Source of the DNA: a virus
Taxonomy: Duplodnaviria > Caudoviricetes
Direction: 5' to 3' (one strand)
Virus record (IMG/VR): IMGVR_UViG_3300033070_001349
Coordinates: 64,001-128,000 of that record
DNA length: 64,000 bases
Part shown: positions 1 through 64,000 of the stretch, one piece after another
How the letters are laid out: each line of letters starts with the position of its first letter
Numbering within the stretch: the first letter of the stretch is position 1
Made by a program: the position numbers and the translations under genes
Notes under the pieces: model-generated
The model's database searches: none
Seen by the model: the letters and a program-made list of their open reading frames with translations, nothing else
What the model was told of the DNA's origin: nothing

Positions 1-297
1 CGCGTCCTCTACCTCCAGGTCGAAGGCTCCCCGCAGTTTCAGGACTCGATCCCCTACGGCCACGAGAACCGCGTCCTCGTCCGGGTGACGATCGATAGCG
101 GTGTGGCCTGGTGGGGCGACCCCAGACACCCCGACCCGGCTGTCCACCTCTCGATCCATACCCCCTTCGGAGCCCTAGACGAGCTCCGCGGGACCTGGAG
201 GGTCGCCGAAGTCCGCGGCCCGGATCGCCTGACCCTCATCCTCCCCGCCATCACGGGCCTCACCGCGGGCCCCTGGCACCCTACGCCGTCCCTCTAG
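1..297 (+). CDS. 3' end of hypothetical protein (partial)
   Basis: Frame is open from base 1 to TAG at 295-297, with GC3-rich codons. Confidence 0.5.
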   Translation, partial: RVLYLQVEGSPQFQDSIPYGHENRVLVRVTIDSGVAWWGDPRHPDPAVHLSIHTPFGALDELRGTWRVAEVRGPDRLTLILPAITGLTAGPWHPTPSL

Positions 298-308
298 GAG
301 AACACCCT

Positions 309-1289
309 ATGCCTACGACCGTCACGCTCGCTCACCTCAAGGCCATCCACCTTCACCTCGCCGACCTCCTCGGTGAGACGGACACCTCGCGCGCCGAGGT
401 GATCGCTCAGGCGACCATCGGCGAAGCCCCCGTGTACCCGGACCTCACCGCGACCAACCTCGGCGTCGTCTCGGAGGGCCTCCGCGAGGCCTCCATCGCG
501 GTCGCCCCGCTCCGCCGCCAGGGCATCGTGGACCTCTTCCATCTCGTCCGCCAGGGGATGCCGATGTGCGCCCGCTGCGGTCGCTTCCGCGTCCAGCTCG
601 TGGGGACGGCTACGTGGGAGGCCGTCGAGGGCCCCGGGTGCCCTAAGGACGGAGGGCTCTTCGCGGTCGAGACGAGGGCCGAGATCATCGGGTGGCACAA
701 CGGCCGCTCCTACCCCGACGGAACGACCCACGACCCCGACGGCGTCCCCCTCACGGAGGAGGCCATCCGCGCCGACCGTACGGTCCACCCCACGGTGGAC
801 GCCGCGTGCGACGAGACCGGAGCCTCCCTGCGCGACGTGCTCACGACGCTTCGCTACGACGGGGCCAGCCCCGCCGGGGCGCTCCGCGCGATCGAGGTTC
901 CGAACGGCCACTGGCCGAGCACGCTCGCGCAGCGAACCTTCACGGCGAGAGCCAAGGGCTCGTTCCAGACGAGGGCCTCGACCCCGCGGAGCACGACCGT
1001 GGGGAACCCCGGGGGAGACGGCTTCGCTCCTCCGACCACCCTGAATCGTATGTCGGTGCGTCAGCTCATGGTCCGGCTCTACGACACCACCGCGAGGATC
1101 CGCGTCGTCGCGTCGGACCTGCACATGAACCTCGGTCGCATCGTCTTCGATGGCTCGGCCGAGACCGCGTGGGCCTCCGTGATCGACGAGGCCGAGAAGG
1201 CGGGCAAGCTCGCGGCGCTGGTCGAGTACGCCCACACCAACAACCCCGGCAACCGTGAGGCGGCGGCCATGGCCGCCCTCCTCCGATAG
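309..1289 (+). CDS. Protein with a CxxC motif and a C-terminal Effector-Associated Domain 1 (EAD1, ~1050-1286)
   Basis: AGGAG RBS before ATG 309. C-terminal VRQLMVRLY...LGRIVFDGSAETAWASVIDEAEKAGKLAALVEYAHTNNPGN matches the EAD1 pattern. Confidence 0.75.
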   Translation: MPTTVTLAHLKAIHLHLADLLGETDTSRAEVIAQATIGEAPVYPDLTATNLGVVSEGLREASIAVAPLRRQGIVDLFHLVRQGMPMCARCGRFRVQLVGTATWEAVEGPGCPKDGGLFAVETRAEIIGWHNGRSYPDGTTHDPDGVPLTEEAIRADRTVHPTVDAACDETGASLRDVLTTLRYDGASPAGALRAIEVPNGHWPSTLAQRTFTARAKGSFQTRASTPRSTTVGNPGGDGFAPPTTLNRMSVRQLMVRLYDTTARIRVVASDLHMNLGRIVFDGSAETAWASVIDEAEKAGKLAALVEYAHTNNPGNREAAAMAALLR

Positions 1290-1300
1290 GAGCGCCCGCC

Positions 1301-1468
1301 ATGAATCTCTCCCTCCCCGCCCTGGACCTCTCGGCCCCGCCGATCCGCTACACCCCCTCCGATTGCGCCGTCTTCTGTAAGACGCGCGAGAAGTTCGGCG
1401 GATGCTCCAACATGGCCGCGGGCTACTCCCTCAAGGTCAATGGCACCCCCATCCTGGTAGTGGAGTGA
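1301..1468 (+). pseudogene. 5' fragment of a NADAR (YbiA-like) gene, truncated at 1455 by the inserted cassette
   Basis: AGGAG RBS. Translates MNLSLPALDLSAPPIRYTPSDCAVFCKTREKFGGCSNMAAGYSLKVNGTPIL|VVE*. FxKTxExFGGxSNMAxGYxLxVNG is the NADAR N-terminus; the expected SEALYQA is replaced by the inverted repeat. Confidence 0.75.
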
Positions 1469-1475
1469 TTCGCCC
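1456..1475 (+). repeat. Left terminal inverted repeat GGTAGTGGAGTGATTCGCCC
   Basis: Matches the reverse complement of 4251-4270 with one mismatch. Confidence 0.9.
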
Positions 1476-1970
1476 TGGGGTGGCGTGGTCTGGCTCCGAC
1501 GCTGCGACGGTGGCGTGATTTGGACGCCCTCGGAGCAACTCACGCCACCTCGCGAAAAGCCTTCAATAAAGGCACTCGGCGCAAAGCGGCACTCGCAAAA
1601 TTCGTGGCCGATCGACTAGCGCGAGCTCGCCACGGCTCGCAGAACCGGCCCGCGTGACGACCGACCGAGAGAGCCCCGTGCCTCCGATGCCTCCGATGCC
1701 CCTGGTGCCCCTGGTGCGTTCGGCGCTCTTCGGCATCAGGTCGGCTCCCGCAGGGTGGCGGTCCGCCACCTCCTCGCCACCCGCCACCTACCCACCACCC
1801 CTCGCCATGGCGGACCGCCACCCTCAACACCTCAAAATGGCGTGAAATACGCATGGAACGCAGCGTGCTCTCAAGCACGCATCACTGCGCCGACCACGCG
1901 CACGGCGATAGATCGCAACGATGCAGCCCACGACGACTCGCCAGACCAGCCCCGGAGCTCCCGCAGCCCT

Positions 1971-2198
1971 CTACTTCTCGTCGTACGTGTCTTCGGCCGC
2001 GGCTCCGAGCACATGGACGAGGTATGCGTTGCGCGACCAGCGGCCCATCTTTTTGGCGTTGAGGCGTTCCACTTTCGCGTCGATCTTCGCCAACAGCTCC
2101 TTCGGCACGCGGAGGGTAAGGGCGACATCCTCGACATCAGCGGAAGGCTTCGGCGCAGAGGCGCCCTTCGTTCGCTTGGCGTTGGTCGATTTGCTCAT
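1971..2198 (-). CDS. Ribbon-helix-helix (Arc/CopG-like) transcriptional regulator
   Basis: VALTLRVPKELLAKID...SRNAYLVHVL RHH pattern; divergent from the MTase. Confidence 0.75.
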   Translation of the reverse strand: MSKSTNAKRTKGASAPKPSADVEDVALTLRVPKELLAKIDAKVERLNAKKMGRWSRNAYLVHVLGAAAEDTYDEK

Positions 2199-2364
2199 GG
2201 GCGCAGTGATACTAGCGTACTGCGCCGCTGCCATCATCCTGATTGCAGCGCGACATCAGATCCACGCCATCATTGTGATGGCATCGCGGTATCACCGTGA
2301 TATAGTCGCCGCCATCGACTGTGGTTTGCCGGAAATGCGGCAATGGCGAGCAGGAGACGATTCA

Positions 2365-3726
2365 ATGGGCGCGTCGAAGATGAAGAAACACAAGGCGACG
2401 GAATCGCGTGCTACCCGCTCTCGATGTGCGCGCACTGCCGCATCGGATAAGATCGTGGTGCATGCAGGCGAACGTGACGAAGCGATGAATGGCGAGGCAC
2501 CGTTCACTTTCGGGGACCTGTTCTCCGGCGCGGGAGGCATGAGTTTCGGCTTCAAGAGCCACCCCGCGTTTCGCCCGGTCTTCGCGGTCGATGCACAGGT
2601 CGGCAAGCCGAGCAGCGGGATGGGGGCGCTGGAGTGCAACGCCTCGTACGAGGCCAACGTTGGCCTCCCGGCGCGCGAGGCCGACCTCTCGGTCTACTCG
2701 CCCCAGCAGCTCATGCATGAGACGGGGATCAAGCGCGGCGAGCTCGACGTGCTGATCTCCTGCGCACCCTGCACGGGGTTCAGCCGAATGAACAGCCAGA
2801 ACCACGAGCGGGACGACCGGCGTAACGGTCTGGTCGAGCGGACGGGCGAGTTCGTGTCCGCGCTTCGCCCGGCGATCCTCGTCATGGAGAACTCTCGCGA
2901 ACTCATCAGCGGCAACTTCTCGCACCACTACGAGAGCCTGCGCGCCTCGCTGGAGACGATGGGCTACTCCGTGTCCGGGGAGGTACACATGCTCACAGAC
3001 TTCGGCTTGCCACAGGTACGTGAACGCGCCCTAGTCATCGCGACGAGGGACAGCGGGCGCATCCATACCCTGCGGGACCTCTGGGACAAGATGATGCCGT
3101 CCGCGGAGAGTGTCACGGTGCGCCGCGCCATCTCGCACCTCCCGCCGGTGGCCGCAGGTGAAGCGCACTCCAGCGATCCCCTCCATCGCTCGCCGGGATT
3201 CTCCGACCCCGTAAGCCTGGAGCGCATGCACGCGATCCCGCACGACGGCGGGTCATGGCTCGACCTGCTCAAACGGCCCGGTGGTGGGCGCCTGCTCACA
3301 CCCTCGATGGTGAAGCTCGTCGCGGCGCGCGACTTCGGTTCGCACCCCGACAAGTACGGGCGGCTGTGGTGGGATCGGCCGTGCGTGACGATCAAGCGTG
3401 AGTGCGCCCATGTCGGCAACGGCCGGTACGCCCACCCTGAGCAGGATCGGCTCTGCACCGTCCGTGAACTCGCGCTGTTGAGCGGGTTCCCCGCCGGATA
3501 CAAACTTCTCGGCACGCTGTCGAACCGTTACCGTCACATCGGCGACGCGGTCCCGCCGCTCATCAGTTTCCAACTCGCGCACGCCTGCCACTGGATGCTG
3601 ACCGGGAAGCGGCCCCGTCGCGGCGAGTGGTGCCTGGCAGGTACATCGCTGCGTCCGGAGGACATCATCGAGCGTCGCGAGGCTCAGATGGCGATGCCGT
3701 GGCGGGAGTTGCGGTCGGCAGTCTAG
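2365..3726 (+). CDS. DNA (cytosine-5)-methyltransferase
   Basis: Motif I DLFSGAGG, IV PCTGFS, VI MENS, VIII QVRER, IX TVRELALLSGFP, X IGDAVPP. AGGAG RBS before ATG 2365 (alternative start 2485). Confidence 0.93.
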   Translation: MGASKMKKHKATESRATRSRCARTAASDKIVVHAGERDEAMNGEAPFTFGDLFSGAGGMSFGFKSHPAFRPVFAVDAQVGKPSSGMGALECNASYEANVGLPAREADLSVYSPQQLMHETGIKRGELDVLISCAPCTGFSRMNSQNHERDDRRNGLVERTGEFVSALRPAILVMENSRELISGNFSHHYESLRASLETMGYSVSGEVHMLTDFGLPQVRERALVIATRDSGRIHTLRDLWDKMMPSAESVTVRRAISHLPPVAAGEAHSSDPLHRSPGFSDPVSLERMHAIPHDGGSWLDLLKRPGGGRLLTPSMVKLVAARDFGSHPDKYGRLWWDRPCVTIKRECAHVGNGRYAHPEQDRLCTVRELALLSGFPAGYKLLGTLSNRYRHIGDAVPPLISFQLAHACHWMLTGKRPRRGEWCLAGTSLRPEDIIERREAQMAMPWRELRSAV

Positions 3727-4019
3727 GAATCGCGCAAGAACTCCCAGGTCGCGATCACGGCGCAGTGGCTCTTGAGGAGGTGCTTGATCTGGAGCTTACG
3801 CTCGCCACCGCCGTCGAAGTACAACTCAAAGATCCGCCTGTCGCGATCGTCATAGACCCGGCAGTAGCCTGGGATCGCGGTCCTTTGCGAACTTTCGTGC
3901 ATCATCGTGAACACGCCGTTATTAGCGCGCATCAAGAGCGCCTTCGGTATCGCAACGGGGCGGTGGGGAGCGAAGCTCAACGAGCGGATGCCAGAAATGG
4001 TGAAGGCCCGAGCTGACAC
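3723..4019 (-). pseudogene. C-terminal remnant of a SmaI-like type II restriction endonuclease (similarity limited to ~3723-3956)
   Basis: VAIPKALL...PGYCRVYD...FELYFDGGGERKLQIKHL..HC.V.ATWEF resembles the R.SmaI C-terminus as recalled from memory; N-terminal part absent; convergent with the MTase. Confidence 0.65.
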
Positions 4020-4250
4020 TCGAGCCTTCGTGCCGACAGCGGATGCCGACGGGAGGAGGGCGGCGGCGCATTCTCGCGCGTGTTTCCGGCGGGACAGGCT
4101 ACGTCACGGCCGGACCCAAGGGGACGGGCGGTGTCGGTGTGCCGCGATGTGACGGGCGCGGTGCGCGCGAAATCAAATCACGCCACCCCGCGCGAAGCCC
4201 GACGGCGGTGGTATGAGTTGGTTTCCGTGCCAACGACGTGGCGTGATTAG

Positions 4251-4270
4251 GGGTGAATCACTCCACTACC
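4251..4270 (-). repeat. Right terminal inverted repeat (GGTAGTGGAGTGATTCACCC on - strand)
   Basis: gggtgaatcactccactacc on + strand. Confidence 0.9.
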
Positions 4271-5212
4271 CCCCTCAGGCGCCACCTTCGCATCGAGGCC
4301 GCGAGCCGTCGGATGGAGCTCGCGAGCCGTCAGGTCCCCCCGGTGGCGCCGGACCCGAACCTCGCGGACCAGGACTTCTCGGTCCGCCCCGAGGCCTTCC
4401 GTGCGGCCCGTAGCGCCAACATCGGGGCCGTGGGCCGACACGCCCTCCTCGCCCTCCACCTCCGCCCGGACGGGCTCGCGATCCACGCCCAGGGGCCCCT
4501 GGCGAGCGCGGGGGCCCTTGTCCCCGTCGACAACGAAGAGGCGGCCCTCCGGGAGTCCATCCTGACCCGAGCGACGGCCGCCCACCCCGAGGCCCTCGAC
4601 GCCATCCTCCGGCTCGCGGGCGGATGGGACCTCCACTGGCGCGAGGCGGGCCGGGAGCTCCTCGTGTGGCGCTCGCCTCACCACGTCGTGATCCTCCGGC
4701 CGCAACCGCCTGTCGGCGGGGACCCGAACCTCTACGCGGACCTCGAAACCCCGGCCCCCATCGCGACAGTCTCGCGGTGGGACCTGATCGAGGCCATGCG
4801 GTACCTCCAGGCCGTCCGGGGGTCGACCGTGGCCGCCCTCGGGGTGAACCTGGGCCTCCTCGCCGAAGGGATCGAGCTCGCCCACGAGTCGACGGAGGGC
4901 TTCGCCACCGCCACGATTCCCGACCGGGACAGGGACCCCAAGGCCCCTGCCCGGCTCGTGGTGGGAACGGTCGGAGAGCCCCTCCTCGCGTTCGCCGAGG
5001 CGAGCGAGGCCCCGGCGCTCCAGCTCCTCCTCGCCCCCCGCAAGAGCACGGTTCCGAGCCCCGAGGCGCTACCCCGGTCGCCCTCCGCCGCGGGAGTCCT
5101 CCTCGTGAAGTCAATGGCCGCGGAGGGAGGGCCGCCGCGGTCGTCGCACCTCCGCGTCGCCTCCCTGTACTGGATCGAGGGGCCGAAAAGAAAAACGACA
5201 CTAGGCCCTTGA
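4271..5212 (+). pseudogene. Sliding-clamp (DnaN beta-clamp)-like protein, 5' end replaced by the cassette
   Basis: TVSRWDLIEAMRYL...GVNLGLLAEGIELAHESTEGFATATIP...VGEPLLAFAEA follows the beta-clamp domain III pattern; the ORF's annotated start (GTG 4253) lies inside the right TIR. Confidence 0.45.
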
Positions 5213-5236
5213 CTCTTTCTGGCTATGCTCTAGATT
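5209..5236 (+). promoter_or_regulatory. Sigma70-type promoter TTGACT-N16-TAGATT
   Basis: Seen directly; member of a recurring family. Confidence 0.75.
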
Positions 5237-5280
5237 AGCGGTGTGGCCGGGAGAGACCCGGTCAAGAGGAGACCGCCACC

Positions 5281-6219
5281 ATGAGCACCTTCGCCGCCCA
5301 GACCGCCGCCGCCACCACCACCGTCCGTACCTGCTCGCACTGCGGCCTCGCCCTCACCGACCCGGTCTCGAAGTCGGTGGGCGTGGGCCCGATCTGCCGC
5401 GGCAAGGAAAACGCCGTGCTCGCGAAGGTGATGCCGCTCTTCGAGACGGGCGTCCAGAAGTACGGCCAGGAGCTCGTCCGCTCGTTCGTCGTCCTCCACC
5501 CCGAGACCCAGACCGAGCTCCTCCAGGTGGTCCGCACGGTCCTCGGTTCCGACCGCCCCCTCGACCTCCGCGACACCGTCCGCCGCCTCGACTGGGCCAC
5601 GTCGTTCCCCCAGCCCAAGACCGTCCGCGAGGCCCTCATCGGGCTCATCGCCGCCTGCGGCTACCCCGGCCTCGCGGCGATCGTCTCGGGCAAGGCCTCC
5701 ACCACCCCGGCGAAGGTGACCGCCGAGGGCGGCCGGATCGTCCTCGCGGGCTCCAAGAACGGCTACGCGGTCCAGGCAATGAAGGGCATCAAGGGCTGGA
5801 GCTTCTCCGGCTCCGCCAAGACCTGGAGCTTCCCCGCGGAGATGATCGCCGAGGTCAAGACCGTCATCGCGACCTTCTACCCGGTGACCGAGTGCGACCT
5901 CGACGCGGTGGGGGCCGAGGCCCTCGCCCAGGCCGCCACCCTCGCCCCCAAGGTCGTCACCCCGGCCCCCGCGGCGCCGAAGTCGGTCCCCCCGGTGGCC
6001 GCCAAGGTCTACGGCGTCTCCCTCACCGTCAACGCCAAGGGCGGCCTCGTGGTGCTCACCCCCTACCACCCCGGTTTCATCATGGACCTGAAGGATGCGG
6101 TCCCCTCCAAGGCGCGGACCCGGAACCACAAGGACAGCCCCAAGACCTGGACCGTGGACGCCGCCTACCGCTCGGTCGTCGAGGCCCTCCTCGCCAAGCA
6201 CTTCGGGTACGCGGCGTGA
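5281..6219 (+). CDS. DUF6011 zinc-finger protein with two HARP-like repeats
   Basis: CSHCGLALTDPVSKSVGVGPIC (DUF6011 signature); KGWSFSGSAKTWSFP and PYHPGFIMDLK...KTWTVD; GAGGAG RBS. Confidence 0.7.
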   Translation: MSTFAAQTAAATTTVRTCSHCGLALTDPVSKSVGVGPICRGKENAVLAKVMPLFETGVQKYGQELVRSFVVLHPETQTELLQVVRTVLGSDRPLDLRDTVRRLDWATSFPQPKTVREALIGLIAACGYPGLAAIVSGKASTTPAKVTAEGGRIVLAGSKNGYAVQAMKGIKGWSFSGSAKTWSFPAEMIAEVKTVIATFYPVTECDLDAVGAEALAQAATLAPKVVTPAPAAPKSVPPVAAKVYGVSLTVNAKGGLVVLTPYHPGFIMDLKDAVPSKARTRNHKDSPKTWTVDAAYRSVVEALLAKHFGYAA

Positions 6220-6608
6220 GCCGCGAGGACGAGGGCCCCCGGTTCGAGGCCTACACGGTCTTCTGCCGGGAGCCCGGGGGGTGCGGGGCCTACCACACCT
6301 ACACCGCCGCGACGGCGAAGGGGGTGAGCGCCCGCCACGGCTCCTACTCGGCGCGGATCGAGGCCCTCTACGAGCACGGGTGGTCGCAGAAGGCGGACTC
6401 CTCCCTCCGGTGCCCCGCCCACACCGCGCACGTCGAGGCGGTCGAGATGGAGGTCACGGTCGGCCGCGCCGAGCACACCGACCCGAAGGTGGACCTCCGC
6501 CTTGGCGACAGGGTCTTCTCCCTCGCCCTCCCGCGCGAGGTGACCGCCACCGTCCAGACCTGGAAGGGGCGGCGGGTGCGCGTGACGATCACGCCGCTCG
6601 ACCCCTGA
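6216..6608 (+). CDS. Hypothetical protein (Cys/His motif)
   Basis: GTGA overlap with upstream stop; GC3-rich. Confidence 0.6.
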   Translation: MSREDEGPRFEAYTVFCREPGGCGAYHTYTAATAKGVSARHGSYSARIEALYEHGWSQKADSSLRCPAHTAHVEAVEMEVTVGRAEHTDPKVDLRLGDRVFSLALPREVTATVQTWKGRRVRVTITPLDP

Positions 6609-6652
6609 AGACGGCTCTAGCCACGGCCGCCGTACCGCGGCATGGTAGGGCG

Positions 6653-7348
6653 ATGAACCCTACCAACGCGGGGCGGCGCGTCGTGGACGCCGTTGCCCTC
6701 CTCACGTCCGACGACCCCGAGGCCACGGCTGGGCGGGTGGACGTGGTCCTCAAGGCCTTCGAGATCGCCCCCGACACGTTCCGCCTCGGGGCCTCTCCCC
6801 ACCCGGACTCGAAGCGGGTCGACGCCATCCTCACCAAGCTGTTTCAGGACGGCACCCTCGACCGCCCTTCCGAGGGCCGCTACCGGCTAGGACCCGGCGA
6901 GCGGGCGCGCGCGGCGCGCGAAGCGGCCGAGGTCGGGAGCCATGTGACTCCGGCGCCCGAACCTGACGCCACTGAGCCCGTCACTGAGCCCGCCCTGACC
7001 GCCACTGAGCCCATCCCCGAGCTCGCCCCGGCGGTGGCCCCGCCGAGGACCCTGAGCGCCGCGGAGCGAACCCGCCTGGACCGCATGGTGGCCGCCAGGG
7101 CGCGCTTCGGGGCCCGCCACACCACCCGCATCGCGACCGCCGACGTGCGCGACTTCTGGGGGACCCCGTTCCCCTCTACAGCCCTTCTCGACGAGACCGA
7201 GACCCTCCTCGCGGTAGCCCGCGCCGCCGGGTACGACGCCTGGGAGCTCTCCCTCCTCGCGGTCCACGTCGGCGCCCTCCGGCGATACCTCCACCCGCAG
7301 ACCGCGGCGACCGTCGCCGTAGTTGACAACCCGACCGCCATCTACTAG
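6653..7348 (+). CDS. Hypothetical protein, possible N-terminal winged helix
   Basis: AFEIAPDTFRLG..HPDSKRV...GTLDRPSEGRYRL. Confidence 0.55.
   Translation: MNPTNAGRRVVDAVALLTSDDPEATAGRVDVVLKAFEIAPDTFRLGASPHPDSKRVDAILTKLFQDGTLDRPSEGRYRLGPGERARAAREAAEVGSHVTPAPEPDATEPVTEPALTATEPIPELAPAVAPPRTLSAAERTRLDRMVAARARFGARHTTRIATADVRDFWGTPFPSTALLDETETLLAVARAAGYDAWELSLLAVHVGALRRYLHPQTAATVAVVDNPTAIY
6936..6951. promoter_or_regulatory. 16-bp quasi-palindrome copy 1 GGAGCCATGTGACTCC
   Basis: One of 10 dispersed copies. Confidence 0.7.
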
Positions 7349-7351
7349 GTT
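7323..7351 (+). promoter_or_regulatory. Promoter TTGACA-N17-TAGGTT
   Basis: Seen directly. Confidence 0.65.
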
Positions 7352-7410
7352 GCGAGGGCGATCGGCGGTGAATGAGCCGCCACACACCTCGCACCCGGAG
7401 CACAACCACC

Positions 7411-7911
7411 ATGCACACCGCCGAGCAACCCGCGACCGACTCCGCCAACGCGGCCGACCCCGTCGAGGTCCTCCAGACCGACCCGATGCCCGTCGACCCC
7501 GGGCCCATGCCCGAGCCGCCGCCCGAGCCTTCGACCCACCCGCGCACCCTCCGGCGCGCGCGCCGCGTCTCCCTCCAGACCGACCTCGCGGCGGTCATCC
7601 GCAAGGCCCTGCGCGCCGCGGGCATCCCGGCGACCCTCGACGCGATGGAGGACGTGGCCGTGGTCCTCGTCCGGCTCGGGACGGGCGTGGCGATGGACGC
7701 GGGCTTCCCCCCGGCCCGCGTGGGCGAGCTCATCAACGAGGGGGTCAACAAGGAGCTCAACCGCACGGGCGGCAACGGCGCTGTGAGCACGAAGCCCGTC
7801 TCCTACGAGGCCCCCCTCGCCGGGGCGTGGGACGAGCCCCAGGCGCCCGCCGAGAAGGTCGACCCGTCGCCCGCGACGCCCGACGACGCGGCCCCGACCC
7901 CCTCCTTCTGA
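7411..7911 (+). CDS. Hypothetical protein
   Basis: GGAG RBS, GC3-rich ORF. Confidence 0.6.
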   Translation: MHTAEQPATDSANAADPVEVLQTDPMPVDPGPMPEPPPEPSTHPRTLRRARRVSLQTDLAAVIRKALRAAGIPATLDAMEDVAVVLVRLGTGVAMDAGFPPARVGELINEGVNKELNRTGGNGAVSTKPVSYEAPLAGAWDEPQAPAEKVDPSPATPDDAAPTPSF

Positions 7912-7953
7912 ACCCCTCCCCCCGCGCCGCGAGCCCGTGGTAGACCCCGGGCC

Positions 7954-8154
7954 ATGAGCGCCCCCCGCACCCTCCTCGACACGAAGCTCCACCCGCTCCT
8001 TCCGCCCCGCGGGACCCAGGAGATGGCCCAGGCCTACCTCGACGCTCTGGCCGAGGACAACTGGCGATTTCTCTACATCACCCCCACGGGCCTCGCCTTC
8101 TTCCAAGAGACGGAGCCGCACGCCCCCCACGGCCCGAAAGTTGACGGCGGCTAA
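7954..8154 (+). CDS. Hypothetical protein
   Basis: Short GC3-rich ORF in gene run. Confidence 0.55.
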   Translation: MSAPRTLLDTKLHPLLPPRGTQEMAQAYLDALAEDNWRFLYITPTGLAFFQETEPHAPHGPKVDGG

Positions 8155-8168
8155 TCATGTGCTAGATT
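8141..8168 (+). promoter_or_regulatory. Promoter TTGACG-N16-TAGATT, leaderless to ATG 8176
   Basis: Seen directly. Confidence 0.7.
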
Positions 8169-8175
8169 GCCCGCC

Positions 8176-8400
8176 ATGAACCACGCACCTACGATGGATG
8201 AGGTCACACGTCGAGTTCGAGAGGCCCTCGCGCCGTTCGAGGGGAAGGACCCTCCGCGCGCGGTCGTGGCTTCCGAGGTCGCGGGGGCCCCGAACGACCT
8301 CTGGCCCAAGACCCCGCCGATAGCGTGCGAAGTCACGGCGGACCCTGAGGACCCCGCGCGAATCCCCCTCCACCTCTCGCGGCCCCGGACGGCGGCGTGA
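8176..8400 (+). CDS. Hypothetical protein
   Basis: ATG 7 nt after -10 box. Confidence 0.55.
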   Translation: MNHAPTMDEVTRRVREALAPFEGKDPPRAVVASEVAGAPNDLWPKTPPIACEVTADPEDPARIPLHLSRPRTAA

Positions 8401-9179
8401 GGGGGCCCCTCGTCGAGTGGGTCGAGCGGTGCCCGTCCGTGGCCGACGACGGCTCGAAGCGGTGGGAGTTCTACTCCGTCACCGGGGCCGTCCTCCGGGT
8501 GCACTCCACCCGCCGATGGAACCCCCTGTACCTGACGACGGCCCCGCCTGACACCCGGAACGACCCCCGCTCCTTCTCCCTCGACCTCCGAGCCCTCGGC
8601 GGCCCCGTTCTGACCGACTACTGTCGCTCGGTCCTCACCGCGAAGCGCAAGGCGGCAGCCCTCCTCCTCGAACGGCTCCCTGGGCTGTGGCCCAAACAGT
8701 GGGAGGCCCGCTACGAGGTGCTCCGGTGGGAGCCGGGGGCGTGGAACCCCCGAAAGGGCGTTTGGACCCCCGTCGCCCACACCCTCGACGCCGCCTCGGC
8801 CTTGGAGGTCGTCCTCACGGGCGGCGCCTTGTACGGCCTCCGCCGCGCCGGGGAGACTTCGCGCTACGCCTGGACGACCCAGGTCCCCCCTCGGTGGGTC
8901 GAGGGGGTCCCCTCCGTGGCGGTGACGCCCCTCGAACCCACCCGAGCCTTCGAGCTCTACACCACCGCCCGCCCGGAGCCCTACCGCTTCCTCGCGACGA
9001 AGGCCGACGGGACCGCCGGATGGTCGGTCGCGTCCCTCGACTTCTCGCCTCCCTACGACACCCTCTACAGATCCACCTTCACCGTCGAACCCCGGGCGGG
9101 GGTCGCCTACCTCGCGGGCAGCGCCACCCTCCCCGTCGAGCGGATCGTCGAAGTCACCTACCCCAAGGACCCCCCATGA
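8397..9179 (+). CDS. Hypothetical protein
   Basis: Overlapping start/stop coupling at both ends. Confidence 0.6.
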   Translation: MRGPLVEWVERCPSVADDGSKRWEFYSVTGAVLRVHSTRRWNPLYLTTAPPDTRNDPRSFSLDLRALGGPVLTDYCRSVLTAKRKAAALLLERLPGLWPKQWEARYEVLRWEPGAWNPRKGVWTPVAHTLDAASALEVVLTGGALYGLRRAGETSRYAWTTQVPPRWVEGVPSVAVTPLEPTRAFELYTTARPEPYRFLATKADGTAGWSVASLDFSPPYDTLYRSTFTVEPRAGVAYLAGSATLPVERIVEVTYPKDPP

Positions 9180-10651
9180 GCCTCGCCCCCGTCGCCCCCC
9201 CGATCGTCCTCCTCTGCGGCCCCAAGGGGTCCGGCAAGAGCACCCTGGCCGCCTCCCTCGTCCTCTGCGGCTGGTTCGAGCTCGCCTTCGCCGACCCCCT
9301 CAAGCGCTTCGTGAAGCAGCTCATCCCGACCCTCCCCGTGGACGTGCTCGCAGGGCCCTCGGCGGGCCGGGATGCCTACAGGGTCGACCTGACCCCGCTC
9401 CGCGGGAACGTGCGGCGCATGGTCATCGCGATCGACCACCTCTTCGAGTACGAGCTCGGGGAGACGGGGGTGGAGCTCGGGGCGGTCCTCCTCGCGAACC
9501 AGCTCGACCGGGTCCTCGCCTTCGAGCCCGACACGATCACCCTCCGACGGCTCCTCCAGGTGGTCGGCACCGAGTGGGGGCAGGAGAAGGTCGACCGGCT
9601 CCTCTGGGTCAAGACCACGGAGCGCAAGGTGTTGGCCCTCCGCGACGGGGGGCCCGAGATGGCGAAGCGCCTCTACCCGGTCAACGTATCGGCCCTCAAC
9701 GGCCGCCCACCGAAGGGCATCGTCCTCTCCGACGGCCGCTTCGATCACGAGTACGAGGCCGCCCGGTCCTGGGGAGCGACCCTCGTCCTCTGCGACCCCG
9801 GCGCCCGTCCCATCGACCTCCGCCAGAGCCACGTCTCCGAGCCCGAGGTCGCCGCCCTTCGCGCCAAGACCGACTGCACCGCCAACACCGCGGGCCCGGA
9901 GTACGGCGGCCCTCCGCCGGGCGAGCTCGCTCACCTCTTCGGGGTCCTGTGGGAGGCCGAAGACCGGAAGCGCATCGCGGCCGAGGAGCACCTGACGGGC
10001 GTCTACAAGCCCTCGGCCTTCGGCGAGCAGCTCATCGGGCGGGTGTGCAACAAGTGCGGGAGCTTCTACAAGCTCGGGCACGAGCCCCCGAAGGGCCGAT
10101 GCTGCGGCGCCCCGTGCATGAACTCGGGCTGCAACAACCCCGTCAACAACCCCTGGTCGGTATGCCACGGGTGCTCCCCCATCCCGAGCGCGAGGCACGA
10201 GGCGGAGACCTTCCTCAAGGCCACGGCCCTCGCCCACGACGCCGAGGCCGCCTCCGCTCCGGTCTACATCCCCTCGCAACTTCGTCAGGGCGCCCTGGCG
10301 AACGAGGGTTCCATGGGCGAGGGCTTCTACGCCTCCCTCGCCGAGCTCCGGGACTACTGCGCCGACCTCAAGGCACCCCTCCCCCCTTACGTCTACCCCT
10401 GCGACCAGAAGCGCCCGGAGGACGAGGTGGACGCCGACCGCTACATCGAAGAGGCCCTCGCGGAGCATCACTCGGAGGCCGCCGCCCACATCGGGCCGGG
10501 CCAGCGCGAGGTCCTCGGGGACTACCTCAAGGACTGGTGGAAGCAGACCGGCGTCTGCACCTGGACCCCGGACCGGAGCCGCGTCTTCATCCTCGACCCC
10601 GAGCGGTGCCCGAAGCCTGCGAGCCATGTGGCTCCCGCGGGGGCCCCGTGA
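9176..10651 (+). CDS. Deoxynucleoside monophosphate kinase (T4 gp1-like) with Cys-rich C-terminal extension
   Basis: LCGPKGSGKST P-loop, FADPLK, RRLLQVVGTEWG, SDGRFDHE, HVSE. Confidence 0.85.
   Translation: MSLAPVAPPIVLLCGPKGSGKSTLAASLVLCGWFELAFADPLKRFVKQLIPTLPVDVLAGPSAGRDAYRVDLTPLRGNVRRMVIAIDHLFEYELGETGVELGAVLLANQLDRVLAFEPDTITLRRLLQVVGTEWGQEKVDRLLWVKTTERKVLALRDGGPEMAKRLYPVNVSALNGRPPKGIVLSDGRFDHEYEAARSWGATLVLCDPGARPIDLRQSHVSEPEVAALRAKTDCTANTAGPEYGGPPPGELAHLFGVLWEAEDRKRIAAEEHLTGVYKPSAFGEQLIGRVCNKCGSFYKLGHEPPKGRCCGAPCMNSGCNNPVNNPWSVCHGCSPIPSARHEAETFLKATALAHDAEAASAPVYIPSQLRQGALANEGSMGEGFYASLAELRDYCADLKAPLPPYVYPCDQKRPEDEVDADRYIEEALAEHHSEAAAHIGPGQREVLGDYLKDWWKQTGVCTWTPDRSRVFILDPERCPKPASHVAPAGAP
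10620..10635. promoter_or_regulatory. 16-bp quasi-palindrome copy 2 CGAGCCATGTGGCTCC
   Basis: Dispersed motif. Confidence 0.7.
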
Positions 10652-10923
10652 TGGACCTCCCCGCCCAGGCCGAGTCCCCGACCGAAGAGGTCCTCCTCGC
10701 GCGCGTCGGGACGCTCCTCCGCCTCTACGACGGCATCATCGCCTCCGCCCCCGGCGCTGTGATCTACCTCGCGGCCTGTTGCGCCCGGGTGAGCCTGTCC
10801 CCCCAGCCTCAGACCCGGTGCTCCACCTGCCCGAAGACCCCCACGGTCCACCCGATCGCGTCGAGGGAGTCCCTCGAACAATCGGCCCCTGACCTCCTTC
10901 GTGCGGCGACGCCTCGACTCTGA
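10651..10923 (+). CDS. Hypothetical small Cys-containing protein
   Basis: TGATG coupling. Confidence 0.55.
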   Translation: MDLPAQAESPTEEVLLARVGTLLRLYDGIIASAPGAVIYLAACCARVSLSPQPQTRCSTCPKTPTVHPIASRESLEQSAPDLLRAATPRL

Positions 10924-10950
10924 GCCGCCCGAGGGGTTATCGTAGACCCC

Positions 10951-11394
10951 ATGAACGACCGACTCGATCGACTCCGCAGGACGGGAACCGCCAAGGCCCT
11001 CGGCGCCGTGGGCCTCGGCGCTCAGGGCTCCTTCCGCGACAAGATGCACGAAGACGAGCAGGGGATCGTCCGGGTGGCGGACGACCTCCGCGGGCTCCCC
11101 TCCGGCGAGACCTCGATCGAGGAGCTCCGCGAGAACGCCGACCAGGACAACGTCTTCGGCGTGAGCATGGCCGAGCTCCGGGCCCTCTCGGGCATCCCCG
11201 ACCCCTTCGGCCCGGTGAAGTTCACCTCCGAGGGGCTCGACAACTCCGAGCTCGAAGTCTTCCGTGACACCCGGAACCACGGCGAGAGGGACCCCGACCG
11301 CCGCCGCGCGATCGTCGAGCGGGTCAACACGATGCCGGTGGTCGACCCGGTCGACGACCGGCCCCGCGTCTACAACGGCCGCGACTACCGCTAG
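10951..11394 (+). CDS. Hypothetical protein
   Basis: GC3-rich ORF. Confidence 0.6.
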   Translation: MNDRLDRLRRTGTAKALGAVGLGAQGSFRDKMHEDEQGIVRVADDLRGLPSGETSIEELRENADQDNVFGVSMAELRALSGIPDPFGPVKFTSEGLDNSELEVFRDTRNHGERDPDRRRAIVERVNTMPVVDPVDDRPRVYNGRDYR

Positions 11395-11426
11395 ACCCCG
11401 TCCGTCCCATGCGCTAGGTTGCGGCC

Positions 11427-12104
11427 GTGCGTCGCGCCAAAGTGCCGGTCCTGCCCGGTCAACAACTCCTCCTCGCCCGGCCGGACTTCGATGGCCCGAC
11501 CGGGCTCGTGGCCCTCGAAAAGCTCAAGGCCAAGGCGACCGGGTGCCAGCTATGCGCCCTCTGCGAGAGCCGGACTCGGGTGGTGTTCGGGGTCGGCCCG
11601 CACGACCGCCCCAAGCTCGCGATCGTGGGCGAGGGCCCGGGGGCGAGCGAGGACGACCAGGGGGAGCCCTTCGTCGGCCGCTCAGGAGCCCTCCTCACGC
11701 GGATGCTCGCCGCGGCCGGGGTCCGCCGGGCAGACGTGTTCATCACCAACGCGGTCCTCTGCCGCCCGGACGGGAACCGAACCCCCACGGCGGCCGAGCT
11801 CGACGCCTGCAAGCCCTTCCTCGAAGGCCAGCTTCGGGCGGTCAACCCCAAGGCCATCCTCGCCCTCGGCAAGACCGCGGCGATGCGGCTCACCGGCTCC
11901 GACGAGTCGGTCCACTACATGCGGGGGAGGTGGCACAAGTTCGGGGCGACCCCGGTGCGCGTCTCGTGGCACCCGGCCTACATCCTTCGGCGAGACGCCG
12001 AGGACGGGGGCAAGGCCCGGTGGGAGGCGTGGGACGACCTGTGCGCCGTCCTCGAACACCTTGGGCTCCCCGTGCCCGAGAAGACCCGCCCGGGGGCCGA
12101 GTAG
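11427..12104 (+). CDS. udg: Uracil-DNA glycosylase family 4 (Fe-S)
   Basis: CQLCALC, VGEGPG..ED.QGEPFVG.SG, ITNAVLCRP..NR.P, WHPAY. Confidence 0.93.
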   Translation: MRRAKVPVLPGQQLLLARPDFDGPTGLVALEKLKAKATGCQLCALCESRTRVVFGVGPHDRPKLAIVGEGPGASEDDQGEPFVGRSGALLTRMLAAAGVRRADVFITNAVLCRPDGNRTPTAAELDACKPFLEGQLRAVNPKAILALGKTAAMRLTGSDESVHYMRGRWHKFGATPVRVSWHPAYILRRDAEDGGKARWEAWDDLCAVLEHLGLPVPEKTRPGAE

Positions 12105-13019
12105 GTGGCCCCGCCCGACAGGGTCACCCCCGCCGACCTACGTGCGGCCTTCGAGCGAGGGCTCTCCCCCGACGAGGCGATGGAGTGGGTCCGCCAGGAA
12201 GAGCTCACCCGATGGAGGGAGGCGATCAACCGGAGCCCCGTCTACGCCCAGGCCTTCTCCAGGGTGGTGCTCTTGCACCGACCCGACGTGGTCGAAGAGG
12301 TCCTCGCCTTCCTCCGACCCGAGGCCTCCGAGCCGGACCCGGAACCCAACCCGGACCCCGTCCCGGAGCGGGTTTCAGAGGCGGACCTCCTCGAAGCCAT
12401 CGAGTCAGAGCCCGACAACGGGCGCCTCCGGGCGTGGATACACCGAGCGGAGCTCACCCGATGGCAGGACCGCATCCGGTCCGACAGGACCCTGTTCCAG
12501 GCCCTCGAACGGGTGCTCTATCTCCACGACCCCTCGATCCCCGACGAGGTCTCCGACGCCCTGAGGGCCATGACCGGACCCGCCCCGACGGAGGACCCCG
12601 AGCACTCGACCGAGGGGGCCCTCCGGTCGCACGTCCTCGACCGCCTGAAGGAGATCGCTGAGTGGGGGATGACCGAGGACGCCGAGGGGAACCCGGTTCA
12701 GACCCGGGGCGGGATGGTCGCTCGCCTGAACTACCTCCGGGACGAGCTCGCGTGCCCGAGCGACGACTCCAACCACCCTGACCTCCGCCGGATCCTCGAC
12801 GCCGACGAGGCTGTCCGCGGCCTCCCGGTGAAGACGACCCCCCTCGTGACACACGGGCAACACGGGGCCCGGCACGAGCTCGTGTCCCTGCCGTGGGGGA
12901 TCGGGTGGTGCCGGAGGTGCGGCGTCCTCGTCCGCCGCGGGGAGACCTTCCGCTACTACGCCCCCGGGATCGGCGAGGTCTCCGCCGACCCCCTCTGCCC
13001 CACGACCAAGGACCCATGA
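12105..13019 (+). CDS. Hypothetical protein with tandem duplicated helical domain and C-terminal CxxC
   Basis: ELTRWREAINRS..YAQAFSRVVLLHRP / ELTRWQDRIRSD..LFQALERVLYLHDP. Confidence 0.6.
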   Translation: MAPPDRVTPADLRAAFERGLSPDEAMEWVRQEELTRWREAINRSPVYAQAFSRVVLLHRPDVVEEVLAFLRPEASEPDPEPNPDPVPERVSEADLLEAIESEPDNGRLRAWIHRAELTRWQDRIRSDRTLFQALERVLYLHDPSIPDEVSDALRAMTGPAPTEDPEHSTEGALRSHVLDRLKEIAEWGMTEDAEGNPVQTRGGMVARLNYLRDELACPSDDSNHPDLRRILDADEAVRGLPVKTTPLVTHGQHGARHELVSLPWGIGWCRRCGVLVRRGETFRYYAPGIGEVSADPLCPTTKDP

Positions 13020-13423
13020 TCGACTTCACGACCCTCGTCACCGGATCCCAGCTCCTCGCGCACCTCTGGGGGGACTACATCCTCCAGACCGACACCATGG
13101 CGAAGCGCAAGACCACGAGCCTCCCGATCGCGCTCCTCCACGCGCTCTTCTACGGGCTCCCCTTCCTCTTCCTGCGCCCGACCCTCGCCGCCTGGGCGGT
13201 CCTCGTCGGGAGCCACGCCGTGATCGACCGCTACCGGCTCGCGCGGTACCTCGTGTGGGGGAAGGAGTGGCTCACAGCCCCCCTCGAACGCCCGAAGCCC
13301 CTCTCGGAGTGCCCCACCGGGTACCCGAAAGACAAGCCCGACTTCCTCGCCACATGGCTTCTTATCCTGGCCGACAACACGCTCCACATCACCCTCAACG
13401 CACTGGCGCTCCGTCTCCTCTGA
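13016..13423 (+). CDS. DUF3307 membrane protein
   Basis: LAHLWGDYILQT..MA..K, H...Y, SHAVID, ADNTLH. Confidence 0.85.
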   Translation: MIDFTTLVTGSQLLAHLWGDYILQTDTMAKRKTTSLPIALLHALFYGLPFLFLRPTLAAWAVLVGSHAVIDRYRLARYLVWGKEWLTAPLERPKPLSECPTGYPKDKPDFLATWLLILADNTLHITLNALALRLL

Positions 13424-13491
13424 GCCTCGTGACGTGCTAGATAGGCGGGCCATCTTGCGCGGGATCCCGGGGGCGTAGTACGTTTCCGGGC

Positions 13492-13767
13492 ATGAGCACG
13501 CACAAGACCGACCGATGCCCCCTCTGCGGGAAGGAGAACCTCCCGGAGACCCCGCTGGCGGAGATCAAGCTCTACTCGCTAGGTCCCCGCGGCGGTGTGC
13601 GGGACGCCAAGGCGTGGGGGGTGGTTCACGAGTCCTGCCTGATGAGCCGCATCGGAGGTGTGCCGCTGCTTCAGGAGCTCAAGGGGATCACCCGGAGCCA
13701 CAACCGCCGGATGCGGAAGGTGTCCGCCCCGGCGACGGCCGTCGAGCCCGCCCCCGAGCCCTCGTGA
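13492..13767 (+). CDS. Hypothetical Zn-binding protein
   Basis: CPLC...HESC. Confidence 0.55.
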   Translation: MSTHKTDRCPLCGKENLPETPLAEIKLYSLGPRGGVRDAKAWGVVHESCLMSRIGGVPLLQELKGITRSHNRRMRKVSAPATAVEPAPEPS

Positions 13768-14042
13768 TGGACTTCTCGGCCAGGATCGAGACCGACGTGG
13801 AGGTCGACGGGACCCCGCGGACCTCGCCCCGCTTCCCCATCCTCGTGCGCGAGCGAAAGCTCCGGGCCTGCCAGGAGCGGATGGGCCGAGATACGTGCAC
13901 CGGCTGCACGATGGAGACCCACTGCCAGCTACGCTCCGACCACCTCCACGACGTGCGGGTCCTCCTCCCCGACATCGAGGCGGCCGAGAAGAAGGCCGGG
14001 CTCAAGGCTGCGGACGCCAACGTGTGGCTCAAGATGCTCTAG
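13767..14042 (+). CDS. Hypothetical Cys-rich protein
   Basis: TGATG coupling; C..CTGC....C. Confidence 0.55.
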   Translation: MDFSARIETDVEVDGTPRTSPRFPILVRERKLRACQERMGRDTCTGCTMETHCQLRSDHLHDVRVLLPDIEAAEKKAGLKAADANVWLKML

Positions 14043-14052
14043 GCTCCCTCCC

Positions 14053-14706
14053 ATGCCCAACCTCCTACGCGCCCTTCGCGGCCACTGGATCCGCTTCACG
14101 ATGACAACCCCCCTCGACCGGATGACCCCCACCGAGCTCGCCCTGTGCCACGAGGCCGCCGACCGCGTCCCCGTGCCCTTCGACGAGTGGGTCAAGCTGA
14201 ACCTCCTCGCCTCCCTTCCCCCTGACCTCCGGGCCGCCGCCAGCGCCGCCAGTGCCCCGAGCCCCCCTGCGATCGAGGCCGCCTACCAGGAGCTCGACCG
14301 GGTGCAGCGCCTCGACGAGGTCGACCTCGCCCTCGACGAGATGGCGCGGGCGGACGAGGAGGGCGACGGGAGCCCCATCTTCGGTCTCCCGCCCGCGAGC
14401 CCCTCGGCCGCCGCCCCGCCCGTCCCCTCGGCCGCCGTCGAGGCGCACTCGCGGATCCTCGGGGGGACCCCCCAGGCCGCCCTCTCCTCGTCCTCCACGG
14501 ACCAGATCCACCCCTGCCGCTTCCACGAGCGCCGGTACCTCACCGGGTTCAGCCCCCGGGACTCGGCCGGTACGTGCGTGTGCCCCGGGCGTGGGGGCGG
14601 CGAGACCGTATGCAACTGGAGCGGCCCATCGGCGCGCTCCTGTGCGCACTTCGGGACCAAGGTCCACCCCATGCCCGCCGCGCACCCCGTCCCCCGGCAG
14701 TCCTAG
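14053..14706 (+). CDS. Hypothetical protein with Cys-rich C-terminus
   Basis: GC3-rich ORF. Confidence 0.55.
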   Translation: MPNLLRALRGHWIRFTMTTPLDRMTPTELALCHEAADRVPVPFDEWVKLNLLASLPPDLRAAASAASAPSPPAIEAAYQELDRVQRLDEVDLALDEMARADEEGDGSPIFGLPPASPSAAAPPVPSAAVEAHSRILGGTPQAALSSSSTDQIHPCRFHERRYLTGFSPRDSAGTCVCPGRGGGETVCNWSGPSARSCAHFGTKVHPMPAAHPVPRQS

Positions 14707-14735
14707 CCGCCCTCCCTCGATTCCTCTACCCGTCG

Positions 14736-14764
14736 TTGACAACTCCCGTTTTGTCGTATAGATA
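14736..14764 (+). promoter_or_regulatory. Promoter TTGACA-N17-TAGATA upstream of the replication operon
   Basis: Seen directly. Confidence 0.6.
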
Positions 14765-14882
14765 CGATCGAACGGCGGTCAGCTAGCGGACGTTCGTACC
14801 CGAGCCACCACCGCGAATATTCTGCGCGACCGCGCCCCCTGTCCACGGGCGTAGCGGGTCGAGTATACGGACGGGGCTGTTC

Positions 14883-14898
14883 GGAGCCACATGGCTCC
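14883..14898. promoter_or_regulatory. 16-bp quasi-palindrome copy 3 GGAGCCACATGGCTCC (leader of initiator gene)
   Basis: Dispersed motif, intergenic. Confidence 0.75.
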
Positions 14899-14930
14899 GG
14901 GGCGAACCACCACGGGAGAGCACGAGGGAC

Positions 14931-16385
14931 ATGCAGACCGAGCGCGGCGAGTTCTACATCCGGCACGACTACAACTTCTACGACTCGGGCATCCTCGCGG
15001 CCCTTCCACACGCGGCCGTCCTCGTCTACGACCTCCTCCGGCGCTTCGTGTGGCGCTCGGACAGCCCCCAGAAGCCCCTCGTGGCCGCGCTCCGGGCGGA
15101 GGGCTACGTGGTGTCCTCGGCGAGCCAATCGACCCTCGCGGCGCTCCTCGGATACGAACGGCCCAAGACGGTATCGGACAACCTCCTCGCGCTGAAGCGA
15201 CTCGGGTGGGTCCGCACGGTCCAGAGCCGCGGCGGGGAGACCGCCTACGTCCTCGGGGAGATGACCCGGGACGGGATGGGGAACCGCTACGAGGGCTTCT
15301 ACGCCGATGCCATGGGGCGGCTCCTCCTCGACGACCTCGAAGCGGAGGCCAAGAGCAAGCACGGCCCCAGCGCCTCCCTCTACGCCCTCCCCGCCGCCGA
15401 ACGGGCATCCCTCTGTCGGGCGTTCCTTCTCCCGATCCTCGACGACAAGGGGGAGGTGTCGGTCGAATACCGCGGAGAGAACTCGATCGCCCCTGCCACC
15501 CCCCCTGGCGGAAATCCGCCACCCCCCCTGGCGGAAATCCGCCACCCCCCCTGGCGGAAATCCGCCAACGGGAACAGGGAGGGTACTTCGTACCCTCCCC
15601 CTAATGCTGAGAACCCCCTAAACCCCTCGGGTTCTCGGGGGTCTTCGACCCCCTCCGAGCCCGGGGGAGGGGTCCCTCCGGGACAGACCACCTCCCCCTC
15701 CTCGGGGGAGTCCGATCCCTCCGGGGGTCTCCCGGTTCCCCCCGTAACCCCTCCGGCTCGTCTCGCTCCGCTCGACGAGAGCGAAGAGGAGGCCGCCGAT
15801 GGTGCGAAGGGAGGCACGCCTCCCACTGGCGCCGCGACCGCGAGCCGCCGCAAGCCCACGATCCTCCCGGACCTCACCCGGAAGCGGCAGGAGTTCGCGG
15901 AGGCGTCCAAGGCCGCCGCCACGCATCACCTCCGGGAGGACTCGAAGGCGGAGCGGATGACGGCGTCCCGAAAGGGCCAGGGCTCCGACAGCAAGAAAGT
16001 CACGGCCGACATCGCCAAGCTGGAGGGGGTGTGGATCGAGAAGCTCTCCGAGCTCTTCCCCGGCGTGGTGGTCGGGGGGTGGTCGGTCGCGGACAAGGTC
16101 CAGATCAAGCAACTCCTCGGGCGCTACGCCGTCGAGGTCCTCTCCGACACCCTCGCCTACGTCCTCCGGGAGTGGGGGGCCATCAACACCCGGATTTTCA
16201 AGGGGACCGCGAAGGTGCCCTCCGTGCCGCTCATCGCCCGGATGCACACCACGTTCGTCACGGAGGCCCAGCTCCACGCCCGGAGTGCCGCGGCCAAGGA
16301 AGAGATCGACCGCTGGGTCGCCGAGCACCCCTACGAGGCGGTCCCCGAGGCGATGATCCATCGGTGGAAGGGAACGAGCGCATGA
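14931..16385 (+). CDS. Putative replication initiator (N-terminal wHTH, internal iterons)
   Basis: AVLVYDLL...SQSTLAALLG..RPKTVSDNLLALKRLGWV wHTH; internal tandem repeats; followed by loader and helicase. Confidence 0.75.
   Translation: MQTERGEFYIRHDYNFYDSGILAALPHAAVLVYDLLRRFVWRSDSPQKPLVAALRAEGYVVSSASQSTLAALLGYERPKTVSDNLLALKRLGWVRTVQSRGGETAYVLGEMTRDGMGNRYEGFYADAMGRLLLDDLEAEAKSKHGPSASLYALPAAERASLCRAFLLPILDDKGEVSVEYRGENSIAPATPPGGNPPPPLAEIRHPPWRKSANGNREGTSYPPPNAENPLNPSGSRGSSTPSEPGGGVPPGQTTSPSSGESDPSGGLPVPPVTPPARLAPLDESEEEAADGAKGGTPPTGAATASRRKPTILPDLTRKRQEFAEASKAAATHHLREDSKAERMTASRKGQGSDSKKVTADIAKLEGVWIEKLSELFPGVVVGGWSVADKVQIKQLLGRYAVEVLSDTLAYVLREWGAINTRIFKGTAKVPSVPLIARMHTTFVTEAQLHARSAAAKEEIDRWVAEHPYEAVPEAMIHRWKGTSA
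15495..15567 (+). repeat. Three exact 23-bp direct repeats GCCACCCCCCCTGGCGGAAATCC (putative origin iterons)
   Basis: Units 15495-15517, 15518-15540, 15541-15563 plus GCCA; the array forms three TGGCGGA-AA-TCCGCCA palindromes, each spanning a unit boundary. Confidence 0.85.
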
Positions 16386-17038
16386 AGCCCGTCGTCAAGC
16401 CACGCCCCCTGGAACGGGGCGACCTCGAACGCATGTGCCTCCCCGAGTCCCTCTGGCGGGTCCGGGCGGACGGCCTCCCCGGGCCCGCCGTGGCGGCCCT
16501 GCGGTCGTACGCCGCCAAGGTCGACGCCCTGGCCCCCAAGGGGGTCGGGATCGTCTTCCTCGGCCCCCAGGGGGTCGGCAAGACCTCCCTGGCGTCCATC
16601 CTCCTCCGCGAGCTCCGGCCCCGGGGCTACTCGGGGCTCTTCCTCACGGCGTGGGACTTCAGGGAGTTCACCCGCGGCAAGGTGCCCTTCGACGGGGAGC
16701 AGCTCTACGGCGAGCGTGCCAGGACGGTCGACCTCCTCGTCCTCGACAACCTCACGGAGCTCGACGGGCAGGACGTGGCCTGGGGGAAGCGCCCGATCGA
16801 GGAGCTCCTCTCCTCCAGGGCCTCCCTCGGGCGGCCCACCATCGTCACCACCCGGATCGGGAGCTCGGAGCTTGCCTCGGGGGCGTGGCGAGGACTCCTC
16901 CCCCTCGGCCGCCTCGTCCCGGTCCCCGTGGTGGGCCCTGACCTGTCCGCCGTGACCCTCAAGCTCGCGGGGGAGGCCCTCCTCGGCCCCCCGCCGAAAT
17001 CCACGATGCCCCCCACCTCCCAGTCGGTGAAGCGATGA
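16382..17038 (+). CDS. DnaC/IstB-like AAA+ helicase loader
   Basis: GPQGVGKT Walker A, LLVLDNL Walker B, R..LGRPTIVTT. Confidence 0.85.
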   Translation: MKPVVKPRPLERGDLERMCLPESLWRVRADGLPGPAVAALRSYAAKVDALAPKGVGIVFLGPQGVGKTSLASILLRELRPRGYSGLFLTAWDFREFTRGKVPFDGEQLYGERARTVDLLVLDNLTELDGQDVAWGKRPIEELLSSRASLGRPTIVTTRIGSSELASGAWRGLLPLGRLVPVPVVGPDLSAVTLKLAGEALLGPPPKSTMPPTSQSVKR

Positions 17039-18516
17039 GCGACAACCCCTTCGGCGTCGAGGACGACTCGGACCTCGACGACGGCCCCAACCCCTTCGGG
17101 GCTTCTCCGGGCCCGTCCGCACTCGCCGGGGTCGACCTCGACCTCGCCGTGGTGCTCTCGATCCTCCGCTCCAAGAACCCCCGCGCGAGCTACCTCGAAG
17201 CCGTGGCCCGCGGGCTCAACTCGGACCGTCTGGAGGGGGACGGCCGGGCCATCTTCCTCTTCGCGGAGTCGCACCTGAAGGAGTACGGGTCTCTCCCCGG
17301 GCGGGACCAGATCGCCGCCACGCTCGGGCTCGTGACCCCCGAGGACCCGCCCGAGGGGACCCCCTCCTTCTGGGTCGCCGAGGCCCTCTCCCGGGACCTC
17401 CACCGCGAGATGGCCGGTCGCCTCTCCGGGTGGGCCGGGGACCTCGAACACCGCAACCCCCGCAAGGCCTTCGAGGAGATGAGGGCCTGGGTTCGGGAGC
17501 GAGACCGGGACGCGAGCCCCATCCTCCTCTCGCCGTTCTCGGACCACCTCGCCGAGGTCAAGGCCCGCTACCTCCGCCGGAAGGCGGGCGAGCGTGGCAT
17601 CCAGACCCCGTGGCCGTCGGTCAACAAGCTCACCTACGGGATCTACCCCGAACAGGTGTGGCTCGTCGTCGCCCGCTCCGGCGTCGGCAAGACGTGGATG
17701 GCCCTGGCGGTCGCGATAGGCGCGTGGCTCGCCGGGTATCGCGTGCTCGTGGTGACCACGGAGATGGGCCTCATCGAGATCGTGCACCGGGCCGTGGCCG
17801 CCCGCCTCCAGCTCCCCTACGGGAAGTTCAACGAAGGCTCCCTGCCGGAGCACATCGAGACGCGCTTCTTCGCCGAGGTCGACGCCGCCTTCGAGGGCGG
17901 GGAGATCATGGGCGTGGGGGGCGACTTCGACTTCTCGATCGACGCCTACGAGGCCGCCGTCGACAAGGCGCGGCCCTCTGACCCGAAGAAGAAGCTCCTC
18001 GTGGTCGGCGACGGGGCCTACCTCCTCCAGGCGCCCGGGAAGAGCCCGGTGGAGAAGGCCGCCGCGGTCTACAACCAGATCAAGCGGATCGGGAAGCGCT
18101 ACGGGGCGGGCCAGCTCCTCACCACGCAGTACAACCGCGAGGTCAAGGCCGACGACGCCAAGACCCAGTCCCAGGAGCGCATCGCGCAGACCGACTCCGC
18201 GGTGTGGGTCTCGTCCGTCGTGGCGGGCCTCGTTCAGACCAAGGACATGCGCCGGGACCGGGTGGCCCAGCTCAAGCTCCTCAAGAACCGCGAGGGCCCG
18301 CTCGGGGAGACCCTCACGGTCAACTTCGACTTCGAGGCCATGGACTTCACCGAGCAGACCCCCGACGCCGACGCCCCCGGGGACTTCGACCCGAAGCTCC
18401 ATCCCGCGAGCCATGTGGCTCCGGGGGTGTCGGGGCCCTCGGCCCCGATCGACGGCGACCCCTTCGCGGCCTTCGCCGCCGCGCCGATCGACCCGGTCGG
18501 GGACGTGCCCTTCTGA
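17035..18516 (+). CDS. dnaB: DnaB-like replicative helicase
   Basis: GIQTPW..VN..TYG, ARSGVGKT, TTEM, DGAYL, QYNRE, LLKNREG. Confidence 0.9.
   Translation: MSDNPFGVEDDSDLDDGPNPFGASPGPSALAGVDLDLAVVLSILRSKNPRASYLEAVARGLNSDRLEGDGRAIFLFAESHLKEYGSLPGRDQIAATLGLVTPEDPPEGTPSFWVAEALSRDLHREMAGRLSGWAGDLEHRNPRKAFEEMRAWVRERDRDASPILLSPFSDHLAEVKARYLRRKAGERGIQTPWPSVNKLTYGIYPEQVWLVVARSGVGKTWMALAVAIGAWLAGYRVLVVTTEMGLIEIVHRAVAARLQLPYGKFNEGSLPEHIETRFFAEVDAAFEGGEIMGVGGDFDFSIDAYEAAVDKARPSDPKKKLLVVGDGAYLLQAPGKSPVEKAAAVYNQIKRIGKRYGAGQLLTTQYNREVKADDAKTQSQERIAQTDSAVWVSSVVAGLVQTKDMRRDRVAQLKLLKNREGPLGETLTVNFDFEAMDFTEQTPDADAPGDFDPKLHPASHVAPGVSGPSAPIDGDPFAAFAAAPIDPVGDVPF
18407..18422. promoter_or_regulatory. 16-bp quasi-palindrome copy 4 CGAGCCATGTGGCTCC
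   Basis: Dispersed motif in DnaB tail. Confidence 0.7.
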
Positions 18517-18562
18517 CCGGACCCCTTGACCCCCGTCGCGGGCTCAAGGTACCCCCGAGGTC

Positions 18563-18937
18563 GTGGAAGTCCCCCCGATCCTCAAGCACATGGCGGCCTC
18601 GATCTACCTGAAGGAGTCCCCCGGCCGGACCTCCCTCGAAGAGGCGCGCGCAGCCATGGCGAAGGCCTTTGCCATGGCCCTCGGCCGGTGCGTCTCGTAC
18701 GGCATCGTCACCGTGAACGGGGACAACCCTCCCGCCCTGACCGCCAAGGGCCACGCGATGAACGGCAAGCACCTCCGCCACACCTACGCGGGCAAGACGC
18801 GGCTCTTCGACGCGCTCTACGGCCACGGGAGCCCCTCTTCGGAGGCGGACGTGTCCGGCGTGGACCGGGGCCCGCAGACTGAGGCCCAGCTACACGCCCT
18901 CGAAGAGACCGTCAGGCGCACCGACGTGGAGCTATGA
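18563..18937 (+). CDS. Hypothetical protein
   Basis: GC3-rich ORF. Confidence 0.55.
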   Translation: MEVPPILKHMAASIYLKESPGRTSLEEARAAMAKAFAMALGRCVSYGIVTVNGDNPPALTAKGHAMNGKHLRHTYAGKTRLFDALYGHGSPSSEADVSGVDRGPQTEAQLHALEETVRRTDVEL

Positions 18938-18972
18938 CCAATCCGGGAAGTATGTGCTAGATACCTAGCAAC

Positions 18973-20079
18973 GTGTCACCGGAAGACCTGACGAAACTGC
19001 TTCGATCCCTGGGGTGCGACCGCGTCCGCGCGAAGAGCTCGGGGTGGGTCGTTTCGACGTGCCCCTTCGCCCGGTGGACGCATGACGGGTCGGTGGACTC
19101 CTCGCCCTCCTTCGGGGTCCTGTCTGACCCGGCGGGGGGCGGGTACCGATGCCTCGCGTGCAAGCAACACGGCCCGATCCGCCGGATGCCCATGGTCTTT
19201 GCCGCCTTTGGCGCGATGAAGGAGGCGGCGGCCGTCTCCCGCTTCCTCCGCACGCAGGCGGTGAGCGCCCTCCCGGAGGTCAAGGCTCGGGCGGAGCGAG
19301 CCGTCGACCGGCCGCCTCCGCGCCGGGTGGCGGAGGTGAGGCCCCTGACCGAGCTCCTCACCACCCCCGAGGTCCCGGTCATCGAGGAGTCCGACCTCTG
19401 GCACTTTATGAAGCTCCCCGAGGAGGTCCTCGCCCTCAAGGTCATCCGCAAGCGCACGATCCTCCCGCGGTCGTACGAGGACTGGCAGATCCGGTGGCAC
19501 CCCGGGTCAGGACGAATCGCGATCCCCACCCGGGACGACCGCAAGCGGGTGGTCGGGATCGCCGGTCGCCTCGGGGACGACGCCAACTGCCACGGCTGTG
19601 AATGCCCCTACGTTGAAGTCGAGATCCCCCACGAGACCGACCCCTCGAAGCTCCCGAAGAAGCGGTGGAGGTGCCCCCGGTGCCGCCGGTTCAGGCCCCC
19701 GAAGTACCTCCACACCCCGGGCTTCAAGCGGGACTACTTCCTCTTCGGCGAGGACCGGGTTCAGCGCGGGTGCCGGGTGCACCTCGTCGAGGGGCAGTTC
19801 GACACCGTCGGGCTGCGACAGTGGGGCTACAACGCCCTCGGGGTGATGGGGAGCTACCTCTCGGACCACCAAGCCCGGAAGGTCCTGGCGTGGGCGACCG
19901 AGGTCGTGATCGTCTCCGAGGTGGACTCGGCCGGGCAGAAGATGGCGGCCTCGATCCTCTCCCTCATCGGCCCCTACGTCCCTACCTCGAACCGCGTCCT
20001 CCCGGGGATCGACGCTGACGAGCTCACGCAGGATGCCGCGGCCGAGTTGCTGGGTCCGCCGAACCTCATCCGCCGGTAG
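18973..20079 (+). CDS. dnaG: DNA primase (Zn finger + TOPRIM) with extra Zn-ribbon insert
   Basis: CPF..H..D..PSF...YRCLAC; IAIP.RD...VVG..GR; PKYL; VEGQFD; ALGVMGS; VDSAG. Confidence 0.88.
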   Translation: MSPEDLTKLLRSLGCDRVRAKSSGWVVSTCPFARWTHDGSVDSSPSFGVLSDPAGGGYRCLACKQHGPIRRMPMVFAAFGAMKEAAAVSRFLRTQAVSALPEVKARAERAVDRPPPRRVAEVRPLTELLTTPEVPVIEESDLWHFMKLPEEVLALKVIRKRTILPRSYEDWQIRWHPGSGRIAIPTRDDRKRVVGIAGRLGDDANCHGCECPYVEVEIPHETDPSKLPKKRWRCPRCRRFRPPKYLHTPGFKRDYFLFGEDRVQRGCRVHLVEGQFDTVGLRQWGYNALGVMGSYLSDHQARKVLAWATEVVIVSEVDSAGQKMAASILSLIGPYVPTSNRVLPGIDADELTQDAAAELLGPPNLIRR

Positions 20080-20088
20080 TTTCGGTCG

Positions 20089-20117
20089 TTGACCGCCCGC
20101 CAGGAATGTCCTAGATT
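20089..20117 (+). promoter_or_regulatory. Promoter TTGACC-N17-TAGATT
   Basis: Seen directly. Confidence 0.7.
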
Positions 20118-20179
20118 ACATTCCGTGGCGATGCCACAGAACGGCAACGTGTCGTTGCCTGAAGGAGAGCGAGAGCCTC

Positions 20180-20695
20180 ATGGCACGTAGGATCGTCGAA
20201 ACCATCATCTGTGATCGGTGCACGAAGGTGTACGATCAGCACGTCGCGGGGGGGACGGAGGGGACCGAATCCGCCGCCAACCACGACGTGGTCATCACCA
20301 TCGGCGGGGTCGAGGTCGTCCGCTTCCGGGACCTCTGCGGCCTCTGCGACAAGGTCGTCCACGGCATGATCGACAAGATCAAGCTCTCGGACGAGGAGAA
20401 GGCCCCTGTCTCCACCGCGCCGCCCGGGACCCCGGTGGGCAAGCAGAAGCCCGGCCCCAAGCCCAAGGCCTCCAAGCCCGCCGAGGGGGACAACGCCCCC
20501 GCGGGTGAGACCGCGCCGCCCGAGGCGGCCCCCGTGCAGCCCCCGCCGCTGGAGGCGGCCCCCGCCCAGGCCGTCACGGGCCCCCTCGCCCCCGAGCCCG
20601 CCGCCCAGGCCGAGGCTCCCGCGGCCCCTTCGAGCGCTCCCGTGCCCCCCACCCTGGCCGGTGGCTACGCCGCCGACCCCACCACGCCGTTCTGA
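20180..20695 (+). CDS. Hypothetical protein; N-terminus weakly like a Zn-containing Lsr2 dimerisation domain, with Pro/Ala-rich tail
   Basis: MARRIVETIICDRC...DLCGLC; AAGGAG RBS. Confidence 0.5.
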   Translation: MARRIVETIICDRCTKVYDQHVAGGTEGTESAANHDVVITIGGVEVVRFRDLCGLCDKVVHGMIDKIKLSDEEKAPVSTAPPGTPVGKQKPGPKPKASKPAEGDNAPAGETAPPEAAPVQPPPLEAAPAQAVTGPLAPEPAAQAEAPAAPSSAPVPPTLAGGYAADPTTPF

Positions 20696-20704
20696 GAGGG
20701 GACC

Positions 20705-21616
20705 ATGAACGCCGACAACAAGACCCCCGGCGAGGGCTCCCCCGCCGCCCCCGCCCCCGCCAAGCCCTGGTACTCCACCGGCTACCAGGGCGTCCGCGAG
20801 GAGCGCGTCCGCATCGCGGCCTCGGGCAAGCCCCGCACCTTCTGGCTCAAGCCCGACAGCTCGGGCCACCTCCTCCTCCTCGACGACAAGCCCTTCGTAT
20901 TCGACGCCCACGAGTACAAGCAGGGCGATGAGCGGGAGATCGTGACGTGCCACGCGGGCATCTTCGACGAGCCCTCGTGCTGCGAGATCCTCGGGAACAC
21001 CCGGAGCCTCAACCGCTACGCGGCCTACCCCGCGATCGACCTCGACGGCTACCAGCCCACCGACCCGAAGAAGCCGCGGGTCAAGAACTTCTACACCGTG
21101 CTCCTCGCCAAGGTGGGCCTCGCCTCCCTGCTGGAGAAGGAGCTCGCCGACGAGGGCTCGCTCATCGGCCGCCGCATCCGGTTCTCGCGCTCGACGGACA
21201 AGTCCGCGCGGGCCGGGGACGCGGTGAAGTGCGTCGACTGGGTCGTCGGGTCCGAGAAGGTGAAGTACCTCGACGAGCGGCTCTGGGGCGTCATGTACAA
21301 GCTCGCCGAGTACAAGGGCAAGTCGATCGGGTCGCTCCTGCGCGAGGCCGCCGAGAACCCGGAGAAGTACGAGGCGCTCAACCACACCTTCGACCTCGAC
21401 GCCCTCAAGGACAGGGAGACGGGGAAGCTCATGCTCGGGCGGCTCCCGCTCTTCAACTTCCCCTCGATCTACGCGCCGAAGAGCCCGAAGGAGACCCGCA
21501 TCCTCCTCGCGGGCGCGACCTCCTCGGCGTTCCAGGGCGACAAGTCCAAGGACAAGCCCGACGCCGAGCCGCAGGGCGGCGGCACCGGCCGCGCCGACGA
21601 CACCGTCCCCTTCTGA
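20705..21616 (+). CDS. Putative single-stranded DNA-binding protein
   Basis: Replication context, His/Cys cluster, acidic C-terminal ADDTVPF tail. Confidence 0.7.
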   Translation: MNADNKTPGEGSPAAPAPAKPWYSTGYQGVREERVRIAASGKPRTFWLKPDSSGHLLLLDDKPFVFDAHEYKQGDEREIVTCHAGIFDEPSCCEILGNTRSLNRYAAYPAIDLDGYQPTDPKKPRVKNFYTVLLAKVGLASLLEKELADEGSLIGRRIRFSRSTDKSARAGDAVKCVDWVVGSEKVKYLDERLWGVMYKLAEYKGKSIGSLLREAAENPEKYEALNHTFDLDALKDRETGKLMLGRLPLFNFPSIYAPKSPKETRILLAGATSSAFQGDKSKDKPDAEPQGGGTGRADDTVPF

Positions 21617-21654
21617 CCCGCCCCCGCAACCCACCGGCTTCCCATTCGCCCCCG

Positions 21655-21670
21655 CGAGTCATGTGACTCC
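21655..21670. promoter_or_regulatory. 16-bp quasi-palindrome copy 5 CGAGTCATGTGACTCC
   Basis: Dispersed motif, intergenic. Confidence 0.75.
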
Positions 21671-21718
21671 GGGGGCTGACGCCCTGACGGACCCTTGATT
21701 CCACCTGGAGGCCACCCC

Positions 21719-22111
21719 ATGACGACCCCGCCCTCGACTCCGCCCGTGATGAGCCTCGAAGAGGCGTGCGCCCGCGCCGCCCACGAGGTGAACAACGTGT
21801 ACAACCGCGCGATCGGCGACACGCTCTCCCCCGCGTTCGACGACCTCACCGAAGGGCAGAAGGGCGCGGCGGTGGAGGGGGCCCGCCACACTCTGGCAGG
21901 CGGAAGCGAGGAGGACTCGCACCGGAAGTGGATGGAGGCCCTCCTCGCCGAAGGGTGGACGCTCGGGCCGGTCAAGGACCCCGAGCTCAAGACCCACCCG
22001 AACCTCGTCCCCTACACCGAGCTCCCCAACGCGCAGCGGATCAAGGACACCCTCTTCCAGGCCACCGTCCGCTCGACCGCGGCGGCCGTCACCGCCGCGC
22101 GCGGGGGATGA
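21719..22111 (+). CDS. RyR-domain protein
   Basis: AHEVN...SHRKWM....EGWTLGPVKD...KTHPNLVPY.EL...QR.KD. Confidence 0.85.
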   Translation: MTTPPSTPPVMSLEEACARAAHEVNNVYNRAIGDTLSPAFDDLTEGQKGAAVEGARHTLAGGSEEDSHRKWMEALLAEGWTLGPVKDPELKTHPNLVPYTELPNAQRIKDTLFQATVRSTAAAVTAARGG

Positions 22112-22127
22112 CCCGCTGGGCCCGCCG

Positions 22128-22343
22128 ATGAAGCTCCTCGCCGCCGCCCTCTACCTCGACCGCCCCTGCGCCATCCGCGCGTCCGTGGAGGACGACGGGG
22201 GCCACCGCCGGGTCATCTCCTACACCTGGAGGACGGCCCAGGAGTCCTCCATCCCCGACAGCTACCTCGACGCCCTCCAGGCTGAGTGCGAGTTCCAGCG
22301 CGCCGCCGAGCTCGCCAAGGACCAGGGCCGACTCCTCCCGTGA
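22128..22343 (+). CDS. Hypothetical protein
   Basis: Short ORF coupled to helicase start. Confidence 0.5.
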   Translation: MKLLAAALYLDRPCAIRASVEDDGGHRRVISYTWRTAQESSIPDSYLDALQAECEFQRAAELAKDQGRLLP

Positions 22344-24952
22344 CGAGCCCGACCCCCACGAAGGTCATCGTCGACTCGATGGCGTGGGTCAGGAAGAGCG
22401 ACCTCGCCGAGGTCCAGCTTGAGGCCCTGCGCCGGAACCTCACCCTCATCCCCAAGGCGGGCCCCTACGGCGACGCCCCGGCCCCGATCCTCCTCTACCA
22501 GGAGAACGCCGAGTGGTTCGGGATGGCGCGCGCCTACTACCTCGCCCGCCGCCAACCCCACCACGAGGTCGAGTTCCGATGCCGCCCCGGCGCGGCGTGG
22601 CCCGAGGGGCTTACCTGGAACCCCGAGGTCACCCTCCGCCCGGAGCAACAGCGCGCCCTCGACGAGGTCACGACGGCCTTCCGCGGCGGCGTGCTCGGGG
22701 GCATCGTCCGGGCCGCCCCGGGGTGGGGGAAGTGCGCCGTCTCCTCGACCTCCTTCGTCGACTCCACCACGGGGAGGAGAGAGACGATGGGGGCCTCGGT
22801 TGGTCGGCCCGTGGTCGTCCCCTCGCTCACCCCCGAGGGGCGGATCGAACATCGGTCCGTCGAGCGGGTGTGGTACGCCGGGAAGAAGCCGTGTCTCCGC
22901 ATGGTCCTGGCCTCGGGCCAGAACTTCGGGGGGAGTGAAGATCACCCGGTGCTCACGGCCTCGGGCTACAAGGCCCTCTCCTCCCTTCGGGTAGGTGAGC
23001 TCGTGGCAACCGCGCGCTCCGTCCCGGCACCCGAGGGGGCCCCCTCCCTCACCGACGCCGAGGTACTCCTTTCCGCGGCGCTCTTGATGGACGGATCGAC
23101 CAACCACACGTCCACCATCTACTGCAAGGGGGACCCGATCTTGACCGCCACGGTCCGGGCCGCTGCGATAGAGGTCGGGGGCCCCGACACGATCGGTCGC
23201 GAGTGGTTCGACCAAGGAGCCTACTACCTCGGGCTCTGCGGCCTCATCCCGTGGAGTGCTCGGCATGACCTACGCGGGCTCTCGAAGACCAAGCGGGTCC
23301 CTGCTCACTTCTTCGGCCTCGGAGACGCCCAGCTCGCACTCTTCCTTCGGTGGGTCTACACCGACGGGAATGTCTACGCGAAGGCTCCGCGGAAGGTAGA
23401 GCTATCCATGGCCTCCGAGGGCTTCATCGACGACGTTCAGTACCTCCTCCGGCGCTTCGGGATCGTCGCCCGTAAGACCTACGCCCCCAAGTCGATCAAG
23501 AACAAGGTCACCGGAGAAAAGAAGTTCTATCCCGCGTGGCGCCTCCAGATCGCCGACGCTCCGAACCTCGTCCGCTTCCTCGAAGCCATCGGGCCCGTGC
23601 CGGGGAAGGAGGCGGCCTGCGTCGAAGTCCTCCAGCACGCCCGCGGGGTCTCCTCCAACCCGAACTGGGACGTGGTTCCCGTAGGGTCGAAGGAGCTCGC
23701 CGAGATCCGAGCCCAGGACCGCACGGGGGTGTGGGCTCGGGTCAAGGCCGCCGCGGGGTCCTACATCGGCCGGGACCGCTTCCTTCGTCTCTGCAAATCG
23801 AGTGGCTACGACGGCTCCTACCGCTCCTTCGCTGACGCCGACATCGTGTGGGAGAAGGTGAAGTCGCTCGAAGACCTCGGCGTTCAGGACGTGTACGACC
23901 TCACCGTGCCGGGGACGGAGAACGCCGTCGTCAACGCCGGGGTGGTCATCCACAATACGGTCTACTCGCTCCGGCTCATCGCCGAGCTCAAGGTCCCGAC
24001 CCTCGTGGTGGTGCACAAGGAGTTCCTGGCAGACCAGTGGCTCGAACGGATCCACGGCAACCCGAAGAAGGGCCTCAAGCCCCTCCTCCTCGGGGCCAAG
24101 GTGGGCATCGCCCGCGGCGACCAGCTCGACTTCAAGGGGAAGCACATCGTCATCGGCATGGTGCACACCCTCGCCTCCAAGGACTTCCCCCTGGAGTTCC
24201 TGCACTGGCCCGGCCTCATCCTCCCGGACGAATGCCACCGCATCGCGGCCCCGACGTGGAGCCCCACCCCCGGCCGGTTCCCCGCGCGGTGGCGCCTCGG
24301 GGTCTCGGCTACCCCTCGCCGGAAGGACGGCGCCGAGCGGGTCTTCCTAGACCACCTGGGCCCCGTGATCTTCAAGGGCGAGGAGCAGCGGCTCCCCTTC
24401 CGCGTCCGCCGGGTGTGGACCGGCTACAAGCCCCCCAAGGGCGGGCACGCCCACCTGTCGGGCCCGGCGGGGAAGGTGATGCTCCTCACGATCATGCTCG
24501 CCAACGCGGCCCGCAACGGGGTCATCGTCGAGCAACTCGTGGCCGCGATCCGCGCGGGCCGCAAGGTCATCGTCCTCTCCGAGCGCCTCGACCACCTCGA
24601 CCGGCTCGACCAGCTCCTCCTCGCCGCGTGGACCGGGGACTGGGGGCCGCTCCCGACCACCGGCCGCTACGTGGGGGGGATGACCTCGGAGGACCGCGAG
24701 GTCTCCGAGGGGAAACAGGTCATCTTCGCGACGTTCCAATACGCGGCCGAGGGCCTCGACATACCGCCGCTCGACACCCTCTTTCTGGTCTCCCCGGCCT
24801 CGGACGTGGAGCAGGCCGTGGGTCGCATCCGCCGCCCCTACGAGGGGAAGAAAGAGGCAGTCGTGGTCGACTTCCGGGACGAGAACGTGTCTTTCTGCGC
24901 CAGGGCCGCGGACGCCCGCGACAAGTTCTACCGGAAGTCCGGGGTGGTGTGA
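22340..24952 (+). CDS. SF2 DEAD/DEAH-like helicase (UvsW/XPB-like) containing a LAGLIDADG intein
   Basis: LRPEQ, APGWGK|intein|T, DECH, SATP.R.DG, EGLDIP.LD, QAVGRI.R. Confidence 0.9.
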   Translation: MTSPTPTKVIVDSMAWVRKSDLAEVQLEALRRNLTLIPKAGPYGDAPAPILLYQENAEWFGMARAYYLARRQPHHEVEFRCRPGAAWPEGLTWNPEVTLRPEQQRALDEVTTAFRGGVLGGIVRAAPGWGKCAVSSTSFVDSTTGRRETMGASVGRPVVVPSLTPEGRIEHRSVERVWYAGKKPCLRMVLASGQNFGGSEDHPVLTASGYKALSSLRVGELVATARSVPAPEGAPSLTDAEVLLSAALLMDGSTNHTSTIYCKGDPILTATVRAAAIEVGGPDTIGREWFDQGAYYLGLCGLIPWSARHDLRGLSKTKRVPAHFFGLGDAQLALFLRWVYTDGNVYAKAPRKVELSMASEGFIDDVQYLLRRFGIVARKTYAPKSIKNKVTGEKKFYPAWRLQIADAPNLVRFLEAIGPVPGKEAACVEVLQHARGVSSNPNWDVVPVGSKELAEIRAQDRTGVWARVKAAAGSYIGRDRFLRLCKSSGYDGSYRSFADADIVWEKVKSLEDLGVQDVYDLTVPGTENAVVNAGVVIHNTVYSLRLIAELKVPTLVVVHKEFLADQWLERIHGNPKKGLKPLLLGAKVGIARGDQLDFKGKHIVIGMVHTLASKDFPLEFLHWPGLILPDECHRIAAPTWSPTPGRFPARWRLGVSATPRRKDGAERVFLDHLGPVIFKGEEQRLPFRVRRVWTGYKPPKGGHAHLSGPAGKVMLLTIMLANAARNGVIVEQLVAAIRAGRKVIVLSERLDHLDRLDQLLLAAWTGDWGPLPTTGRYVGGMTSEDREVSEGKQVIFATFQYAAEGLDIPPLDTLFLVSPASDVEQAVGRIRRPYEGKKEAVVVDFRDENVSFCARAADARDKFYRKSGVV
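22733..23956 (+). mobile_element. Intein (408 aa) with LAGLIDADG endonuclease in the helicase Walker A
   Basis: GK|CAVSS...VYDLTV...VIHN|T; LLMDGS and VYTDGN motifs. Confidence 0.92.
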
Positions 24953-24955
24953 TTC

Positions 24956-24984
24956 TTGACAACGCCTCCCCCCTATGCTAGATT
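24956..24984 (+). promoter_or_regulatory. Promoter TTGACA-N17-TAGATT, leaderless to ATG 24991
   Basis: Seen directly. Confidence 0.75.
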
Positions 24985-24990
24985 AGACCC

Positions 24991-25821
24991 ATGTTCGACT
25001 ACAATCAGTGGTATGCGCAACACGGCGCGGACGTGAACGCCCGCCGGAAGCGGCGGTACGGGGAGGATCCCAAGTACCGCGAGCGCGTCCAGGCCCACAA
25101 CGCCGACTCGCGCAAGAGGACCCGCGCGCAGCGCCGCGCGGCCCGGAACGAGGAGGAGAAGGCCAAGGCCACCACGAACACTCCCCGGTGGAAGGAGACC
25201 ACGGTCACCTCCGACGGGGCCCCGGTCAAGGCGTTCTCCATCGGCGCCCTCGCCGCCATCACCCGGCGCTCCATCCAGAGCCTCCGGGCGTGGGAGCAAG
25301 CGGGGATCATCCCCGGCGCGGACGCCCGCTCCGCCCGCGGGGACCGGCTCTACACGGTGCCCCTTCTGGAGCGCATCTACGACACCCTGGAGCGCGAGGG
25401 CCGCCTCCGGGAGACTGGCCGACAGCACGCGGCCGTCCACCACCTCGCCAAGACCGTCCGCTTCGCCGACGGGACCGAGAAGGTGCTCCCGCTGTTCCTG
25501 GTGGGGGCCCTCGCCAAGGGCCTCGGCCGGACGATCGTCACGGTGCAGTCGTGGATCCGGCTCGGCGCGCTCCCCGAGACCCCCCTGCGGGCCTCCATCC
25601 GGCAGTACCGGCTCTACACGGAGCCCATGATCGCCGCGGCCGTGAAGCGCCTCCGCGAGGTCGGCGACTTCCGGGCCTCGGAGGAGCGCCGCCAGGAGTT
25701 CCACGACAAGGTGCACGCCGACTGGAAGGCCGCGGGCTTCCTGACGGCCACCCTCGTCGAGGGCGAGCCCGTCGCCTCCGAGCCGCCCCCGGTCACCCCC
25801 GACCCCACCCCCGACACATGA
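24991..25821 (+). CDS. DNA-binding protein with two MerR-type HTH domains
   Basis: FSIGALAAITRRSIQSLRAWE..G.IP...RLYT and VGALAKGLGRTIVTVQSWI..G.LP...RLYT. Confidence 0.8.
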   Translation: MFDYNQWYAQHGADVNARRKRRYGEDPKYRERVQAHNADSRKRTRAQRRAARNEEEKAKATTNTPRWKETTVTSDGAPVKAFSIGALAAITRRSIQSLRAWEQAGIIPGADARSARGDRLYTVPLLERIYDTLEREGRLRETGRQHAAVHHLAKTVRFADGTEKVLPLFLVGALAKGLGRTIVTVQSWIRLGALPETPLRASIRQYRLYTEPMIAAAVKRLREVGDFRASEERRQEFHDKVHADWKAAGFLTATLVEGEPVASEPPPVTPDPTPDT

Positions 25822-25883
25822 TCCGGTCGACCGCCTCCGCCGCCGTGTGGTGGCGGGTAACCACCTACTGGAAGAGGACGAAG

Positions 25884-26171
25884 ATGAGCGAGACACTCGG
25901 GGACCGGCTGGTCCCTGTACCGATCGACAACCCCGGGGCCCCGGCGGCGAAGGTGACCCTGTCCCTGTCCCGCACCGTGAACCTGGGCGACTTCAACTCC
26001 GTCAGGGCCGAGGTGGGCGTCGAGCTCCCGTGCTCCGCCACCGCCGACGCGATCGAGGCCTCCCACGAGCGGGCCGTCGCGTGGTGCACCAAGAAGATCG
26101 CCTCGCTCCTCCCGGCGGAGCCCCCGCCCGCCGCCCGCGCCTCCAACGGCGCCAACCCCTTCGGAGGCTGA
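25884..26171 (+). CDS. Conserved phage hypothetical protein
   Basis: SRTVNLGDFNSVRAEVG motif; GAGG RBS. Confidence 0.65.
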   Translation: MSETLGDRLVPVPIDNPGAPAAKVTLSLSRTVNLGDFNSVRAEVGVELPCSATADAIEASHERAVAWCTKKIASLLPAEPPPAARASNGANPFGG

Positions 26172-26177
26172 GAGACC

Positions 26178-27389
26178 ATGGCGAAGCAGAAGAAGCCCCC
26201 CAAGGGTGCCGCGGAAGAGCCCGATGCCCTCGAAGGCGAGGTCCTCGAAGGGTCCGAGCTCCCCCTCGACGCCGTCCTCAAGGCCCCGGTCGCCCCCACC
26301 GGCCCCCTCTCGGTGAAGGAGCGCATGGCGAAGCTCCTCGCGAGCCCGGCCATCAAGTCCCTCGCGAAGGACGGGACCATCACCACGGTGGCCTCCACCG
26401 CCCTCGCGGTTCCGCGGGTCAGGACGCACGCCATCCTCTTCGACCTCGTGATGCGCGGGGGCTTCCCCACGGGGGTGATCCACCACTGGTACGGGCCGAA
26501 GTCGAGCGGGAAGACCACCCTGGCCCTCCTCTGCATCGGGGTCATGCAGAAGACCTGTTCGTGCTGTTCGCAGCCCTTCTCCGAGTCCCCCGCCTGTTGC
26601 GCGACGCCGCGCCGCACCGTGTGTGCCTTCATCAACATGGAGGGCATCCTCGACAAGACCTGGGCCGCCCAGCTCGGGGTCGACCTCGACCTCCTCGTCT
26701 ACGCCTCCTTCCGCGCGGGCGAAGAGGCCTGCGACATGGTGGAGGCCCTCCTCGCCTCGGGCGAGGTCGACCTCGTCGCCATCGACTCCCTCGCGGCGCT
26801 CACCCCGCAATCCGAGCTCAACAAGGCCGCCGCCGACGTGGACGTGGGGTCGCAGGCCCGCCTCGTCCACCGCCTCGTGCGCAAGACCGTGAGCCACATG
26901 AACGCGGCTGGCAACGCGACGAAGCGGCGGCCGACGATCATCTTCATCAACCAGATCCGCATGAAGGTGGGCGTGGTCTTCGGCAACCCCGAGACCACCT
27001 CGGCGGGCAACGGGCCCGGCTTCGCCGCCGCGATCGAGCTCCGGTTCTCTGCCCCCGAGTACCAGAAGGACAAGGACGACAACCCGCTGGCGGTCACCCT
27101 CAAGCCCAAGGTGGAGAAGAGCAAGCTCTTCCCCGGCAAGGGCGAGAGCGCGGAGCTGGTCCTCGCGCAGCGACCCACTGAGCACACCCCCGTGGGGGGG
27201 ATCCTCGACGCCCCGGTCCTCGTCAGCCTCGGCGTCCAGGCGGGTCTCGTGGAGGGCGCGGCCCCGAACATCACCTGCCTGGGCAGGAGCTTCCGCGGCA
27301 AGTCCACCCTGGAGATGGAGCTCCTCAAGGACCCCGGCTTCGCCTCCCAGCTCCGCGACTCGATCTTCGCGGTGATGCTCTCGCCATGA
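26178..27389 (+). CDS. recA: RecA/UvsX-like recombinase
   Basis: GGFPTG...YGPKSSGKTTLAL, AIDSLAAL, QARL, IFINQIRMKVGVVFGNPETTSAG. Confidence 0.92.
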   Translation: MAKQKKPPKGAAEEPDALEGEVLEGSELPLDAVLKAPVAPTGPLSVKERMAKLLASPAIKSLAKDGTITTVASTALAVPRVRTHAILFDLVMRGGFPTGVIHHWYGPKSSGKTTLALLCIGVMQKTCSCCSQPFSESPACCATPRRTVCAFINMEGILDKTWAAQLGVDLDLLVYASFRAGEEACDMVEALLASGEVDLVAIDSLAALTPQSELNKAAADVDVGSQARLVHRLVRKTVSHMNAAGNATKRRPTIIFINQIRMKVGVVFGNPETTSAGNGPGFAAAIELRFSAPEYQKDKDDNPLAVTLKPKVEKSKLFPGKGESAELVLAQRPTEHTPVGGILDAPVLVSLGVQAGLVEGAAPNITCLGRSFRGKSTLEMELLKDPGFASQLRDSIFAVMLSP

Positions 27390-27985
27390 CCGACTCTCCC
27401 CCGACGCCCAAGTGGGCGCTCCCGTCGACCCGGCGGTTCAAGCGCTCCCAGAAGCAGGAGCGCCGGGTGGGGGAGGCCCTCGGGGGGCGCGCGCTCCCGC
27501 GCTCGGGCGGGGTGAAGGCGGCCAAGGGGCCGGACTCCCCGACCCTCGACGGCGACTTCCGAACCCCGACCCTCCACGGCGAGCACAAGCGCACCGAGAC
27601 CCAGGAGATCCGGGTGGAGTCCGAGTGGTTCGTCAAGGTCACGGCCGGGGCCGCCCGGTGCCACAAGGTGCCCGTCGTGGTCCTACTCCTCGAATCCGTC
27701 GTCGGAGACGACCGCGAGTGGATCTTCCTTCCCTTGAGCTACGCCCAGGCCCGGATGGGCGAGCTCCTGCGCGACCCGAGCGCCTGGGAGGGCGCCGAGC
27801 TCGCCCCCCGGCCCGGGTGCCGGTCGTTCCTGTTCCGGGCGTCGGTCGCCTCCGCCCTACACGCGCTCGCGGGCGACAAGCTCCCCCTCTTCCTCCTCAC
27901 CTGGGGTATGAACCTCGGGGCGACCGCCCAGGTGTGGGTCGGCGCTCCCCTCGCGCGCCTCACCCCCATGCTTCGAGAGCCATGA
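27386..27985 (+). CDS. PD-(D/E)XK nuclease, Holliday junction resolvase-like
   Basis: SQKQERRV...LGG...SG...GD......EHKRT. Confidence 0.7.
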   Translation: MTDSPPTPKWALPSTRRFKRSQKQERRVGEALGGRALPRSGGVKAAKGPDSPTLDGDFRTPTLHGEHKRTETQEIRVESEWFVKVTAGAARCHKVPVVVLLLESVVGDDREWIFLPLSYAQARMGELLRDPSAWEGAELAPRPGCRSFLFRASVASALHALAGDKLPLFLLTWGMNLGATAQVWVGAPLARLTPMLREP

Positions 27986-28308
27986 GCGCCAACGACCGCA
28001 CCCTCCTCGCCCTCTCCGAGCGGGCCCTCCGGCCTACGGACAGGGCCCTCGTCCTCCTCTCGGAGTCCCCGAGTGGGGGCCTCGACGTAGCCCTGGTGTG
28101 CCGCCTCTGCGAGGCGGACTACCTCCCCCTCGAAGACGGCTCGTTTCTCTGCCGGGCGTGCAACCTCCGCATCCCTCCGGGCGAAGTGGAGGCACACGTC
28201 GTGGCCTTCGACTGGGTCGTGGCCTCTGCCCTCCTCCACCGGCCCGCCGGGCTCTTCGACCGGATCCGCCGGGTCCTGCGCATGGCGAGGCTCGCGTGGT
28301 CACCCTGA
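27982..28308 (+). CDS. Hypothetical Zn-ribbon protein
   Basis: CRLC...CRAC; ATGA coupling. Confidence 0.55.
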   Translation: MSANDRTLLALSERALRPTDRALVLLSESPSGGLDVALVCRLCEADYLPLEDGSFLCRACNLRIPPGEVEAHVVAFDWVVASALLHRPAGLFDRIRRVLRMARLAWSP

Positions 28309-29222
28309 AGCTCCCCCTCGCCGCCCTCGCCACGAGGGAACCCGTGGCGCCCACGGGGGAGGTCTACATCCGCGCCTCCAGGGTGGCCTCGATCTGTCCG
28401 CGTGAGGAGGTCCTGGCCCACCTCGGGGGCGTCGAGCGCACGAAGTCCACCTCGCCGGGAGACGCCGTCACCTACGCCCGAGGCCACGGGCTCCACGCAG
28501 CCGCCCGCGAGCACATCCTCCCCCAGATCGGCGTGCTTTACGGGAAGTGGTCGTGCCTCGACTGCGGCCGGGCCTACGGCGCCCCGTGGGAGACCCTTCC
28601 GCTGCGCGTGGAGGACGGCGTCCGCCCCCCGGCCCTCGCCGAGGCCCTCGTCCTCCGCCCCTCCCGGTGCGAGTCATGTGGCTCCGAGGAGTTCGCCTAC
28701 CGGGAGCTCAAGTTCGAGGCCCCCGAGTACCGCACCGGGGGGTCCCCTGACGGCTTCCTCCGGCTCCCGGGGCTCCCGGGGCTCGGGCTCTTGGAGCTCA
28801 AGAGCACGGCCGCTCCGTGGGACGTTCGGCACGCCCCGCTCCTCTCGCACGCGATCCAGGTCCAGACCTACCTCTGGTTCACCGGGCTCCCGTGGGCGGT
28901 GATCGTGTACTGGGACACGACCGCCGAGGGCATCGACGCGCTCTCCGCGTTCAAGCTCGACCGCGACCCGGTTACGATCGACGCGATCCGCGCCGCGCTC
29001 GCTTCGGTCGTGAGGGGCGTCGAGGGCGGCCCGCTCCCCGCCCGGATCTGTTCGAGCGCCGACTGCCCGCGGGCGAAGCAGTGCTCCGTCGCGAAGGCCT
29101 GTTTCGAGGCGGCCCCGCGCCTCCCTGACCCCGAGGACCCGGAGGACGATCAGGATGGCCCCGATCGCTGGGGGGAGCCTGGGGTGACCCCTGACCTCGC
29201 CGCTTCCGAGGTGGTGTTTTGA
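28296..29222 (+). CDS. Cas4/RecB-like PD-(D/E)XK exonuclease (Fe-S type)
   Basis: RAS....CPR, G..H, GSPDG, ELKS, QVQTY, C-terminal Cys cluster. Confidence 0.8.
   Translation: MVTLKLPLAALATREPVAPTGEVYIRASRVASICPREEVLAHLGGVERTKSTSPGDAVTYARGHGLHAAAREHILPQIGVLYGKWSCLDCGRAYGAPWETLPLRVEDGVRPPALAEALVLRPSRCESCGSEEFAYRELKFEAPEYRTGGSPDGFLRLPGLPGLGLLELKSTAAPWDVRHAPLLSHAIQVQTYLWFTGLPWAVIVYWDTTAEGIDALSAFKLDRDPVTIDAIRAALASVVRGVEGGPLPARICSSADCPRAKQCSVAKACFEAAPRLPDPEDPEDDQDGPDRWGEPGVTPDLAASEVVF
28670..28685. promoter_or_regulatory. 16-bp quasi-palindrome copy 6 CGAGTCATGTGGCTCC
   Basis: Dispersed motif, read in a different frame (CESCGS). Confidence 0.7.
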
Positions 29223-29515
29223 CCGGCATCGTGCCCCCCGAAGACCTCACCGCGCTCCCTCTCGCCCTCCGCAACTCCGGGTGCGAGGCGTGCTCCCGCC
29301 GCGTCTCCATGTGGACCCTCGCCTCGGGCCCGGTGTGCGCCCGGTGCCTCCTCCTCCGGTCGCCGTGGGGGGTCTCCCACGCCGAAGGGGTGGCGGCCCT
29401 AGTCCGCGCGGCCTCGGGTCCCTCCGGCGACCCGGACAATCCTGCGGACCGCACGCTCGACGCCGTCGTTGCCGCCATCCTGGTCCCCTATCGCCTCTCC
29501 GCGAGGGCCTCTTGA
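29219..29515 (+). CDS. Hypothetical Zn-binding protein
   Basis: CEAC...CARC; coupled start. Confidence 0.5.
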   Translation: MTGIVPPEDLTALPLALRNSGCEACSRRVSMWTLASGPVCARCLLLRSPWGVSHAEGVAALVRAASGPSGDPDNPADRTLDAVVAAILVPYRLSARAS

Positions 29516-29532
29516 GGCGCCAGAGGCCCGCC

Positions 29533-30057
29533 GTGGCCGACCTCGTGAAGGTCGACGTGGGGCGATTCGAGCGCATCATCCTCGGGATCGACTACGGGCT
29601 CGCCGAGTCCGGCTGGGGGGCCGTCGGGTGGGAGTTCCCTGGCTCCCCTCCCTACGTGATCGCCTACGGCGTATGCCGGACCCGCGCCGGAGGGGACCCG
29701 TGGGATCGGACCGACGCCATGGTCGACCAGCTCCGGGAGGTCGAGGAGGTGACCAAGGCCACCGAGGTCGCCATGGAGGACTGGGGCCACCGCTCCGCGG
29801 GCAAGGCCACTACGAGCCACCTCATGGGCCTCGTCATCGGGGGCCTCCTCCGCGGCCTCCACCACCGCCCCCGCTCGGTCGGCATCACGGGGGAGTGGCA
29901 CGCCACCCTCGGGTTGCCGTACAAGGGGGACAAGGTCGACGTGGCGACGTGGGTTCGGGAGGGCCTTCGCCTCGACCACACCCCCAAGCCCGACCACGCC
30001 TCCGACGCCCTCTCCATCGCCCTCGCCGCGTTCTCCCTGCCCCAACTCCAGAGGTGA
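29533..30057 (+). CDS. ruvC: RuvC Holliday junction resolvase
   Basis: ILGIDYG...GWG, VAME, DK..V, PDHASDALSIA. Confidence 0.88.
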   Translation: MADLVKVDVGRFERIILGIDYGLAESGWGAVGWEFPGSPPYVIAYGVCRTRAGGDPWDRTDAMVDQLREVEEVTKATEVAMEDWGHRSAGKATTSHLMGLVIGGLLRGLHHRPRSVGITGEWHATLGLPYKGDKVDVATWVREGLRLDHTPKPDHASDALSIALAAFSLPQLQR

Positions 30058-30064
30058 CACCGAC

Positions 30065-31069
30065 ATGACGGCCGCCGTGAAGCTCAAGCTCGTTCCCTCC
30101 CCCTCCGACCCCCTGGGGCTCGGCGCCCCGTCCTCCGCCCCCGAGCCCGGCACCGCGGCCTGGGCCGAGGCCATCCGTTCGGAGGCGCGCACCGTCGTCG
30201 CGGAGGTCGATCAGGCCTACATGCGCGTCGCCGAGATCCTCTACCGGGTGCAGACCCTCCGCGTGAACGGCGGGACCACGGAGGGCCCTCCCCTCCACAC
30301 CGCCTGGGGCTTCAAGACCTTCGAGGAGTGGGTCGAGTCCGAGCTCGGGTTCCAGCGCCACAAGGCCAACGCCCTCATCCGCATCCACCGCCGCTTCGCC
30401 GTCGACCTCACGGAGATGCCCGAGGCGACCCGGGCCAAGCTCCTCAAGATGGGGTGGACGAAGGCGCGCGAGGTCGTCCGCGTCCTGACCCTCAAGAACG
30501 CCGACCACTGGGCGACGATGGGCGAGCAGCTCTCCTTCCCCGACCTCCGCCGCGCCGTCGTCATCTACGCTGACGCCCTCGTGCAGAAGCAGATCGAGGA
30601 CGCCAAGGCGGCCAAGACCCCCGCCCCGCCCACGAAGATCGACACGAGCGCCATCCTCGCCTCGGTCACGGAGACCCCGCCCGCCCCGGTGCACGTCGAG
30701 GGCGCTGGCTTCGAGCCCGAGGAGGACCTCGACGGCACCGAGGACGTTCCGCTGCCCCCGCCCGTGAGCACGATCCCCTTCTCGTTCGCCTTCTACCCCG
30801 AGCAGGCCGAGACCTTCGTCGAGGCCCTGAAGATCGCCGAGGCCCACAACCCCGGCAAGCCCAAGAGCTACTACCTGGAGACGATCGCCCTGGAGTACCT
30901 CTCCGGCTACCATGTGGACGGGGACTCCAACGCCCGGCGGACCCTCACCTTCAAGCGCCTCTCCGAGACCCTCGGCGTGGAGCTCGTGGTGCGGGACAAG
31001 GCCTCCGGCGCGGTCCTCCTCGGCGGCGACGGGCCCCTCGCCGAGGCCCTCCGCAAGGGCGAGGTCTAG
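30065..31069 (+). CDS. Hypothetical protein, probably DNA-binding
   Basis: WGFKTFEEWVESELG...GWTKA motif. Confidence 0.6.
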   Translation: MTAAVKLKLVPSPSDPLGLGAPSSAPEPGTAAWAEAIRSEARTVVAEVDQAYMRVAEILYRVQTLRVNGGTTEGPPLHTAWGFKTFEEWVESELGFQRHKANALIRIHRRFAVDLTEMPEATRAKLLKMGWTKAREVVRVLTLKNADHWATMGEQLSFPDLRRAVVIYADALVQKQIEDAKAAKTPAPPTKIDTSAILASVTETPPAPVHVEGAGFEPEEDLDGTEDVPLPPPVSTIPFSFAFYPEQAETFVEALKIAEAHNPGKPKSYYLETIALEYLSGYHVDGDSNARRTLTFKRLSETLGVELVVRDKASGAVLLGGDGPLAEALRKGEV

Positions 31070-31072
31070 GCC

Positions 31073-31288
31073 GTGGATCTGCCCATCTCCGAGGCCACCC
31101 TCCAGCTCGAATGGGGCACCGTGAAGCAGCTCACGGAGGCCCTGACCGCTTCGATCGAGGGGGGCGTGCCTCGGGGGGACGACGAGGCGGCCGAGGCATG
31201 GCTCCGCGAGGTGGTGGGGACCCTCGGGTTCCTGTCGAAGAAGCTCGACGTGCTCGCCGTCACCCTCATCTCCCCTCCCGGGGGGTAG
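31073..31288 (+). CDS. Hypothetical protein
   Basis: Short ORF in gene run. Confidence 0.5.
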   Translation: MDLPISEATLQLEWGTVKQLTEALTASIEGGVPRGDDEAAEAWLREVVGTLGFLSKKLDVLAVTLISPPGG

Positions 31289-31299
31289 ACTCCGCCCCC

Positions 31300-31857
31300 A
31301 TGCGCTCCCGCGAGCTCGTAGAGCACCTCCTCGGCATCCTCCAGCCCCGCGGGAGCGGCGTCTTCCCCGTCGCCCCGGCCCTCGCCGCCCGCGCCGCCTG
31401 CAAGGCGGTCCTCGGGCTCCTGGCCCGGGGGATGGAGTCGATCGCCGACGACGGCACCCTCGCCGCCTCCCCGTGGGAGGCCTCTTCGGTCTGGACCCAG
31501 GTTCGGCGCGAGTACCTCGTCCTCCGCGAGCGGACCCTGGAGGTGCTCTCCTGGGGCGGCACGATCGACCCGGACCCGGGGCCCGCGCCGCCCCTCGCCT
31601 CGACCCCAGAGGCCGCCACGGATACGCTCCTGGCCCTCCTCGAAGCCCTCGGGGTCCAGGTCCAATGGCAGGACCAACGGAAGGTGCACGAGCTCGCCCC
31701 CGAAGCCTTCGCCGCCTTCGAGGTCGTGGAAGCCCTCCTCCGGGTGGCCGCTGCCCGGCTCGCGTCGGTGCCGTGGGCCACCAGGGGCCTCCCGACGCCC
31801 CCGTGGCTCGACGACCCCGCGCCGATCCCGTCCAGAACGCCCCCGGTCGCGGTATAA
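31300..31857 (+). CDS. Hypothetical protein
   Basis: GC3-rich ORF. Confidence 0.55.
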   Translation: MRSRELVEHLLGILQPRGSGVFPVAPALAARAACKAVLGLLARGMESIADDGTLAASPWEASSVWTQVRREYLVLRERTLEVLSWGGTIDPDPGPAPPLASTPEAATDTLLALLEALGVQVQWQDQRKVHELAPEAFAAFEVVEALLRVAAARLASVPWATRGLPTPPWLDDPAPIPSRTPPVAV

Positions 31858-31865
31858 CGCGCCCC

Positions 31866-32777
31866 GTGCCGAAGAAGTCCAAGGTCGCGCCCTCCCCCTC
31901 CCCTGTGGTCGACTCCATCCTCGGGGAGATCGAGGCGGGGGCAGGGTCCCCCCAGGTCGCCATCCCCAAGGCGGCCCTGGCGGACATCGTTGTCCACGTC
32001 CCGGTGATGACCCCCCTCGATCGCATCGTCGAGACCGAGTGGAACACCAACGTCCAGAGCGGCGAGAAGTTCTCCGAGCTCGTGGAGGACATCAAGGTCA
32101 ACGGCTTCTCCGGGGCGGTCGACGTGGTGCCCTTCACCGGGCCCGACGGCCACGAGTCCTACCTCGTGGTCTCCGGCGAGTGGCGCTGCAAGGCCGCCCG
32201 GCTGCTCGGCCTGAAGGAGATCCCCGCCTCGCGGCTCTCCCACGCGAAGTTTCAGGACGCGGACTTCCAGCGGATCCTCTCGATCCGGCGCAACAACATC
32301 CACGGGCGGCACGACCCGGAGAAGACCCGCGCGCTCATCGAGCACCTCGCGAAGAAGTACCCCCAGTCGGATGAGCTCCGGCGGCTCCTCGCCTTCGACA
32401 AGACCGCCGAGTGGAAGCGCCTCGTGGGGGACACGCGGAAGTCCCTCAAGGGCCAGGGCGCTACCCAGGCCCAGCTCGCCCAGTTCGACGAGAAGGCGAA
32501 GAAGGCCAGGAGCCTTGCCGACCTCTCGGCCATCGTCTCCCACCTCTTCGACACGCACAAGGAGACGGTCCCCTGGGGCTACATGGCGTTCTCCTTCGGC
32601 GGGAAGGAGCACCTCTACGTCGCTGCCACCGCGCCGACGATGCAGGCTGTGAAGCGCATCGTGGCCCACTGCGGCGACCGCAACCTGGAGATCAACTCCG
32701 TCCTCGGCCCGGCCCTCACGGAGCTCGCGGACCGGCTCGCGAAGGGTGTCGAGGGCCCCCTCCCCGGCGACTTCTGA
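31866..32777 (+). CDS. ParB/Srx N-terminal domain protein
   Basis: WNTN...KFSELVEDIKVNGF...YLVVSGEWRCKAARLLG...N.IHG. Confidence 0.8.
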   Translation: MPKKSKVAPSPSPVVDSILGEIEAGAGSPQVAIPKAALADIVVHVPVMTPLDRIVETEWNTNVQSGEKFSELVEDIKVNGFSGAVDVVPFTGPDGHESYLVVSGEWRCKAARLLGLKEIPASRLSHAKFQDADFQRILSIRRNNIHGRHDPEKTRALIEHLAKKYPQSDELRRLLAFDKTAEWKRLVGDTRKSLKGQGATQAQLAQFDEKAKKARSLADLSAIVSHLFDTHKETVPWGYMAFSFGGKEHLYVAATAPTMQAVKRIVAHCGDRNLEINSVLGPALTELADRLAKGVEGPLPGDF

Positions 32778-32907
32778 CAGGGTCTCCCGTGTCGGTGCCG
32801 GGCGGCAACCGCACGCCGAACGACAGTCGGTCTCCGCGCGCTCGCGTACGTGCGCACGAGCGACCCCCTGGTGTCCCCTCGCGGAGTCGTGTAGCGTCTC
32901 GCCCGTT

Positions 32908-35900
32908 GTGAGCCCCCCGCCCATCCTGACCCACGGTGAGCTCCTCGCAGAGCTCAAGTCCTCGTCCACCTCAGGGGCCCTCACGGAGGCGAAGCACTAC
33001 CCGCCGGGGTACTGCAAGCTCATGGGGAAGGCCCCCCAGTGGGTCTACATCAAGACCACGGACCCCAAGAAGCCGTGGAAGTATTACGCCACGCCCGGGA
33101 CCGAGAAGGGGGACACCGCGCTCGCCAAGTCCAAGGTGTGGGACGAGGCGGCCGACAAGAAGGAGACCCTCGCGGCCAAGGCGGGGGTTGCGGTCCACAC
33201 CGCGCAGGACCTCTCCGGCCTCCCCGACGACGCCAAGGCCGCCCTCAAGGGCGAGTTCGGTGACGACTGGCAGGACGAGCTATCGAAGACCCTCACCGAC
33301 CTCAAGTCCCTCGAAGGCGAGCTCGAAGGCGAGCACGACGAGTGGATGGCGAGCAAGGGCGGGGGGAAGGGCGGCAAGGCCAAGGCCTCGAAGCCCGCCG
33401 CCGCTACCGCTACCGCCGCCCCGGCCGCCGAGCCCGAGCCGGAGCCCGATGCCGCCCCGGCGACCGGGGAGCCCGCCGCTGAGCCCGAGAAGCCTTCCGC
33501 CGAGGAGCCCGCCGAGCCCGCGCCGGAGGCCCCCTCGGAGCCCGAGAAGCCCTCCGAACCCGAGGCCCCTGTCCCGAGTCATGTGACTCCGAGCGAGGAG
33601 CCCCCGGAGCCCGCCCCGCCCGAGCCCGAGGACGGGACGCACCCCGGAGACGACATTCTCGCCCTCCTCAAGGGGGAGCCCGAGGCCCCGAAGGAGCCCG
33701 AGGCGTCGCCCGCCGAGGAGCCCGCCGCGGCGAAGGAGCCCGAGCCCGAGGCTCCGAAGGCCGAGCCCGACACCGCGACCGCGGCGTCCTCGACCCCTGT
33801 GGCGCCGGAAGCCGCGGGCGCGGTGCCGTCTGAGATCCCGGACGTGGCGGACCTCGCCTACGCCGGGAACGCCCAGCACCTCGGCGGGCAGTCGAAGAAG
33901 CACTACTTCACCGACAAGAAGGGCAGGAAGTACCTCTTCAAGACGGCCAAGGATGCGAACGACGTGCGCAAGCCGTGGGCGGCCCAGGCCGCCGAGCTCG
34001 CGTCGAGCATCCAGCGGAAGGTTCTCGGGAAGGGCGTGCCGGTCAAGGTCCTCTCGATCGGGGGGAGCACCGGGACGATCCAGCCCGTGATGGAGCTCGG
34101 TGACCCTCCGTCCCTCGTCTCGACGCCGCCGGAGAAGCTCACCCTCGCCGATGCCAACGCCGTAGCGCAGGAGCACGTCATCGACTGGGGCACCGGCAAC
34201 CACGATGGTCACGGAGGCCAGTTCATCCGGCTCAAGGACGGAACCCTCGTCGGGATCGACAAGGAGCAGGCCTTCCGCTTCCTCGGGACCCCGGGGGAGA
34301 AGCTCTCGACGAGCTACGACCCGAACCCGGACACGCCCTACTACAACGGCTTCTGGACCGCCTTCGCCGCGGGCAAGCTCCCGGCCGCCTTCGACCCCAA
34401 GAGTGCCATGCTTCCGGCGCTCAACAGCATGATGGCGTTGCCGGACGCCGAGTACAAGGAAGGCCTCCAGGCCTACTTCGACTCGCTTCCGGCCTCGGCA
34501 AAGGCCGCCCGCCCGGACTTCGTCGAGAAGGCCCTCACCCGCAAGGCGTCCCTCAAGAGCGACTTCGAGGGCTTCCTCACGCCGCTCTACCGGAAGAAGG
34601 AGGGCAACCCCAAGGGCAAGTTCACCTTCGAGCACGGATGGATCCCCGACGGCAAGGTCCCGAAGGGAGCCGCCCCTGCGGAGACCTCGCCGGAGACCCT
34701 CCCGGCCCCGGCGATCCCGAACCCGCTCGTGGTGGACCCGAAGTACCAGAGCTTCCTCGACGACCTCGCGGCGGCGTCCAAGGTCGACCTGTCGAACGCC
34801 GCCGACCTGAGCCCGGTGGGCATCGCCAACGTCGCTCTCGACCACCTCCCCGCCAAGCAGGCGAAGGCCCTCCAGGCGAAGTACGGCGACCTCCACCCGT
34901 ACCTCCAGGCAGGCCACGCGGCCTACAAGTTCGCGAAGAAGGACTACACCAACGGCGCTTCGCCCGAGGCCATCAACAACGATCTGTCTACGGCGGACCC
35001 GCCCGTGGATGTGTCGGACTACCACGCCGTGTACAAGGCGCTCCGGCACTCTCCCAAGTACAAGGACGGGGGCCTCTACGCCCAGGCCTACGCCGCGGTG
35101 CACGGACCCGACTGGAAGGAGAAGATGGCGAAGACCGTCGCCGCCCTGAACGGGGTGGTCTCCTCCGAGCCGGAACAGGATCATAAGGACGTTCCGACCT
35201 GGGAACCGACCGACGCCGACATCGACGCGATGGCCGCCGCCGCGGGCGAGCCCTCGGACCCCGAGCCCCCGACCGCCACGCCGACCCCCGGCACCCCCAT
35301 CCTCTCGGGCCCTCCCGCTGTCGGGTCGGAGTCGTGGCCCCACGAGAAGTACAAGGGCCTCTCGGCCGCCGTCGCCGCCATCTCCGCGGGCAAGGGCAAG
35401 ACCTCGGACGCCATGCTCAAGGCGTTTCAGGACGAGGACTACCCGAAGAAGTACGGCCCTCAGGTCGCCGACTGCATCAACGCGATCCGGGTCGCGATGG
35501 GCAAGCCCGCGTACCTCAAGCTCCCGGGCAAGGTCCTCACGCAGACCGAGCTCGAATCGCTCCACCAGCTCATCTCGAACGACGCGGACGGCTTCAAGAC
35601 CAACGCCACCGCCGGGGTCTTCAAGCTCTCGACCGACCAGCTTCACGCCGCGAACGCGATGCTGGCCTTCCGCGGCTACGGCCCGATCGGCGCGGCCGAG
35701 CCCGAGGAGCCTGCCTCCTCCGCTCCTGCCCCCTCCGCCCCGGCGATCGAGGCCCCGAAGAGCTCCAAGCCGGTCCACCTGACCCCGGCGATGGTCGCCG
35801 CGGTGCCCTCCCTCTTCGACGGGTTCGGCACGGACGAGGAGTCGGTGGAGGCGATCGACACCGCCCTCAACGACGCCGCCGAGGCCATGGAGAAGGATCC

Positions 35901-38900
35901 GACCAAGGCGACGAAGGGTGAGATCAACCCGTGGGTCAAGGGGCTCATGGATGCCCACGGCGACCACTGGAAGACCGTCGCCAAGGCCGCCATCACCAAG
36001 ATCAACACGAAGAAGGGCGACCCGGACGACCTCGTTCTGAACCCGCCCCAGATCCTCTCGTCCCACCTCAAGGAGCTCACCCCCTCGGAGGTGATCGCCA
36101 AGATCGAGGGCTATGCCGCCAAGGGCCTCGGCGGTGAGGCCTTGAAGTGGCTCCAGCAGATCAAGGCCAAGCACGATGAGGACTGGGAGAAGGTCGCGAC
36201 CCGCGAGCTCACCAAGCTCGCGTCCAACCTCACCGACCACGCCCCGATCGGCGAGCCCATCATCCCGGGCACCTCAGACCCAGAGGCCCCCGCGAGCCCT
36301 GTGGCTCCTCTGGGCGTTCCCCCGAAATCCGCCGGTCCGGTCCTCACACCGGCCCTCGTCGCCGCCGTGCCCCCCTCCATGTTGGGGTACGGCCCGGACG
36401 ATACGGAAGCTCTCCTCCAGAACCTCGAAGGCGACCTCAAGCAGGGCATCACGCCCCTCGGGTCCATCGGCTCGTGGTCGAAGGCCCTCCACGGCATGTA
36501 CGGCGACGAGTGGATCGCCACCGCGAAGGCCGCGGTACAGGCAGCGAACCACACCGAGGGGGACCCGAACGACCTCCTCACCAACGTACCCATTCAGATC
36601 ACGCACCAGCTCGGGCCGGGCGGTCCCTCGCCGGAGCAGTACCTCCAGTTCATCCAAGGGAAGCATCACCAGGGCGGCAAGGGCCACCAGTGGCTCGAAC
36701 AGGTGAAGGCGAAGCACCCTGACGACTGGAAGGAGGTCGCCCTCGGGAAGCTCAAGGCCATCGCCGCGAAGCACACCGATCACACCCCGCTCGGCGCGGC
36801 CTCCGCGGCCCCGGCTGGGGCGAGCGACGACCCCCCGGTGCCCCCCACGATCCACCCCGAGGACATCACCGACGCGGACGCCGCCCTCGACTCCCTCGCG
36901 GACAAGCTCGCGAATCATCCCTCGGGTTCCATGCTCGGCCTCGGCCCCACCCTCGGGTGGGTTCAGGCGCTCAAGGACAAGCACGGCGACCAGTGGAAGG
37001 ACGCCGCGAAGAAGGCCCTCGGGTTCGCCTCCGCCGCGGAGTCCCCCTCGAAGACCTCCGGCCTCGAAGCGGAAGGGTCGGCCATCGCGAAGATGATGGC
37101 CGCGGGTGCCGCCGCCTCCTCGAAGGGCCTCACCCAGGCCCTCGGGCTCTCGAAGCCCGTCGACCCTATGGGGGTGGCCCACATCGCCAACACCATCGCC
37201 AAGGTCGCGGCAGCTTCCCAGGCGTCGACCCCGGACGAGCTCTTCGCGGACGTGCTCGACTCGAAGGGCGACGGCTACTTCAAGTCCTCCCTGGGCAACA
37301 CCGCCGCGAGCGAGAAGGAGTGGATGGAGGCCGTCCAGAAGATGGTCTACGCCCACACGGCGAAGCACCCTCTCAAGCCCTTCGAGCCCCAGGCCGCTCC
37401 TGCCGCGTCCCCCGTCTCCCCGGAGAAGCACCTCGCGTCCCTCAAGAACCCGGTCCACGACCTCGCGAACTACCTCACCAAGGGCTCCAAGGCCTTCCCC
37501 CCGGGCGTCGACATTCCCCACGCGGTTCACGCCCTCGCGGGTGCCGTCATGGGCAAGGACGGCTCCCTGTCGCCCGAGGCGGAGGCGGCCCTCGGCCTCA
37601 CGCACGAGTACGCGAGCTCGATCAAGGGCATCCTCGACCTCTCGGGGGCGAAGAAGAGCAAGGAGAGCTTCTCCAACAGCGCCTTCCTCGGCGCGGTGGC
37701 CGGTGGCTTCAAGATGCCCGAGGAGAAGCTCCTCGCGATGGTGAACGGGTACCTCGCCGCCAAGGGCGAGGACCCGATCGTGACCGCCGCGCCGGGCACC
37801 CCGGCGGCGGCCCCGAGCGCCACCGACCCGGCCGTCTCCCCCGGCGTGGACGTTCTCTCTCACCCCAAGGTCTCGGCCGTCCTGACCGACCCCGCGAACA
37901 CCACGCCCCACGCGGTCTTCCAGGGCCTCACGAAGCTCACGGGCCAGGGCATCGGCCCGAGCGGGTGGCCGAGCAAGGCCCTCGCCCAGTGGGCCATGTC
38001 GAAGGGCCTCACGTCCGGGCAGGCCACCGCCCTCGCCCACCCGAAGCTCTCGGCCATGGGCCTCGTCGGGGATCCTGACGCCACCCCCTCGGCGGTCTAC
38101 TCCAAGGTCGCGAAGCTCACCGGGGACAAGGCCAACGAGCTCTCCGACGAGCTCGGGGACTCCTGGTACTCGGACTTCCTCGACGGGTGGTCCACCCTCC
38201 ATTCGCAGACCGTCGGGTCGACGCAGAAGGCCCCTCACGGGGTGTGGGTCGGCGACTTCACCAACAAGTTCGCCAAGAACCTCCTCTCGCACGACGAGTC
38301 CCCGAAGGACTGGTACGCGGACCTCCTCCACTTCGACAAGTCGGTCAAGAACGCCCCCGACGACATCGTGCAGGGGTGGCACCAGTGGAAGGCCAAGTGC
38401 GAGAAGGAGTACGGGCCGACCTGGAAGGAGAAGCTCGTGGCCGCCGCCGCGGCCTACCACGGCAAGGGCTACGACTCCCTCCCTGACGAGGTGAAGGCCA
38501 AGGTCCCGCAGACCACCGAGAAGTTCTACGCGGCGATGTACCCGAAGGGGAAGCCCGTCACCGGCTCCCACCTCGACCTCTTCAACGTCAACGGCGTGAA
38601 GCAGGCGATCGAGGACTACAAGAGCGGCTCCGCGTGGCCCGAGCACGCGGCGATCTTCGACGCCGCCAAGGCCTCCTACGGGCCCGGCTGGGAGTCGGCC
38701 TTCCTCGCCGACTACGCGGCCCACAAGGGGGAGCCCGTCCCCCACACCCCCGTGGCTTCGCATCCCTACGAGCCGGTCGACTCGCCCCTCGTGGACACGC
38801 TCTGGTCCGCCGGTTACGGCCAGACCGCCTCGCTCGCGTCTATCTCGGTGAACTACCCCGAGCTCGCGGACAAGTGGAAGGCGAAGTACGGGCCCGACGC

Positions 38901-41900
38901 GCAGACCCACATCCACCTCGCCATGGCGGCCAAGATCAACGGGGTGGTCTCGCCCTCCATTGCGGTCAAGCTCCTCGGGAACAAGATCCCGGTCTCCCCG
39001 GAGATGCTCAAGGCCCTGGTTCCCACATGGGGAGCCTCGGGGGAGACGCCGGAGGGCTACGCGGCGCTCGTCAAGCAAAAGCTCGACACGCTCGTGAACT
39101 ACGGGGGGCCGAACGCGGATAGCCTCAAGACCGAGGCGGGCGCCCTGGAGAAGCAGTACGGTCCCAACTGGCACCTCAAGCTCGCCCTCGGCGACTTCTT
39201 CGAGCAAGGGGAGAGCGCGGGTACCACCGTCCCGGCCACCCTCCTCCAGAAGGCCCTCGTCACGCACACGCCCGTGGCCCCGTCCGCCCCAGCGGCGGTC
39301 CCTGCTGCTCCCCCCAAGGACCTCCCCTACGAGGGTCCTGACTCCGAGCTCTACAAAACCATGGCCGTCTTCGGCGGGGACCCCCTGGGCGTGGAGGAGT
39401 GGATCGGCCAGGAGCCCAAGGCGGACGACATCGTCAACAAGCTCAAGGCGAAGTACCCGGGGAAGTGGGCGGCCCACGCCCACCTCGCCCATGCCGCCCT
39501 CTCCGGTAAGGACCTCGCGAAGAAGCACGTCGACAAGCTCCTCGGGCCGAACGCGCCGTACCTCTCCGACGATCTGAACGACGACCTCGGCCTCTTCGGG
39601 CAGACCTTCAAGGACCACGCGGAGGTCATGGCGCACCTCCAGAAGAAGGTCAGCAAGCTCAAGGACGAGTCCGCCGAGGAGGCGGAGAAGCTCAAGGCGA
39701 AGTACGGCCCCAACTGGCTCCACAAGATCGCGGCCCACTACACCGAGACGCCGGTCCCGCCCCACGTAGTCCAGGCCCTCCTCCATGGCCCGGAGGCTCC
39801 CCTCGCGGGCTCCGCTCCGGCTACCCCCAGCCCCGCCGCCGGAGCTCCCGCCGAGCCGCCCCCTGACCTCTCGAAGGCCAAGGCGTTCTACGCCGCCCAT
39901 CCCGAGATCGTGGCGGCCATGGCCTCCATGACCCCGGCGGAGTTCGCCGACGCCGCCAAGGCCGCCCACGCCTACCCCGGCACCAACGCCGCGTGGGTCA
40001 ACGCCCTCAAGGGCGCCACGGACCACGGCTACGGGATGTTCACCCCGGCCGAGGAGATCATCGCCTCCGTCAAGGCCCTCAAGGACGCCGGGGGCATCCC
40101 CGCCGACGCGAAGAAGGCCCCCGCTCCGATCAACGGCCCGGTGACGACCGCGACCAACGCCCCTATGCCCGGCATGGCCGGGGCGATTCTCAGCAAGTCC
40201 TTCGGCCCATGGCACCCGGCCGCGGAGATGCTCAACGCAAGCCCCGAGATGCTCGCGAAGCTCATCGACGCTTCCGCGCACCCCTACGGATACATGAACG
40301 GCCAGGGGTTCGCCCACGCCTACGCCAGCAAGCTCGCGTACGGCCCCGACCACAACCCTCACACCCCGGGCGCCACCCCTCCTCCCCCCGGATGGGAGAA
40401 GGCGATGGTGGCCGCCTACGTGGCCCACCATTCGACCCACTACGTACCCTCGAACGACTACGAGCAGGCCGAGTACAAGCACTCGGTCACGACGACGCTC
40501 CAGAAGCACCTCGACAAGTACGTCAAGTCGCCGTTCAAGGCCCCGGCCTTCCATCACGACAAGGCCTTCGCCGCCCTCACGGCCGCTGGGAAGAAGACGG
40601 TCATCGCCAACCTCCTCAAGAGCGGCCACCTCAAGCCCACGCTGTCCGCCGTTCAGCTCGCGAAGCTCCAGGCCGTCGCCAAGCAGATCGTCGCCCAGAC
40701 AGCCCTTCACGGGGGCGACTCGACCAAGGCTCAAGAGGCGGTCCTGACCCCTGCGGTCGTGAGCGCCCTCAAGTCCTACGGCCCGTCCTGGCCCCACGCG
40801 GCCAACGTCTTCCTCAAGCATGAGGGGCACCCGCCGATCAAGGCGCTCCCGTCGGACTGGATCGACCCCTCCGCGGTCCCCCTCCCCCCGGCGCTCAAGG
40901 CCTTCTACGAAGCGCCGACCACGATCCCGGGCACCTCGCTTACACCGCCCTTCGCGGGGGGGCCCAAGCCCGCCACGCCCACCCCTGCGCCCACCCCTGC
41001 GCCCCCCCCGAAGGCCCCGCCTCCGCCGCCCCCGGCCCAGGTGCAGAGCGCGGCCAAGGTGGTCACCAAGGGCACCCCGAAGGCGGTCAAGGCCGCCCCC
41101 AAGGACCCGGCGCCTGCCGGGTGGGCCACCGGCACGGCCGCCGAGCCCCCGGCCCCCAAGGTCGGCCTCATCCCGAGCCTCCCGAAGCCCTCGGCGCCGA
41201 AGGTCCAGGGCACGGGCACGCCCATCCACGAGGCCCACGAGTCCGCCCAGGCGGCGGCCCACCACCTCCCCGGCGGGCAGAAGAAGGTCGTCACCTCGAC
41301 CGACGGGACGCAGTGGGCCTCGTACCTCCCGCACGACCACCTCGGGGCCCCCCTCGGGCCTTCGGGCGCCTCGGCCACCAACCTCTTCCACGGCCTCGCC
41401 GGGTTCGTGAAGCCCGGCGCGTCCTACGCGGTGAGCGCGGACGACCACGCGATCCTCCACCCCCTGCCCGAGGGGACCAAGAGCCTCGACGGCGTGCCCC
41501 CGAGCGCCCTCTCCCCGGCCGAGCTCCAAGACGTGGCGACCGAGCACGTCCTCGACTGGGCCATGGGCATCCACGCGACCCACGGCGGGACCCTCCAGCG
41601 CACCCCCGACGGCCGCATCGTGGGCACCGCGAAGACCCAGCCCTTCGTCCACGACGATCAGGATAAGCTCTCGCTCGACTGGCAGTCCCCGACCTCGACG
41701 AAGCCCTCGTACTACAACAAGTTCTGGCAGGACTGGGTCGACGGCAAGCACGACTTCGACCCCCACACGCTCAAGGGCGCGATCGAGTCGATCGAGTCCG
41801 TCGACCCCAAGGGCTACGCCGACTCGCTCCGCAAGCACTTCGAGGCTCTCCACCCGGGCCAGCCCGACACGGTCTACGACCGCGCGCAGTCGGCCCTCTA

Positions 41901-43665
41901 CCGCAAGGCCGGGGTCCGCGCCGACTTCGAGCGCTTCCTCACCGACGCCTACCGGCAGCGCACCGGCAAGAGCAAGGGCTTCTTCACCTTCGACGAGGGG
42001 TGGATCGAGGCGCCCGAGGAGCCCTACGAGGTGCCCGTCCCCATGGAGGAGTACGCGAGCAGCCAGGGCATCGAGACGACGGCCTACCAGGACTACTCGA
42101 CGACGCCCCCGAAGCCCGACGCCTCGAAGCTCACGCTCAAGGTTCCGAAGAGCCACGACCTCACCAAGCTCACCGACCTCCTCTCGAAGGTCGGCGTGAA
42201 GATGCACGGGACGCCTGTGACAGGCAGCGCGAACCACATGGTCTTCGTGGACGCGCAGGAGTTCAAGAACACCAACTCCGGCAAGACGAAGACCGTCGTC
42301 CCCAAGGCCGCGTCGACCAACACCCCGACCCGCCCGCGGTACTTCCCCAAGGTGTTCCGGCCCAAGCCGGTGACGGACGCCAACGCCCTCAAGACGATCG
42401 AGAGCCACGACTTCCACTACACCGGGAAGGCCCTCCACGCCGACGGGCCCGCGCTCGAAGGTCAGGTGATGAAGGTCAAGAAGCTCTCGGGGAAGAAGGC
42501 CCCGGAGTATCAGGTCTCCTTCAAGCTCCGCGAGCCCTACTGGGGGAATCTCGCCTCGGGCGGCGCCTCGGCCACCTTCGCGTACAAGCAGGGCACCTTC
42601 GATCCGGCGACGGGCGAGCTCGACCACGGCAAGACCAAGATCGACAGCGTGCCTTCTCGGAAGTGGGACGTGGGTTCCCACGAGGCTCACTTCGTCACCG
42701 ACCCCTCTCAATATGCCTACAAGGGGACGATGGTCCTCCACCTCAAGCCCGCGAAGGGCCAGACGGTCGAGGCGGCTCTTCACGAGGCCCTCGAAGGGGT
42801 GAAGCCCGGCCTCGGCGCGGACCTCCTCAAGCCCCCGAGCGCGGAGGACAAGGAAGTCGCCCGGCTCTCCCGTCTCCTCTGGGCCAAGGCGCCCCAGAGC
42901 TCGGACCAGCTCGACGCCCTCGAAGCCAAGAACCCCAAGGTTCGCACGGTGGCCGCGCTCAAGAAACGCCTCGCGGCGGCCAACGTCTCCGAGGAGGTGC
43001 AGTCCCGCGTGGTCGAGCGCGAGGTCTACGACGGCCACCTCACGCACGTCCTCCCCGGCCGGGCGAAGAGCATGGGGTGCCGGATGCTCTTCCAGGGCAT
43101 CGGCGACATCAACGGGGCCCTGAACCTCGCGGCCTCCGGGATCATGGGCATCCACGAGCGCAACCTCGCAGGCTACCCCAAGATCGGCGGCTCCTACGAC
43201 GCGGACGTGGCGAGCGGCTCCGCCGACGGGACCCTGTGCCGCGTCGCGACGGACGCCGCCATGAGTGCCAGCTTCAACAGTCACGCCTTCTCGGGGGACT
43301 ATCAGGCCATCATCGCCCCCGATGAGCTCGACCGCCTCGACGCCTATATGTACCTGGGCGACACGTACGGAAACTGCAAGAAGAGCTCCTCGTCGTGGAC
43401 CGGCCGAAACACGGTGGAGGCGAACGTGGCCTCGCTCACCAAGGGGCACCAGTCGGGCAACGAAATCTCCTTCCGCAAGGGGATCCACCGCAACCGCATC
43501 CTGCGCATCGTCACGCAGAGCGAGTCCTCGCGAAAGGCCTTCATCGACGGCGCCAAGGCCCGCGGCATCACCGAAGTGAACGGGATGCCCGTCGAGGACT
43601 ACTGCGTCGTCGGGAACAACCTCGGGGACGCCTATAACAAGTACGTGAAGCCGCTGGGGTACTAG
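32908..43665 (+). CDS. Giant (~3,585 aa) polyvalent protein: kinase-like domain, repeats, pseudokinase, ART-like C-terminus; likely virion-injected
   Basis: Uninterrupted GC3-rich ORF; YLFK...EHVIDW..GNHDGHGGQF...GIDKEQAF; degenerate second copy; recurrent K(Y/H)GxxW motif. Start uncertain (32746-32908). Confidence 0.85.
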   Translation: MSPPPILTHGELLAELKSSSTSGALTEAKHYPPGYCKLMGKAPQWVYIKTTDPKKPWKYYATPGTEKGDTALAKSKVWDEAADKKETLAAKAGVAVHTAQDLSGLPDDAKAALKGEFGDDWQDELSKTLTDLKSLEGELEGEHDEWMASKGGGKGGKAKASKPAAATATAAPAAEPEPEPDAAPATGEPAAEPEKPSAEEPAEPAPEAPSEPEKPSEPEAPVPSHVTPSEEPPEPAPPEPEDGTHPGDDILALLKGEPEAPKEPEASPAEEPAAAKEPEPEAPKAEPDTATAASSTPVAPEAAGAVPSEIPDVADLAYAGNAQHLGGQSKKHYFTDKKGRKYLFKTAKDANDVRKPWAAQAAELASSIQRKVLGKGVPVKVLSIGGSTGTIQPVMELGDPPSLVSTPPEKLTLADANAVAQEHVIDWGTGNHDGHGGQFIRLKDGTLVGIDKEQAFRFLGTPGEKLSTSYDPNPDTPYYNGFWTAFAAGKLPAAFDPKSAMLPALNSMMALPDAEYKEGLQAYFDSLPASAKAARPDFVEKALTRKASLKSDFEGFLTPLYRKKEGNPKGKFTFEHGWIPDGKVPKGAAPAETSPETLPAPAIPNPLVVDPKYQSFLDDLAAASKVDLSNAADLSPVGIANVALDHLPAKQAKALQAKYGDLHPYLQAGHAAYKFAKKDYTNGASPEAINNDLSTADPPVDVSDYHAVYKALRHSPKYKDGGLYAQAYAAVHGPDWKEKMAKTVAALNGVVSSEPEQDHKDVPTWEPTDADIDAMAAAAGEPSDPEPPTATPTPGTPILSGPPAVGSESWPHEKYKGLSAAVAAISAGKGKTSDAMLKAFQDEDYPKKYGPQVADCINAIRVAMGKPAYLKLPGKVLTQTELESLHQLISNDADGFKTNATAGVFKLSTDQLHAANAMLAFRGYGPIGAAEPEEPASSAPAPSAPAIEAPKSSKPVHLTPAMVAAVPSLFDGFGTDEESVEAIDTALNDAAEAMEKDPTKATKGEINPWVKGLMDAHGDHWKTVAKAAITKINTKKGDPDDLVLNPPQILSSHLKELTPSEVIAKIEGYAAKGLGGEALKWLQQIKAKHDEDWEKVATRELTKLASNLTDHAPIGEPIIPGTSDPEAPASPVAPLGVPPKSAGPVLTPALVAAVPPSMLGYGPDDTEALLQNLEGDLKQGITPLGSIGSWSKALHGMYGDEWIATAKAAVQAANHTEGDPNDLLTNVPIQITHQLGPGGPSPEQYLQFIQGKHHQGGKGHQWLEQVKAKHPDDWKEVALGKLKAIAAKHTDHTPLGAASAAPAGASDDPPVPPTIHPEDITDADAALDSLADKLANHPSGSMLGLGPTLGWVQALKDKHGDQWKDAAKKALGFASAAESPSKTSGLEAEGSAIAKMMAAGAAASSKGLTQALGLSKPVDPMGVAHIANTIAKVAAASQASTPDELFADVLDSKGDGYFKSSLGNTAASEKEWMEAVQKMVYAHTAKHPLKPFEPQAAPAASPVSPEKHLASLKNPVHDLANYLTKGSKAFPPGVDIPHAVHALAGAVMGKDGSLSPEAEAALGLTHEYASSIKGILDLSGAKKSKESFSNSAFLGAVAGGFKMPEEKLLAMVNGYLAAKGEDPIVTAAPGTPAAAPSATDPAVSPGVDVLSHPKVSAVLTDPANTTPHAVFQGLTKLTGQGIGPSGWPSKALAQWAMSKGLTSGQATALAHPKLSAMGLVGDPDATPSAVYSKVAKLTGDKANELSDELGDSWYSDFLDGWSTLHSQTVGSTQKAPHGVWVGDFTNKFAKNLLSHDESPKDWYADLLHFDKSVKNAPDDIVQGWHQWKAKCEKEYGPTWKEKLVAAAAAYHGKGYDSLPDEVKAKVPQTTEKFYAAMYPKGKPVTGSHLDLFNVNGVKQAIEDYKSGSAWPEHAAIFDAAKASYGPGWESAFLADYAAHKGEPVPHTPVASHPYEPVDSPLVDTLWSAGYGQTASLASISVNYPELADKWKAKYGPDAQTHIHLAMAAKINGVVSPSIAVKLLGNKIPVSPEMLKALVPTWGASGETPEGYAALVKQKLDTLVNYGGPNADSLKTEAGALEKQYGPNWHLKLALGDFFEQGESAGTTVPATLLQKALVTHTPVAPSAPAAVPAAPPKDLPYEGPDSELYKTMAVFGGDPLGVEEWIGQEPKADDIVNKLKAKYPGKWAAHAHLAHAALSGKDLAKKHVDKLLGPNAPYLSDDLNDDLGLFGQTFKDHAEVMAHLQKKVSKLKDESAEEAEKLKAKYGPNWLHKIAAHYTETPVPPHVVQALLHGPEAPLAGSAPATPSPAAGAPAEPPPDLSKAKAFYAAHPEIVAAMASMTPAEFADAAKAAHAYPGTNAAWVNALKGATDHGYGMFTPAEEIIASVKALKDAGGIPADAKKAPAPINGPVTTATNAPMPGMAGAILSKSFGPWHPAAEMLNASPEMLAKLIDASAHPYGYMNGQGFAHAYASKLAYGPDHNPHTPGATPPPPGWEKAMVAAYVAHHSTHYVPSNDYEQAEYKHSVTTTLQKHLDKYVKSPFKAPAFHHDKAFAALTAAGKKTVIANLLKSGHLKPTLSAVQLAKLQAVAKQIVAQTALHGGDSTKAQEAVLTPAVVSALKSYGPSWPHAANVFLKHEGHPPIKALPSDWIDPSAVPLPPALKAFYEAPTTIPGTSLTPPFAGGPKPATPTPAPTPAPPPKAPPPPPPAQVQSAAKVVTKGTPKAVKAAPKDPAPAGWATGTAAEPPAPKVGLIPSLPKPSAPKVQGTGTPIHEAHESAQAAAHHLPGGQKKVVTSTDGTQWASYLPHDHLGAPLGPSGASATNLFHGLAGFVKPGASYAVSADDHAILHPLPEGTKSLDGVPPSALSPAELQDVATEHVLDWAMGIHATHGGTLQRTPDGRIVGTAKTQPFVHDDQDKLSLDWQSPTSTKPSYYNKFWQDWVDGKHDFDPHTLKGAIESIESVDPKGYADSLRKHFEALHPGQPDTVYDRAQSALYRKAGVRADFERFLTDAYRQRTGKSKGFFTFDEGWIEAPEEPYEVPVPMEEYASSQGIETTAYQDYSTTPPKPDASKLTLKVPKSHDLTKLTDLLSKVGVKMHGTPVTGSANHMVFVDAQEFKNTNSGKTKTVVPKAASTNTPTRPRYFPKVFRPKPVTDANALKTIESHDFHYTGKALHADGPALEGQVMKVKKLSGKKAPEYQVSFKLREPYWGNLASGGASATFAYKQGTFDPATGELDHGKTKIDSVPSRKWDVGSHEAHFVTDPSQYAYKGTMVLHLKPAKGQTVEAALHEALEGVKPGLGADLLKPPSAEDKEVARLSRLLWAKAPQSSDQLDALEAKNPKVRTVAALKKRLAAANVSEEVQSRVVEREVYDGHLTHVLPGRAKSMGCRMLFQGIGDINGALNLAASGIMGIHERNLAGYPKIGGSYDADVASGSADGTLCRVATDAAMSASFNSHAFSGDYQAIIAPDELDRLDAYMYLGDTYGNCKKSSSSWTGRNTVEANVASLTKGHQSGNEISFRKGIHRNRILRIVTQSESSRKAFIDGAKARGITEVNGMPVEDYCVVGNNLGDAYNKYVKPLGY
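33575..33590. promoter_or_regulatory. 16-bp quasi-palindrome copy 7 CGAGTCATGTGACTCC
   Basis: Dispersed motif. Confidence 0.7.
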
Positions 43666-43667
43666 AA

Positions 43668-44135
43668 GTGAGCGACCTCTTCCACACGCCGTGCATCCTC
43701 CACTGCGAGAACGACCCCTCGATCCTCGACCAGATCATCGTGGGCCTCCGCACCTACGCCCGCCCGATCGACGCCTCCCCCGGGGCGACGCTCGACGGGG
43801 TCGCCATGTACACGGCCGCCGAGCGGGGGCTCTTCATCCCCGGCGGGCCCCTCCGCAAGGCGGAGGGGGGCTCCTACCGCCTCACCGACGCCGCCCGCCG
43901 CAACCGGATGAACGTCCCCCTCCGGTGGAGCTTCACCCCCCTGACGCTCGAATCCTGGGACGCCTACCGGCAGAAGCACAACGTGACCGGCGGGGACGTG
44001 CTCCGCGCCCAGGTGGGCGACACCAACGGCCTCCTCAACTTCTACCGCCAGGAGTTCCTGCCCAGGGGGTGGGAGGAGGAGTACCTCAAGGATACGCGCG
44101 TCCCGCCCGAGGAGCCCGAGACCGACGACGCTTGA
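43668..44135 (+). CDS. Hypothetical protein coupled to the giant gene
   Basis: GTG 2 nt after giant-gene stop; GC3-rich. Confidence 0.65.
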   Translation: MSDLFHTPCILHCENDPSILDQIIVGLRTYARPIDASPGATLDGVAMYTAAERGLFIPGGPLRKAEGGSYRLTDAARRNRMNVPLRWSFTPLTLESWDAYRQKHNVTGGDVLRAQVGDTNGLLNFYRQEFLPRGWEEEYLKDTRVPPEEPETDDA

Positions 44136-44159
44136 CCATCGCGTCTCGTGTGATACATA
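44132..44159 (+). promoter_or_regulatory. Candidate promoter TTGACC-N16-TACATA upstream of polA
   Basis: Seen directly. Confidence 0.5.
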
Positions 44160-44169
44160 CGGCGGCCCC

Positions 44170-47100
44170 ATGGCGCTCTCCTACGAGTTTGTGACCCGCG
44201 CCGAGCGCCTGGAGCACATCGCGAACGAGATCGCCGAGGCCGAGGTGGTGGCCCTCGACCTTGAGACCACGCCCAAGAAGCAGTGGTTGAAGCGCCAGGG
44301 GGCGGCCTTCTCGCCCCTGTACGGCGAGAGCCGCATCGCGTCGTTCAACACCGGCAAGGGGCGCTACGTCATCGACCTCTGGCAGACCGGGGGCCTCGGG
44401 CCGATCGCCAAGGCCCTCCACAACCCCACCGCCGCGGTCGGCAAGGGCCGCCCGGTGATGGTCCTCCAGAATTGCCTCACGGCCGACAGCCGGGTCCTCC
44501 TGGCCGACGGGTCCAAGGTCCGGCTCGACAAGCTGGTCCGGGACAAGCACCCCGGGCCGGTGCTGTGCCTCAACGAGGCGACAGGCGAGATCGAGTCCAA
44601 GCCCATCGTCGGGTGGATCAAGGCGCCGGTTCGACCGTGGGAGGACTGGCTCCGGGTCCAGGTCCGGGGCAAGGGGTGCCTGCGGCTCACCAAGGACCAC
44701 GTCGTCCTGACCCGGCGGGGCCGAGTACCCGCGGCGGACCTTCGCGTAGGGGATGAGATCCTCACCCGCTCCCCCGCCCTCACCGCCGCCCAACGGGACC
44801 TCATCTTCGGGTCCCTCCTTGGGGATGCCTCTATCGTCCTCCAGGCTGAGTCCAAGGCCCGCTCCCCCCTCTTCCAGGTCTCGCATTCCGAGCCCCAGCG
44901 GGCCTACGTCGAGTTCAAGGCCCGGGTCATGGGCGACCTCTTCAAGGGCCTCTCCCGCGGGAAGCCCGCGAAGCGGGGCTTCGGGGCCCGCACGGGCGTC
45001 GTCCTGTCCTGCGCCAGGACCCGCTCCGACGCTCGACTGTGGCCCGTACGAGACGCCTGCATCCGCGAGGGCAAGAAGACCCTCACCCCCGAGTGGCTTG
45101 CCGAATTGACGTGGGCGTCCCTCGCCGTATGGTACTGCGACGACGGCTCCCTCGCGGGGCGAGGGGTCTCCGTTTGCGTGTCGAAGTTCGGGGAGACGGG
45201 CATCCCGCTCCTGGTCTCCCACCTCGAAGGGCTCGGCCTTCCGGTGGGGCTCACGACTCGCGAGGACGGCCACGTCTACCTCCACATGGCCGGGAGCAAG
45301 GGCGAGCGGCGCAACCCGGCCATGACCGGCTTCTGGGAGAACATCGCCCCGTGGGTTCCCCCCTGCATGGCGTACAAGCTCCCCGAGGAGTACCGCGAGC
45401 TCGCCTCCGAGACCCGGTGGATGGAACCTGAGGCCCCGAAGGTTGGGGCCGACACGGTGATCGAGATTCGCCCCCTGGCTCGGGAGCCCGGGGACGCCCG
45501 CCGTCACGGCGGGTTCAAGCGAGAGGGTCGCGGGCTCGCTCAATACTGTTTGACGGTGCAGGACAACCCCAACTTCTTCGTCGAGGGCCTGTCCGTAAGC
45601 AACTGCAAATTCGACCAGCGCTACCTACTCCACGAGTACGGGATCGAGCTCTGGCCTGTCTTCGACACCTTCCGCGCCTCGGCGATGATCCACAACGGGA
45701 AGGGGCTCGGTCACAACCTCTGGGACCTCTACGACCGCGAGCTCCAGATGGAGCCCTCCGTCGAGGACCTCGGCGGGTCCAACTGGGGCTCGACCGTCCT
45801 GACGCAGCAGCAACTCGACTACGCCGCGGACGACATCATCTACCTGCCCCACCTCCGGGACAGCTTGAAGCCCAAGCTCGCGCGGCTCGGGCTCAACCGC
45901 GTGGCGCAGATCGAGTTCGGCGCCATCCTCCCCGAGGCAGTGGTCGAGCTCAACGGCTTCCCCTTCGACTCGGACGCATGGCTCGCCCTCGCGGCGACCA
46001 ACCGCGCCGCCCGTGACAACCTCGGCCGGGAGATCCTCCGGCTCCTCCCCAACCCCTCGGGCCAGCTCTCCCTCATGGGGAGCGAGGAGTGGATGTACGG
46101 GCCCGATTGCCTCTCCGACTGGGCCGACTCCGTCACGGACGAGATGGAGGAGGCCGAGGGGGACGACAGCTCCGGGGGGTTCCAGGCCGCGTGGTACGAG
46201 GTTCAGGCCCAGCTTCGGCGGGCCGCTCGGCCCAAGGGGTCGAAGAAGACCGCGCACTTCAACCCCGATTCGCAGAAGCAGCTACTCGCGAGCCTCCGCC
46301 GGATGGGCGGGCCCCTCAAGGACCTCCCGGACACCTCCGAGGCCACCCTCTCGCTCTACGCGGCCAAGCTCCCGGCGATCAAGAAGCTCCTCGACTACCG
46401 AGAGGCGGCTACCCGGTGCAAGAGCTTCGGCCCCGAGTACCTCCAACACGTCAGTCCGGTCACCGGCCGCATCCACCTAGACTACTACCCCCTCCTCGTC
46501 ACCGGCCGGTACGCCCACCGGAACCCGAACCTCGGGCAGATCCCCAGGTACAAGCCCTTCCGCAAGTGCTTCAAGGTCAAGCCCGGCCGCCGGATGACCT
46601 TGTGCGACTACTCCATGGTCGAAATCGTCCTCATGGCCGAGCTCACCGGGGATAGGACCCTGTGCAGGCTGCTCCGCGAGGGCCGGGACGTGCACCGCTA
46701 CGTCGCCTCGCGCATCCTGAACAAGCCCGAGGCGGACATCACGAAGGAGGAGCGGCAGCAGGCCAAGCCCGCCGACTTCGGGTTCATCTACGGCCTTGGC
46801 GCCGAGCGCTTCGTCTCCTACGCCCTCGTGGGCTACAACGTGGTGCTCACGCTCGAACAGTCGCACCACATCCGCAACACCTTCTTCGGTGAGTTCCCGG
46901 ACATCGCGGATTGGCAGGAGTACGCCATCGCGAACGGCAAGCGGACCCACATGACGCGCTCGATCCTCGGGCGCCTCCGCTACACCGGGGAGAAGGAGCA
47001 CAACGAGTACCTCAACACGCCAGACCAAGCCTCGGGCGCGGACGGCCTGAAGATGGCCCTGCGGGACCTCCACTTCGCCCTCCGTAACAAGTTCGGCCCC

Positions 47101-47289
47101 GACGCGGTGAAGATGGTTCACCACGTCCACGACGAGACCATCCTCGAACACGCGGACGACCCGGACCTGGAGAAGGAAGTCCAGAAGGTTCAGTCCTCGG
47201 TGATGGTCGAGGCCATGTCCCGCATCGTGACGAAAGTCCCTGTGGTAGCGGAGTCCGCCTCCGGCTACTCGTGGGCCGACAAGGGCTAG
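44170..47289 (+). CDS. polA: Family A DNA polymerase (3'-5' exonuclease + polymerase) with intein
   Basis: DLET exo I, QN|CKFD exo II, YAADD exo III, TGRY...PNLGQIP, DYSMVE, AKPADFGFIYG, VHDE. Confidence 0.93.
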   Translation: MALSYEFVTRAERLEHIANEIAEAEVVALDLETTPKKQWLKRQGAAFSPLYGESRIASFNTGKGRYVIDLWQTGGLGPIAKALHNPTAAVGKGRPVMVLQNCLTADSRVLLADGSKVRLDKLVRDKHPGPVLCLNEATGEIESKPIVGWIKAPVRPWEDWLRVQVRGKGCLRLTKDHVVLTRRGRVPAADLRVGDEILTRSPALTAAQRDLIFGSLLGDASIVLQAESKARSPLFQVSHSEPQRAYVEFKARVMGDLFKGLSRGKPAKRGFGARTGVVLSCARTRSDARLWPVRDACIREGKKTLTPEWLAELTWASLAVWYCDDGSLAGRGVSVCVSKFGETGIPLLVSHLEGLGLPVGLTTREDGHVYLHMAGSKGERRNPAMTGFWENIAPWVPPCMAYKLPEEYRELASETRWMEPEAPKVGADTVIEIRPLAREPGDARRHGGFKREGRGLAQYCLTVQDNPNFFVEGLSVSNCKFDQRYLLHEYGIELWPVFDTFRASAMIHNGKGLGHNLWDLYDRELQMEPSVEDLGGSNWGSTVLTQQQLDYAADDIIYLPHLRDSLKPKLARLGLNRVAQIEFGAILPEAVVELNGFPFDSDAWLALAATNRAARDNLGREILRLLPNPSGQLSLMGSEEWMYGPDCLSDWADSVTDEMEEAEGDDSSGGFQAAWYEVQAQLRRAARPKGSKKTAHFNPDSQKQLLASLRRMGGPLKDLPDTSEATLSLYAAKLPAIKKLLDYREAATRCKSFGPEYLQHVSPVTGRIHLDYYPLLVTGRYAHRNPNLGQIPRYKPFRKCFKVKPGRRMTLCDYSMVEIVLMAELTGDRTLCRLLREGRDVHRYVASRILNKPEADITKEERQQAKPADFGFIYGLGAERFVSYALVGYNVVLTLEQSHHIRNTFFGEFPDIADWQEYAIANGKRTHMTRSILGRLRYTGEKEHNEYLNTPDQASGADGLKMALRDLHFALRNKFGPDAVKMVHHVHDETILEHADDPDLEKEVQKVQSSVMVEAMSRIVTKVPVVAESASGYSWADKG
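44473..45603 (+). mobile_element. Intein (377 aa) with LAGLIDADG endonuclease in the PolA exonuclease II motif
   Basis: QN|CLTADS...TKDH...YCLTV..NPNFF...VSN|C; GSLLGDAS, VWYCDDGS. Confidence 0.9.
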
Positions 47290-47301
47290 CATCCCCCTAC
47301 C

Positions 47302-47317
47302 GGAGCCACATGACTCC
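47302..47317. promoter_or_regulatory. 16-bp quasi-palindrome copy 8 GGAGCCACATGACTCC
   Basis: Dispersed motif, intergenic between polA and groES. Confidence 0.75.
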
Positions 47318-47350
47318 GACACCTCACTCCCCTCTCGAAAGACCCTGCCC

Positions 47351-47869
47351 ATGAAGATCGCTCCCCTCGGTGACCGTGTTCTCGTCCGGCTCGACACGGC
47401 GGAGGTGTCGCGCGGCGGCATCTTCCTCCCCGGCGCCACCCTCATCACCGTGGGCCGCGGTGTGGTCGAGAGCGTCGGCCCCGGCCGCCTCGCCCCCTCC
47501 GTGACCTACATCGAGCCCGCCGACCTCACGGAGGACCTCGTCCACTTCGCCCTCCGGCACCGCGAGGAGCTCTCGAAGGGCGACCGGCTCCCCATGGAGG
47601 TGAAGCCCGGCGACCGCATCCTCTTCCCGCAGGCGGCCGGGACCCCCCTGGAGGTCGACACCCCCGAGGAGTCCACCCCCGAGGAGCCCGCCGCGGTCCC
47701 TTCGGCCCAGGAGCTCCCCGTCGAGGAGCCCGCCCCGCGCCCCCTCCGCCGAACCAAGCGGGAGCGCTTCGTCCTCCTCCGCCACGACGACATCATGGCG
47801 GTCCTCTCGGGCGAGGGCGAGATCCACCAGCGGATCCCCGAGCCCGGTGAGCCCCTGCCCGGAACCTGA
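47351..47869 (+). CDS. groES: GroES-like co-chaperonin with two insertions
   Basis: MKIAPLGDRVLV...GGIFLP...G.V..VGPG...PMEVKPGDRILF...LLRHDDIMAVL. Confidence 0.85.
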   Translation: MKIAPLGDRVLVRLDTAEVSRGGIFLPGATLITVGRGVVESVGPGRLAPSVTYIEPADLTEDLVHFALRHREELSKGDRLPMEVKPGDRILFPQAAGTPLEVDTPEESTPEEPAAVPSAQELPVEEPAPRPLRRTKRERFVLLRHDDIMAVLSGEGEIHQRIPEPGEPLPGT

Positions 47870-47887
47870 TACGCTGCCCCCGCCGTC

Positions 47888-48589
47888 GTGCCGAAGAAGC
47901 CCCCCGTCCTGACCAAGCCCAAGACGCCCTCGAAGGGGGAGGTCCTCGCCCAGCTCAAGGCCCTTCCGTGCTTCGAGGAGGTCAAGGCCAAGATCCTAGA
48001 CGGGGTGCCGGTGCTTCAGGTGGCCCGGTGGATTCAGGACCAGGGCGAGTACGCCACCGCCTCGGAGGCCTCGCTCGCCAGGGCCCTCCACCGCTTCAAG
48101 GAGGAGCTACCTCCCGCGGCCTTCGTCCAGGCCGCCCTCCCGAAGGTCCACCAGGAAGCCCTCGCCGAGGTGAAGCAGGGCCTCGCCGAGGTGGACGAGT
48201 TGGCCCACCTCTACGCCTTGCAGAAGGGGCGGATCCACAAGCTCCTCAAGGTCGAGGAGACCATGCCCTCGATCCTCTTCCCGAACCTGTCCCAGGAGTT
48301 CCGCATCGCCGCCGAGCTCCTCCGCACCTCGGCGGAGCTCAAGGGCAAACTCGGGCTCCTCAAGCCGGGCCCGCGCGAGCCCTCCGGTGACCAGGGGGCG
48401 GGGGAGGAGGTCCCGATCGAGGACACGATCGAGGCCCTCGCCGCCGCCCACCCGACCGTCCCCGTCGCCGCCGTCTTCCGGGACCCGGAGAAGGTCCACC
48501 GCATCATCGGGTTGATGAAGACCGTGTCGACCCTCCAGGTGATGGTGGAGTCCGCCCCCGCCAAGCTCGGCACCGGGGGCGGCCCGTGA
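47888..48589 (+). CDS. Putative terminase small subunit
   Basis: Helical, HTH-like N-terminus, coupled directly upstream of TerL. Confidence 0.5.
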   Translation: MPKKPPVLTKPKTPSKGEVLAQLKALPCFEEVKAKILDGVPVLQVARWIQDQGEYATASEASLARALHRFKEELPPAAFVQAALPKVHQEALAEVKQGLAEVDELAHLYALQKGRIHKLLKVEETMPSILFPNLSQEFRIAAELLRTSAELKGKLGLLKPGPREPSGDQGAGEEVPIEDTIEALAAAHPTVPVAAVFRDPEKVHRIIGLMKTVSTLQVMVESAPAKLGTGGGP

Positions 48590-51500
48590 TCGACATTCGC
48601 GGGGGCCGCGCCCGCTCGATCCGAGAGCAGTCAGAGGTCGAAGCCGCCCTCCGCGAGGAGCTCAAGGGCCTCACCCCGGAGGAGCTCGCCGTCCTCGACC
48701 TCCTCTTGAAGGAGCAGGGCAAGGCGCCCCTCCCCGGGGTGGACCCGGGCCTCTCGGTCCTGCGGGCCCTCGAACGCACGGAGTGGAAGGTCCCGCCGGT
48801 CGACATGCGGACCTTCATCTACGACCCCTACTACCTCGGGGAGTCGTGCGGCGAGCTCTACCCCTCCCACTACGCGGACCTCTCTGAGCTCTTCGACCGC
48901 GGGGGCTACCACGAGGCCCTGTGGACGGGCGCGATCGGATGCCTGCGGGGAGACACCCCCGTCCACGACCCGGTCACGGGCATCACCGCCTCCGTGGAGG
49001 CCCGCTACCAGGAGGGCCGTCCCTTCCACGTCTGGTCCCGCTCGGACGCCGGGCCGGTGATCGCCGAGGCGTGGGCCCCCCTGCGCTACCCCGAGGCCCC
49101 GATGTTCCGGGTCACCCTCGACACCGGGGAGTCGTGCGTCGTCACCCCCGAGCATCGGTTCTGGGACGGTTTCAGGTGGGTGACCGCTTCCGAGGTCCGC
49201 GAACGCCTGCGAGGATCCGAGCTTGTCCTGCTTCCGTCCAGTTCGGACATCGTCCCTTCAACTCGTGCGCGAGGTGCTCTCCGTTCGACGCGAAGAGTTC
49301 CAGGTTCTCCGGGCGGTTGTCGGCCGGGTCTCCGTTCCGATGGTGGACGACCTCCTTCGGATCGAGAAGACGCCCGAGGGTGGTCTCCATCACGAGGCGA
49401 TGCTCTCGGACGTACCCGTGGCTATCCGCGTTCGGATGGTCAGGGCGAAGGAGGAGCACATAGCCGGACTTGTCGAGCATCCGCCCCCCCTTCCACGACC
49501 AGTTCCTCCCTTCTCTCGGGCCCCGACGCCGAGGCTCTTCTCCTAGCGCTCGAAGGGCGGCGGCCACCCGGTTCCGACTCGATCCGACGAGTGCGGCGAC
49601 TTCTGGCAGCGTGTGCCCTTCTCGGTACAGCTCTAGGGCTCGGGCCCGACGCTCATCCGTCCATCGCGCCCCAAGGTTGCAGGGCTTCTCGGGCGTCCAT
49701 CGGGCCGTCATGGGGTGAGCTCTACCCTGACGGGAGCGAATGGACAAGGACGGCGGCTCGTGTCGTGTCCGTGGAAACAGAGGCCCCCGAGCCCTACTTC
49801 GACTTCCACGTCCCGATCCACAACAACTACGCCGCCGCGGGCCTATGGCACCACAACACCGGCAAGAGCTTCTCCGCCTCCGTCGGCGTGTGCCGCGTCC
49901 TCTACGAAATCTCGTGCATGAGGGACCCGCACGGGGCCTTCCACATCGCCCGGCACTCGCCGATCCACCTCGTGTGCCTCTCCGTCACCGAGGACCTCGC
50001 GATCAAGGTCGCCTTCGACTACATCATCGAGAAGATCCAGCTCTCCCCCTACTTCCGCGAGAACTTCCCCTACCGCCCAGGGAAGAAGGAGTTTCTCTTC
50101 CCGAACAAGGTGTCCCTCGCGGCCCGCGCGACCACCGACACCTCGGCCCTCGGGCTCAACGTCATCTCGGTCTTCCTCGACGAGTCCGACTTCATCAAGA
50201 AGCCCGGCAAGGCGAAGCTCGCGGCCGGGGAGAAGGACACCGCCGAGCGCATCTACGCGAAGCTCAAGCGCCGCGTGAAGAGCCGCTTCCAGCGCAACGG
50301 CCGCCTCCCCGGGATGCTCTTCATCGTCTCGTCCAAGCGCCGCACCGACGACTTCTCCGCCCGGCACATCGAGAAGAGCCGCCACGACCCCACCGTCTTC
50401 GTCTCGGACAAGTCCCTGTGGGACGTGAAGCCCGAGTCCTACTCGAAGGAGCGCTTCCACGTCTTCGTCGGGAACGAGAGCCTCCCCTCGAAGATCCTAG
50501 AGCCCGCCGAGGTCGAGACCTACCGGGCCGTCGCAGAGGGCAAGGATACGTGCGTGGTCTTGGAGGTCCCCGAGGACTTCCGCCCTGACTTCGAGCGCGA
50601 GCTCGAAGAGGCGATCCGGGACATCGCCGGGGTCGCCACGGTCTCGATCGCCCCCTTCATTCAGCGCCGCGAGCGGATCCAGGCGGCGGCCGACTACGGC
50701 GACGCGAACGGCCTCCTCCACCCGTTCAGCACCGTCGAGTACGTTCCGGGGTCCGGCGCTGAGTTCCTGTGGGGCATCCTCGCCGAGACCTACTCGCACC
50801 CCCTCTCCGAGGGTGGCTACGAGACCAAGTGGCGCCCGCGGCTCAACCCGTGGGCCGCACGCCACGTCCACATCGACCCGTCGCTCACCGGGGACTCGAC
50901 CGGCCTCGCGATCGGCCACGTCGCCGGGTACAAGGAGGTCCTCCGCCGGGACTCCAACCACAGGATCTACGCCGAGAAGGCCCCGGTCATCGTCATCGAC
51001 CTGATCCTGCGGATCGTCCCGCCCCTAGGGGACGAGATCATCCTCGGGGACGTGCGGGCCCTCGTCTACCAGTGGGCCGAGCACGGGTTCCGCCTCGCGA
51101 AGATCACCATGGACTCCTTCCAGAGCGCGGACGGACTCCAGCAGATGGCCCAGAAGGGGTACAGCGCCGAGGTCTACTCGGTCGACCGGACCCCCACCGC
51201 CTACGAGATGCTCAAGACGGCCCTCTACGAGGGGCGCCTCATCTACTACGGCTACCCCAAGCTCCTCGAAGAGCTCAGGAAGCTCGAAAAGAACCACGTC
51301 ACGCACAAGGTCGACCACCCGCCCATGGGCTCCAAGGACTGCGCGGACGCCGTGGCGGCCCTGGTGGCGACCCTGTCGGGCGTGATCGCCGACGTGGCGA
51401 CAGACCCCCTACCCATGCTCCGCGGTCTCTCGTATTCTCCCGAGCTCGTGAGCCCCTCCGCCGCCTCCACCCCCGCCCAGGCCGCCCAGGTCGCCCACGC

Positions 51501-51594
51501 TCCAGTCTCCGACCGGGTGGCCTCGGCCCCTCTCGGGATGGTGGCCCCGGAGCCACATGACTCCAACCCCTACGGCGCGGAGTACGAGCCCTGA
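48586..51594 (+). CDS. terL: Terminase large subunit with intein
   Basis: After splicing Walker A GAIG|TGKS; VFLDE Walker B; HIDPS..GD.TG, DSFQS, HPPMGSKDCADA nuclease. Confidence 0.92.
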   Translation: MIDIRGGRARSIREQSEVEAALREELKGLTPEELAVLDLLLKEQGKAPLPGVDPGLSVLRALERTEWKVPPVDMRTFIYDPYYLGESCGELYPSHYADLSELFDRGGYHEALWTGAIGCLRGDTPVHDPVTGITASVEARYQEGRPFHVWSRSDAGPVIAEAWAPLRYPEAPMFRVTLDTGESCVVTPEHRFWDGFRWVTASEVRERLRGSELVLLPSSSDIVPSTRARGALRSTRRVPGSPGGCRPGLRSDGGRPPSDREDARGWSPSRGDALGRTRGYPRSDGQGEGGAHSRTCRASAPPSTTSSSLLSGPDAEALLLALEGRRPPGSDSIRRVRRLLAACALLGTALGLGPDAHPSIAPQGCRASRASIGPSWGELYPDGSEWTRTAARVVSVETEAPEPYFDFHVPIHNNYAAAGLWHHNTGKSFSASVGVCRVLYEISCMRDPHGAFHIARHSPIHLVCLSVTEDLAIKVAFDYIIEKIQLSPYFRENFPYRPGKKEFLFPNKVSLAARATTDTSALGLNVISVFLDESDFIKKPGKAKLAAGEKDTAERIYAKLKRRVKSRFQRNGRLPGMLFIVSSKRRTDDFSARHIEKSRHDPTVFVSDKSLWDVKPESYSKERFHVFVGNESLPSKILEPAEVETYRAVAEGKDTCVVLEVPEDFRPDFERELEEAIRDIAGVATVSIAPFIQRRERIQAAADYGDANGLLHPFSTVEYVPGSGAEFLWGILAETYSHPLSEGGYETKWRPRLNPWAARHVHIDPSLTGDSTGLAIGHVAGYKEVLRRDSNHRIYAEKAPVIVIDLILRIVPPLGDEIILGDVRALVYQWAEHGFRLAKITMDSFQSADGLQQMAQKGYSAEVYSVDRTPTAYEMLKTALYEGRLIYYGYPKLLEELRKLEKNHVTHKVDHPPMGSKDCADAVAALVATLSGVIADVATDPLPMLRGLSYSPELVSPSAASTPAQAAQVAHAPVSDRVASAPLGMVAPEPHDSNPYGAEYEP
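48940..49857 (+). mobile_element. Intein (306 aa) in TerL Walker A; central region is the antisense of an HNH gene
   Basis: IG|CLRGDT...VTPEHRFW...YFDFHVP..NNY....WHHN|T. Confidence 0.9.
49172..49711 (-). CDS. HNH homing endonuclease with N-terminal HTH, antisense inside the TerL intein
   Basis: LELYREG.TL.EVA..VG.S HTH; WKGG....GY....PDHP.A...GYVREHRLVME..LGR.L...EVVHHRNGD..DNRPENL. Confidence 0.9.
   Translation of the reverse strand: MTARWTPEKPCNLGARWTDERRARALELYREGHTLPEVAALVGSSRNRVAAALRALGEEPRRRGPREGRNWSWKGGRMLDKSGYVLLLRPDHPNADSHGYVREHRLVMETTLGRLLDPKEVVHHRNGDPADNRPENLELFASNGEHLAHELKGRCPNWTEAGQARILAGVRGPRKRSPT
51549..51564. promoter_or_regulatory. 16-bp quasi-palindrome copy 9 GGAGCCACATGACTCC
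   Basis: Dispersed motif at terL end. Confidence 0.7.
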
Positions 51595-51598
51595 CGCC

Positions 51599-54385
51599 AT
51601 GGGGATCCTCGACGGCCTCACCTCCGTAGCCCGCCGGGTCCGGCAGTGGGCCACCTCGACCAGGACCCGCCAAGCCCGCGAGCTTGCCGTGGGCGGCACT
51701 GGGGCCTCCGCCCTCGGCACCGGCTACGACCTCCTCTCGTCCTACGGGGCGGACAACCTCTCCTCGTACCTCCAGCTCGACCACGGCCTGTTGGAGCGGT
51801 ACAGCGACTATGAGGGGATGGACGAGTACCCCCTGGTCTCGTGTCTAGCGGGCGATTCGCTCGTTTTCACGCTCGAAGAGGGATGGGTTCCGATCCGCAC
51901 GCTGGCCGATCGCGGTCTGGAGTTCCACGTCCTCGCCTACGACAAGGCGACCCGGTCCCTCGTCCCGGCGAAGGCATCGGACGCTCGCTGCACGGGGCCA
52001 GAAGGGCACGCGAAGCCCATGGTTCGGGTCGTCACGGACGATGGCCGAACCATCACCTGTACGTCGGACCACCTCTTCCTCCTCAAGGACGAGGTCTGGC
52101 GTACCGCGGGGGACCTCCAACCCGGAGACCGGCTCATGCCCGGGGTTCTGCGCCAGAGGCACCTCGCCGTATGCTCGCAGACCTACTGGGAGGTGCACCA
52201 GCCCCAGTCGGACTCCACCTACCGGGCCTCGGATGGCAAGCGGTGGGTGTGGCTCCACCGGCTCGTGGCGGAGACGCTCCTCGGGGCGGTCCCTTCGGCG
52301 GGAGAGGTCGTCCACCACATCGACGAGAACACGCACAACAACGCCCCGAGCAACCTGAGCATCGAGGACAACGCCTCCCACGCCCGGATCCACCTCGCAG
52401 GCATCGACAACACGCGCTTCTTCCCGGAGTGGACGGCGGAGCGCCGCGCCCAGGCCGCCGAGCGGATGCGGGGCAACGACTTCGCCCTCGGCAAGAAGTT
52501 CTCGCCCGAGGTCAAGCAGCGGTTGTCGGAGGCCCGGAAGGGCCGCCCCAAGTCCGAAGCGCACCGTCGGGCCATCGGTCTCGCGCAGCCCTCTCGCGTC
52601 GCTCTGCCCCGCGAGGTGGTCGAGGGAGCCCTCCGGGAAGGGGGCACCGTAGCGCGTGCCGCTCGCCTTCTCGGGGTATCGTGGAGCACCATGAATCGTA
52701 GGGCCGAGGAGTTCGACCTCCTCTCGTCCGAGGCGAACCATCGGGTACTTCGGGTGGAGGTTCTCCCCTCGCGCGAGCCCGTCTACGACCTCACGGTGCC
52801 GGGCTTCCACAACTTCGTCTGCAACGGCGTGGTCGTCCACAACAGCGCCCTCGACGTGTACGCCGACGACGCGACGCAGACCGACCAGCAGACGGGGAAG
52901 GCGATCTGGGCCAAGTCCAAGGACCACCGCGTCGAGGAGATCCTGAACGACCTCCTCCACAAGGTGCTCCACATCGAGGACGAGCGCTGGGAGCTCGCCC
53001 GCACGCTCTGCAAGCACGGCAACGACTACGAGGAGCCCATCATCACGAACGAGGGCGTGGTGGCCCTCAACTTCCTCCCGGCCCCGACGATGCGCCGCCT
53101 CGAAGGCTCCAGGGGGGAGCTCTACGGCTACGTTCAGGACTTCCGGGGGAAGGTCGGGTACACGGTCCAAGAGTGGCAGCAGCTCATGGAGGCGCGCGAC
53201 ACCAAGCCGCGCCGCCCCCCTTTCGACCCAAGGGACCCGAACCTCGAACCTCCGGGGGAGGACGAGTACGTCGCGCCCTTCGAGGACTGGGAGGTGGTGC
53301 ACTTCCGGCTCCGGGGCAGGCACCGCCGGTCGGTCTACGGCCACGCGGTTCTGGAGTCGGCGCGGTTCATCTACCGGCGGCTCATGCTCTTGGAGGACGC
53401 GGCCCTCATCTTCCGCCTCCAGCGGGCCCCCGAGAAGCTCGCCTTCTACGTGGACGTGGGTCAGATGCCCTCCACCGAGGCTCTCGCGCACGTCCGCCGT
53501 GTGCGCAACGACCACAAGAAAAAGAAGTTCATCAACCCCACGACGGGCCAGCTCGCGACCCGGATAGAGGCCTTCTCCCCCGACGCCGACTACTGGGTCC
53601 CCTCCCGCGACGGCAAGGACTCCACCCGGATCGAGACGGTCTCCTCCCCCTCGTGGCAGCACATGGAGGACATCGAATACTTCCGCTCGATCCTCTTCGC
53701 CGCCATGAAGATCCCCAAGGCGTACCTCGGCGGTGACGAGGGCGTGGTGAACTCCGTCCTCTCCTCGCAGGACGTTCGCTTCGCCCGCACGATCCTCCGG
53801 GTGCAACAGGCCCTCAGGCAGGGCCTCCAGGCGATCTGCCGCATCCACCTCGCGGCCCTCGGGATCGACCCGAACCGGGTCGAGTTCGAGATCGAGATGA
53901 CCATTCCGAGCTCGATCTTCGAGCTCGCCCAGCTCGAAGCCCGGAACGCTCGCGCCGACCTCGCGGGCCGGATGCGCGAGTTCGTCGACATGCGCACGAT
54001 CCTTCAGGACGTGTTCGGGCTCTCGGACGAGGAGACCCTCCGGGTGGTGCAGGGCAAGCACCAGGACGCGGTCAGGGACGCCTTCACGCAGGCCAAGGTC
54101 CAATCCATCATGGGCGGTCCCGGCGGGCCCCGCGCTCCCGGGGGTGCCCCTGGCGGGCCCGAGGCCGCGCCCATCCCGCTCACGCGCCGCCGGGCCGGGC
54201 TCCCGAACCTCATGCCGAACGACCTGGAGAAGGAGCTCTACGCCTCCCCCACCTCCAGCCGCCGGTCCCGGCAGTTCGAGAAGAAGCTCGACGAGGTCCT
54301 CAAGGGCGACCAGCTCCTCGCGGCCCGGCTCCAAGAGGTGAAGGAGCTCGTTCAGATGGTCTCCCAGTTCCGCCGTGCCTCGTGA
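51599..54385 (+). CDS. Portal protein (T4 gp20-like) with HNH intein
   Basis: Y..MD.YP.VS|SALDVYADDAT; LLEDAALIFRLQRAPE..FYVDVG.MP; DYWVP.R.G..TRIET; DIEYF..LF.A.KIP; DVRFARTI.R.Q. Confidence 0.92.
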   Translation: MGILDGLTSVARRVRQWATSTRTRQARELAVGGTGASALGTGYDLLSSYGADNLSSYLQLDHGLLERYSDYEGMDEYPLVSCLAGDSLVFTLEEGWVPIRTLADRGLEFHVLAYDKATRSLVPAKASDARCTGPEGHAKPMVRVVTDDGRTITCTSDHLFLLKDEVWRTAGDLQPGDRLMPGVLRQRHLAVCSQTYWEVHQPQSDSTYRASDGKRWVWLHRLVAETLLGAVPSAGEVVHHIDENTHNNAPSNLSIEDNASHARIHLAGIDNTRFFPEWTAERRAQAAERMRGNDFALGKKFSPEVKQRLSEARKGRPKSEAHRRAIGLAQPSRVALPREVVEGALREGGTVARAARLLGVSWSTMNRRAEEFDLLSSEANHRVLRVEVLPSREPVYDLTVPGFHNFVCNGVVVHNSALDVYADDATQTDQQTGKAIWAKSKDHRVEEILNDLLHKVLHIEDERWELARTLCKHGNDYEEPIITNEGVVALNFLPAPTMRRLEGSRGELYGYVQDFRGKVGYTVQEWQQLMEARDTKPRRPPFDPRDPNLEPPGEDEYVAPFEDWEVVHFRLRGRHRRSVYGHAVLESARFIYRRLMLLEDAALIFRLQRAPEKLAFYVDVGQMPSTEALAHVRRVRNDHKKKKFINPTTGQLATRIEAFSPDADYWVPSRDGKDSTRIETVSSPSWQHMEDIEYFRSILFAAMKIPKAYLGGDEGVVNSVLSSQDVRFARTILRVQQALRQGLQAICRIHLAALGIDPNRVEFEIEMTIPSSIFELAQLEARNARADLAGRMREFVDMRTILQDVFGLSDEETLRVVQGKHQDAVRDAFTQAKVQSIMGGPGGPRAPGGAPGGPEAAPIPLTRRRAGLPNLMPNDLEKELYASPTSSRRSRQFEKKLDEVLKGDQLLAARLQEVKELVQMVSQFRRAS
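51842..52843 (+). mobile_element. Intein (334 aa) with in-frame HNH, NUMOD3-like repeats and HTH in the portal
   Basis: VS|CLAGDS...CTSDH...WLHRLVA...VVHHIDENTHNN..SNL...VYDLTV..FHNF...VVHN|S. Confidence 0.92.
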
Positions 54386-54432
54386 CGGGCTATTGACGCC
54401 GCTCGGGTCCCTTCGGTAGCGTCCTCTTCGTC

Positions 54433-55125
54433 GTGAGTTCGTTCGAGTCGATGATCGAAGCAAGGCGCCGGGCTCTTCAAGAGCAGGCCCCGTTCGTCTT
54501 CGACCCCACCGCTGAGTGGGCGATCCTTCGGACCTACCCGACCTACACCTCCGTTCGTATCGGCACCCGCACGGCGGTCGTGATCGAGTCGGCCTCGGGT
54601 CTCCTCGTCCTTCCGCCCTCCCACCTCCGCGCTCGGGTCTCCCTTTCGGAGGGAGCGATCCCGGCCGCCGCGCTCGTGGACGCCTCCCCGGACGCCGACG
54701 ACGCCTCCGTCATGCGTCGGGCTCTCCGCGCGGCTTCCTTCGGGGAGGGCCTGGACGCGAAGTTCCTGACCGGCCGGGTGTCCCGATCGGATATCCAGGT
54801 CGAGGACCCGGACAGGTTCCGCTCCGTCTCGCTTGTGGATGAGGACACCCGCATGGCCCTTCGCGCGCCCATGCGTGCGGCCATCCGGGCTCAACTCTCT
54901 GAGCGCGAGAGGCTCTACCGCAGGGCGTGCGCCCGCTCCGTCTCCGAGGACGCGGCGACCCCCCTTCGGGCCCTTCTGTTGGCGACGCCTTCGGCGTTGG
55001 CCGCCTGCGTCCGCACCGGGCGCAGGGTAGTCGAAACCATCGAAGACCCCTTGTTTCTCGCGAACTACCACCGTAGTCTCGCCGAGCGACACATCCCCCA
55101 CACGATCCTCGCAGGTACGGAGTAG
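54433..55125 (+). CDS. Hypothetical head-module protein (possible prohead core)
   Basis: Position between portal and protease; several L/I-x-E sites. Confidence 0.5.
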   Translation: MSSFESMIEARRRALQEQAPFVFDPTAEWAILRTYPTYTSVRIGTRTAVVIESASGLLVLPPSHLRARVSLSEGAIPAAALVDASPDADDASVMRRALRAASFGEGLDAKFLTGRVSRSDIQVEDPDRFRSVSLVDEDTRMALRAPMRAAIRAQLSERERLYRRACARSVSEDAATPLRALLLATPSALAACVRTGRRVVETIEDPLFLANYHRSLAERHIPHTILAGTE

Positions 55126-55138
55126 AGAGAGACACGCC

Positions 55139-56188
55139 ATGGGCAAGGACCAGTACGGACTCACGAGCCTCGCCGAGGACATGAACTTCCTGGGCGTGCA
55201 GACGCCGCGCCGCCAGGGCGCCCCCGAGGAGCTCCTCCGCATGGAGGAGAGCTTCGCGGGCCTGGGCGGTCGCCGCTCCACCCTGTCCCGCATGAACGAG
55301 TCGGCCCCGCGCCAGAGCTCCGGCCAGCGCCCCCAGGCCCCCCGCCAGGGGCAGCGGCCCTCGGCCCGGGTCGCCGAACACCTCCAGGCCTTCGAGTCCG
55401 CGTCGCGGACCCAGCGGCCGGTCCCGCAGAACTTCCGCCGGGGCATCCAGACCGCGACCGTGCAGCGCCTCATGGAGAACGTCTCCCGCTCCCTCGCCGA
55501 GCTCCGGTCGGTCGACCGGGCCGAGGCGGTCCGGGCATGGGCGCAGACGGCCGTGGTCAGCGAGACCTTCGCCCACCGCTTCAAGAAGATCGGCAAGCGC
55601 CTCGGCGAGCGCCGCATCATCGCCGCGGGCGAGCTCTGCGGTCGCCTCGCCAACCAGAGCGCGGCGATCGTCTCGGAGCTTCGCTCGCACCGCAACCCCG
55701 CCAACCTCGCGGCCAAGATGACCCAGGCGCTCGGCGTGGTGGCCGAGTCGATGCGGCTCTACGGCGGCCTGACCGAGGGCCCCGACGCGCCCTTCCCCGT
55801 CCCCCCGCCCGGCGCCCCCGCGCCGAAGATGCCCCCCACGGGCGGCGCCCCCGAGGAGGACCCCCTCTCGATCGGCATGGGCTCGCCGACGCAGGGCATG
55901 GAGGGCGACATCAGCGGCGGCATGGGCGGCGGCATGGGCGGTGGGATGCCCGGCGGCATGGAGGCCGAGGCCGACCCGATGGGCCTCGGCGGCTTCGGGG
56001 TCGACCCGAACGCCCCCCCGAAGCCCGGCGCCCCCGGCGTCCCCGGCGCCCCCATGGAGGGGATCGAGGACCAGGAGAACCTCTGGTTCCCCTACCAGGA
56101 CGGCCGCGACGACCCCGACCTGATCGAGGGCGACGGGGCCCCGGGGGACGACGACCCCGACCCTTTGGCGGTGCCCGAGACGCCGTAG
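55139..56188 (+). CDS. Putative prohead core/scaffold protein
   Basis: Helical N-terminus, Gly/Met/Pro/acidic tail, LAE/MNE/LTE motifs. Confidence 0.55.
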   Translation: MGKDQYGLTSLAEDMNFLGVQTPRRQGAPEELLRMEESFAGLGGRRSTLSRMNESAPRQSSGQRPQAPRQGQRPSARVAEHLQAFESASRTQRPVPQNFRRGIQTATVQRLMENVSRSLAELRSVDRAEAVRAWAQTAVVSETFAHRFKKIGKRLGERRIIAAGELCGRLANQSAAIVSELRSHRNPANLAAKMTQALGVVAESMRLYGGLTEGPDAPFPVPPPGAPAPKMPPTGGAPEEDPLSIGMGSPTQGMEGDISGGMGGGMGGGMPGGMEAEADPMGLGGFGVDPNAPPKPGAPGVPGAPMEGIEDQENLWFPYQDGRDDPDLIEGDGAPGDDDPDPLAVPETP

Positions 56189-56345
56189 AGGCGTGGCGGC
56201 TCCGGCGGACGGCCTACTCCTCGGGTCGCCGCGAGCGCATCGGGTACAAGGCCCCGAAGTTCGGGGCGAAGCGGACTGCCACCTTCGCCCCCTCCGTGCT
56301 CCCGACAGAGTTCCGACGCAAGCGATCGAAGCGGTACTAGACACG

Positions 56346-57704
56346 ATGCCCACCTCTACCGAACGCCAAGAGCTGATCGAGACCGCGACGATCACCTTCC
56401 GGCCCGTCCTCACCGAGGGGGTCGGCGGGAAGAAGCTCGTGGTGCGCGGGGAGTTCGCCCGCTCCGGGGTCCCCACGGCCAACGGCCGCATCTACTCCCG
56501 GGCCCTGTGGGAGCGGGAGCTTCGCCGCCTCCAGAAGGCCATCCGGGAGCGCAAGGTGACCGGGGAGCTCAACCACCCGCGGGACGGGGTGGCGGATATG
56601 TTCAACACCGCCCACCTCCTTACCGCGCTCGCGATCACGCCCGAGGGCATCGTGATCGGCGAGGCGGAGGTCCTCGAAAACCTCCCCGGGGGGAAGGTCG
56701 TCGCCGAGCTCTACGCCCGCGGGGCCAAGGTGGGCGTGTCGTCCAGGGGCTTCGGGTCCACCCGTCCTGACGCGAGCGGGAACGACGTGGTGCAGGAAGA
56801 CTACGAGCTCAAGACCTTCGACTTCGTCTCCGACCCGGCGGACTCCTTCGCCTACCCGGAGGCCGTCACAGAATCCACCACCGCAGGAGCCCGTTCGATG
56901 CCCGAGAGCCGTCAGACCGCCACGCAATTCCTCGAAGGGGTCGCGGAGGTCCGCGCCGCCGTCTACGAGAAGATCGCCGAGGACCCCACCGGCCTCCCGA
57001 AGGAGGTCTACGAGAGCCTCCGCAAGCACTTCGCCGGGGGCGTCCTCGCCGAGGGGACCGGGGACGTGGCGGCCCTCCGCGCGGAGCGGGACGAGGCGGT
57101 CAAGCTCGCCCGCCGCTACGGCTTCCAGCTCTTCGTGGAGCGCCGGATGGCCGAGGTGGACGAGGACGAGGCCAAGAGCCTGGGCGAGGCCGTGGGCGAC
57201 CTCGACCAGTACGAGAGCCCCGCCGCCCTCGCCGAGGCGGTCAACTCCCACCTCCAGAAGCTCGCCTCGGCCCGGCAGGAGGCCTCCCTCGCGGAGAGCC
57301 ACGCCCAGTCGAGGGCCGAGGAGCGCCGTGGGTACGAGGCCCGCATCGCCGCCTACGAGACCGCCCTCCAGAACGCCCTCGCCCTGAACGAGGAACTCGC
57401 CGCCGGGACCTACGTCCGCGAGCACGGCGTTCCCCGCGCCGAGGTCCCCCGCCGCCCGGTCCAGACCCAGCGCACGGCGCCCCGCGACCACATCGACGAC
57501 ATCGTCGAGTCGGTCCGCCGCCGGTCCCGGCCCGGCTCGGTCGAGGAGAGCCGCGAGCGGGTCCGCCAGTACGTGGGCCGGGGTCACTCCCGCGCCCCCG
57601 GCGGGGCCGTGAACGAGGAACGGGCCACCGCCCCGCGCGGCGACGAAGACTACCACGGGCTCGGAGCGTCGCTCGACGACCTCAAGGCCCTCGCAGGCAT
57701 CTAG
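56346..57704 (+). CDS. Prohead protease (T4 gp21-like) fused to a scaffold-like coiled coil
   Basis: NGRIY, GELNHP, GVSSRGFGS, VQEDYEL.TFDFVSDP. Confidence 0.9.
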   Translation: MPTSTERQELIETATITFRPVLTEGVGGKKLVVRGEFARSGVPTANGRIYSRALWERELRRLQKAIRERKVTGELNHPRDGVADMFNTAHLLTALAITPEGIVIGEAEVLENLPGGKVVAELYARGAKVGVSSRGFGSTRPDASGNDVVQEDYELKTFDFVSDPADSFAYPEAVTESTTAGARSMPESRQTATQFLEGVAEVRAAVYEKIAEDPTGLPKEVYESLRKHFAGGVLAEGTGDVAALRAERDEAVKLARRYGFQLFVERRMAEVDEDEAKSLGEAVGDLDQYESPAALAEAVNSHLQKLASARQEASLAESHAQSRAEERRGYEARIAAYETALQNALALNEELAAGTYVREHGVPRAEVPRRPVQTQRTAPRDHIDDIVESVRRRSRPGSVEESRERVRQYVGRGHSRAPGGAVNEERATAPRGDEDYHGLGASLDDLKALAGI

Positions 57705-57740
57705 CGAAACCACCACCCCCTACTAGGGAGACCGACGACG

Positions 57741-59249
57741 ATGAGTGAGGCACGGCAGATCCTCGCCGAGAGCGGGCAGAGGAGCATCAGCGACAAGGGC
57801 TACGTCCGGGCCCTCCAGAACAAGTGGGGGGCCCTGCTCGAAGGCCTCCCGCGGCGCTCGCGCACCGACCAGTACGCCCTCGGCGTGACGGCGATGCTCA
57901 TGGAGAACGAGGCGCGGCACCTCAAGGCGATGAACGAGGAGACCCGGTCGTTCAACGTCGGGTCGTTCACGAAGTTCATCTTCCCCGTGCTCAGGCGCGT
58001 CTTTCCGAACCTCATCGCGAACGAGATCGTCTCCGTTCAGCCGATGACGGCGCCGGTCGGGGCGATCTTCTACCTGGACCTGATCTACGGCACCAGCAAG
58101 GGCGCCACGGTCCAGGGCAACATCTTCCCGCGCGACTTCGACAAGGACTACTCGTCGGAGTACATCAACGGCGAGCCCCTCGCGGGCGGAGACGGCACCA
58201 ACTACGGCGCGTCGGGGACGGCCCTCACCGGCACCCTCGCCTTCCGCCCGGTCCGCGCGAAGGACGACATGCGCGGCGTCCGCGTGAAGATCGCCGAGAT
58301 CAACGCGAGCACGGGCGCCGAGGTCCAGGTGGCCCTCGACAACGGCGACGGGACCTTCACCTTCTCGCCCACGGGCGGGTCGGTGGGCGGCACCCTGAAC
58401 TACTCGAACGGCGCGCTCACGGGCTTCAAGTTCCAGAACGTCCCCGGCTCGGGCAACCCGATCAAGGCCTTCTACCACTACGACGGCGAGCTCCAGACGA
58501 GCCTCCCGCAGGTCCAGCTCGACGTGAAGAGCGCGCCCGTCGTCGCCCAGGCCCGGCGCCTCAAGGCGCTCTGGTCGTCGGAGAGCGCCGAGGACCTCCG
58601 CGTGTTCCACGGCCTGGAGGCCGAGACCGAGCTCGTCTCGGGCGTCGCCTCCGAGATGGCCCTGGAGATCGACCGCGAGGTGCTCATGGACCTCTTCGCG
58701 GCCTCCACCTCGACCACCGGGTCCTTCGACCGCATCCCGCCCGCGGGCATCGCGGAGTTGGATCACTTCCGCTCGCTCTTCACGGTGGTGTCGACCGTCT
58801 CGAACATCATCCACAAGAAGACGCTCCGCGCGCCCGCGAACTGGATGGTCACCTCGCCCGAGGTGAGCGCGCTCTTCGACCAGCTCTCGACCCACGGCGA
58901 CTACCGGCCGCTGTTCGTCTCGGGCACCGAGAGCCCCTACGGCCCCGCGGACGCCCCGCGCCCGATGAGCCACCACGGCCAGTTCGGCATCTTCCGCGCG
59001 GGCACGCTCAAGAACAAGTGGTCGCTCTACGAGGACCCCTTCTTCCAGCGCGACCGCATCCTCCTCGGCCTGAAGGGCGGGTCGTTCCTCGATGCGGGCT
59101 ACGTGTGGGCTCCCTACGTGCCCCTCCAGGTGACCCCCACCTTCCTCGACCCGAGCGACATGGGCTTCCGCAAGGGGATGCGCACCCGCTACGCCCGCAA
59201 GCTGGTCCGCCAGGACTACTACGGTCAGGTCGTCGTCTCGAACCTCTGA
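57741..59249 (+). CDS. Major capsid protein (T4 gp23-like)
   Basis: RRVFPNLIANEIVSVQPMTAPVGAIFY; R.LKA.WS.E.AEDL...HG..AE.EL......EIDRE; APYVPL; TRYA. Confidence 0.93.
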   Translation: MSEARQILAESGQRSISDKGYVRALQNKWGALLEGLPRRSRTDQYALGVTAMLMENEARHLKAMNEETRSFNVGSFTKFIFPVLRRVFPNLIANEIVSVQPMTAPVGAIFYLDLIYGTSKGATVQGNIFPRDFDKDYSSEYINGEPLAGGDGTNYGASGTALTGTLAFRPVRAKDDMRGVRVKIAEINASTGAEVQVALDNGDGTFTFSPTGGSVGGTLNYSNGALTGFKFQNVPGSGNPIKAFYHYDGELQTSLPQVQLDVKSAPVVAQARRLKALWSSESAEDLRVFHGLEAETELVSGVASEMALEIDREVLMDLFAASTSTTGSFDRIPPAGIAELDHFRSLFTVVSTVSNIIHKKTLRAPANWMVTSPEVSALFDQLSTHGDYRPLFVSGTESPYGPADAPRPMSHHGQFGIFRAGTLKNKWSLYEDPFFQRDRILLGLKGGSFLDAGYVWAPYVPLQVTPTFLDPSDMGFRKGMRTRYARKLVRQDYYGQVVVSNL

Positions 59250-59303
59250 GTCCCGGCTCGTTATGTCCTGGCGTAGCTGCCCGAAGCAGGCTACGTCAGG
59301 GCC

Positions 59304-60377
59304 ATGGCGAACATCCTCTGGCCCCTCCTCAACTCCTGGTCCCGTGAACGTGCGTGGTGGTTCGGCGTCTTCCTCGGAGACGGCTGCGCCCCTGCGAACG
59401 GCTCCGGCCTCACCTGTACCGGCTCGTTCAGCACGACCGTCCGCTGGCGCGCGCTCGTCACCGACTTCAAGGAAGGCATCCGCGAGGTGAAGCACTCGCC
59501 GGGTACCTTCGTGTGCTCGGTCTGTTCTCGTGCTCTGTCCGATTGGATGAAGCAGATTCATGGGTACAGCGGGAAGAAGTCCCACCTCATCCGCTGGCCC
59601 GAAGAGCTCCCGGCCGAGTTCAAGCCCGACTTCCTCCGGGGCCTGATCGACACGGACGGCCACCTCTCGATCTACGATCGCAAGGCCCACGGCCAGCGCG
59701 GGAACCCCACCCCCATCGCCGCCTACCGCTCTCTCTCGCTTCCGATGGTGGAGCGGGTCCGGGACGAGCTCGCGGCCCTCTGTGGGGTCACGAAGGTGAA
59801 GCCCCTCCAGGCGGAGAACCTCACCTGGGGAATCTCCTACGGGGGGTCCTCGACCATGAAGGTCGCCGACCTCCTCTACGGCAACGCCCCCGAGCACCTC
59901 CGTAACGAGGACCGGATGGACGTGTACCGCGAGATGGTGCTCCTGCGGGACAAGCTCATGGCCCCGTGTGCGTGCGGGAACCCCGAGACCTTCACCGACG
60001 GGCTCTGCTACGAGTGCTTCGAGAAGACCCAGGTGCACGTCACGGGTCCGGGGACCCTCTGCGGGGCCTGCAAGGTGCGCCCGGTGGTGGCCTCGGAGCG
60101 CTGCGACATTTGCCGCAAGCGCGAGGACCGGGCGGCGAAGAAGGCGGCCGGGACGCCGAAGAAGACCTATGGGGCATGTGCCTGTGGGAGTCCGGCCACC
60201 CGGAAGGGGACGGCCGACAGGGTCCCCCTCTGCGAGGCCTGCTACGCCAGGAAGCGCCGGGGGGTTCCCCTCCGCTCCGCACTCGCAGTGCCCGAGGGCG
60301 GGTGGCACTCGCGGGCCGGGGAGTCCCTACCCGGTCGTCCCCGGACCGCCGACCCAGCCCCTACCCTGTCGTCCTAA
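59304..60377 (+). CDS. Free-standing LAGLIDADG homing endonuclease with Cys-rich C-terminus
   Basis: WFGVFLGDGC and FLRGLIDTDG motifs; multiple CxC/CxxC pairs. Confidence 0.85.
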   Translation: MANILWPLLNSWSRERAWWFGVFLGDGCAPANGSGLTCTGSFSTTVRWRALVTDFKEGIREVKHSPGTFVCSVCSRALSDWMKQIHGYSGKKSHLIRWPEELPAEFKPDFLRGLIDTDGHLSIYDRKAHGQRGNPTPIAAYRSLSLPMVERVRDELAALCGVTKVKPLQAENLTWGISYGGSSTMKVADLLYGNAPEHLRNEDRMDVYREMVLLRDKLMAPCACGNPETFTDGLCYECFEKTQVHVTGPGTLCGACKVRPVVASERCDICRKREDRAAKKAAGTPKKTYGACACGSPATRKGTADRVPLCEACYARKRRGVPLRSALAVPEGGWHSRAGESLPGRPRTADPAPTLSS

Positions 60378-60380
60378 GCC

Positions 60381-60911
60381 TCACCCCACCAGACCGCCCT
60401 CGATCATCGCCGCGATCACCTCGGCGTCCGCGAAGCCCTGCGTGTCGAGGTTGCCCGACCCGAGCCGGTTGCGGATCGCGTTCCGGCGCTCGGCGGCGTC
60501 CGCGGCGTCCTGACGCATGATGGCCTCGGCCGCCGCGTGGGCGTCCTTCGAGCTCCGGGCCGTGAGGACGTGGTGGCCGTAGCCGCTCCACACGGCCAGA
60601 CCCCGGAGGCGGCGCGAGCTCTCGTCGGCGATCGGCCTGTCCACCAGGAAGTGGGTCTCCCCGGGGATGTTGCGGTGGACGAGCCACACGTAGGTGGTCT
60701 TGCCCTTGGCGTTCACGCCCACGGGGTAGCGGATCACCCGAACGCCCGCCGCGTACTCCGCCCGGGTGGTCACGTAGGCCTCGTGGTCAGCGCCCTTGGG
60801 GGCGTCGATGCACCCCTCGTACACTTCGCGGGCGAGGCTCGACTCGTACCGGCGGGCCTCGTCGGCGTTGCGGAAGGGAGCGGGGGTGGTCTCGGTTATC
60901 GCGGCGTCCAT
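60381..60911 (-). CDS. Hypothetical protein
   Basis: AGGAGG RBS before ATG 60911; GC3-rich on - strand. Confidence 0.65.
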   Translation of the reverse strand: MDAAITETTPAPFRNADEARRYESSLAREVYEGCIDAPKGADHEAYVTTRAEYAAGVRVIRYPVGVNAKGKTTYVWLVHRNIPGETHFLVDRPIADESSRRLRGLAVWSGYGHHVLTARSSKDAHAAAEAIMRQDAADAAERRNAIRNRLGSGNLDTQGFADAEVIAAMIEGGLVG

Positions 60912-60925
60912 CGCGGGCCTCCTAT

Positions 60926-61132
60926 TCACGCCCGGACCCGGCGCTGGGCCTCCTCGACCGCGCAGAGGCACCGGAAGGCGTCGCCCGGGGCGAGCTCGGC
61001 CTTGGCCGCCGCGTACCCCATGTGGACGCTCTCGACCTCGCGGGGGGTCTTGGCGGCCTGGGCGTCGCGGAGGATGGTGGCGGCGATCCGGCGAGAGGAC
61101 TTGGCGCTGGGGCGGGAGGACTTGCTGCTCAT
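60926..61132 (-). CDS. Small hypothetical protein (leaderless)
   Basis: ATG 6 nt after TAGATT -10 box. Confidence 0.6.
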   Translation of the reverse strand: MSSKSSRPSAKSSRRIAATILRDAQAAKTPREVESVHMGYAAAKAELAPGDAFRCLCAVEEAQRRVRA

Positions 61133-61138
61133 GCACCT

Positions 61139-61166
61139 AATCTAGCGCATGGATTCTGATAGTCAA
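61139..61166 (-). promoter_or_regulatory. Promoter TTGACT-N16-TAGATT
   Basis: Seen directly on - strand. Confidence 0.75.
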
Positions 61167-61179
61167 GCCCCTACGATCG

Positions 61180-61220
61180 AAAAGAGACAGGGGCGGTGCC
61201 GTTTCCAGTACCGCCCCTGT
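61180..61220 (-). terminator. Rho-independent terminator
   Basis: ACAGGGGCGGTAC-loop-GCACCGCCCCTGT stem followed by CTCTTTT on - strand. Confidence 0.65.
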
Positions 61221-61355
61221 TGGATGGTAGCCCCATCGCGAGTCGCGAGGGGTACTCTAGCGCGAGACGCCCCCTAGGCCACCCCCTAAAGAGAAGGGCG
61301 CCGAGCCTCTTCCGAAGCCCGGCGCCCTCCGCGGCTTCCGCCGCCGTGATCCGCC
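61180..61355 (-). ncRNA. Candidate structured small RNA (~175 nt)
   Basis: Bounded by promoter 61361-61388 and terminator; four or five hairpins, two with GGAA tetraloops. Confidence 0.5.
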
Positions 61356-61360
61356 ATCAC

Positions 61361-61388
61361 AACCTAGCACCAGCCCCGACCTCGTCAA
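61361..61388 (-). promoter_or_regulatory. Promoter TTGACG-N16-TAGGTT
   Basis: Seen directly on - strand. Confidence 0.65.
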
Positions 61389-61420
61389 CCCGATAGCGGG
61401 TGTGGTAGGGTCTCGGCCAC

Positions 61421-62098
61421 ATGGGACAACTCGACGGCCTCGACGAACTCCTGGGACAGCCTCGGACGGTCTATCGCGGGCCCTCACACGTTCACGCCGG
61501 GCCTTCGTCGAGGGTGCCCCTCGGCCCCCCCGCTCCAGCCCGAGACCCCCGCCGCCCGCCGCCGCGCCCGGCCCCCACGGAGTCCCCGTACGGCGGGGAC
61601 TACCTCGGGCTCACCGGCCTCGACCAGACCCTGACCCGGGGGTACCGGCCGGAGGACGCGATCGACTACGAGGACCCCCCGCCCGAGGACTCCCCGGAGT
61701 CGATCCCACTGGTGGCCCGCGCCTCCGCGGGCAGGCCCCTGGCCGCGCCCCCCACCGCGCCCCGGAGTCATGTGGCTCCGCCCCCTCCGGCTTTCTCGCC
61801 CCTGCGGGCGGCACCGTCGCCTGTCTCCTCCTCGGAGCGAGGCCGGGTCCTCCGGGGGATCGCGCACCACCTCCGCGAGGCCTCGGTCCTCCTCGACCAG
61901 CTAGCGGCGCTCGAAGTCCCGGTCGCCGAGGCCCCCGTCCTGACCCCGCCGGATTCGGCCCCGGACCCCTTCCGCGAGGCCCCGGTCCCCATGACCCGCG
62001 CCCCCACGGCCGCCGCTCCTACGGCCGCCGAGGATGCGCCCGAGGACGACTCGATCCCCGTGGAAGTGGACTCGACGGAGGCTCCCGCCCTCGGGTAG
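61421..62098 (+). CDS. Hypothetical Pro-rich protein
   Basis: GC3-rich ORF. Confidence 0.55.
   Translation: MGQLDGLDELLGQPRTVYRGPSHVHAGPSSRVPLGPPAPARDPRRPPPRPAPTESPYGGDYLGLTGLDQTLTRGYRPEDAIDYEDPPPEDSPESIPLVARASAGRPLAAPPTAPRSHVAPPPPAFSPLRAAPSPVSSSERGRVLRGIAHHLREASVLLDQLAALEVPVAEAPVLTPPDSAPDPFREAPVPMTRAPTAAAPTAAEDAPEDDSIPVEVDSTEAPALG
61764..61779. promoter_or_regulatory. 16-bp quasi-palindrome copy 10 GGAGTCATGTGGCTCC
   Basis: Dispersed motif. Confidence 0.7.
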
Positions 62099-62107
62099 GG
62101 TACCCCC

Positions 62108-62554
62108 ATGCCCCTCGTCAAACTTCAGGCCCCGCCCCCGCCGACCACCGTCATCACCCCCCGTGGGCGCATCCGCGGCGGCGCGCTGATCGAGGTGGAG
62201 GAGGCGGAGGTTTCTGCCTACCGGCGCCTCGGGTTCGTCCCGGCCGTCGAATCCCACGCCGACCGGGTCCCCGAGGTGCCCCTCGCCGACCCGGTCGAGC
62301 CGTCCTCCCCTCCCGTCGAGGAGGACGGCGCCTCCGAGGAGGCCGAGGACCTCGACCCTGTCGAGGCAGGCGCCGAGGACTCGCGGAGTGCGGAGTCCGC
62401 GAAGCACGCCAAGGGGGCCAAGGGGAGGGCCAAGGGGAAGGCCAAGTCGCCCAAGGCGGCCCCGCCCCCGGTCGAGCCTCCGGTCGACGCCCCCGCCGTC
62501 GATGCCCCCACCGATCCCCTCCCGCCCGTCACCGAAGGAGCTCCCCATGAGTGA
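62108..62554 (+). CDS. Hypothetical protein
   Basis: GC3-rich ORF. Confidence 0.55.
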   Translation: MPLVKLQAPPPPTTVITPRGRIRGGALIEVEEAEVSAYRRLGFVPAVESHADRVPEVPLADPVEPSSPPVEEDGASEEAEDLDPVEAGAEDSRSAESAKHAKGAKGRAKGKAKSPKAAPPPVEPPVDAPAVDAPTDPLPPVTEGAPHE

Positions 62555-62735
62555 ACCCCCCCGGCGCGTCTGCCCTGACTGCGGCACGCCCCTCGTCTCG
62601 ACCCCCATCGCCGGGAGCACGAACTTCCGGTACACCTGTCCGAAGGGGCACGCCGTGTCCGAGGTGGCGGACAACAAGGGCCGCACCTACCTCGCGGACG
62701 GCTCCGGCCCGTCCAAGCGCTTCCTCGGCGGCTGA
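62547..62735 (+). CDS. Small Zn-ribbon protein
   Basis: AAGGAG RBS; CPDC...CPKGH. Confidence 0.6.
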   Translation: MSEPPRRVCPDCGTPLVSTPIAGSTNFRYTCPKGHAVSEVADNKGRTYLADGSGPSKRFLGG

Positions 62736-62748
62736 TAGGCGGTAACCC

Positions 62749-63492
62749 GTGGCCGACGCCTCCCTCAAGCTCCGCGACGCCGCGGGCATCCACGACTGGA
62801 TCCTCCGGCGTCTCGGAGCGCCGCAGCTACTCATCGAGCTCGACCAGGGCCAGCTCGATATCTGCGTGGAGGACGCCACCCGGTGGTTCGCGTCGAAGAA
62901 GGGGGTCGTGCGCACGGGCACCCTCCAACTCCAGGCCAACGTCGCCCTCTACCAGCTTCCCGAGGACGTGGGCCACGTCACCGGCCTCGCCGCGGTGGAG
63001 CCCACGCCGGACCTGTCCCTCGCGCTCGGCGGTACCTTCCTCCTCCCCGAGCAACAGCTTCCGTACAGCGCCCTCGGGTACCCCGCCTCCGGCGGCGTCC
63101 TGAGCTCCTACGTGCAGTCCCTCCAGTACATCGAGACGAGCCGCCGGGTGTTCGGCAGGGACCCCGACTTCGAGTTCGACCAGTCCACCGGGCGGCTCCG
63201 CGTGTCCCCGACCCCGACGGTGGCCTCCCGGGCGGAGTACACCTACAAGAGCGACAAGTTCACCCTCGACCAGCTCACCGAGCTCGACCACAACCTCCTC
63301 AAGCGCTACGCCCTCGCGGTGGCGAAGGAGATCGTCGGGCGCATCCGCTCCAAGCGGGCGGAGCACCCGGGGGCGCAGGGGCAGGTGCGTCTCGACGGGG
63401 ACACACTCCTCAAGGAGTCGGCCGACGACAGGGAGAAGCTCGACGCGGAGATCCTCGCCACCTCGGCGCCCCTCTCCTTCCTGACCGGGTGA
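62749..63492 (+). CDS. Neck/head-completion protein (T4 gp13-like)
   Basis: WILRRLGAP...IEL...QL..CV.DA; KRYALA.AKE..G.IRSK...LDG. Confidence 0.85.
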   Translation: MADASLKLRDAAGIHDWILRRLGAPQLLIELDQGQLDICVEDATRWFASKKGVVRTGTLQLQANVALYQLPEDVGHVTGLAAVEPTPDLSLALGGTFLLPEQQLPYSALGYPASGGVLSSYVQSLQYIETSRRVFGRDPDFEFDQSTGRLRVSPTPTVASRAEYTYKSDKFTLDQLTELDHNLLKRYALAVAKEIVGRIRSKRAEHPGAQGQVRLDGDTLLKESADDREKLDAEILATSAPLSFLTG

Positions 63493-63502
63493 CCCTGACG
63501 CC

Positions 63503-64000
63503 ATGGCCCCCCAGTACCGCCGCGGCCCTGTGCCCCCCGTGCGCCCCTACGACTCGGGTCAAGAGACGGTCCGCCCTCTCGAAGGCCTCTACCACCAGGG
63601 AGACCAGGAGCTCCGCCTCTTCGACGCCTGGGCCGAGGAGCACGTACGCATCGGGGGCACGCGGATCGCCGTCTACTCGATCGACCCGGCGGGCTCGACG
63701 ATGAGCGCCGTCCACGACGAGGTGACCGACCGTCGCTACCGCGGCCCTTTCCCCATGTGGGGCTGGGCCGAGTACCCCGAGGGTCAGCCCGTGGTCACCG
63801 ACCCGGGCGTCACCATCCGATGGCCGGTGAAGTTCTGGGTCCCGCGGGCCTCGATCGAGAAGGCGCGCGCCCCGGCTCCCATGGAGGGGGACATCATCCG
63901 CTTCTGGGACAAGCCCTTCTTCACCGCGAACGGGGACTCCGACCTCCCGACGGAGGGGGGCTACTTCTTCCTCATCACGAAGGTGAACGAGGACGGCCAC
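63503..64000 (+). CDS. Neck protein (T4 gp14-like), partial
   Basis: Open to window end; EEHVRIGG..I..Y...D....HDE...P.EGDII; follows gp13-like gene. Confidence 0.65.
   Translation, partial: MAPQYRRGPVPPVRPYDSGQETVRPLEGLYHQGDQELRLFDAWAEEHVRIGGTRIAVYSIDPAGSTMSAVHDEVTDRRYRGPFPMWGWAEYPEGQPVVTDPGVTIRWPVKFWVPRASIEKARAPAPMEGDIIRFWDKPFFTANGDSDLPTEGGYFFLITKVNEDGH

Follow-up and report, generated by a model that had tools for sequence, protein, structure and literature searches.

A phage protein that joins an EAD1 adaptor domain to an uncatalogued core, with a possible role in docking on host EAD1 proteins

Here we describe a 326-aa protein, encoded by a T4-like high-GC myovirus contig, whose C-terminal ~80 residues are, on the strength of a profile match and a structural model, a genuine effector-associated domain 1 (EAD1) with a predicted Death-like fold, and whose N-terminal core is modelled with confidence as an uncatalogued domain. 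The core and EAD1 recur together in a deep protein family on contigs that look phage-like wherever we inspected them. We propose that the protein may be a counter-defence adaptor that would dock on host EAD1 proteins, a prokaryotic counterpart of the viral FLIP and CARD-only decoys, and we regard this reading as about evenly poised between right and wrong.

The gene comes from a single IMG/VR virus record (148,482 bp, linear, 78% complete by CheckV), of which the window, the 64,000-nt stretch of DNA that was analysed, supplies the coordinates used below. All credible genes of the record lie on one strand, and the genome has a GC content of 70%. Structural genes for a portal, prohead protease, T4 gp23-like major capsid protein, tail sheath, tape measure, and baseplate are accompanied by replication genes for DnaB, primase, family-A polymerase (PolA), a UvsX-like recombinase, and RuvC. 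With its structural and replication genes on one strand, this 148-kb contig is viral DNA, as a preliminary description made from the window had supposed, rather than a piece of host chromosome. The major capsid protein finds its best match, at 35%, in an uncultured 595-kb phage, and no near relative of the genome was found in the cultured-phage collection. Two of its essential genes carry additional segments: an HNH endonuclease segment at ~residues 200-380 of the portal ORF (51557-54385) and a LAGLIDADG segment at ~residues 195-340 of the family-A DNA polymerase ORF (44170-47289), both of which are likely inteins or homing-endonuclease insertions. The window also contains a 3,639-aa ORF (32746-43665); its coding bias is strong, and Pfam recognised no family in it at E<=0.01.

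The reading frame of interest runs from an ATG at 309 to a TAG at 1287-1289 and shows strong GC3 bias, the same as elsewhere in the phage genome. A longer reading from a GTG at 111 was rejected: it overlaps the upstream gene, and the ATG at 309 is preferred because the first residues of the homologues align with M1. The gene is present in a single sequencing run (X1), and the cultured phage collection gave neither a DNA nor a protein match to it. The features of the gene and of the DNA directly downstream are as follows.

296 to 300, plus strand: AGGAG ribosome-binding site, 8 nt 5' of the ATG (direct sequence reading)
309 to 1289, plus strand: core+EAD1 protein P0001 (326 aa), coding sequence with its stop codon (GC3-biased frame; homologues align from residue 1)
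309 to 554, plus strand: core sub-domain 1, residues 1-82, predicted five-helix bundle with conserved H9 and Y43 (AlphaFold2 pLDDT >90)
561 to 728, plus strand: core sub-domain 2, residues 85-140, predicted beta zinc-ribbon-like unit with C87, C90, C111, D114, and the invariant W129 (model and conservation)
756 to 977, plus strand: core sub-domain 3, residues 150-223, predicted helical bundle (model)
978 to 1043, plus strand: flexible linker rich in Pro, Gly, Thr, and Ser, ~residues 224-245 (lowest model pLDDT; variable in length and unalignable across homologues)
1044 to 1286, plus strand: EAD1, residues 246-326, predicted Death-like fold (PF19955, model, and structural matches)
1301 to 1468, plus strand: NADAR gene stump of 55 codons, cut at the left end of the cassette (homology to the NADAR N-terminus)
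1456 to 4270, no strand: mobile cassette of 2,815 bp with perfect 16-bp terminal inverted repeats, GGTAGTGGAGTGATTC and GAATCACTCCACTACC (repeats, cargo, and GC)
1921 to 3726: C5 DNA methyltransferase in the cassette (129 bits)
1971 to 2237, minus strand: RHH-like small ORF in the cassette (by eye only)
3723 to 4019, minus strand: SmaI-like endonuclease fragment, the C-terminal third, in the cassette (79 bits)

The assignment of the C-terminal domain rests on both a profile and a fold. Pfam PF19955 (EAD1) matched residues 250-325 (1056-1283) over profile positions 11-89 of 90, with 33.4 bits (E 6.3e-8) against a curated gathering cut-off of 24.2 bits, and a six-frame search of the whole phage record with the same profile gave 35.4 bits at the C-terminus of this protein and nowhere else. 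The AlphaFold2 model of residues 245-326, for which a two-sequence alignment was the input, has five helices with pLDDT 84-92. When residues 243-326 were compared by VIA-align with 48,161 PDB representatives, nearly all of the top 50 matches were CARD, DD, PYD, or DED domains at Z 5.0-7.0, values that are modest for a helical bundle, with the weight resting on the consistency of the Death-fold list. The best of these were a CARD (9frr, Z 7.0) and a bacterial death-like domain (8ss1, Z 6.8), and also among them were the death domain of FADD, PYDs, DEDs, and, at Z 5.9, MC159, a viral FLIP. The preliminary description had placed an EAD1 in the last ~79 aa, behind a flexible linker. The profile score and the Death-like model bear out the first of these claims, and the low pLDDT at ~residues 224-245 bears out the second.

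The same description had seen a CxxC-containing domain without known identity in the N-terminal part of the protein, and this too agrees with our findings. The core (residues 1-223) was modelled from a 45-member family alignment with a mean pLDDT of 94.5 and a pTM of 0.74, giving helices at 7-79, a beta unit at 85-136, and further helices at 150-223. The candidate metal ligands are C87-x2-C90, C111, and D114; the fourth position is a Cys in one core subfamily, and we therefore read the pattern as that of a zinc ribbon. Conservation reaches 100% at W129, 98% at C111, 96% at Y43 and P147, and 91% at C87 and C90, with no other position at or above 90%, and the Cys pair is absent from two members. 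Lesser conservation is seen at H9 and D142 (87%) and at R69 (73%, or 89% with Lys counted). The core has no evident catalytic constellation, although a ligand-binding or active site built from H9, Y43, R69, and D142 is conceivable.

Searches by sequence and by shape gave no convincing relative of the core. There was no match to residues 1-223 in Pfam or PHROG, no match at E<=1e-3 by Foldseek against the PDB, no convincing relative in a PDB sequence-profile search, and no convincing match among the BFVD viral models, while searches of the ESM Atlas reached a TM of <=0.30 by shape and gave no usable match by features. A wide VIA-align search found its best match, at Z 6.5, in the five-helix bundle of a GIPC GH2 domain; core residues 4-82 superpose on GIPC2 GH2 with an rmsd of 2.4 A over 69 residues. 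The next matches, SAM-like bundles at Z <5, superpose weakly on the same residues and resemble the SAM domains that serve as protein-protein interaction modules. Unlike a true relative, however, these matches cover one third of the core, carry no sequence signal, and have Z scores under the level that separates a relative from a common helical arrangement. Because none of these searches gave a convincing relative, we consider the core to be a confidently modelled but uncatalogued domain, and it matches none of the known effector or signalling domains in Pfam, PHROG, the PDB, BFVD, or the Atlas.

A profile of the core, run against 1.84 billion representative proteins, retrieved 49 clusters with E<=1e-3, of which 16 reached E<=1e-30. 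The family is deep, with identities down to ~20% among the 49 clusters, and all of its sequences stem from metagenome assemblies. A domain scan of 46 members found EAD1 in 32 and EAD7 in two, and single members have an M48 peptidase or a kinase-like region replacing EAD1. By HMM iteration over the member set, core-EAD1 is the commonest architecture, followed by EAD1-core-EAD1 in six members (P0020, P0026, P0027, P0034, P0042, and P0045) and EAD1-core in two, the rest having other tails; the double-EAD1 members include, along with P0020, P0027, P0034, and P0042, the proteins at L017:6379-7653 and L029:7368-8732. A 407-aa core+EAD1 member (P0013) and the double-EAD1 relatives have the zinc-ribbon core and EAD1 in common with the 326-aa protein, at a core identity of about 30-49%, whereas the 326-aa protein has a single C-terminal EAD1 and stands in a 148-kb T4-like high-GC phage. 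Other search routes added little: one word-indexed homologue search returned a single relative, a second was captured by a kinase-bearing outlier, a third, with an EAD1 alignment and longer proteins, returned family members only, and a pattern search of viral contigs with a 4-sequence alignment gave 67 pattern matches, none of them a relative.

We inspected nine genomic contexts of the core family, and all were dense one-directional arrays of small unannotated ORFs together with phage-type genes, among them genes for a tape-measure protein, RNA ligase, tRNA synthetase, dNMP kinase, dCMP deaminase, NT5C, SNF2 helicase, and a PG-binding lysin. One context lies on a 413-kb groundwater contig, and the loci taken from core-family contigs range in GC from 55 to 76%. 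The gene upstream of the 326-aa protein does not match the upstream gene on the contig of its closest homologue. A 96-kb metagenomic phage contig (L016) carries two core paralogues, P0019 with EAD1 and P0040 without a recognised EAD1, together with genes for an RNA ligase and a class-I tRNA synthetase. The core profile had no match in the genome of Polyangiales MAG STL-MYX9 (G001), a genome that we return to below. Since all inspected contexts are phage-like and the core is without a match in this Polyangiales genome, core+EAD1 looks like a phage gene family, and not a one-off capture, on the contigs inspected.

Within this family, EAD1 is the more variable part. Mean pairwise identity is 30% for EAD1 versus 41% for the core, and of 91 pairs, 71 have the lower value in EAD1. 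Against cellular EAD1s of Polyangiales, the phage EAD1 reaches 53, 52, 46, and 45 bits; against the EAD1s of its own family its best score is 58 bits, and most of these score no better than the Polyangiales copies. In a tree of 54 EAD1 domains, phage and cellular copies interleave and most forks are poorly resolved; with only 84 columns, the tree is too weakly resolved to show host matching. Its sole strongly supported split (97% SH-aLRT) sets apart a second EAD1 subtype, which takes in every EAD1 from the N-terminal end of a double form, along with five phage EAD1s from C-termini and two cellular ones from Polyangiales. The double-EAD1 proteins combine two kinds of EAD1, their N-terminal copies belonging to the separate subtype.

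Two papers deal with EAD1 systems, by Kaur, Burroughs, Iyer, and Aravind (2020, PMC7159879) and by Kaur et al. (2021, PMC8195603). The former proposes that EAD1 in NTPase-centred conflict systems brings effectors to hubs via homotypic EAD1-EAD1 contact; the principle is that the same EAD occurs on hub and effector in one operon or genome, and cells usually carry EAD1 as a fusion to an effector (PMC7159879). By HMM score, the C-terminal ~80 residues of the phage protein have EAD1 in common with these vWA-MoxR/VMAP, iSTAND, GAP1-GTPase, TRADD-N, and related conflict systems. However, those systems are cell-encoded, whereas the phage protein is virus-encoded, has no cognate EAD1 or NTPase/vWA hub in its genome, and is fused to a core that is found only on phage-like contigs and is not among the described effector domains of EAD1 systems. 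Across the 148-kb, 78% complete record, we found no second EAD1, the 326-aa protein being the sole PF19955 match, and a hub search gave no AAA_3 (MoxR), VWA_2, or CHAT match and, for NACHT, only a sub-threshold 14-bit P-loop snippet inside the dNMP-kinase ORF. Since we looked in the phage genome for a cognate EAD and for a hub and found neither, the phage protein is not a conflict-system member. With one EAD1 gene and no hub match in the phage, this EAD1 would have to find its partner in the host or in the protein itself, although, the contig being 78% complete, the missing portion could encode a partner as well.

The EAD1 domain is already published and curated. The passages searched in PMC7159879 and PMC8195603 make no mention of phage-encoded EADs, we found no report of them in the wider literature searched, and an EAD1 encoded by a phage on a core confined to phage-like contigs is likewise unmentioned there. 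Our search found no experimental test of EAD homotypic docking, a principle that rests on comparative genomics. A further comparison is with the viral Death-fold decoys of eukaryotic viruses, such as the poxvirus MC159 vFLIP and the viral CARD-only and PYD-only proteins, which are likewise adaptors carried by a virus without the host catalytic partner. MC159, which is among the structural matches to the phage EAD1, has no sequence relationship to it beyond the fold. Unlike these decoys, the phage adaptor comes with a large additional core, and the likeness is an analogy in the way that the two may work.

The preliminary description had also set the gene beside a NADAR gene and taken this position as fitting an anti-defence cluster, an argument that our results do not support. 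The NADAR gene is a broken stump of 55 codons. Dolichospermum phage Dfl-JY45 encodes a true NADAR protein of 212 aa (79.6 bits on PF08719), and the beginning of this protein shares 69% identity with residues 16-50 of the stump, a stretch of 35 aa. In our phage, the gene is interrupted at 1456 by the 2,815-bp cassette. No remainder of the gene was found downstream of the cassette, and PF08719 (NADAR; ~160-residue domain) had no match at E<=10 across the phage genome. The cassette has a GC content of 64% versus 70% for the genome, and no transposase was recognised within 1456-4270. There is no clean 8-bp target duplication around it, as would be expected if a neighbouring deletion had taken away the remainder of NADAR; the phage apparently lost an anti-ADP-ribosylation (NADAR) gene through cassette insertion. 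Three other runs (wastewater RNA, riverine, and wastewater) contain the cassette only, with different flanks and without the EAD1 gene. The other neighbours are a UvrD helicase upstream, uncharacterised ORFs, a DUF6011 protein, a dNMP kinase, and UDG, and two flanking ORFs of no known family had no match to solved structures. The DUF6011 protein (5281-6219, 312 aa), two genes 3' of the cassette, bears an N-terminal DUF6011 zinc-finger-like motif (35 bits). Because NADAR is broken and the remaining neighbours are DNA-metabolism genes or uncharacterised, the argument from an anti-defence cluster is weak.

The cassette provided a lead to the host. Its terminal 25-mer has exactly one match in 185,579 species genomes, on a 584-kb contig of Polyangiales MAG STL-MYX9. 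This genome contains a sister element of 5,695 bp with the same perfect 16-bp ends (L028 1391-7085; G001:C4:206500-215000), which is bordered by an 8-bp target duplication, CGGTCGCC, has a GC content below that of its flanks, and sits between ordinary chromosomal genes. The right-hand 222 bp of the element are 96% identical to the phage cassette, while its cargo, a 1,143-aa N6-methylase-type protein, is unlike that of the phage cassette. The common ends therefore define a cassette family that moves restriction-modification genes between myxobacterial chromosome and phage.

STL-MYX9 also encodes two EAD1 proteins. A CHAT protease gene (L020 59-1030; G001:C33:7380-10610) is directly followed by a gene for a 234-aa protein that ends in EAD1 (L020 1042-1746), and we consider the two a candidate small EAD1-coupled pair. 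The EAD1 of the 234-aa protein is 35% identical to the phage EAD1 over 66 residues; a complex prediction of the phage EAD1 with that of the CHAT-linked Polyangiales protein (P0067) gave a score of 0.00 in a run without controls, which we count neither for nor against binding. Our host-side sampling of EAD1 covered the order and the phylum of STL-MYX9 only: EAD1 was found in 6 of the 101 genomes sampled from the order, and 3 of the 301 sampled from the phylum had a match to the phage EAD1, the best being STL-MYX9. These observations fit, circumstantially, a phage that infects a myxobacterium and acts on the EAD1 network of that host. Of the earlier suggestion of a myxobacterial, actinobacterial, or similar host, it is the myxobacterial part that gained some ground, through the identical 16-bp cassette ends in one of the few sampled genomes of the order that have EAD1.

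In the mechanism that we propose, the EAD1 of the phage protein would dock homotypically, during infection, on EAD1-bearing hub or effector proteins of the host. The core would then occupy the place of the host effector and cap, sequester, or otherwise disable the assembly, and the relatives with two EAD1s may bridge or short-circuit two branches of the host network. We infer both the binding to host EAD1 and the inhibitory outcome from the comparisons above. The counter-defence reading is favoured, indirectly, because the family lies on phage-like contigs, the fusion of core and EAD1 persists, the core lacks a catalytic signature, and the phage has no EAD1 partner or hub of its own. It is further favoured because EAD1 diverges faster than the core and scores equally against Polyangiales EAD1s, and because EAD1 proteins occur in the candidate host lineage, including one encoded immediately 3' of a CHAT protease. 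On the other hand, it is weakened because the neighbourhood is no recognisable anti-defence cluster and the host is hinted at only via a shared mobile element, and because H9, Y43, R69, and D142 are conserved at 73-96%, so that the core may not be inert.

The relatives that carry two EAD1s of different subtypes suggest a bridging of distinct partners, and this speaks against a different reading, in which EAD1 is a self-association module only, for example in an oligomerising zinc-ribbon protein that binds nucleic acids or proteins as an early or replication factor. Such a role would suit the position of the gene among those for DNA metabolism (UvrD upstream; DUF6011, dNMP kinase, UDG, DnaB, and primase downstream) and the frequent binding of nucleic acids by zinc ribbons. 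Death-fold domains do self-assemble and, since the phage has one EAD1 gene, a homo-oligomer would need no partner. However, self-association leaves unexplained the presence of EAD7 in place of EAD1 in some members, and also the fact that the domain is no generic oligomeriser but belongs to the conflict-system EAD1 family and stands as near to cellular copies as to its own orthologues. We consider this reading unlikely.

It is rather improbable, in our estimate, that the protein is an effector or hijacker whose core is brought by EAD1 to a hub of the host and is there activated or positioned by the host's own machinery, to the phage's advantage, so that nothing is blocked; host takeover, the timing of cell death, and the exclusion of competing phages are examples of what such a protein might serve. 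Cellular EAD1s are typically effector-fused (PMC7159879), and the few members that swap EAD1 for an M48 peptidase or a kinase-like region indicate that the core can be paired with enzymes. A functional pocket could be made up of H9, Y43, R69, and D142, which are polar and partly conserved, but the invariant residues of the core are structural only, and neither fold nor sequence links the core to any enzyme or toxin. In addition, neither the search of 1.84 billion proteins nor the STL-MYX9 genome placed the core in a cellular conflict operon.

That the gene is a host effector captured only recently, with no phage-specific role, is very improbable, for although the same region took up foreign DNA (the methyltransferase cassette at 1456-4270) and EAD1 is ~35% identical to Polyangiales copies, the gene shows the GC3 bias of the phage itself, the family spans 49 clusters down to ~20% identity with every inspected context phage-like, and no cellular homologue of the core was found among the 1.84 billion proteins or in STL-MYX9.

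We extend the counter-defence reading to the whole family more tentatively, as a possibility that we hold with some doubt: core+EAD1 proteins may be widespread phage antagonists of an apoptosis-type EAD1/Death-like immune network in multicellular bacteria. The one-EAD1 forms would cap hubs or effectors of the host, and the forms with two EAD1s of different subtypes would cross-link or short-circuit two branches of the network. If this is true, they would be the first viral Death-fold decoys known outside eukaryotic viruses and would give an experimental handle on the principle of homotypic EAD docking.

To our knowledge, EAD-coupled conflict systems are known from comparative genomics alone, and EAD-EAD docking and the triggers of these systems are undemonstrated. 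A phage family that keeps EAD1 on an apparently non-enzymatic core is a natural probe of them, and the host proteins that it binds would be candidate immune hubs. The core is itself a candidate new fold family for structure determination. To this family, the gene at 309-1289 adds a member together with a lead to a host. If its action is inhibitory, the strategy of viral death-fold decoys would extend from animal viruses to phages, and this would support a deep homology of bacterial and animal cell-death signalling.

Follow-up and report, generated by a model that had tools for sequence, protein, structure and literature searches.

Why would a phage carry one short palindrome again and again along its genome, within genes as well as between them? 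The question is raised by a large, uncultured, high-GC phage that is represented by an IMG/VR contig of 148,482 bp (78% complete), of which bases 64001-128000 form the window analysed here, a stretch of 64,000 nucleotides. The original prediction, made from this window, described ten dispersed copies of a parS-like quasi-palindrome, which were thought to bind a dimeric phage protein used for partition, genome compaction or protection, or global repression. All ten copies were found again at the same positions, whereas dinucleotide shuffles are expected to contain 0.00. They are listed below without strand, together with a weaker match.

6936-6951: copy GGAGCCATGTGACTCC, within ORF 6653-7348, in a linker, frame SHVTP
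10620-10635: copy in the final 10 codons of a dNMP-kinase-like gene (9176-10651)
14883-14898: intergenic copy; the putative initiator gene (14931-16385) follows 33 bp downstream
18407-18422: copy in the gene of a DnaB-like helicase (17035-18516), in the unaligned C-terminal tail
21655-21670: intergenic copy, between 20705-21616 and a RyR-domain gene (21719-22111)
28670-28685: copy in an exonuclease-like gene (28296-29222), frame CESCGS (CxxC motif)
33575-33590: copy in the Pro/Glu-rich N-terminal region of a giant ORF (32908-43665)
36293-36308: weak copy CGAGCCCTGTGGCTCC with 2 mismatches, inside the giant ORF; doubtful member of the set
47302-47317: intergenic copy, between polA (44170-47289) and a Cpn10/groES-like gene (47351-47869)
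51549-51564: copy where the large terminase gene encodes its C-terminal tail, with the portal gene 35 bp downstream
61764-61779: copy in a weakly coding ORF (61514-62098), frame SHVAP

Among the gene labels that were first used to place these copies, polA and groES were both confirmed and SSB was not, while the label "initiator" draws on gene order only (a DnaC-like loader and then a DnaB-like helicase follow).

An evenly spaced palindrome along the whole contig

Along the entire 148-kb contig there are 27 good copies of GAGYCAYRTGRCTC, where shuffles lead one to expect 0. The palindrome spans 14-16 bp, with 10 of the 14 core positions invariant in 27/27 copies, and it is symmetric, its copies occurring in both orientations. 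Neighbouring copies are 1.8-13.7 kb apart, about one per 5 kb, and they are far more evenly spaced than chance would have it (CV 0.52 vs 0.97 under random placement, P=5e-5; P=5e-5 also for the smallest gap), forming what we call a lattice. Non-coding DNA makes up 6.5% of the genome but holds 12 of the 27 copies, a roughly 7-fold intergenic enrichment. Among the genic copies each of the three frames occurs (SHV[AT]P, E[SP]xxS and GAMWL), which bears out the earlier view that selection acts on the DNA and not on the peptide; most of these copies lie in protein tails or linkers for which homologues offer no aligned counterpart.

Of the 27 motif centres, 26 are CA/TG and one, in a copy outside the window, is TA; CG never occurs. 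That the core is never CACGTG had already been claimed, and it is true of the copies; a preference of the binding protein is not needed to account for it, since CACGTG is missing from the whole genome (0 found vs about 49 expected), a simpler cause that makes a CG-centred site impossible here. The motif also contains GGAG, a start codon and CTCC.

Promoters and half-sites

Using the sigma70-type pattern TTGACN-N16/17-TAGRTT, 29 promoters were mapped, of which only 3-4 adjoin a copy, an indication that the sites are not classical operators. One may still consider operators of a global repressor or roadblock, similar to the Cluster A stoperators or the phiC31 repressor repeats, as the copies are enriched between genes and four of them lie 3-7 bp upstream of a -35 element. 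However, none overlaps a -35, a -10 or a start, so that the suggested global repression by promoter occlusion finds no footing; the late region, devoid of such promoters, contains eight copies, more than half of all copies are genic, and neither a repressor nor an integrase was identified. Cluster A stoperators, tens of 13-bp sites found genome-wide in genic and intergenic DNA and recognised by a single phage protein, lack symmetry, point in the direction of transcription and are carried by temperate phages with a known repressor (PMC4351075), whereas the site here is symmetric and occurs in both orientations. Such a repressor is thus improbable. It is also highly improbable that the palindrome acts as an RNA hairpin or DNA cruciform, i.e. 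as a terminator, processing site or translation signal, even if eight intergenic copies begin 0-13 bp after a stop codon and the ATG of the motif opens a long coding frame in four cases (that of the copy at 51549-51564 opens a frame of 942 codons). Arm positions 5 and 12 do not covary, their combinations (CC 8, TT 5, mixed 14) being those expected from independent choice; on the sense strand a C.A mismatch occurs in 7 of the 27 copies, GGAGCCACATGACTCC, the commonest intergenic form, among them; no U-tract follows the motif, the arms are just 6-7 bp long around a loop of 2-4 nt, and many copies lie deep within genes in three frames. Independent variation of the half-sites argues against a hairpin and fits two half-sites of a protein; a dimeric sequence-specific protein, as originally proposed, is still the best reading, and the copies are very probably protein-binding sites.

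Co-occurrence with an orphan ParB-like gene

Which protein might read these sites? Just five proteins of this phage have counterparts in every one of the four cultured genomes that were tested first, namely PolA, RecA, a helicase, the large terminase and the ParB-like protein. The genes of this phage that matter here are the following.

24991-25821, plus strand: MerR-like gene, absent from most lattice phages
31866-32777, plus strand: orphan ParB-like gene (303 aa), with the ParB N-terminal NTPase fold and GxxRxxA
47888-48589, plus strand: 233-aa gene directly preceding that of the large terminase, likely the small terminase, by position only
48586-51594, plus strand: large terminase, 1002-codon frame, common to all cultured lattice phages

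Homologues of the ParB-like gene adjoin terminase genes in the cultured phages RcTiptonus, RcZahn, DLP5, JP1, RHph_TM16, PG28 and KarBoss, and in the first six the order is (glycosyltransferase)-ParB-like-small gene-large terminase, at 25-35% identity; in RHph_TM16 the gene between the ParB-like gene and the terminase is homologous to 47888-48589. Each of the seven has its own evenly spaced palindrome of the TGCAA type, 14-16 bp long and present in 25-48 copies per genome (CV 0.37-0.64, P<=0.005). The T4-like relatives G001-G005 and G009 also have their own dispersed palindromes, which are sparser (about 7-26 copies each, with G001 and G009 at the low end at about 7-10). In T4, T5, SPO1 and Bxz1, which are without the ParB-like gene, no palindrome array rises above the shuffle level, and in the Arthrobacter phages KellEzio and DanielleIgnace the homologue is present and the lattice is not. 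The ParB-like gene thus co-occurs with a lattice across phages, an association that is new here, with lattice-bearing genomes that represent perhaps three or four independent lineages and counts that ignore kinship. The TGCAA type is common to phages of Rhodobacter, Stenotrophomonas, Agrobacterium, Rhizobium and Vibrio, and the GCAA half-site lies equally far from the dyad centre whether the phage is one of the proteobacterial set or one of G002-G005; such a shared geometry, despite hosts of different classes, points to a phage-encoded reader.

Of the three readers that had been put forward, the ParB-like protein is the one whose gene accompanies arrays elsewhere, while the other two fail in this respect: the MerR-like protein (24991-25821) is matched just once, and weakly, among the cultured lattice phages, and the wHTH ORF 6653-7348 belongs to no family and has no homologue.

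The ParB-like protein as candidate reader

In the ParB-like protein the N-terminal NTPase fold is followed by a helical region and then by a conserved C-terminal part. Structural comparison groups the N-terminal domain with KorB, Noc and ParB (Z 10.2-12.7, rmsd 1.5-2.3 A over 93-126 residues; Foldseek E about 1e-6), with KorB as the top match (Z 12.7), and the GxxRxxA residues G104, R107 and A110 are invariant across ten homologues. When modelled as a homodimer it scored 0.48, vs 0.00 for the best of 3 controls, with runs agreeing in at least 49% of contacts and a partner pLDDT of at least 58; the mark applied is reached by 20/30 proteins solved as two copies of one chain vs 1/23 solved as single chains. 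The modelled contacts fall in the N-terminal as well as the C-terminal parts, and resemblance to ParB dimers of known structure may explain the pass. Alignments with TIGR00180 and with ParB structures end where the HTH begins, Pfam detects none in the C-terminal halves of seven homologues, and that half, when modelled separately, has low confidence (pLDDT 64) and resembles only generic helical bundles (Z<=6.8). The protein is the best candidate for the reader or its partner, even though no HTH is demonstrable in it.

Since several cultured phages with the same orphan ParB-like gene carry a similar lattice, we infer that the lattice probably provides the docking sites of a phage protein by which the entire chromosome is marked. 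A phage-encoded symmetric dimer would dock on the copies in double-stranded DNA, each subunit reading one GAGYCA half-site across the flexible CA/TG centre, and selection would maintain a copy per about 5 kb, preferably in short intergenic gaps or else in tolerant protein linkers and tails, the result being a lattice that would span the chromosome instead of gene-specific switches. As reader or essential partner, the orphan NTPase-fold protein encoded at 31866-32777 would be the most likely, and we give it an even chance of being either the reader or a partner that the reader cannot do without. By analogy with ParB, KorB and Noc, it might be loaded at the sites in the form of a dimeric, nucleotide-gated clamp and from there spread between them, although we put forward such spreading tentatively. 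Because the gene adjoins the small and large terminase genes in distant phages and no ParA was found, marking or organising replicated DNA for packaging, compaction or protection seems more likely than plasmid partition or promoter repression. Taken together, a lattice that docks a dimer, with the ParB-like protein as reader or partner, has about as much in its favour as against it, and the first interpretation as a whole is partly supported; the docking-site hypothesis is now testable at the bench.

Alternative readers and purposes

Another phage protein could be the reader, for instance the small terminase or a small HTH protein that evolves fast, with the ParB-like protein an accessory or unrelated. 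We consider this rather unlikely, but it has several points to commend it: the ParB-like protein is without a detectable HTH, the two Arthrobacter phages have the gene and no lattice, mycobacteriophage Corndog has a similar repeat and no detectable homologue of this protein, and the presumed small terminase, a DNA-binding protein, adjoins the ParB-like gene in distant phages and has its homologue here. Nevertheless, a tblastn search yielded no further protein of DNA-binding type common to this phage and the cultured lattice phages, and small terminases are present in every tailed phage, yet lattices are rare; moreover, small terminases usually bind one pac region and not palindromes throughout a genome.

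If the copies were instead sites of DNA modification or nicking by the ParB-like protein, with its "nuclease" fold, and neighbouring enzymes, perhaps during packaging, this would agree with the glycosyltransferase that adjoins the gene in most cultured phages bearing a homologue, the methyltransferase in DanielleIgnace and the extreme restriction-enzyme pressure visible in this genome; glycosyltransferase, ParB and terminase genes are also the commonest neighbours of phage DNA-modification dioxygenases (PMC13229309). This is improbable, however, as a search of this contig and of five cultured lattice phages gave no Tet_JBP dioxygenase, the known enzymes favour 3-base contexts and not 14-bp sites, and nicks in both strands of a palindrome would break the genome. 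Plasmid-prophage centromeres, like the dispersed sites of N15, with the ParB-like protein as partition protein, would suit the 7-2-7 layout, which resembles sopC and parS. Partition, however, needs one or a few sites and not 27-48 evenly spaced ones, and the proposed role in it is opposed by the lack of a ParA-type Walker A motif in the 148 kb, although in a contig that is 78% complete ParA could sit in the remainder. DLP5, which has both homologue and lattice, was reported as a persisting phagemid (PMC5834331, PMC7326821), but there is no evidence of lysogeny for RcF phages (PMC8601537). We therefore regard centromeres as very unlikely. The inner bases of the motif, YCAY|RTGR, agree with those of chromosomal parS, so a protein of the host, recruited or titrated by the phage, comes to mind. 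Against this, the outer half-site is unlike parS and the palindrome differs from one phage lineage to the next; the TGCAA type, being common to phages of five host genera, shows that the site goes with the phage lineage rather than with the host, and a host reader is hardly credible.

Comparison with known systems

The docking-site lattice that we favour has a close parallel among phages in Corndog, of mycobacteriophage Cluster O, whose 17-bp dyad repeat TGTTCGGNNNCCGAACA likewise has 7-bp inverted arms, occurs in more than 30 copies throughout a lytic-type genome, about one third of them genic and most off promoters, and is predicted by its authors to bind a dimeric protein, with a function unknown to them (PMC4351075). 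Corndog also encodes a ParB-domain protein and no ParA, as is the case here (PMC4351075), although that protein has no detectable homology to the present one, the spacer of the Corndog repeat is 3 bp vs 2, and the 37 copies there are uneven (CV 0.94 vs 0.52), crowding towards one genome end.

ParB-like phage proteins without an obvious DNA-binding domain have been described as thymine dioxygenase activators, a point against the ParB-like protein as reader; they are orphans with nucleotide-binding and C-terminal dimerisation domains, like the protein here, and their genes are often near glycosyltransferase and terminase genes (PMC13229309). In contrast, long palindromic sites have not been reported for those systems, and a search for Tet_JBP gave none here or in the cultured lattice phages.

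Plasmid RK2 (IncP) offers a likeness in density, with 12 OB operators, 13-bp palindromes that occur along the entire replicon at about one per 5 kb, some of them far from promoters or genic, as here; its KorB, which loads at OB and slides, has the ParB-family NTPase fold (PMC11790492), in common with the present protein. RK2 is a plasmid, whereas the system here belongs to a virulent-type phage, and KorB has a proven HTH, the partners KorA and IncC (ParA) and defined operator-promoter distances, none of which were found here. Noc and ParB-parS rely on 14-16 bp palindromes read by dimers with the ParB fold, and the inner core of our motif is that of parS except at the centre, while the outer half-site differs. 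Noc and ParB have a canonical HTH, and ParB works with ParA at parS sites clustered near the origin, unlike here; the Noc sites are dispersed over the whole Bacillus chromosome, as the lattice is along this contig.

Distribution of the palindrome

The original prediction placed ten copies of a 16-bp near-palindrome in the window, and all ten matches to SGAGYCAYRTGRCTCC were recovered exactly (at 6936, 10620, 14883, 18407, 21655, 28670, 33575, 47302, 51549 and 61764), while dinucleotide shuffles (n = 100) gave none. Allowing two mismatches adds one weak copy in the window, at 36293. The whole IMG/VR contig, of which the window is bases 64001-128000 (148,482 bp, 70.7% G+C, 78% complete by the CheckV estimate, with nearly all genes on one strand), has a 14-bp core, GAGYCAYRTGRCTC, in 27 good copies that are mostly G/C-flanked; the copies are spread over the entire contig, and 10 core positions are invariant across 27/27 of them. 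Gaps between copies range from 1.8 to 13.7 kb, with a CV of 0.52 as opposed to 0.97 for random placement, and only one in 20,000 random placements matched this evenness, or the absence of gaps shorter than 1.8 kb. We consider it highly probable that so strongly non-random a lattice represents a set of putative protein docking sites.

By our own gene calls, which are based on codon bias and give a coding fraction of 93.5% of the genome, 12 of the 27 copies are mostly intergenic, often lying 0-13 bp past a stop codon. The remaining copies are truly intragenic, as the high-GC3 frame runs on through them. These use all three reading frames, and most fall in C-terminal tails or linkers that are unaligned with homologues; the hosts include the tails of a helicase, a terminase and a kinase, and the Pro/Glu-rich start of a giant ORF. 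The longest lattice gaps fall on long conserved genes. Such a distribution is what one would expect of a copy every few kb, sited wherever the proteins tolerate it. Two copies, at window 28670-28685 and at genome coordinate 9856, encode E-S-C-G-S within CxxC-type cysteine motifs, and here the DNA site and a probable zinc-binding motif use the same bases. The stretch at window 1468-4313, which is lower in G+C (0.67), has long non-coding gaps (340-500 bp) and holds the few ORFs on the reverse strand, has no copy of the palindrome, lies inside an 8.2-kb lattice gap and may be a recent insertion.

Half-sites, centre and alternative readings

An intrinsic terminator or another structured RNA would require co-variation and a U-tract, both of which are absent. 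The degenerate positions 5 and 12, which would pair in a hairpin, are CC in 8 copies, TT in 5 and mixed in 14, as expected from independent choice; in seven of the 27 copies, the commonest intergenic form among them, the sense strand carries a C.A mismatch; and no U-tract was found 3' of the motif. This makes a structured RNA or a cruciform improbable, and the pattern of substitutions fits best with two independently read half-sites, i.e. a dimeric protein on duplex DNA. When the copies are turned to a CA centre, the mixed ones read GAGCCA-CA-TGACTC in 12 cases and have the reverse arrangement in 2, so that within a half-site the base in the arm tends to go with the one at the centre (C with C, T with T). 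Nor does the palindrome act as a start-codon signal, since a long frame begins with the (A/G)TG of positions 9-11 in just 4 intergenic sites, and in the other copies this triplet opens 4-46 codons or is out of frame.

Regulatory roles were weighed against a set of 29 strong sigma70-type promoters, TTGACN-N16/17-(ATGCGC)TAGRTT, found in the whole contig. All are intergenic and confined to genome coordinates 603-88956 (the first 89 kb; in the window, up to ~24990), and most have a start codon 34-35 bp downstream, so that early and middle transcripts probably often lack a leader. In the structural-gene/late region no promoter of this type was found, and eight palindrome copies are present there. 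Only 3-4 of the 29 promoters have an adjoining palindrome, always just upstream of the -35 element, which argues against an operator network of the KorB type, where sites stand at a fixed short distance from most promoters. T4-type phages carry promoter-plus-stem-loop cassettes, but this arrangement was rejected here because just 4 copies precede a promoter. Silencing of the stoperator type fares no better: the stoperators of Cluster A mycobacteriophages are asymmetric and oriented with transcription, whereas the site described here is symmetric and its centre occurs in both orientations (the coding strand shows CA 12 times and TG 14 times). Intergenic copies are mostly CA (8/10) and in-gene copies mostly TG (12/16; P=0.014), a bias that we attribute to coding constraints, since His-Val is easier to fit than His-Met and ATG serves as a start in four cases.

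The prediction also had it that the core is never CACGTG. This holds (the centre is CA/TG in 26 copies, TA in one and CG in none). CACGTG is missing from the whole genome (0 observed vs 48.8 expected), so that a CG-centred copy is impossible here regardless of reader preference. Of the 6-bp palindromes that could be tested, 36 in all, 16 are almost missing from the contig (observed/expected: GACGTC 0/61; CTCGAG 1/160; GCCGGC 2/123; ACCGGT 0/45; TCCGGA 1/57; TCATGA 0/24), a strong sign of restriction avoidance. In the cultured phage DLP5, on the other hand, 34 of 35 copies of its own palindrome have a CA/TG centre despite only mild depletion of ATCGAT (21 observed, 41 expected), indicating that an asymmetric centre can be intrinsic to the reader and contradicting the view that such centres generally stem from restriction avoidance. 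In the studied phage, restriction avoidance and reader preference are both possible causes.

Candidate readers and lattices in other phages

Three genes of the window had been put forward as encoding the reader:

6653-7348, wHTH ORF
24991-25821, MerR-like gene
31866-32777 (+), ParB-like gene, 303 aa

The wHTH ORF has neither a family match nor a homologue, and the MerR-like gene is kept in T4-like relatives and has a single weak match among the cultured lattice phages described below; we set both aside. Homologues of the ParB-like protein were detected by tblastn in just 22 of 50,697 phage records. In six cultured phages (RcTiptonus, RcZahn, DLP5, JP1, RHph_TM16 and PG28) the gene order is (glycosyltransferase)-ParB-like-small gene-large terminase, and the RHph_TM16 small gene has a homologue at window 47888-48589, directly before the terminase gene of the studied phage. 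These six phages and KarBoss (7/7) each have their own evenly spaced palindrome (P<=0.005), with copies that are enriched between genes yet often intragenic by crude gene calls.

Dispersed palindromes of cultured phages with the ParB-like gene (phage, palindrome, copies, CV)
RcTiptonus, TGCAATCGATTGCA, 48, 0.48
DLP5, TGCAAT(CA/TG)ATTGCA, 35, 0.47
JP1, TTGCAAACGTTTGCAA, 47, 0.49
KarBoss, TGCAATTAAnTGCA, 43, 0.57
RHph_TM16, GTGCAAYNNRTTGCAC, 25, 0.56
RcZahn, TGCAATNNATTGCA type, 27, 0.64
PG28, TGCAATTAATTGCA type, 35, 0.37

A single uniform script found nothing above shuffle level in T4, T5, SPO1 and Bxz1, which are without the ParB-like gene, and re-found the published repeat of Corndog (37 copies). 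Apart from a helicase, RecA, the ParB-like protein, PolA and the large terminase, no protein of the studied phage is shared by all four of the cultured genomes that were tested first. The proposed co-occurrence of lattice and ParB-like gene thus stands for seven cultured phages and fails for two Arthrobacter phages, KellEzio and DanielleIgnace, which have a ParB-like homologue and no lattice. In DanielleIgnace, TGTTTCACGGGAAACA/C occurs four times; it is close to the canonical parS but altered in one half. By crude calls, genes lie nearly all on one strand in the lattice-bearing phages G000, the T4-like relative G001, RcTiptonus, DLP5, JP1, RHph_TM16 and KarBoss.

Closer kin were also sought. 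A megablast search with 20 kb against cultured phages gave no match, the commonest exact 16-mer occurs in six IMG/VR contigs as a single copy each, and the motif is absent from contigs with 60-67% identical capsid proteins. ParB-like homologues at 53-66% identity exist in other assemblies, and a metagenome scan yielded none closer than 39%. In 40 other contigs, the 20-kb windows round ParB-like genes mostly had no repeated palindrome, in a test that is also blind to the lattice of the studied phage and whose negative outcome therefore counts for nothing. Whole-genome scans revealed that the T4-like relatives identified by capsid protein have dispersed palindromes of their own: GCGACCAWTGGTCGC in G001 (10 copies), CGTCCAWTGGACG in G009 (about 7 copies) and RCGCAAGCGYTTGCGY in G002-G005 (16-26 copies vs about 1 expected; CV 0.63-1.07). 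As read from the sites, the GCAA half-site of the proteobacterial phages and that of G002-G005 stand in identical register. Three of these relatives (G002, G004 and G005; L076-L085, L170-L188) also have an A/T-rich palindrome, GAAAACTC(T)WAGAGTTTTC, whose 10-18 copies are all found in a single region of 16-24 kb that is made up of small genes; its copies are probably either terminators or cassettes of an early region, separate from the genome-wide GC-rich palindrome.

The ParB-like protein

The N-terminal part of the protein has a ParB/Srx NTPase fold, which aligns with KorB, Noc and ParB over 93-126 residues (VIA-align Z 10.2-12.7, rmsd 1.5-2.3 A) and is matched by Foldseek with E of about 1e-6; a profile search against H. 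pylori ParB gave E 5e-7. Its Pfam ParB_N match, the sole one in the contig, scores 21.3 bits, under the curated cut-off of 26.3. The GxxRxxA residues G104, R107 and A110 do not vary among 10 homologues and are conserved across 19 sequences, some of them from cultured phages; in place of the first Arg of GERR stands W, H or F. The homodimer model scored 0.48 vs 0.00 for the best of 3 controls, with at least 49% contact agreement between runs, pLDDT of at least 58 and contacts at residues 41-142 and 240-292, and passes a mark that was passed by 20/30 proteins solved as same-chain pairs and by 1/23 solved as single chains. The protein is thus predicted by modelling to dimerise via its N-terminal and C-terminal parts, though resemblance to ParB dimers of solved structure may account for the pass.

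The profile alignment to ParB extends just to the first HTH helix, and the TIGR00180 match stops at profile position 122 of 186. Neither Pfam nor NCBIfam gave an HTH family in the C-terminal half. Folded separately, this half gave a low-confidence model whose sole structural matches in a wide search were generic helical bundles (Z<=6.8), and no HTH was recovered. Co-variation between the putative recognition helix and site type, sought among 19 ParB-like sequences, gave no residue pattern beyond relatedness. The candidate cognate sites, 27 near-palindromes of 14-16 bp, are on the same replicon as the gene. We give the ParB-like protein an even chance of being the reader or an obligate partner of the lattice.

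Two known settings of ParB-type proteins were considered and found unlikely. A ParABS partition system would place a ParA nearby, and no adjacent ParA was found; no called protein of the 148-kb contig (78% complete) has a KGGxxK[ST]-type ParA motif. Activation of thymine dioxygenases is also on record for phage ParB-like proteins that lack a DNA-binding domain (PMC13229309), a caution that not every ParB-like protein need read DNA. A ParB-dependent thymine dioxygenase (5mYOX) pathway is disfavored because no Tet_JBP enzyme was found to accompany the ParB-like gene; the Tet_JBP dioxygenase model PF12851, which divergent enzymes could escape, had no match in the contig or in five cultured lattice phages.

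Relation to known systems

Dispersed dyad repeats of lytic phages were described in 2015 in Cluster O mycobacteriophages (PMC4351075), with no function or reader assigned. This is the nearest published case, as it shares tens of dyad-symmetric sites of 14-17 bp that are partly intragenic and not promoter-tied, although the lattice described here is unusually even. The nearest mechanistic analogue is KorB-OB of plasmid RK2 (PMC11790492). The papers on RcF and on the DLP3/DLP5 phages do not mention palindromes. The lattice is a further instance of the Cluster O kind and co-occurs with an orphan ParB-like gene that belongs to the packaging module. What is new is that several cultured phages amenable to genetics have such arrays too, with strikingly even spacing, and that the arrays accompany this particular gene, making them experimentally addressable.

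A bolder and rather doubtful proposal is that of a widespread system, undescribed in the literature searched, in which a terminase-adjacent orphan ParB-like NTPase would load at the lattice and coat or mark the whole chromosome. By acting at evenly spaced, lineage-specific palindromes, such an NTPase could allow phage DNA to be distinguished or organised for packaging, or shielded from host nucleases. Besides uncultured T4-like phages, the system would occur in cultured ones that infect Stenotrophomonas, Rhodobacter, Agrobacterium, Rhizobium and Vibrio. If the ParB-like protein is the reader, this would constitute a whole-genome viral use of the ParB switch, and, if true, it would bear on how phages discriminate self from host DNA and on the role of many orphan "ParB-like nuclease" genes.

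Other genes of the window

32908-43665, giant 3585-codon ORF immediately 3' of the ParB-like gene
44170-47289, PolA gene
51599-54385, portal ORF, 928 aa

The giant ORF, whose N-terminal region is Pro/Glu-rich, has no Pfam match, and just its ends are common to G001. The PolA gene contains a LAGLIDADG-type endonuclease segment (residues about 195-340) and the portal ORF an HNH endonuclease segment (residues about 190-370) that precedes the portal domain; both segments are probably inteins or fused homing endonucleases.

Follow-up and report, generated by a model that had tools for sequence, protein, structure and literature searches.

Canonical inteins that carry an HNH endonuclease in frame were reportedly described by Dalgaard and colleagues in 1997. 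Inteins whose endonuclease is encoded on the opposite strand are also known. ORFs for LAGLIDADG endonucleases run antisense in the inteins of Synechocystis DnaX and of a Chloroflexus SpoVR-like protein (Gorbalenya, 1998; Gogarten, 2002; both via bioRxiv 10.1101/2025.01.02.630785), and antisense LAGLIDADG genes are found in actinophage minor-capsid inteins (Gosselin, Arsenault and Gogarten, 2025, bioRxiv 10.1101/2025.01.02.630785). The same preprint, as far as its accessible part goes, describes antisense Vsr-like (EDxHD) genes in actinophage inteins and non-canonical inteins in four types of host protein, including TerL; HNH is found only in-frame in its survey, and neither stop avoidance nor dN/dS was seen to be tested quantitatively for both frames in that part. 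In fractured genes, a free-standing endonuclease gene lies between the halves of a split intein, and the model proposed for them predicts intermediates like the arrangement described below (Dassa et al., 2009, PMC2677866). Finally, the accessible part of the report on the ShiLan element describes a hidden out-of-frame HNH in an insertion in a phage DNA methylase (Arsenault et al., 2025, PMC11855218).

The locus of this study lies in a window of 64,000 nucleotides (positions 64,001 to 128,000 of IMG/VR record IMGVR_UViG_3300033070_001349) from an uncultured phage of roughly 148 kb. A plus-strand ORF at 48586..51594, identified by ORF call, tblastn and extein alignment, encodes a TerL precursor of 1002 aa that reads through an intein. 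In tblastn searches, large terminases annotated in Vibrio and Rhodobacter phages were 33-37% identical to its residues 383/425-930, with E values down to 1e-76. The N-extein (48586..48939) ends with WTGAIG, the first half of the Walker A motif, and the C-extein (49858..51594) starts with TGKS, the second half, followed by the rest of TerL. Both exteins could be aligned with the intein-less TerL of three other loci (L009-L011), in which the motif TG(A/S)IG|YGKTF is continuous across the insertion site and has no insert. The target ATCGG|TACGGCAAGACC is kept in intein-less TerL relatives. At loci with a nested intein and HNH, gene callers split or truncated TerL.

The insert occupies 48940..49857 on the plus strand (TerL residues 119-424) and interrupts Walker A as GAIG|C...HN|TGKS. 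It is 306 aa long, with C1 at its start, H305 and N306 at its end and threonine at the +1 position. The sequence-only reading had described a TerL intein with normal Hint blocks, all of which were recognised: the insert starts with CLRGDT, contains VVTPEHRFW (T69/H72) as block B and YFDFHVPIHNNY as block F, and ends with WHHN before TGKS. Across 45 homologous inteins, C1, H72 of block B, D288 of block F and N306 were invariant and H305 was nearly so. Moreover, the +1 residue was T, S or C at almost every nested locus whose C-junction was recognised. In the AlphaFold2 model, the N-terminal Hint lobe (intein residues 1-92, blocks A and B; 48940..49215, plus strand) was beta-rich with pLDDT of 96-98, and the C-terminal Hint lobe (residue ~270 to 306, blocks F and G, YFDFHV...NNY...WHHN; 49750..49857, plus strand) had pLDDT of 91-98. 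The top Foldseek matches of the intein model were the mini-inteins 5i0a, 2in8, 4o1r and 1mi8 (probability 1.0), and the matches to the mini-inteins of Mtu RecA and of Npu/Ssp DnaB and DnaE had E values of 2.7e-6 to 1e-4. In the best of these alignments, the N-terminal lobe was superposed on 5i0a, the mini-intein of Mtu RecA, at E 2.7e-6 and with an rmsd of 1.5 A across 88 columns. Pfam Intein_splicing (PF14890) matched the intein with 23.1 bits (E 6.8e-5), under the gathering cut-off of 35.8, which is a detection threshold and no defining property of inteins; the match is split because of a roughly 175-residue non-homologous insert. Together, the conserved residues and the modelled fold supported a canonical class-1 intein with a Hint fold, for which splicing is predicted.

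In the middle of the intein, the minus strand carries a homing-endonuclease gene of 179 aa plus stop (49172..49711) that encodes an HTH followed by an I-HmuI-like HNH. It is contained in a minus-strand ORF at 49172..49747, with its ATG at 49711. In agreement with the sequence-only reading, the gene is intact and both frames are stop-free. With 26.4 bits for Pfam HTH_23 (E 6e-6) and 41.6 bits for HNH_3 (E 1e-10), the antisense protein exceeded the respective cut-offs of 24.6 and 24.8 in a profile scan of both strands, and Intein_splicing on the plus strand remained below its own. The HTH DNA-binding domain covers residues about 18-55 (49547..49660, minus strand), and the HNH catalytic core is VVHHRNGDPADNRPENLELFASNGEHLAHE (49292..49402, minus strand), with H123, H124, N132, N136, N143 and H146 invariant in alignment A1. 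A total of 551 homologues were identified, the best being 73% identical. The structure model had a pLDDT of 84.6. With VIA-align, residues 10-58 matched the GcrA DNA-binding domain (5yiu) with Z 7.4, and residues 74-153 matched I-HmuI (1u3e) with Z 6.5 and rmsd 3.3 A over 73 residues, the Foldseek E of this match being only 0.22. The match to I-HmuI agrees with a beta-beta-alpha-metal fold, though at middling strength. Given that the protein has two domains, the whole model found no Foldseek match in the PDB at E <= 0.001. A profile search of PDB sequences with alignment A1 returned HTH-containing chains only.

Read in the intein frame, the HNH gene becomes a linker of about residues 93-270 (49216..49749, plus strand). 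The first codon positions of the two frames face each other, and the third position of the HNH codons faces the second position of the intein-frame codons. The linker had been noted as Arg/Ser/Gly/Pro-rich and resembling no domain, which was borne out: R/S/G/P/A accounted for 63% of residues 93-270 vs 37% of the exteins, no Pfam family matched these residues, and AlphaFold2 gave pLDDT of 37-53 without secondary structure. The dN/dS ratios were 0.15-0.33 in the HNH frame, showing that the predicted HNH protein is under purifying selection, and 1.2-2.9 in the intein frame of the linker. From the dN/dS ratios of both frames and the disorder in the AlphaFold2 model, it follows that conservation applies to the HNH protein, and that the linker is only prevented from acquiring stops.

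The signals in front of the HNH ATG were less distinct. A putative promoter-like element, TTGTCC-N17-TAGAGC (49719..49747, minus strand), was read directly from the sequence, with TTGTCC at 49747-49742, a 17-nt spacer, TAGAGC at 49724-49719 and then 7 nt to the ATG. Its sequence and spacing were thus as the sequence-only reading described them; the match is weak, however, and a sigma-70 consensus scan reported no site before the HNH ATG. No Shine-Dalgarno was found before this ATG, and no intrinsic terminator was found in a scan of 48500-50300. Two homologous loci, L093 and L007, have TAGGCT and TAAGGT 7-8 nt ahead of the HNH ATG. In many homologues of lower GC, the ATG is instead preceded at 6-10 nt by an AGGAG Shine-Dalgarno, as judged from clear ATG cases only, given that automatic start assignment is unreliable for distant homologues. 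The suggestion that the HNH protein might be expressed early, before the late TerL, is pure speculation.

The same layout was found for 98 distinct nested HNH homologues from phage, metagenome and bacterial contigs with GC contents of 35-69%. The antisense phase 1 had no stops in 98 of the 98, and the numbers expected after synonymous-codon resampling of the HNH gene averaged 4.5 (range 1.8-9.4). The probability of an open frame, P(open), had a median of 0.0025 and a maximum of 0.14. The other two antisense phases contained 5.6 stops on average, with 5-15 stops in the homologues of GC 35-50%, and 22 free-standing HNH relatives had 4.6 stops observed vs 5.2 expected. These comparisons showed that selection acts against stops in the intein frame; together with the dN/dS ratios, the Hint fold and the conserved layout, they support the sequence-only reading in that both frames are maintained. 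The window's HNH gene alone had 0 stops vs 2.25 expected in the intein frame, with a P(open) of only 0.022, so the stop-avoidance argument rests on the family. Both Hint halves were on the strand opposite to HNH in 127 of the 137 open loci, and the C-terminal Hint profile was matched in 129 of them. The pattern Gxx(G)|C...HN|[STC]GK[ST] was present in about 80 of the 84 distinct loci with both junctions recognised; a few loci had AN for HN or a GLGK/GVGK/SNRAGK P-loop, and the call at L030 looks mis-made. Two loci have probably split or decayed: in L016, the Hint halves share a frame that is broken by 4 intervening stops, and L055 resembles it. The nested layout is conserved and results neither from chance nor from misassembly. 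The arrangement had been suggested as an intermediate in the acquisition of endonucleases by mini-inteins. A transient intermediate fits poorly with 98 distinct sequences, HNH identities to the window down to about 41-47%, the wide GC range and many different exteins, which is why the antisense nesting looks like a long-lived stable arrangement.

The composite element of intein and HNH gene was found at the Walker A motif of several TerL families as well as of unrelated ATPases, its exteins including Terminase_6N, Terminase_3, SbcC-like, AAA, clamp-loader, AAA_34, TraG-like, AAA_25 and SNF2 proteins. The Hint part of the window was 47-57% identical and its HNH protein 51-60% identical to those of SbcC-like ATPase loci (L094, L007, L100, and L013), whose exteins were about 16% identical. 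The identities to other TerL families were only 29-41% for Hint and 43-48% for HNH. This window-centred comparison showed that the Hint and HNH unit has moved together between unrelated P-loop genes. It was used for co-inheritance instead of the correlations among the pairwise identities of HNH, Hint and extein, which were weak over 73 loci (Spearman about 0.25-0.28), and a quick HNH tree, being weakly supported, was not used to count origins. As in homing genes, the distribution was sporadic, intein-less alleles existed and related units occurred in unrelated P-loop genes. Cultured carriers were also found. Pectobacterium phage Ymer and seven relatives (Ymer genus; cultured, plaque-forming) have a homologous insert in the Walker A motif of a 754-aa TerL-like CDS that adjoins the portal gene and is labelled 'hypothetical protein' in Ymer. 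About 97 Klebsiella and Escherichia phages gave more distant matches to this gene; every match listed falls into two segments that leave the central part of the query uncovered, and a large-terminase annotation is attached to several of them. The paper on the Ymer genus never mentions inteins, and a paper on crAss-like phages mentions inteins and no antisense gene.

Several other explanations of the locus were weighed. In one, the HNH ORF would be an unexpressed relic in the window phage and the intein a vertically inherited mini-intein with a junk linker, in keeping with the lack of a Shine-Dalgarno and the weakness of the promoter-like element before the ATG. Inteins commonly outlive their endonucleases in the homing cycle. 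We nevertheless consider a relic improbable, given that the ORF has its full length and lacks none of the catalytic residues, its dN/dS relative to homologues is low (0.15-0.27) and Hint and HNH moved together between unrelated genes; moreover, a dead HNH ORF should gain stops because the intein frame constrains it only weakly. It is much less probable still that the open TerL frame is a chance shadow ORF of high-GC DNA and that TerL, as in a fractured gene, is really made as two pieces that a split intein joins in trans. Shadow ORFs of considerable length do abound in this DNA of 66-70% GC, such as one of 733 aa opposite TerL in L003, the window's own P(open) is small yet not negligible, and L016 and L055 are probable split or decayed forms. 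The phase is open throughout the nested homologues, however, including those of GC 35-50% that have many stops in the other phases, and the free-standing HNH relatives are not open.

Equally remote is a functional domain in the Arg/Ser/Gly/Pro-rich linker, with the HNH-like reading being secondary. While the frame is kept open and the linker sequences can be aligned among close relatives, such alignability follows from the conserved antisense HNH; the high dN/dS, the lack of a Pfam match and the disorder of the linker argue against a domain, and it is the HNH frame that has domain matches above cut-off and a confident fold. Finally, the window comes from a metagenome assembly, in which an artefact might have flipped the middle part of what is an ordinary intein with HNH in frame. 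This is hardly credible: a 394-nt contig of a different study is identical over 49566-49959 (HNH 5' end, intein end and C-extein), and more than 100 independent contigs, along with the finished genomes of eight cultured phages, have the antisense layout. Nor would one expect an in-frame cassette, once flipped, to remain free of stops on the opposite strand, and the antisense protein has HTH before HNH, whereas the neighbouring portal intein has HNH before HTH. The chance shadow ORF, the functional linker domain and the inversion were rejected.

Similar to the published antisense-endonuclease inteins, the window's intein has an antisense ORF between blocks B and F and an uninterrupted intein frame. 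The sequence-only reading knew of no such case in an intein, which does not hold in view of the LAGLIDADG cases of 1998 and 2002 and the Vsr-like cases of 2025. Given that its nuclease is HNH_3, however, the window element falls outside both published groups; a literature search brought up no intein with an antisense HNH, and this type of intein-nested endonuclease appears unreported. As far as the antisense-LAGLIDADG inteins are described in the accessible part of their source, they share a contiguous, presumably splicing intein, an opposite-strand endonuclease gene in the endonuclease slot and an open frame, and intein and endonuclease appear to move as one. They differ in that the nuclease here is HTH plus HNH_3 (I-HmuI-like) and the target is the Walker A motif of P-loop NTPases, and they number a handful, compared with a family of 98 distinct sequences here. 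The Vsr-like actinophage inteins, in the same partial account, share with the window element their architecture, their occurrence in phage genes and a proposed origin, the invasion of an intein by an endonuclease gene that stood alone before; their nuclease belongs to a different superfamily. Fractured genes likewise have an independent endonuclease gene between the N and C parts of the intein; theirs occupies an intergenic ORF of its own and is of the GIY-YIG or Vsr-like type, whereas the host frame here is continuous, the intein acts in cis and the HNH is antisense. Assignment of the window to the fractured-gene/split-intein class was rejected, given that the host gene is a single 1002-aa ORF instead of being broken into two. 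The portal intein of the same phage (window 51842-52843), of the canonical in-frame HNH type, also combines Hint, HNH_3 and HTH in a mobile element within a packaging/structural gene. Its nuclease, however, is part of the intein polypeptide and is 35% identical over 83 residues to the antisense HNH protein. The ShiLan element, so far as its source could be consulted, is similar in having HNH in an alternative reading of an insertion through which the host gene reads without stops, and different in lacking a splicing domain and in using an alternative frame, compared with an intein of predicted splicing and an antisense HNH here.

We consider it likely that the locus is a cis-splicing Walker A intein with an antisense HNH gene in its endonuclease slot, which is expressed separately and homes with the intein as a unit. 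TerL would be made as a precursor whose Walker A motif (GAIG|TGKS) is interrupted by a class-1 cis-splicing intein, and the slot between blocks B and F would hold a complete opposite-strand gene for an I-HmuI-like HTH+HNH protein. The ribosome translating TerL would read the shadow of this gene as about 175 disordered residues rich in Arg/Ser/Gly/Pro, a linker on which selection would demand only the absence of stop codons. The two Hint lobes would associate, so that the whole insert is spliced out and the P-loop restored. A long disordered insert might slow splicing, which was counted against the model. The HNH protein would be made from its own antisense message and presumably nicks or cuts intein-less Walker A alleles in co-infecting phages, after which repair would copy the whole intein-plus-HNH unit into the cut alleles. 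Antisense transcription and translation of HNH, splicing and empty-site cleavage are what we infer for this locus.

A broader interpretation is tentative, and we hold it to be rather doubtful. The antisense layout may be no mere accident but a lasting design, favoured by selection, in a large and ancient selfish family that targets Walker A. It could uncouple the timing or amount of HNH from those of a late, highly expressed host gene, and convergent transcription or pairing of sense and antisense RNA could make HNH and TerL mutually exclusive. The P-loop target, being conserved, could allow hopping of the intein+HNH unit among TerL, SbcC-like, AAA+, clamp loader, SNF2 and TraG-like genes. Given that cultured carriers exist, antisense expression, splicing through the linker and P-loop homing are directly testable. 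The finding bears on how inteins gain and retain homing endonucleases, as a free-standing HNH gene can apparently persist in an intein over long evolution without joining the intein polypeptide, the sole cost being one antisense frame free of stops. It also offers a natural case of antisense dual coding with measurable selection, in which stops are avoided through the choice of synonymous codons across 98 distinct sequences.

The TerL ORF of the window (bases 64001-128000 of a 148,482-bp IMG/VR virus record) spans 48586..51594 on the + strand and encodes 1002 aa, of which the C-terminal 500-550 residues matched annotated large terminases of Vibrio and Rhodobacter phages at 33-37% identity (E down to 1e-76). 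Its intein (nt 48940-49857, +; residues 119-424) starts with CLRGDT, contains VVTPEHRFW and YFDFHV..NNY and ends with WHHN, which is followed by TGKS. Three intein-less IMG/VR relatives (L009-L011), whose C-exteins were 46-54% identical, are uninterrupted across TG(A/S)IG-YGKTF. Thus, the insert divides the Walker A motif. Over 45 aligned homologous inteins, C1, H72 (block B), D288 (block F) and N306 were invariant and H305 was nearly so. In the AlphaFold2 model from this alignment, residues 1-92 and 270-306 had pLDDT of 96-98 and 91-98, respectively, while the ~175 residues between the Hint lobes had pLDDT of 37-53 and no secondary structure. With Foldseek, the confident part matched the Mtu RecA mini-intein (5i0a; E 2.7e-6, rmsd 1.5 Å) and other solved mini-inteins, including Npu and Ssp DnaB as well as DnaE. 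The Pfam Intein_splicing score of 23.1 bits fell under the cut-off of 35.8, which is attributed to the long non-homologous insert.

The 179-aa HTH+HNH protein proposed in the sequence-only reading is encoded on the - strand of this insert, from an ATG at 49711 to a stop at 49172-49174, and both HTH_23 and HNH_3 scored above their Pfam gathering scores. It had 551 homologues (E <= 1e-3), of which the best was 73% identical, and the catalytic H/N residues were invariant. In its confident model (pLDDT 84.6), the C-terminal domain could be superposed on I-HmuI, a homing endonuclease, with Z 6.5, and the N-terminal HTH on the DNA-binding domain of GcrA with Z 7.4. The intein and HNH frames are both free of stops in the window. 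As position 2 of the intein frame faces position 3 of the HNH codons, the linker is rich in Arg, Ser, Gly and Pro; its R/S/G/P/A content was 63%, vs 37% for the exteins.

No Shine-Dalgarno sequence was found upstream of the window's HNH ATG. The element TTGTCC-N17-TAGAGC, which had been called promoter-like, is present before this ATG, but was not reported by a consensus promoter scan. In close relatives of high GC, TAGGCT or TAAGGT lies 7-8 nt upstream of the ATG, consistent with leaderless starts, and in many homologues of lower GC a clear AGGAG precedes it by 6-10 nt. An inverted repeat, GGTAATATACACATGTTCATTACC, is conserved ~15-40 nt upstream of the HNH ATG in L014, L020, L026, L027, L046 and their relatives, where it lies just 5' of the AGGAG, antisense within the intein coding sequence. 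It could be a regulatory hairpin or a promoter of the HNH gene.

Long shadow ORFs also arise in high-GC DNA, such as one of 733 aa opposite TerL in the relative L003, so the double open frame was tested by a census, by codon resampling and by dN/dS. The census drew on IMG/VR, JGI metagenomes, GTDB genomes and public assemblies for ~190 loci with HNH relatives. Of the 126 distinct HNH sequences, 98 were nested antisense in a long ORF, between its N- and C-terminal Hint lobes. Although their GC spans 0.35 to 0.69, all 98 had zero stops in the antisense phase used in the window, while the remaining two antisense phases had a mean of 5.6. When synonymous codons of each HNH gene were resampled according to the codon usage of its own locus, 1.8-9.4 stops (mean 4.5) were expected in the nested genes, and the median probability of an open frame was 0.0025, the highest 0.14 (2.25 stops and P = 0.022 for the window). 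In 22 free-standing HNH relatives, 4.6 stops were observed vs 5.2 expected. Thus, the intein frame is held open by the codon choice of the HNH genes. Moreover, across the window plus eight relatives, the HNH frame had a dN/dS of 0.15-0.33 and the intein frame one of 1.2-2.9; purifying selection acts on the HNH protein, and the linker is selected for the absence of stops only.

The number of independent assemblies with this layout, together with a contig from another study that is identical over 49566-49959, excludes an inversion of the central segment during assembly. An in-frame endonuclease cassette that flipped in place is unlikely. The T4-like portal ORF adjoining TerL (51557-54385, +) carries its own intein (51842-52843; Intein_splicing 67 bits), in which an in-frame HNH_3 precedes the HTH, the reverse of the order in the antisense protein, and the two HNH proteins were 35% identical over 83 residues. 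The portal and TerL inteins thus form a natural in-frame/antisense pair in one phage.

Both junctions were recognised at 84 distinct loci, ~80 of which read Gxx(G)|C[LIV]xGxT and HN|[STC]GK[ST]; therefore, the insert always sits in Walker A. Minor variants included AN for HN and a P-loop of GLGK, GVGK or SNRAGK, and the automatic call at one locus (L030) appears to be mis-made. The flanking DNA on the C-extein side, ACC GGC AAG ACC, is conserved. The exteins belong to several TerL families (Terminase_6N, Terminase_3 and the window's own type) and also to SbcC/Rad50-like ATPases, AAA+ proteins, a clamp-loader subunit, an AAA_34/Strawberry-notch-like helicase, SNF2 helicases, a TraG-like ATPase and AAA_25. 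Nearest to the window in both Hint and HNH were the TerL relatives L093 and L003, followed by four SbcC-like loci (L094, L007, L100 and L013; Hint 47-57%, HNH 51-60% identity) whose exteins were only ~16% identical to those of the window. Other TerL families were farther away (Hint 29-41%, HNH 43-48%). This ranking indicates that the intein and its antisense HNH gene have moved jointly between unrelated P-loop genes.

The L003 TerL (1158-5126, -), 70% identical to that of the window over the first 200 C-extein residues, shares the Walker A intein with antisense HNH and has a second intein with an in-frame HNH at DHPPGG|C...HN|SKD; the corresponding site of the window is empty (DHPPMGSKD). In L129, a contig region shared with L178, the intein-like insert ends with WTHHN|GGKS, with Gly rather than Ser, Thr or Cys at +1, so either the junction is shifted or canonical splicing should be impossible. 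In L068 and L089, an open DNA-methyltransferase ORF (DPPYG/DPPAG motif) contains a more distant HNH relative on its antisense strand. No Hint domain was detected there, and these loci would be an antisense counterpart of the hidden-HNH insertion published as ShiLan.

The architecture itself is already published, contrary to the earlier statement that no such case was known in an intein. Gorbalenya (1998) and Gogarten (2002) described antisense LAGLIDADG genes in inteins, according to Gosselin, Arsenault and Gogarten (2025; bioRxiv 10.1101/2025.01.02.630785), a preprint that itself reports antisense Vsr-like and out-of-frame EndoVII-like genes in actinophage inteins, lists TerL among four host protein types with non-canonical inteins, considers such layouts rare and gives HNH as in-frame only. 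The out-of-frame HNH hidden in a methylase insert (Arsenault et al., 2025; PMC11855218) differs in that the insert has no intein. Literature searches found no published antisense HNH within an intein. The window's element is thus an HNH variant of a known non-canonical layout, and the novelty appears to lie in the HNH type, its abundance and the quantitative evidence of selection.

While the observation made from the sequence was confirmed, its interpretation was supported in part. The suggestion of an evolutionary intermediate is doubtful. The nested state is common to HNH sequences down to ~41-47% identity with that of the window, with very different GC and exteins, and therefore looks like a stable state, not a transient one. 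Derivatives that are probably split or decayed do occur, but rarely. In L016 (IMGVR_UViG_3300049489_001113), the Hint halves share one frame opposite HNH with 4 stops within the overlap, and in L055, of the pair L055/L170, stops follow the N-terminal Hint lobe. They may be decaying or split-intein derivatives of the antisense-HNH element, the latter being the counterpart described as fractured genes (Dassa et al., 2009; PMC2677866).

The element is also found in cultured phages. In Pectobacterium phage Ymer (L173; OP748252.2, 2451-4715), the 754-aa product of the gene upstream of portal, annotated as a 'hypothetical protein', is a TerL with the junctions AGFG|CVHPHT...HIHHN|TGKS and an intact antisense HTH+HNH ORF within the intein. 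All eight Ymer-genus genomes carry such an intein, which is unmentioned in the paper on the genus (PMC11445585). About 97 Klebsiella and Escherichia phages matched the Ymer gene more distantly; the matches listed were all in two pieces with the middle of the query missing, and several were annotated as large terminase. Viable phages in which an essential gene is broken in its P-loop indirectly point to removal of the insert by splicing. The nested layout was also found in bacterial genome assemblies of Planctomycetota, Acidobacteriota, Cyanobacteria, Firmicutes, candidate phyla radiation (CPR) and Proteobacteria, including a 4.5-Mb contig of the isolate Polaromonas sp. CG9_12 (L187/L188) and the MAGs L175-L185. 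In L003, L006 and L007, gene callers pick the antisense HNH and cut the host gene short, leaving the N-extein and N-terminal Hint lobe uncalled. The window's element is a member of a large and unannotated family of antisense-HNH inteins, at whose loci TerL and other ATPases are systematically mis-annotated.
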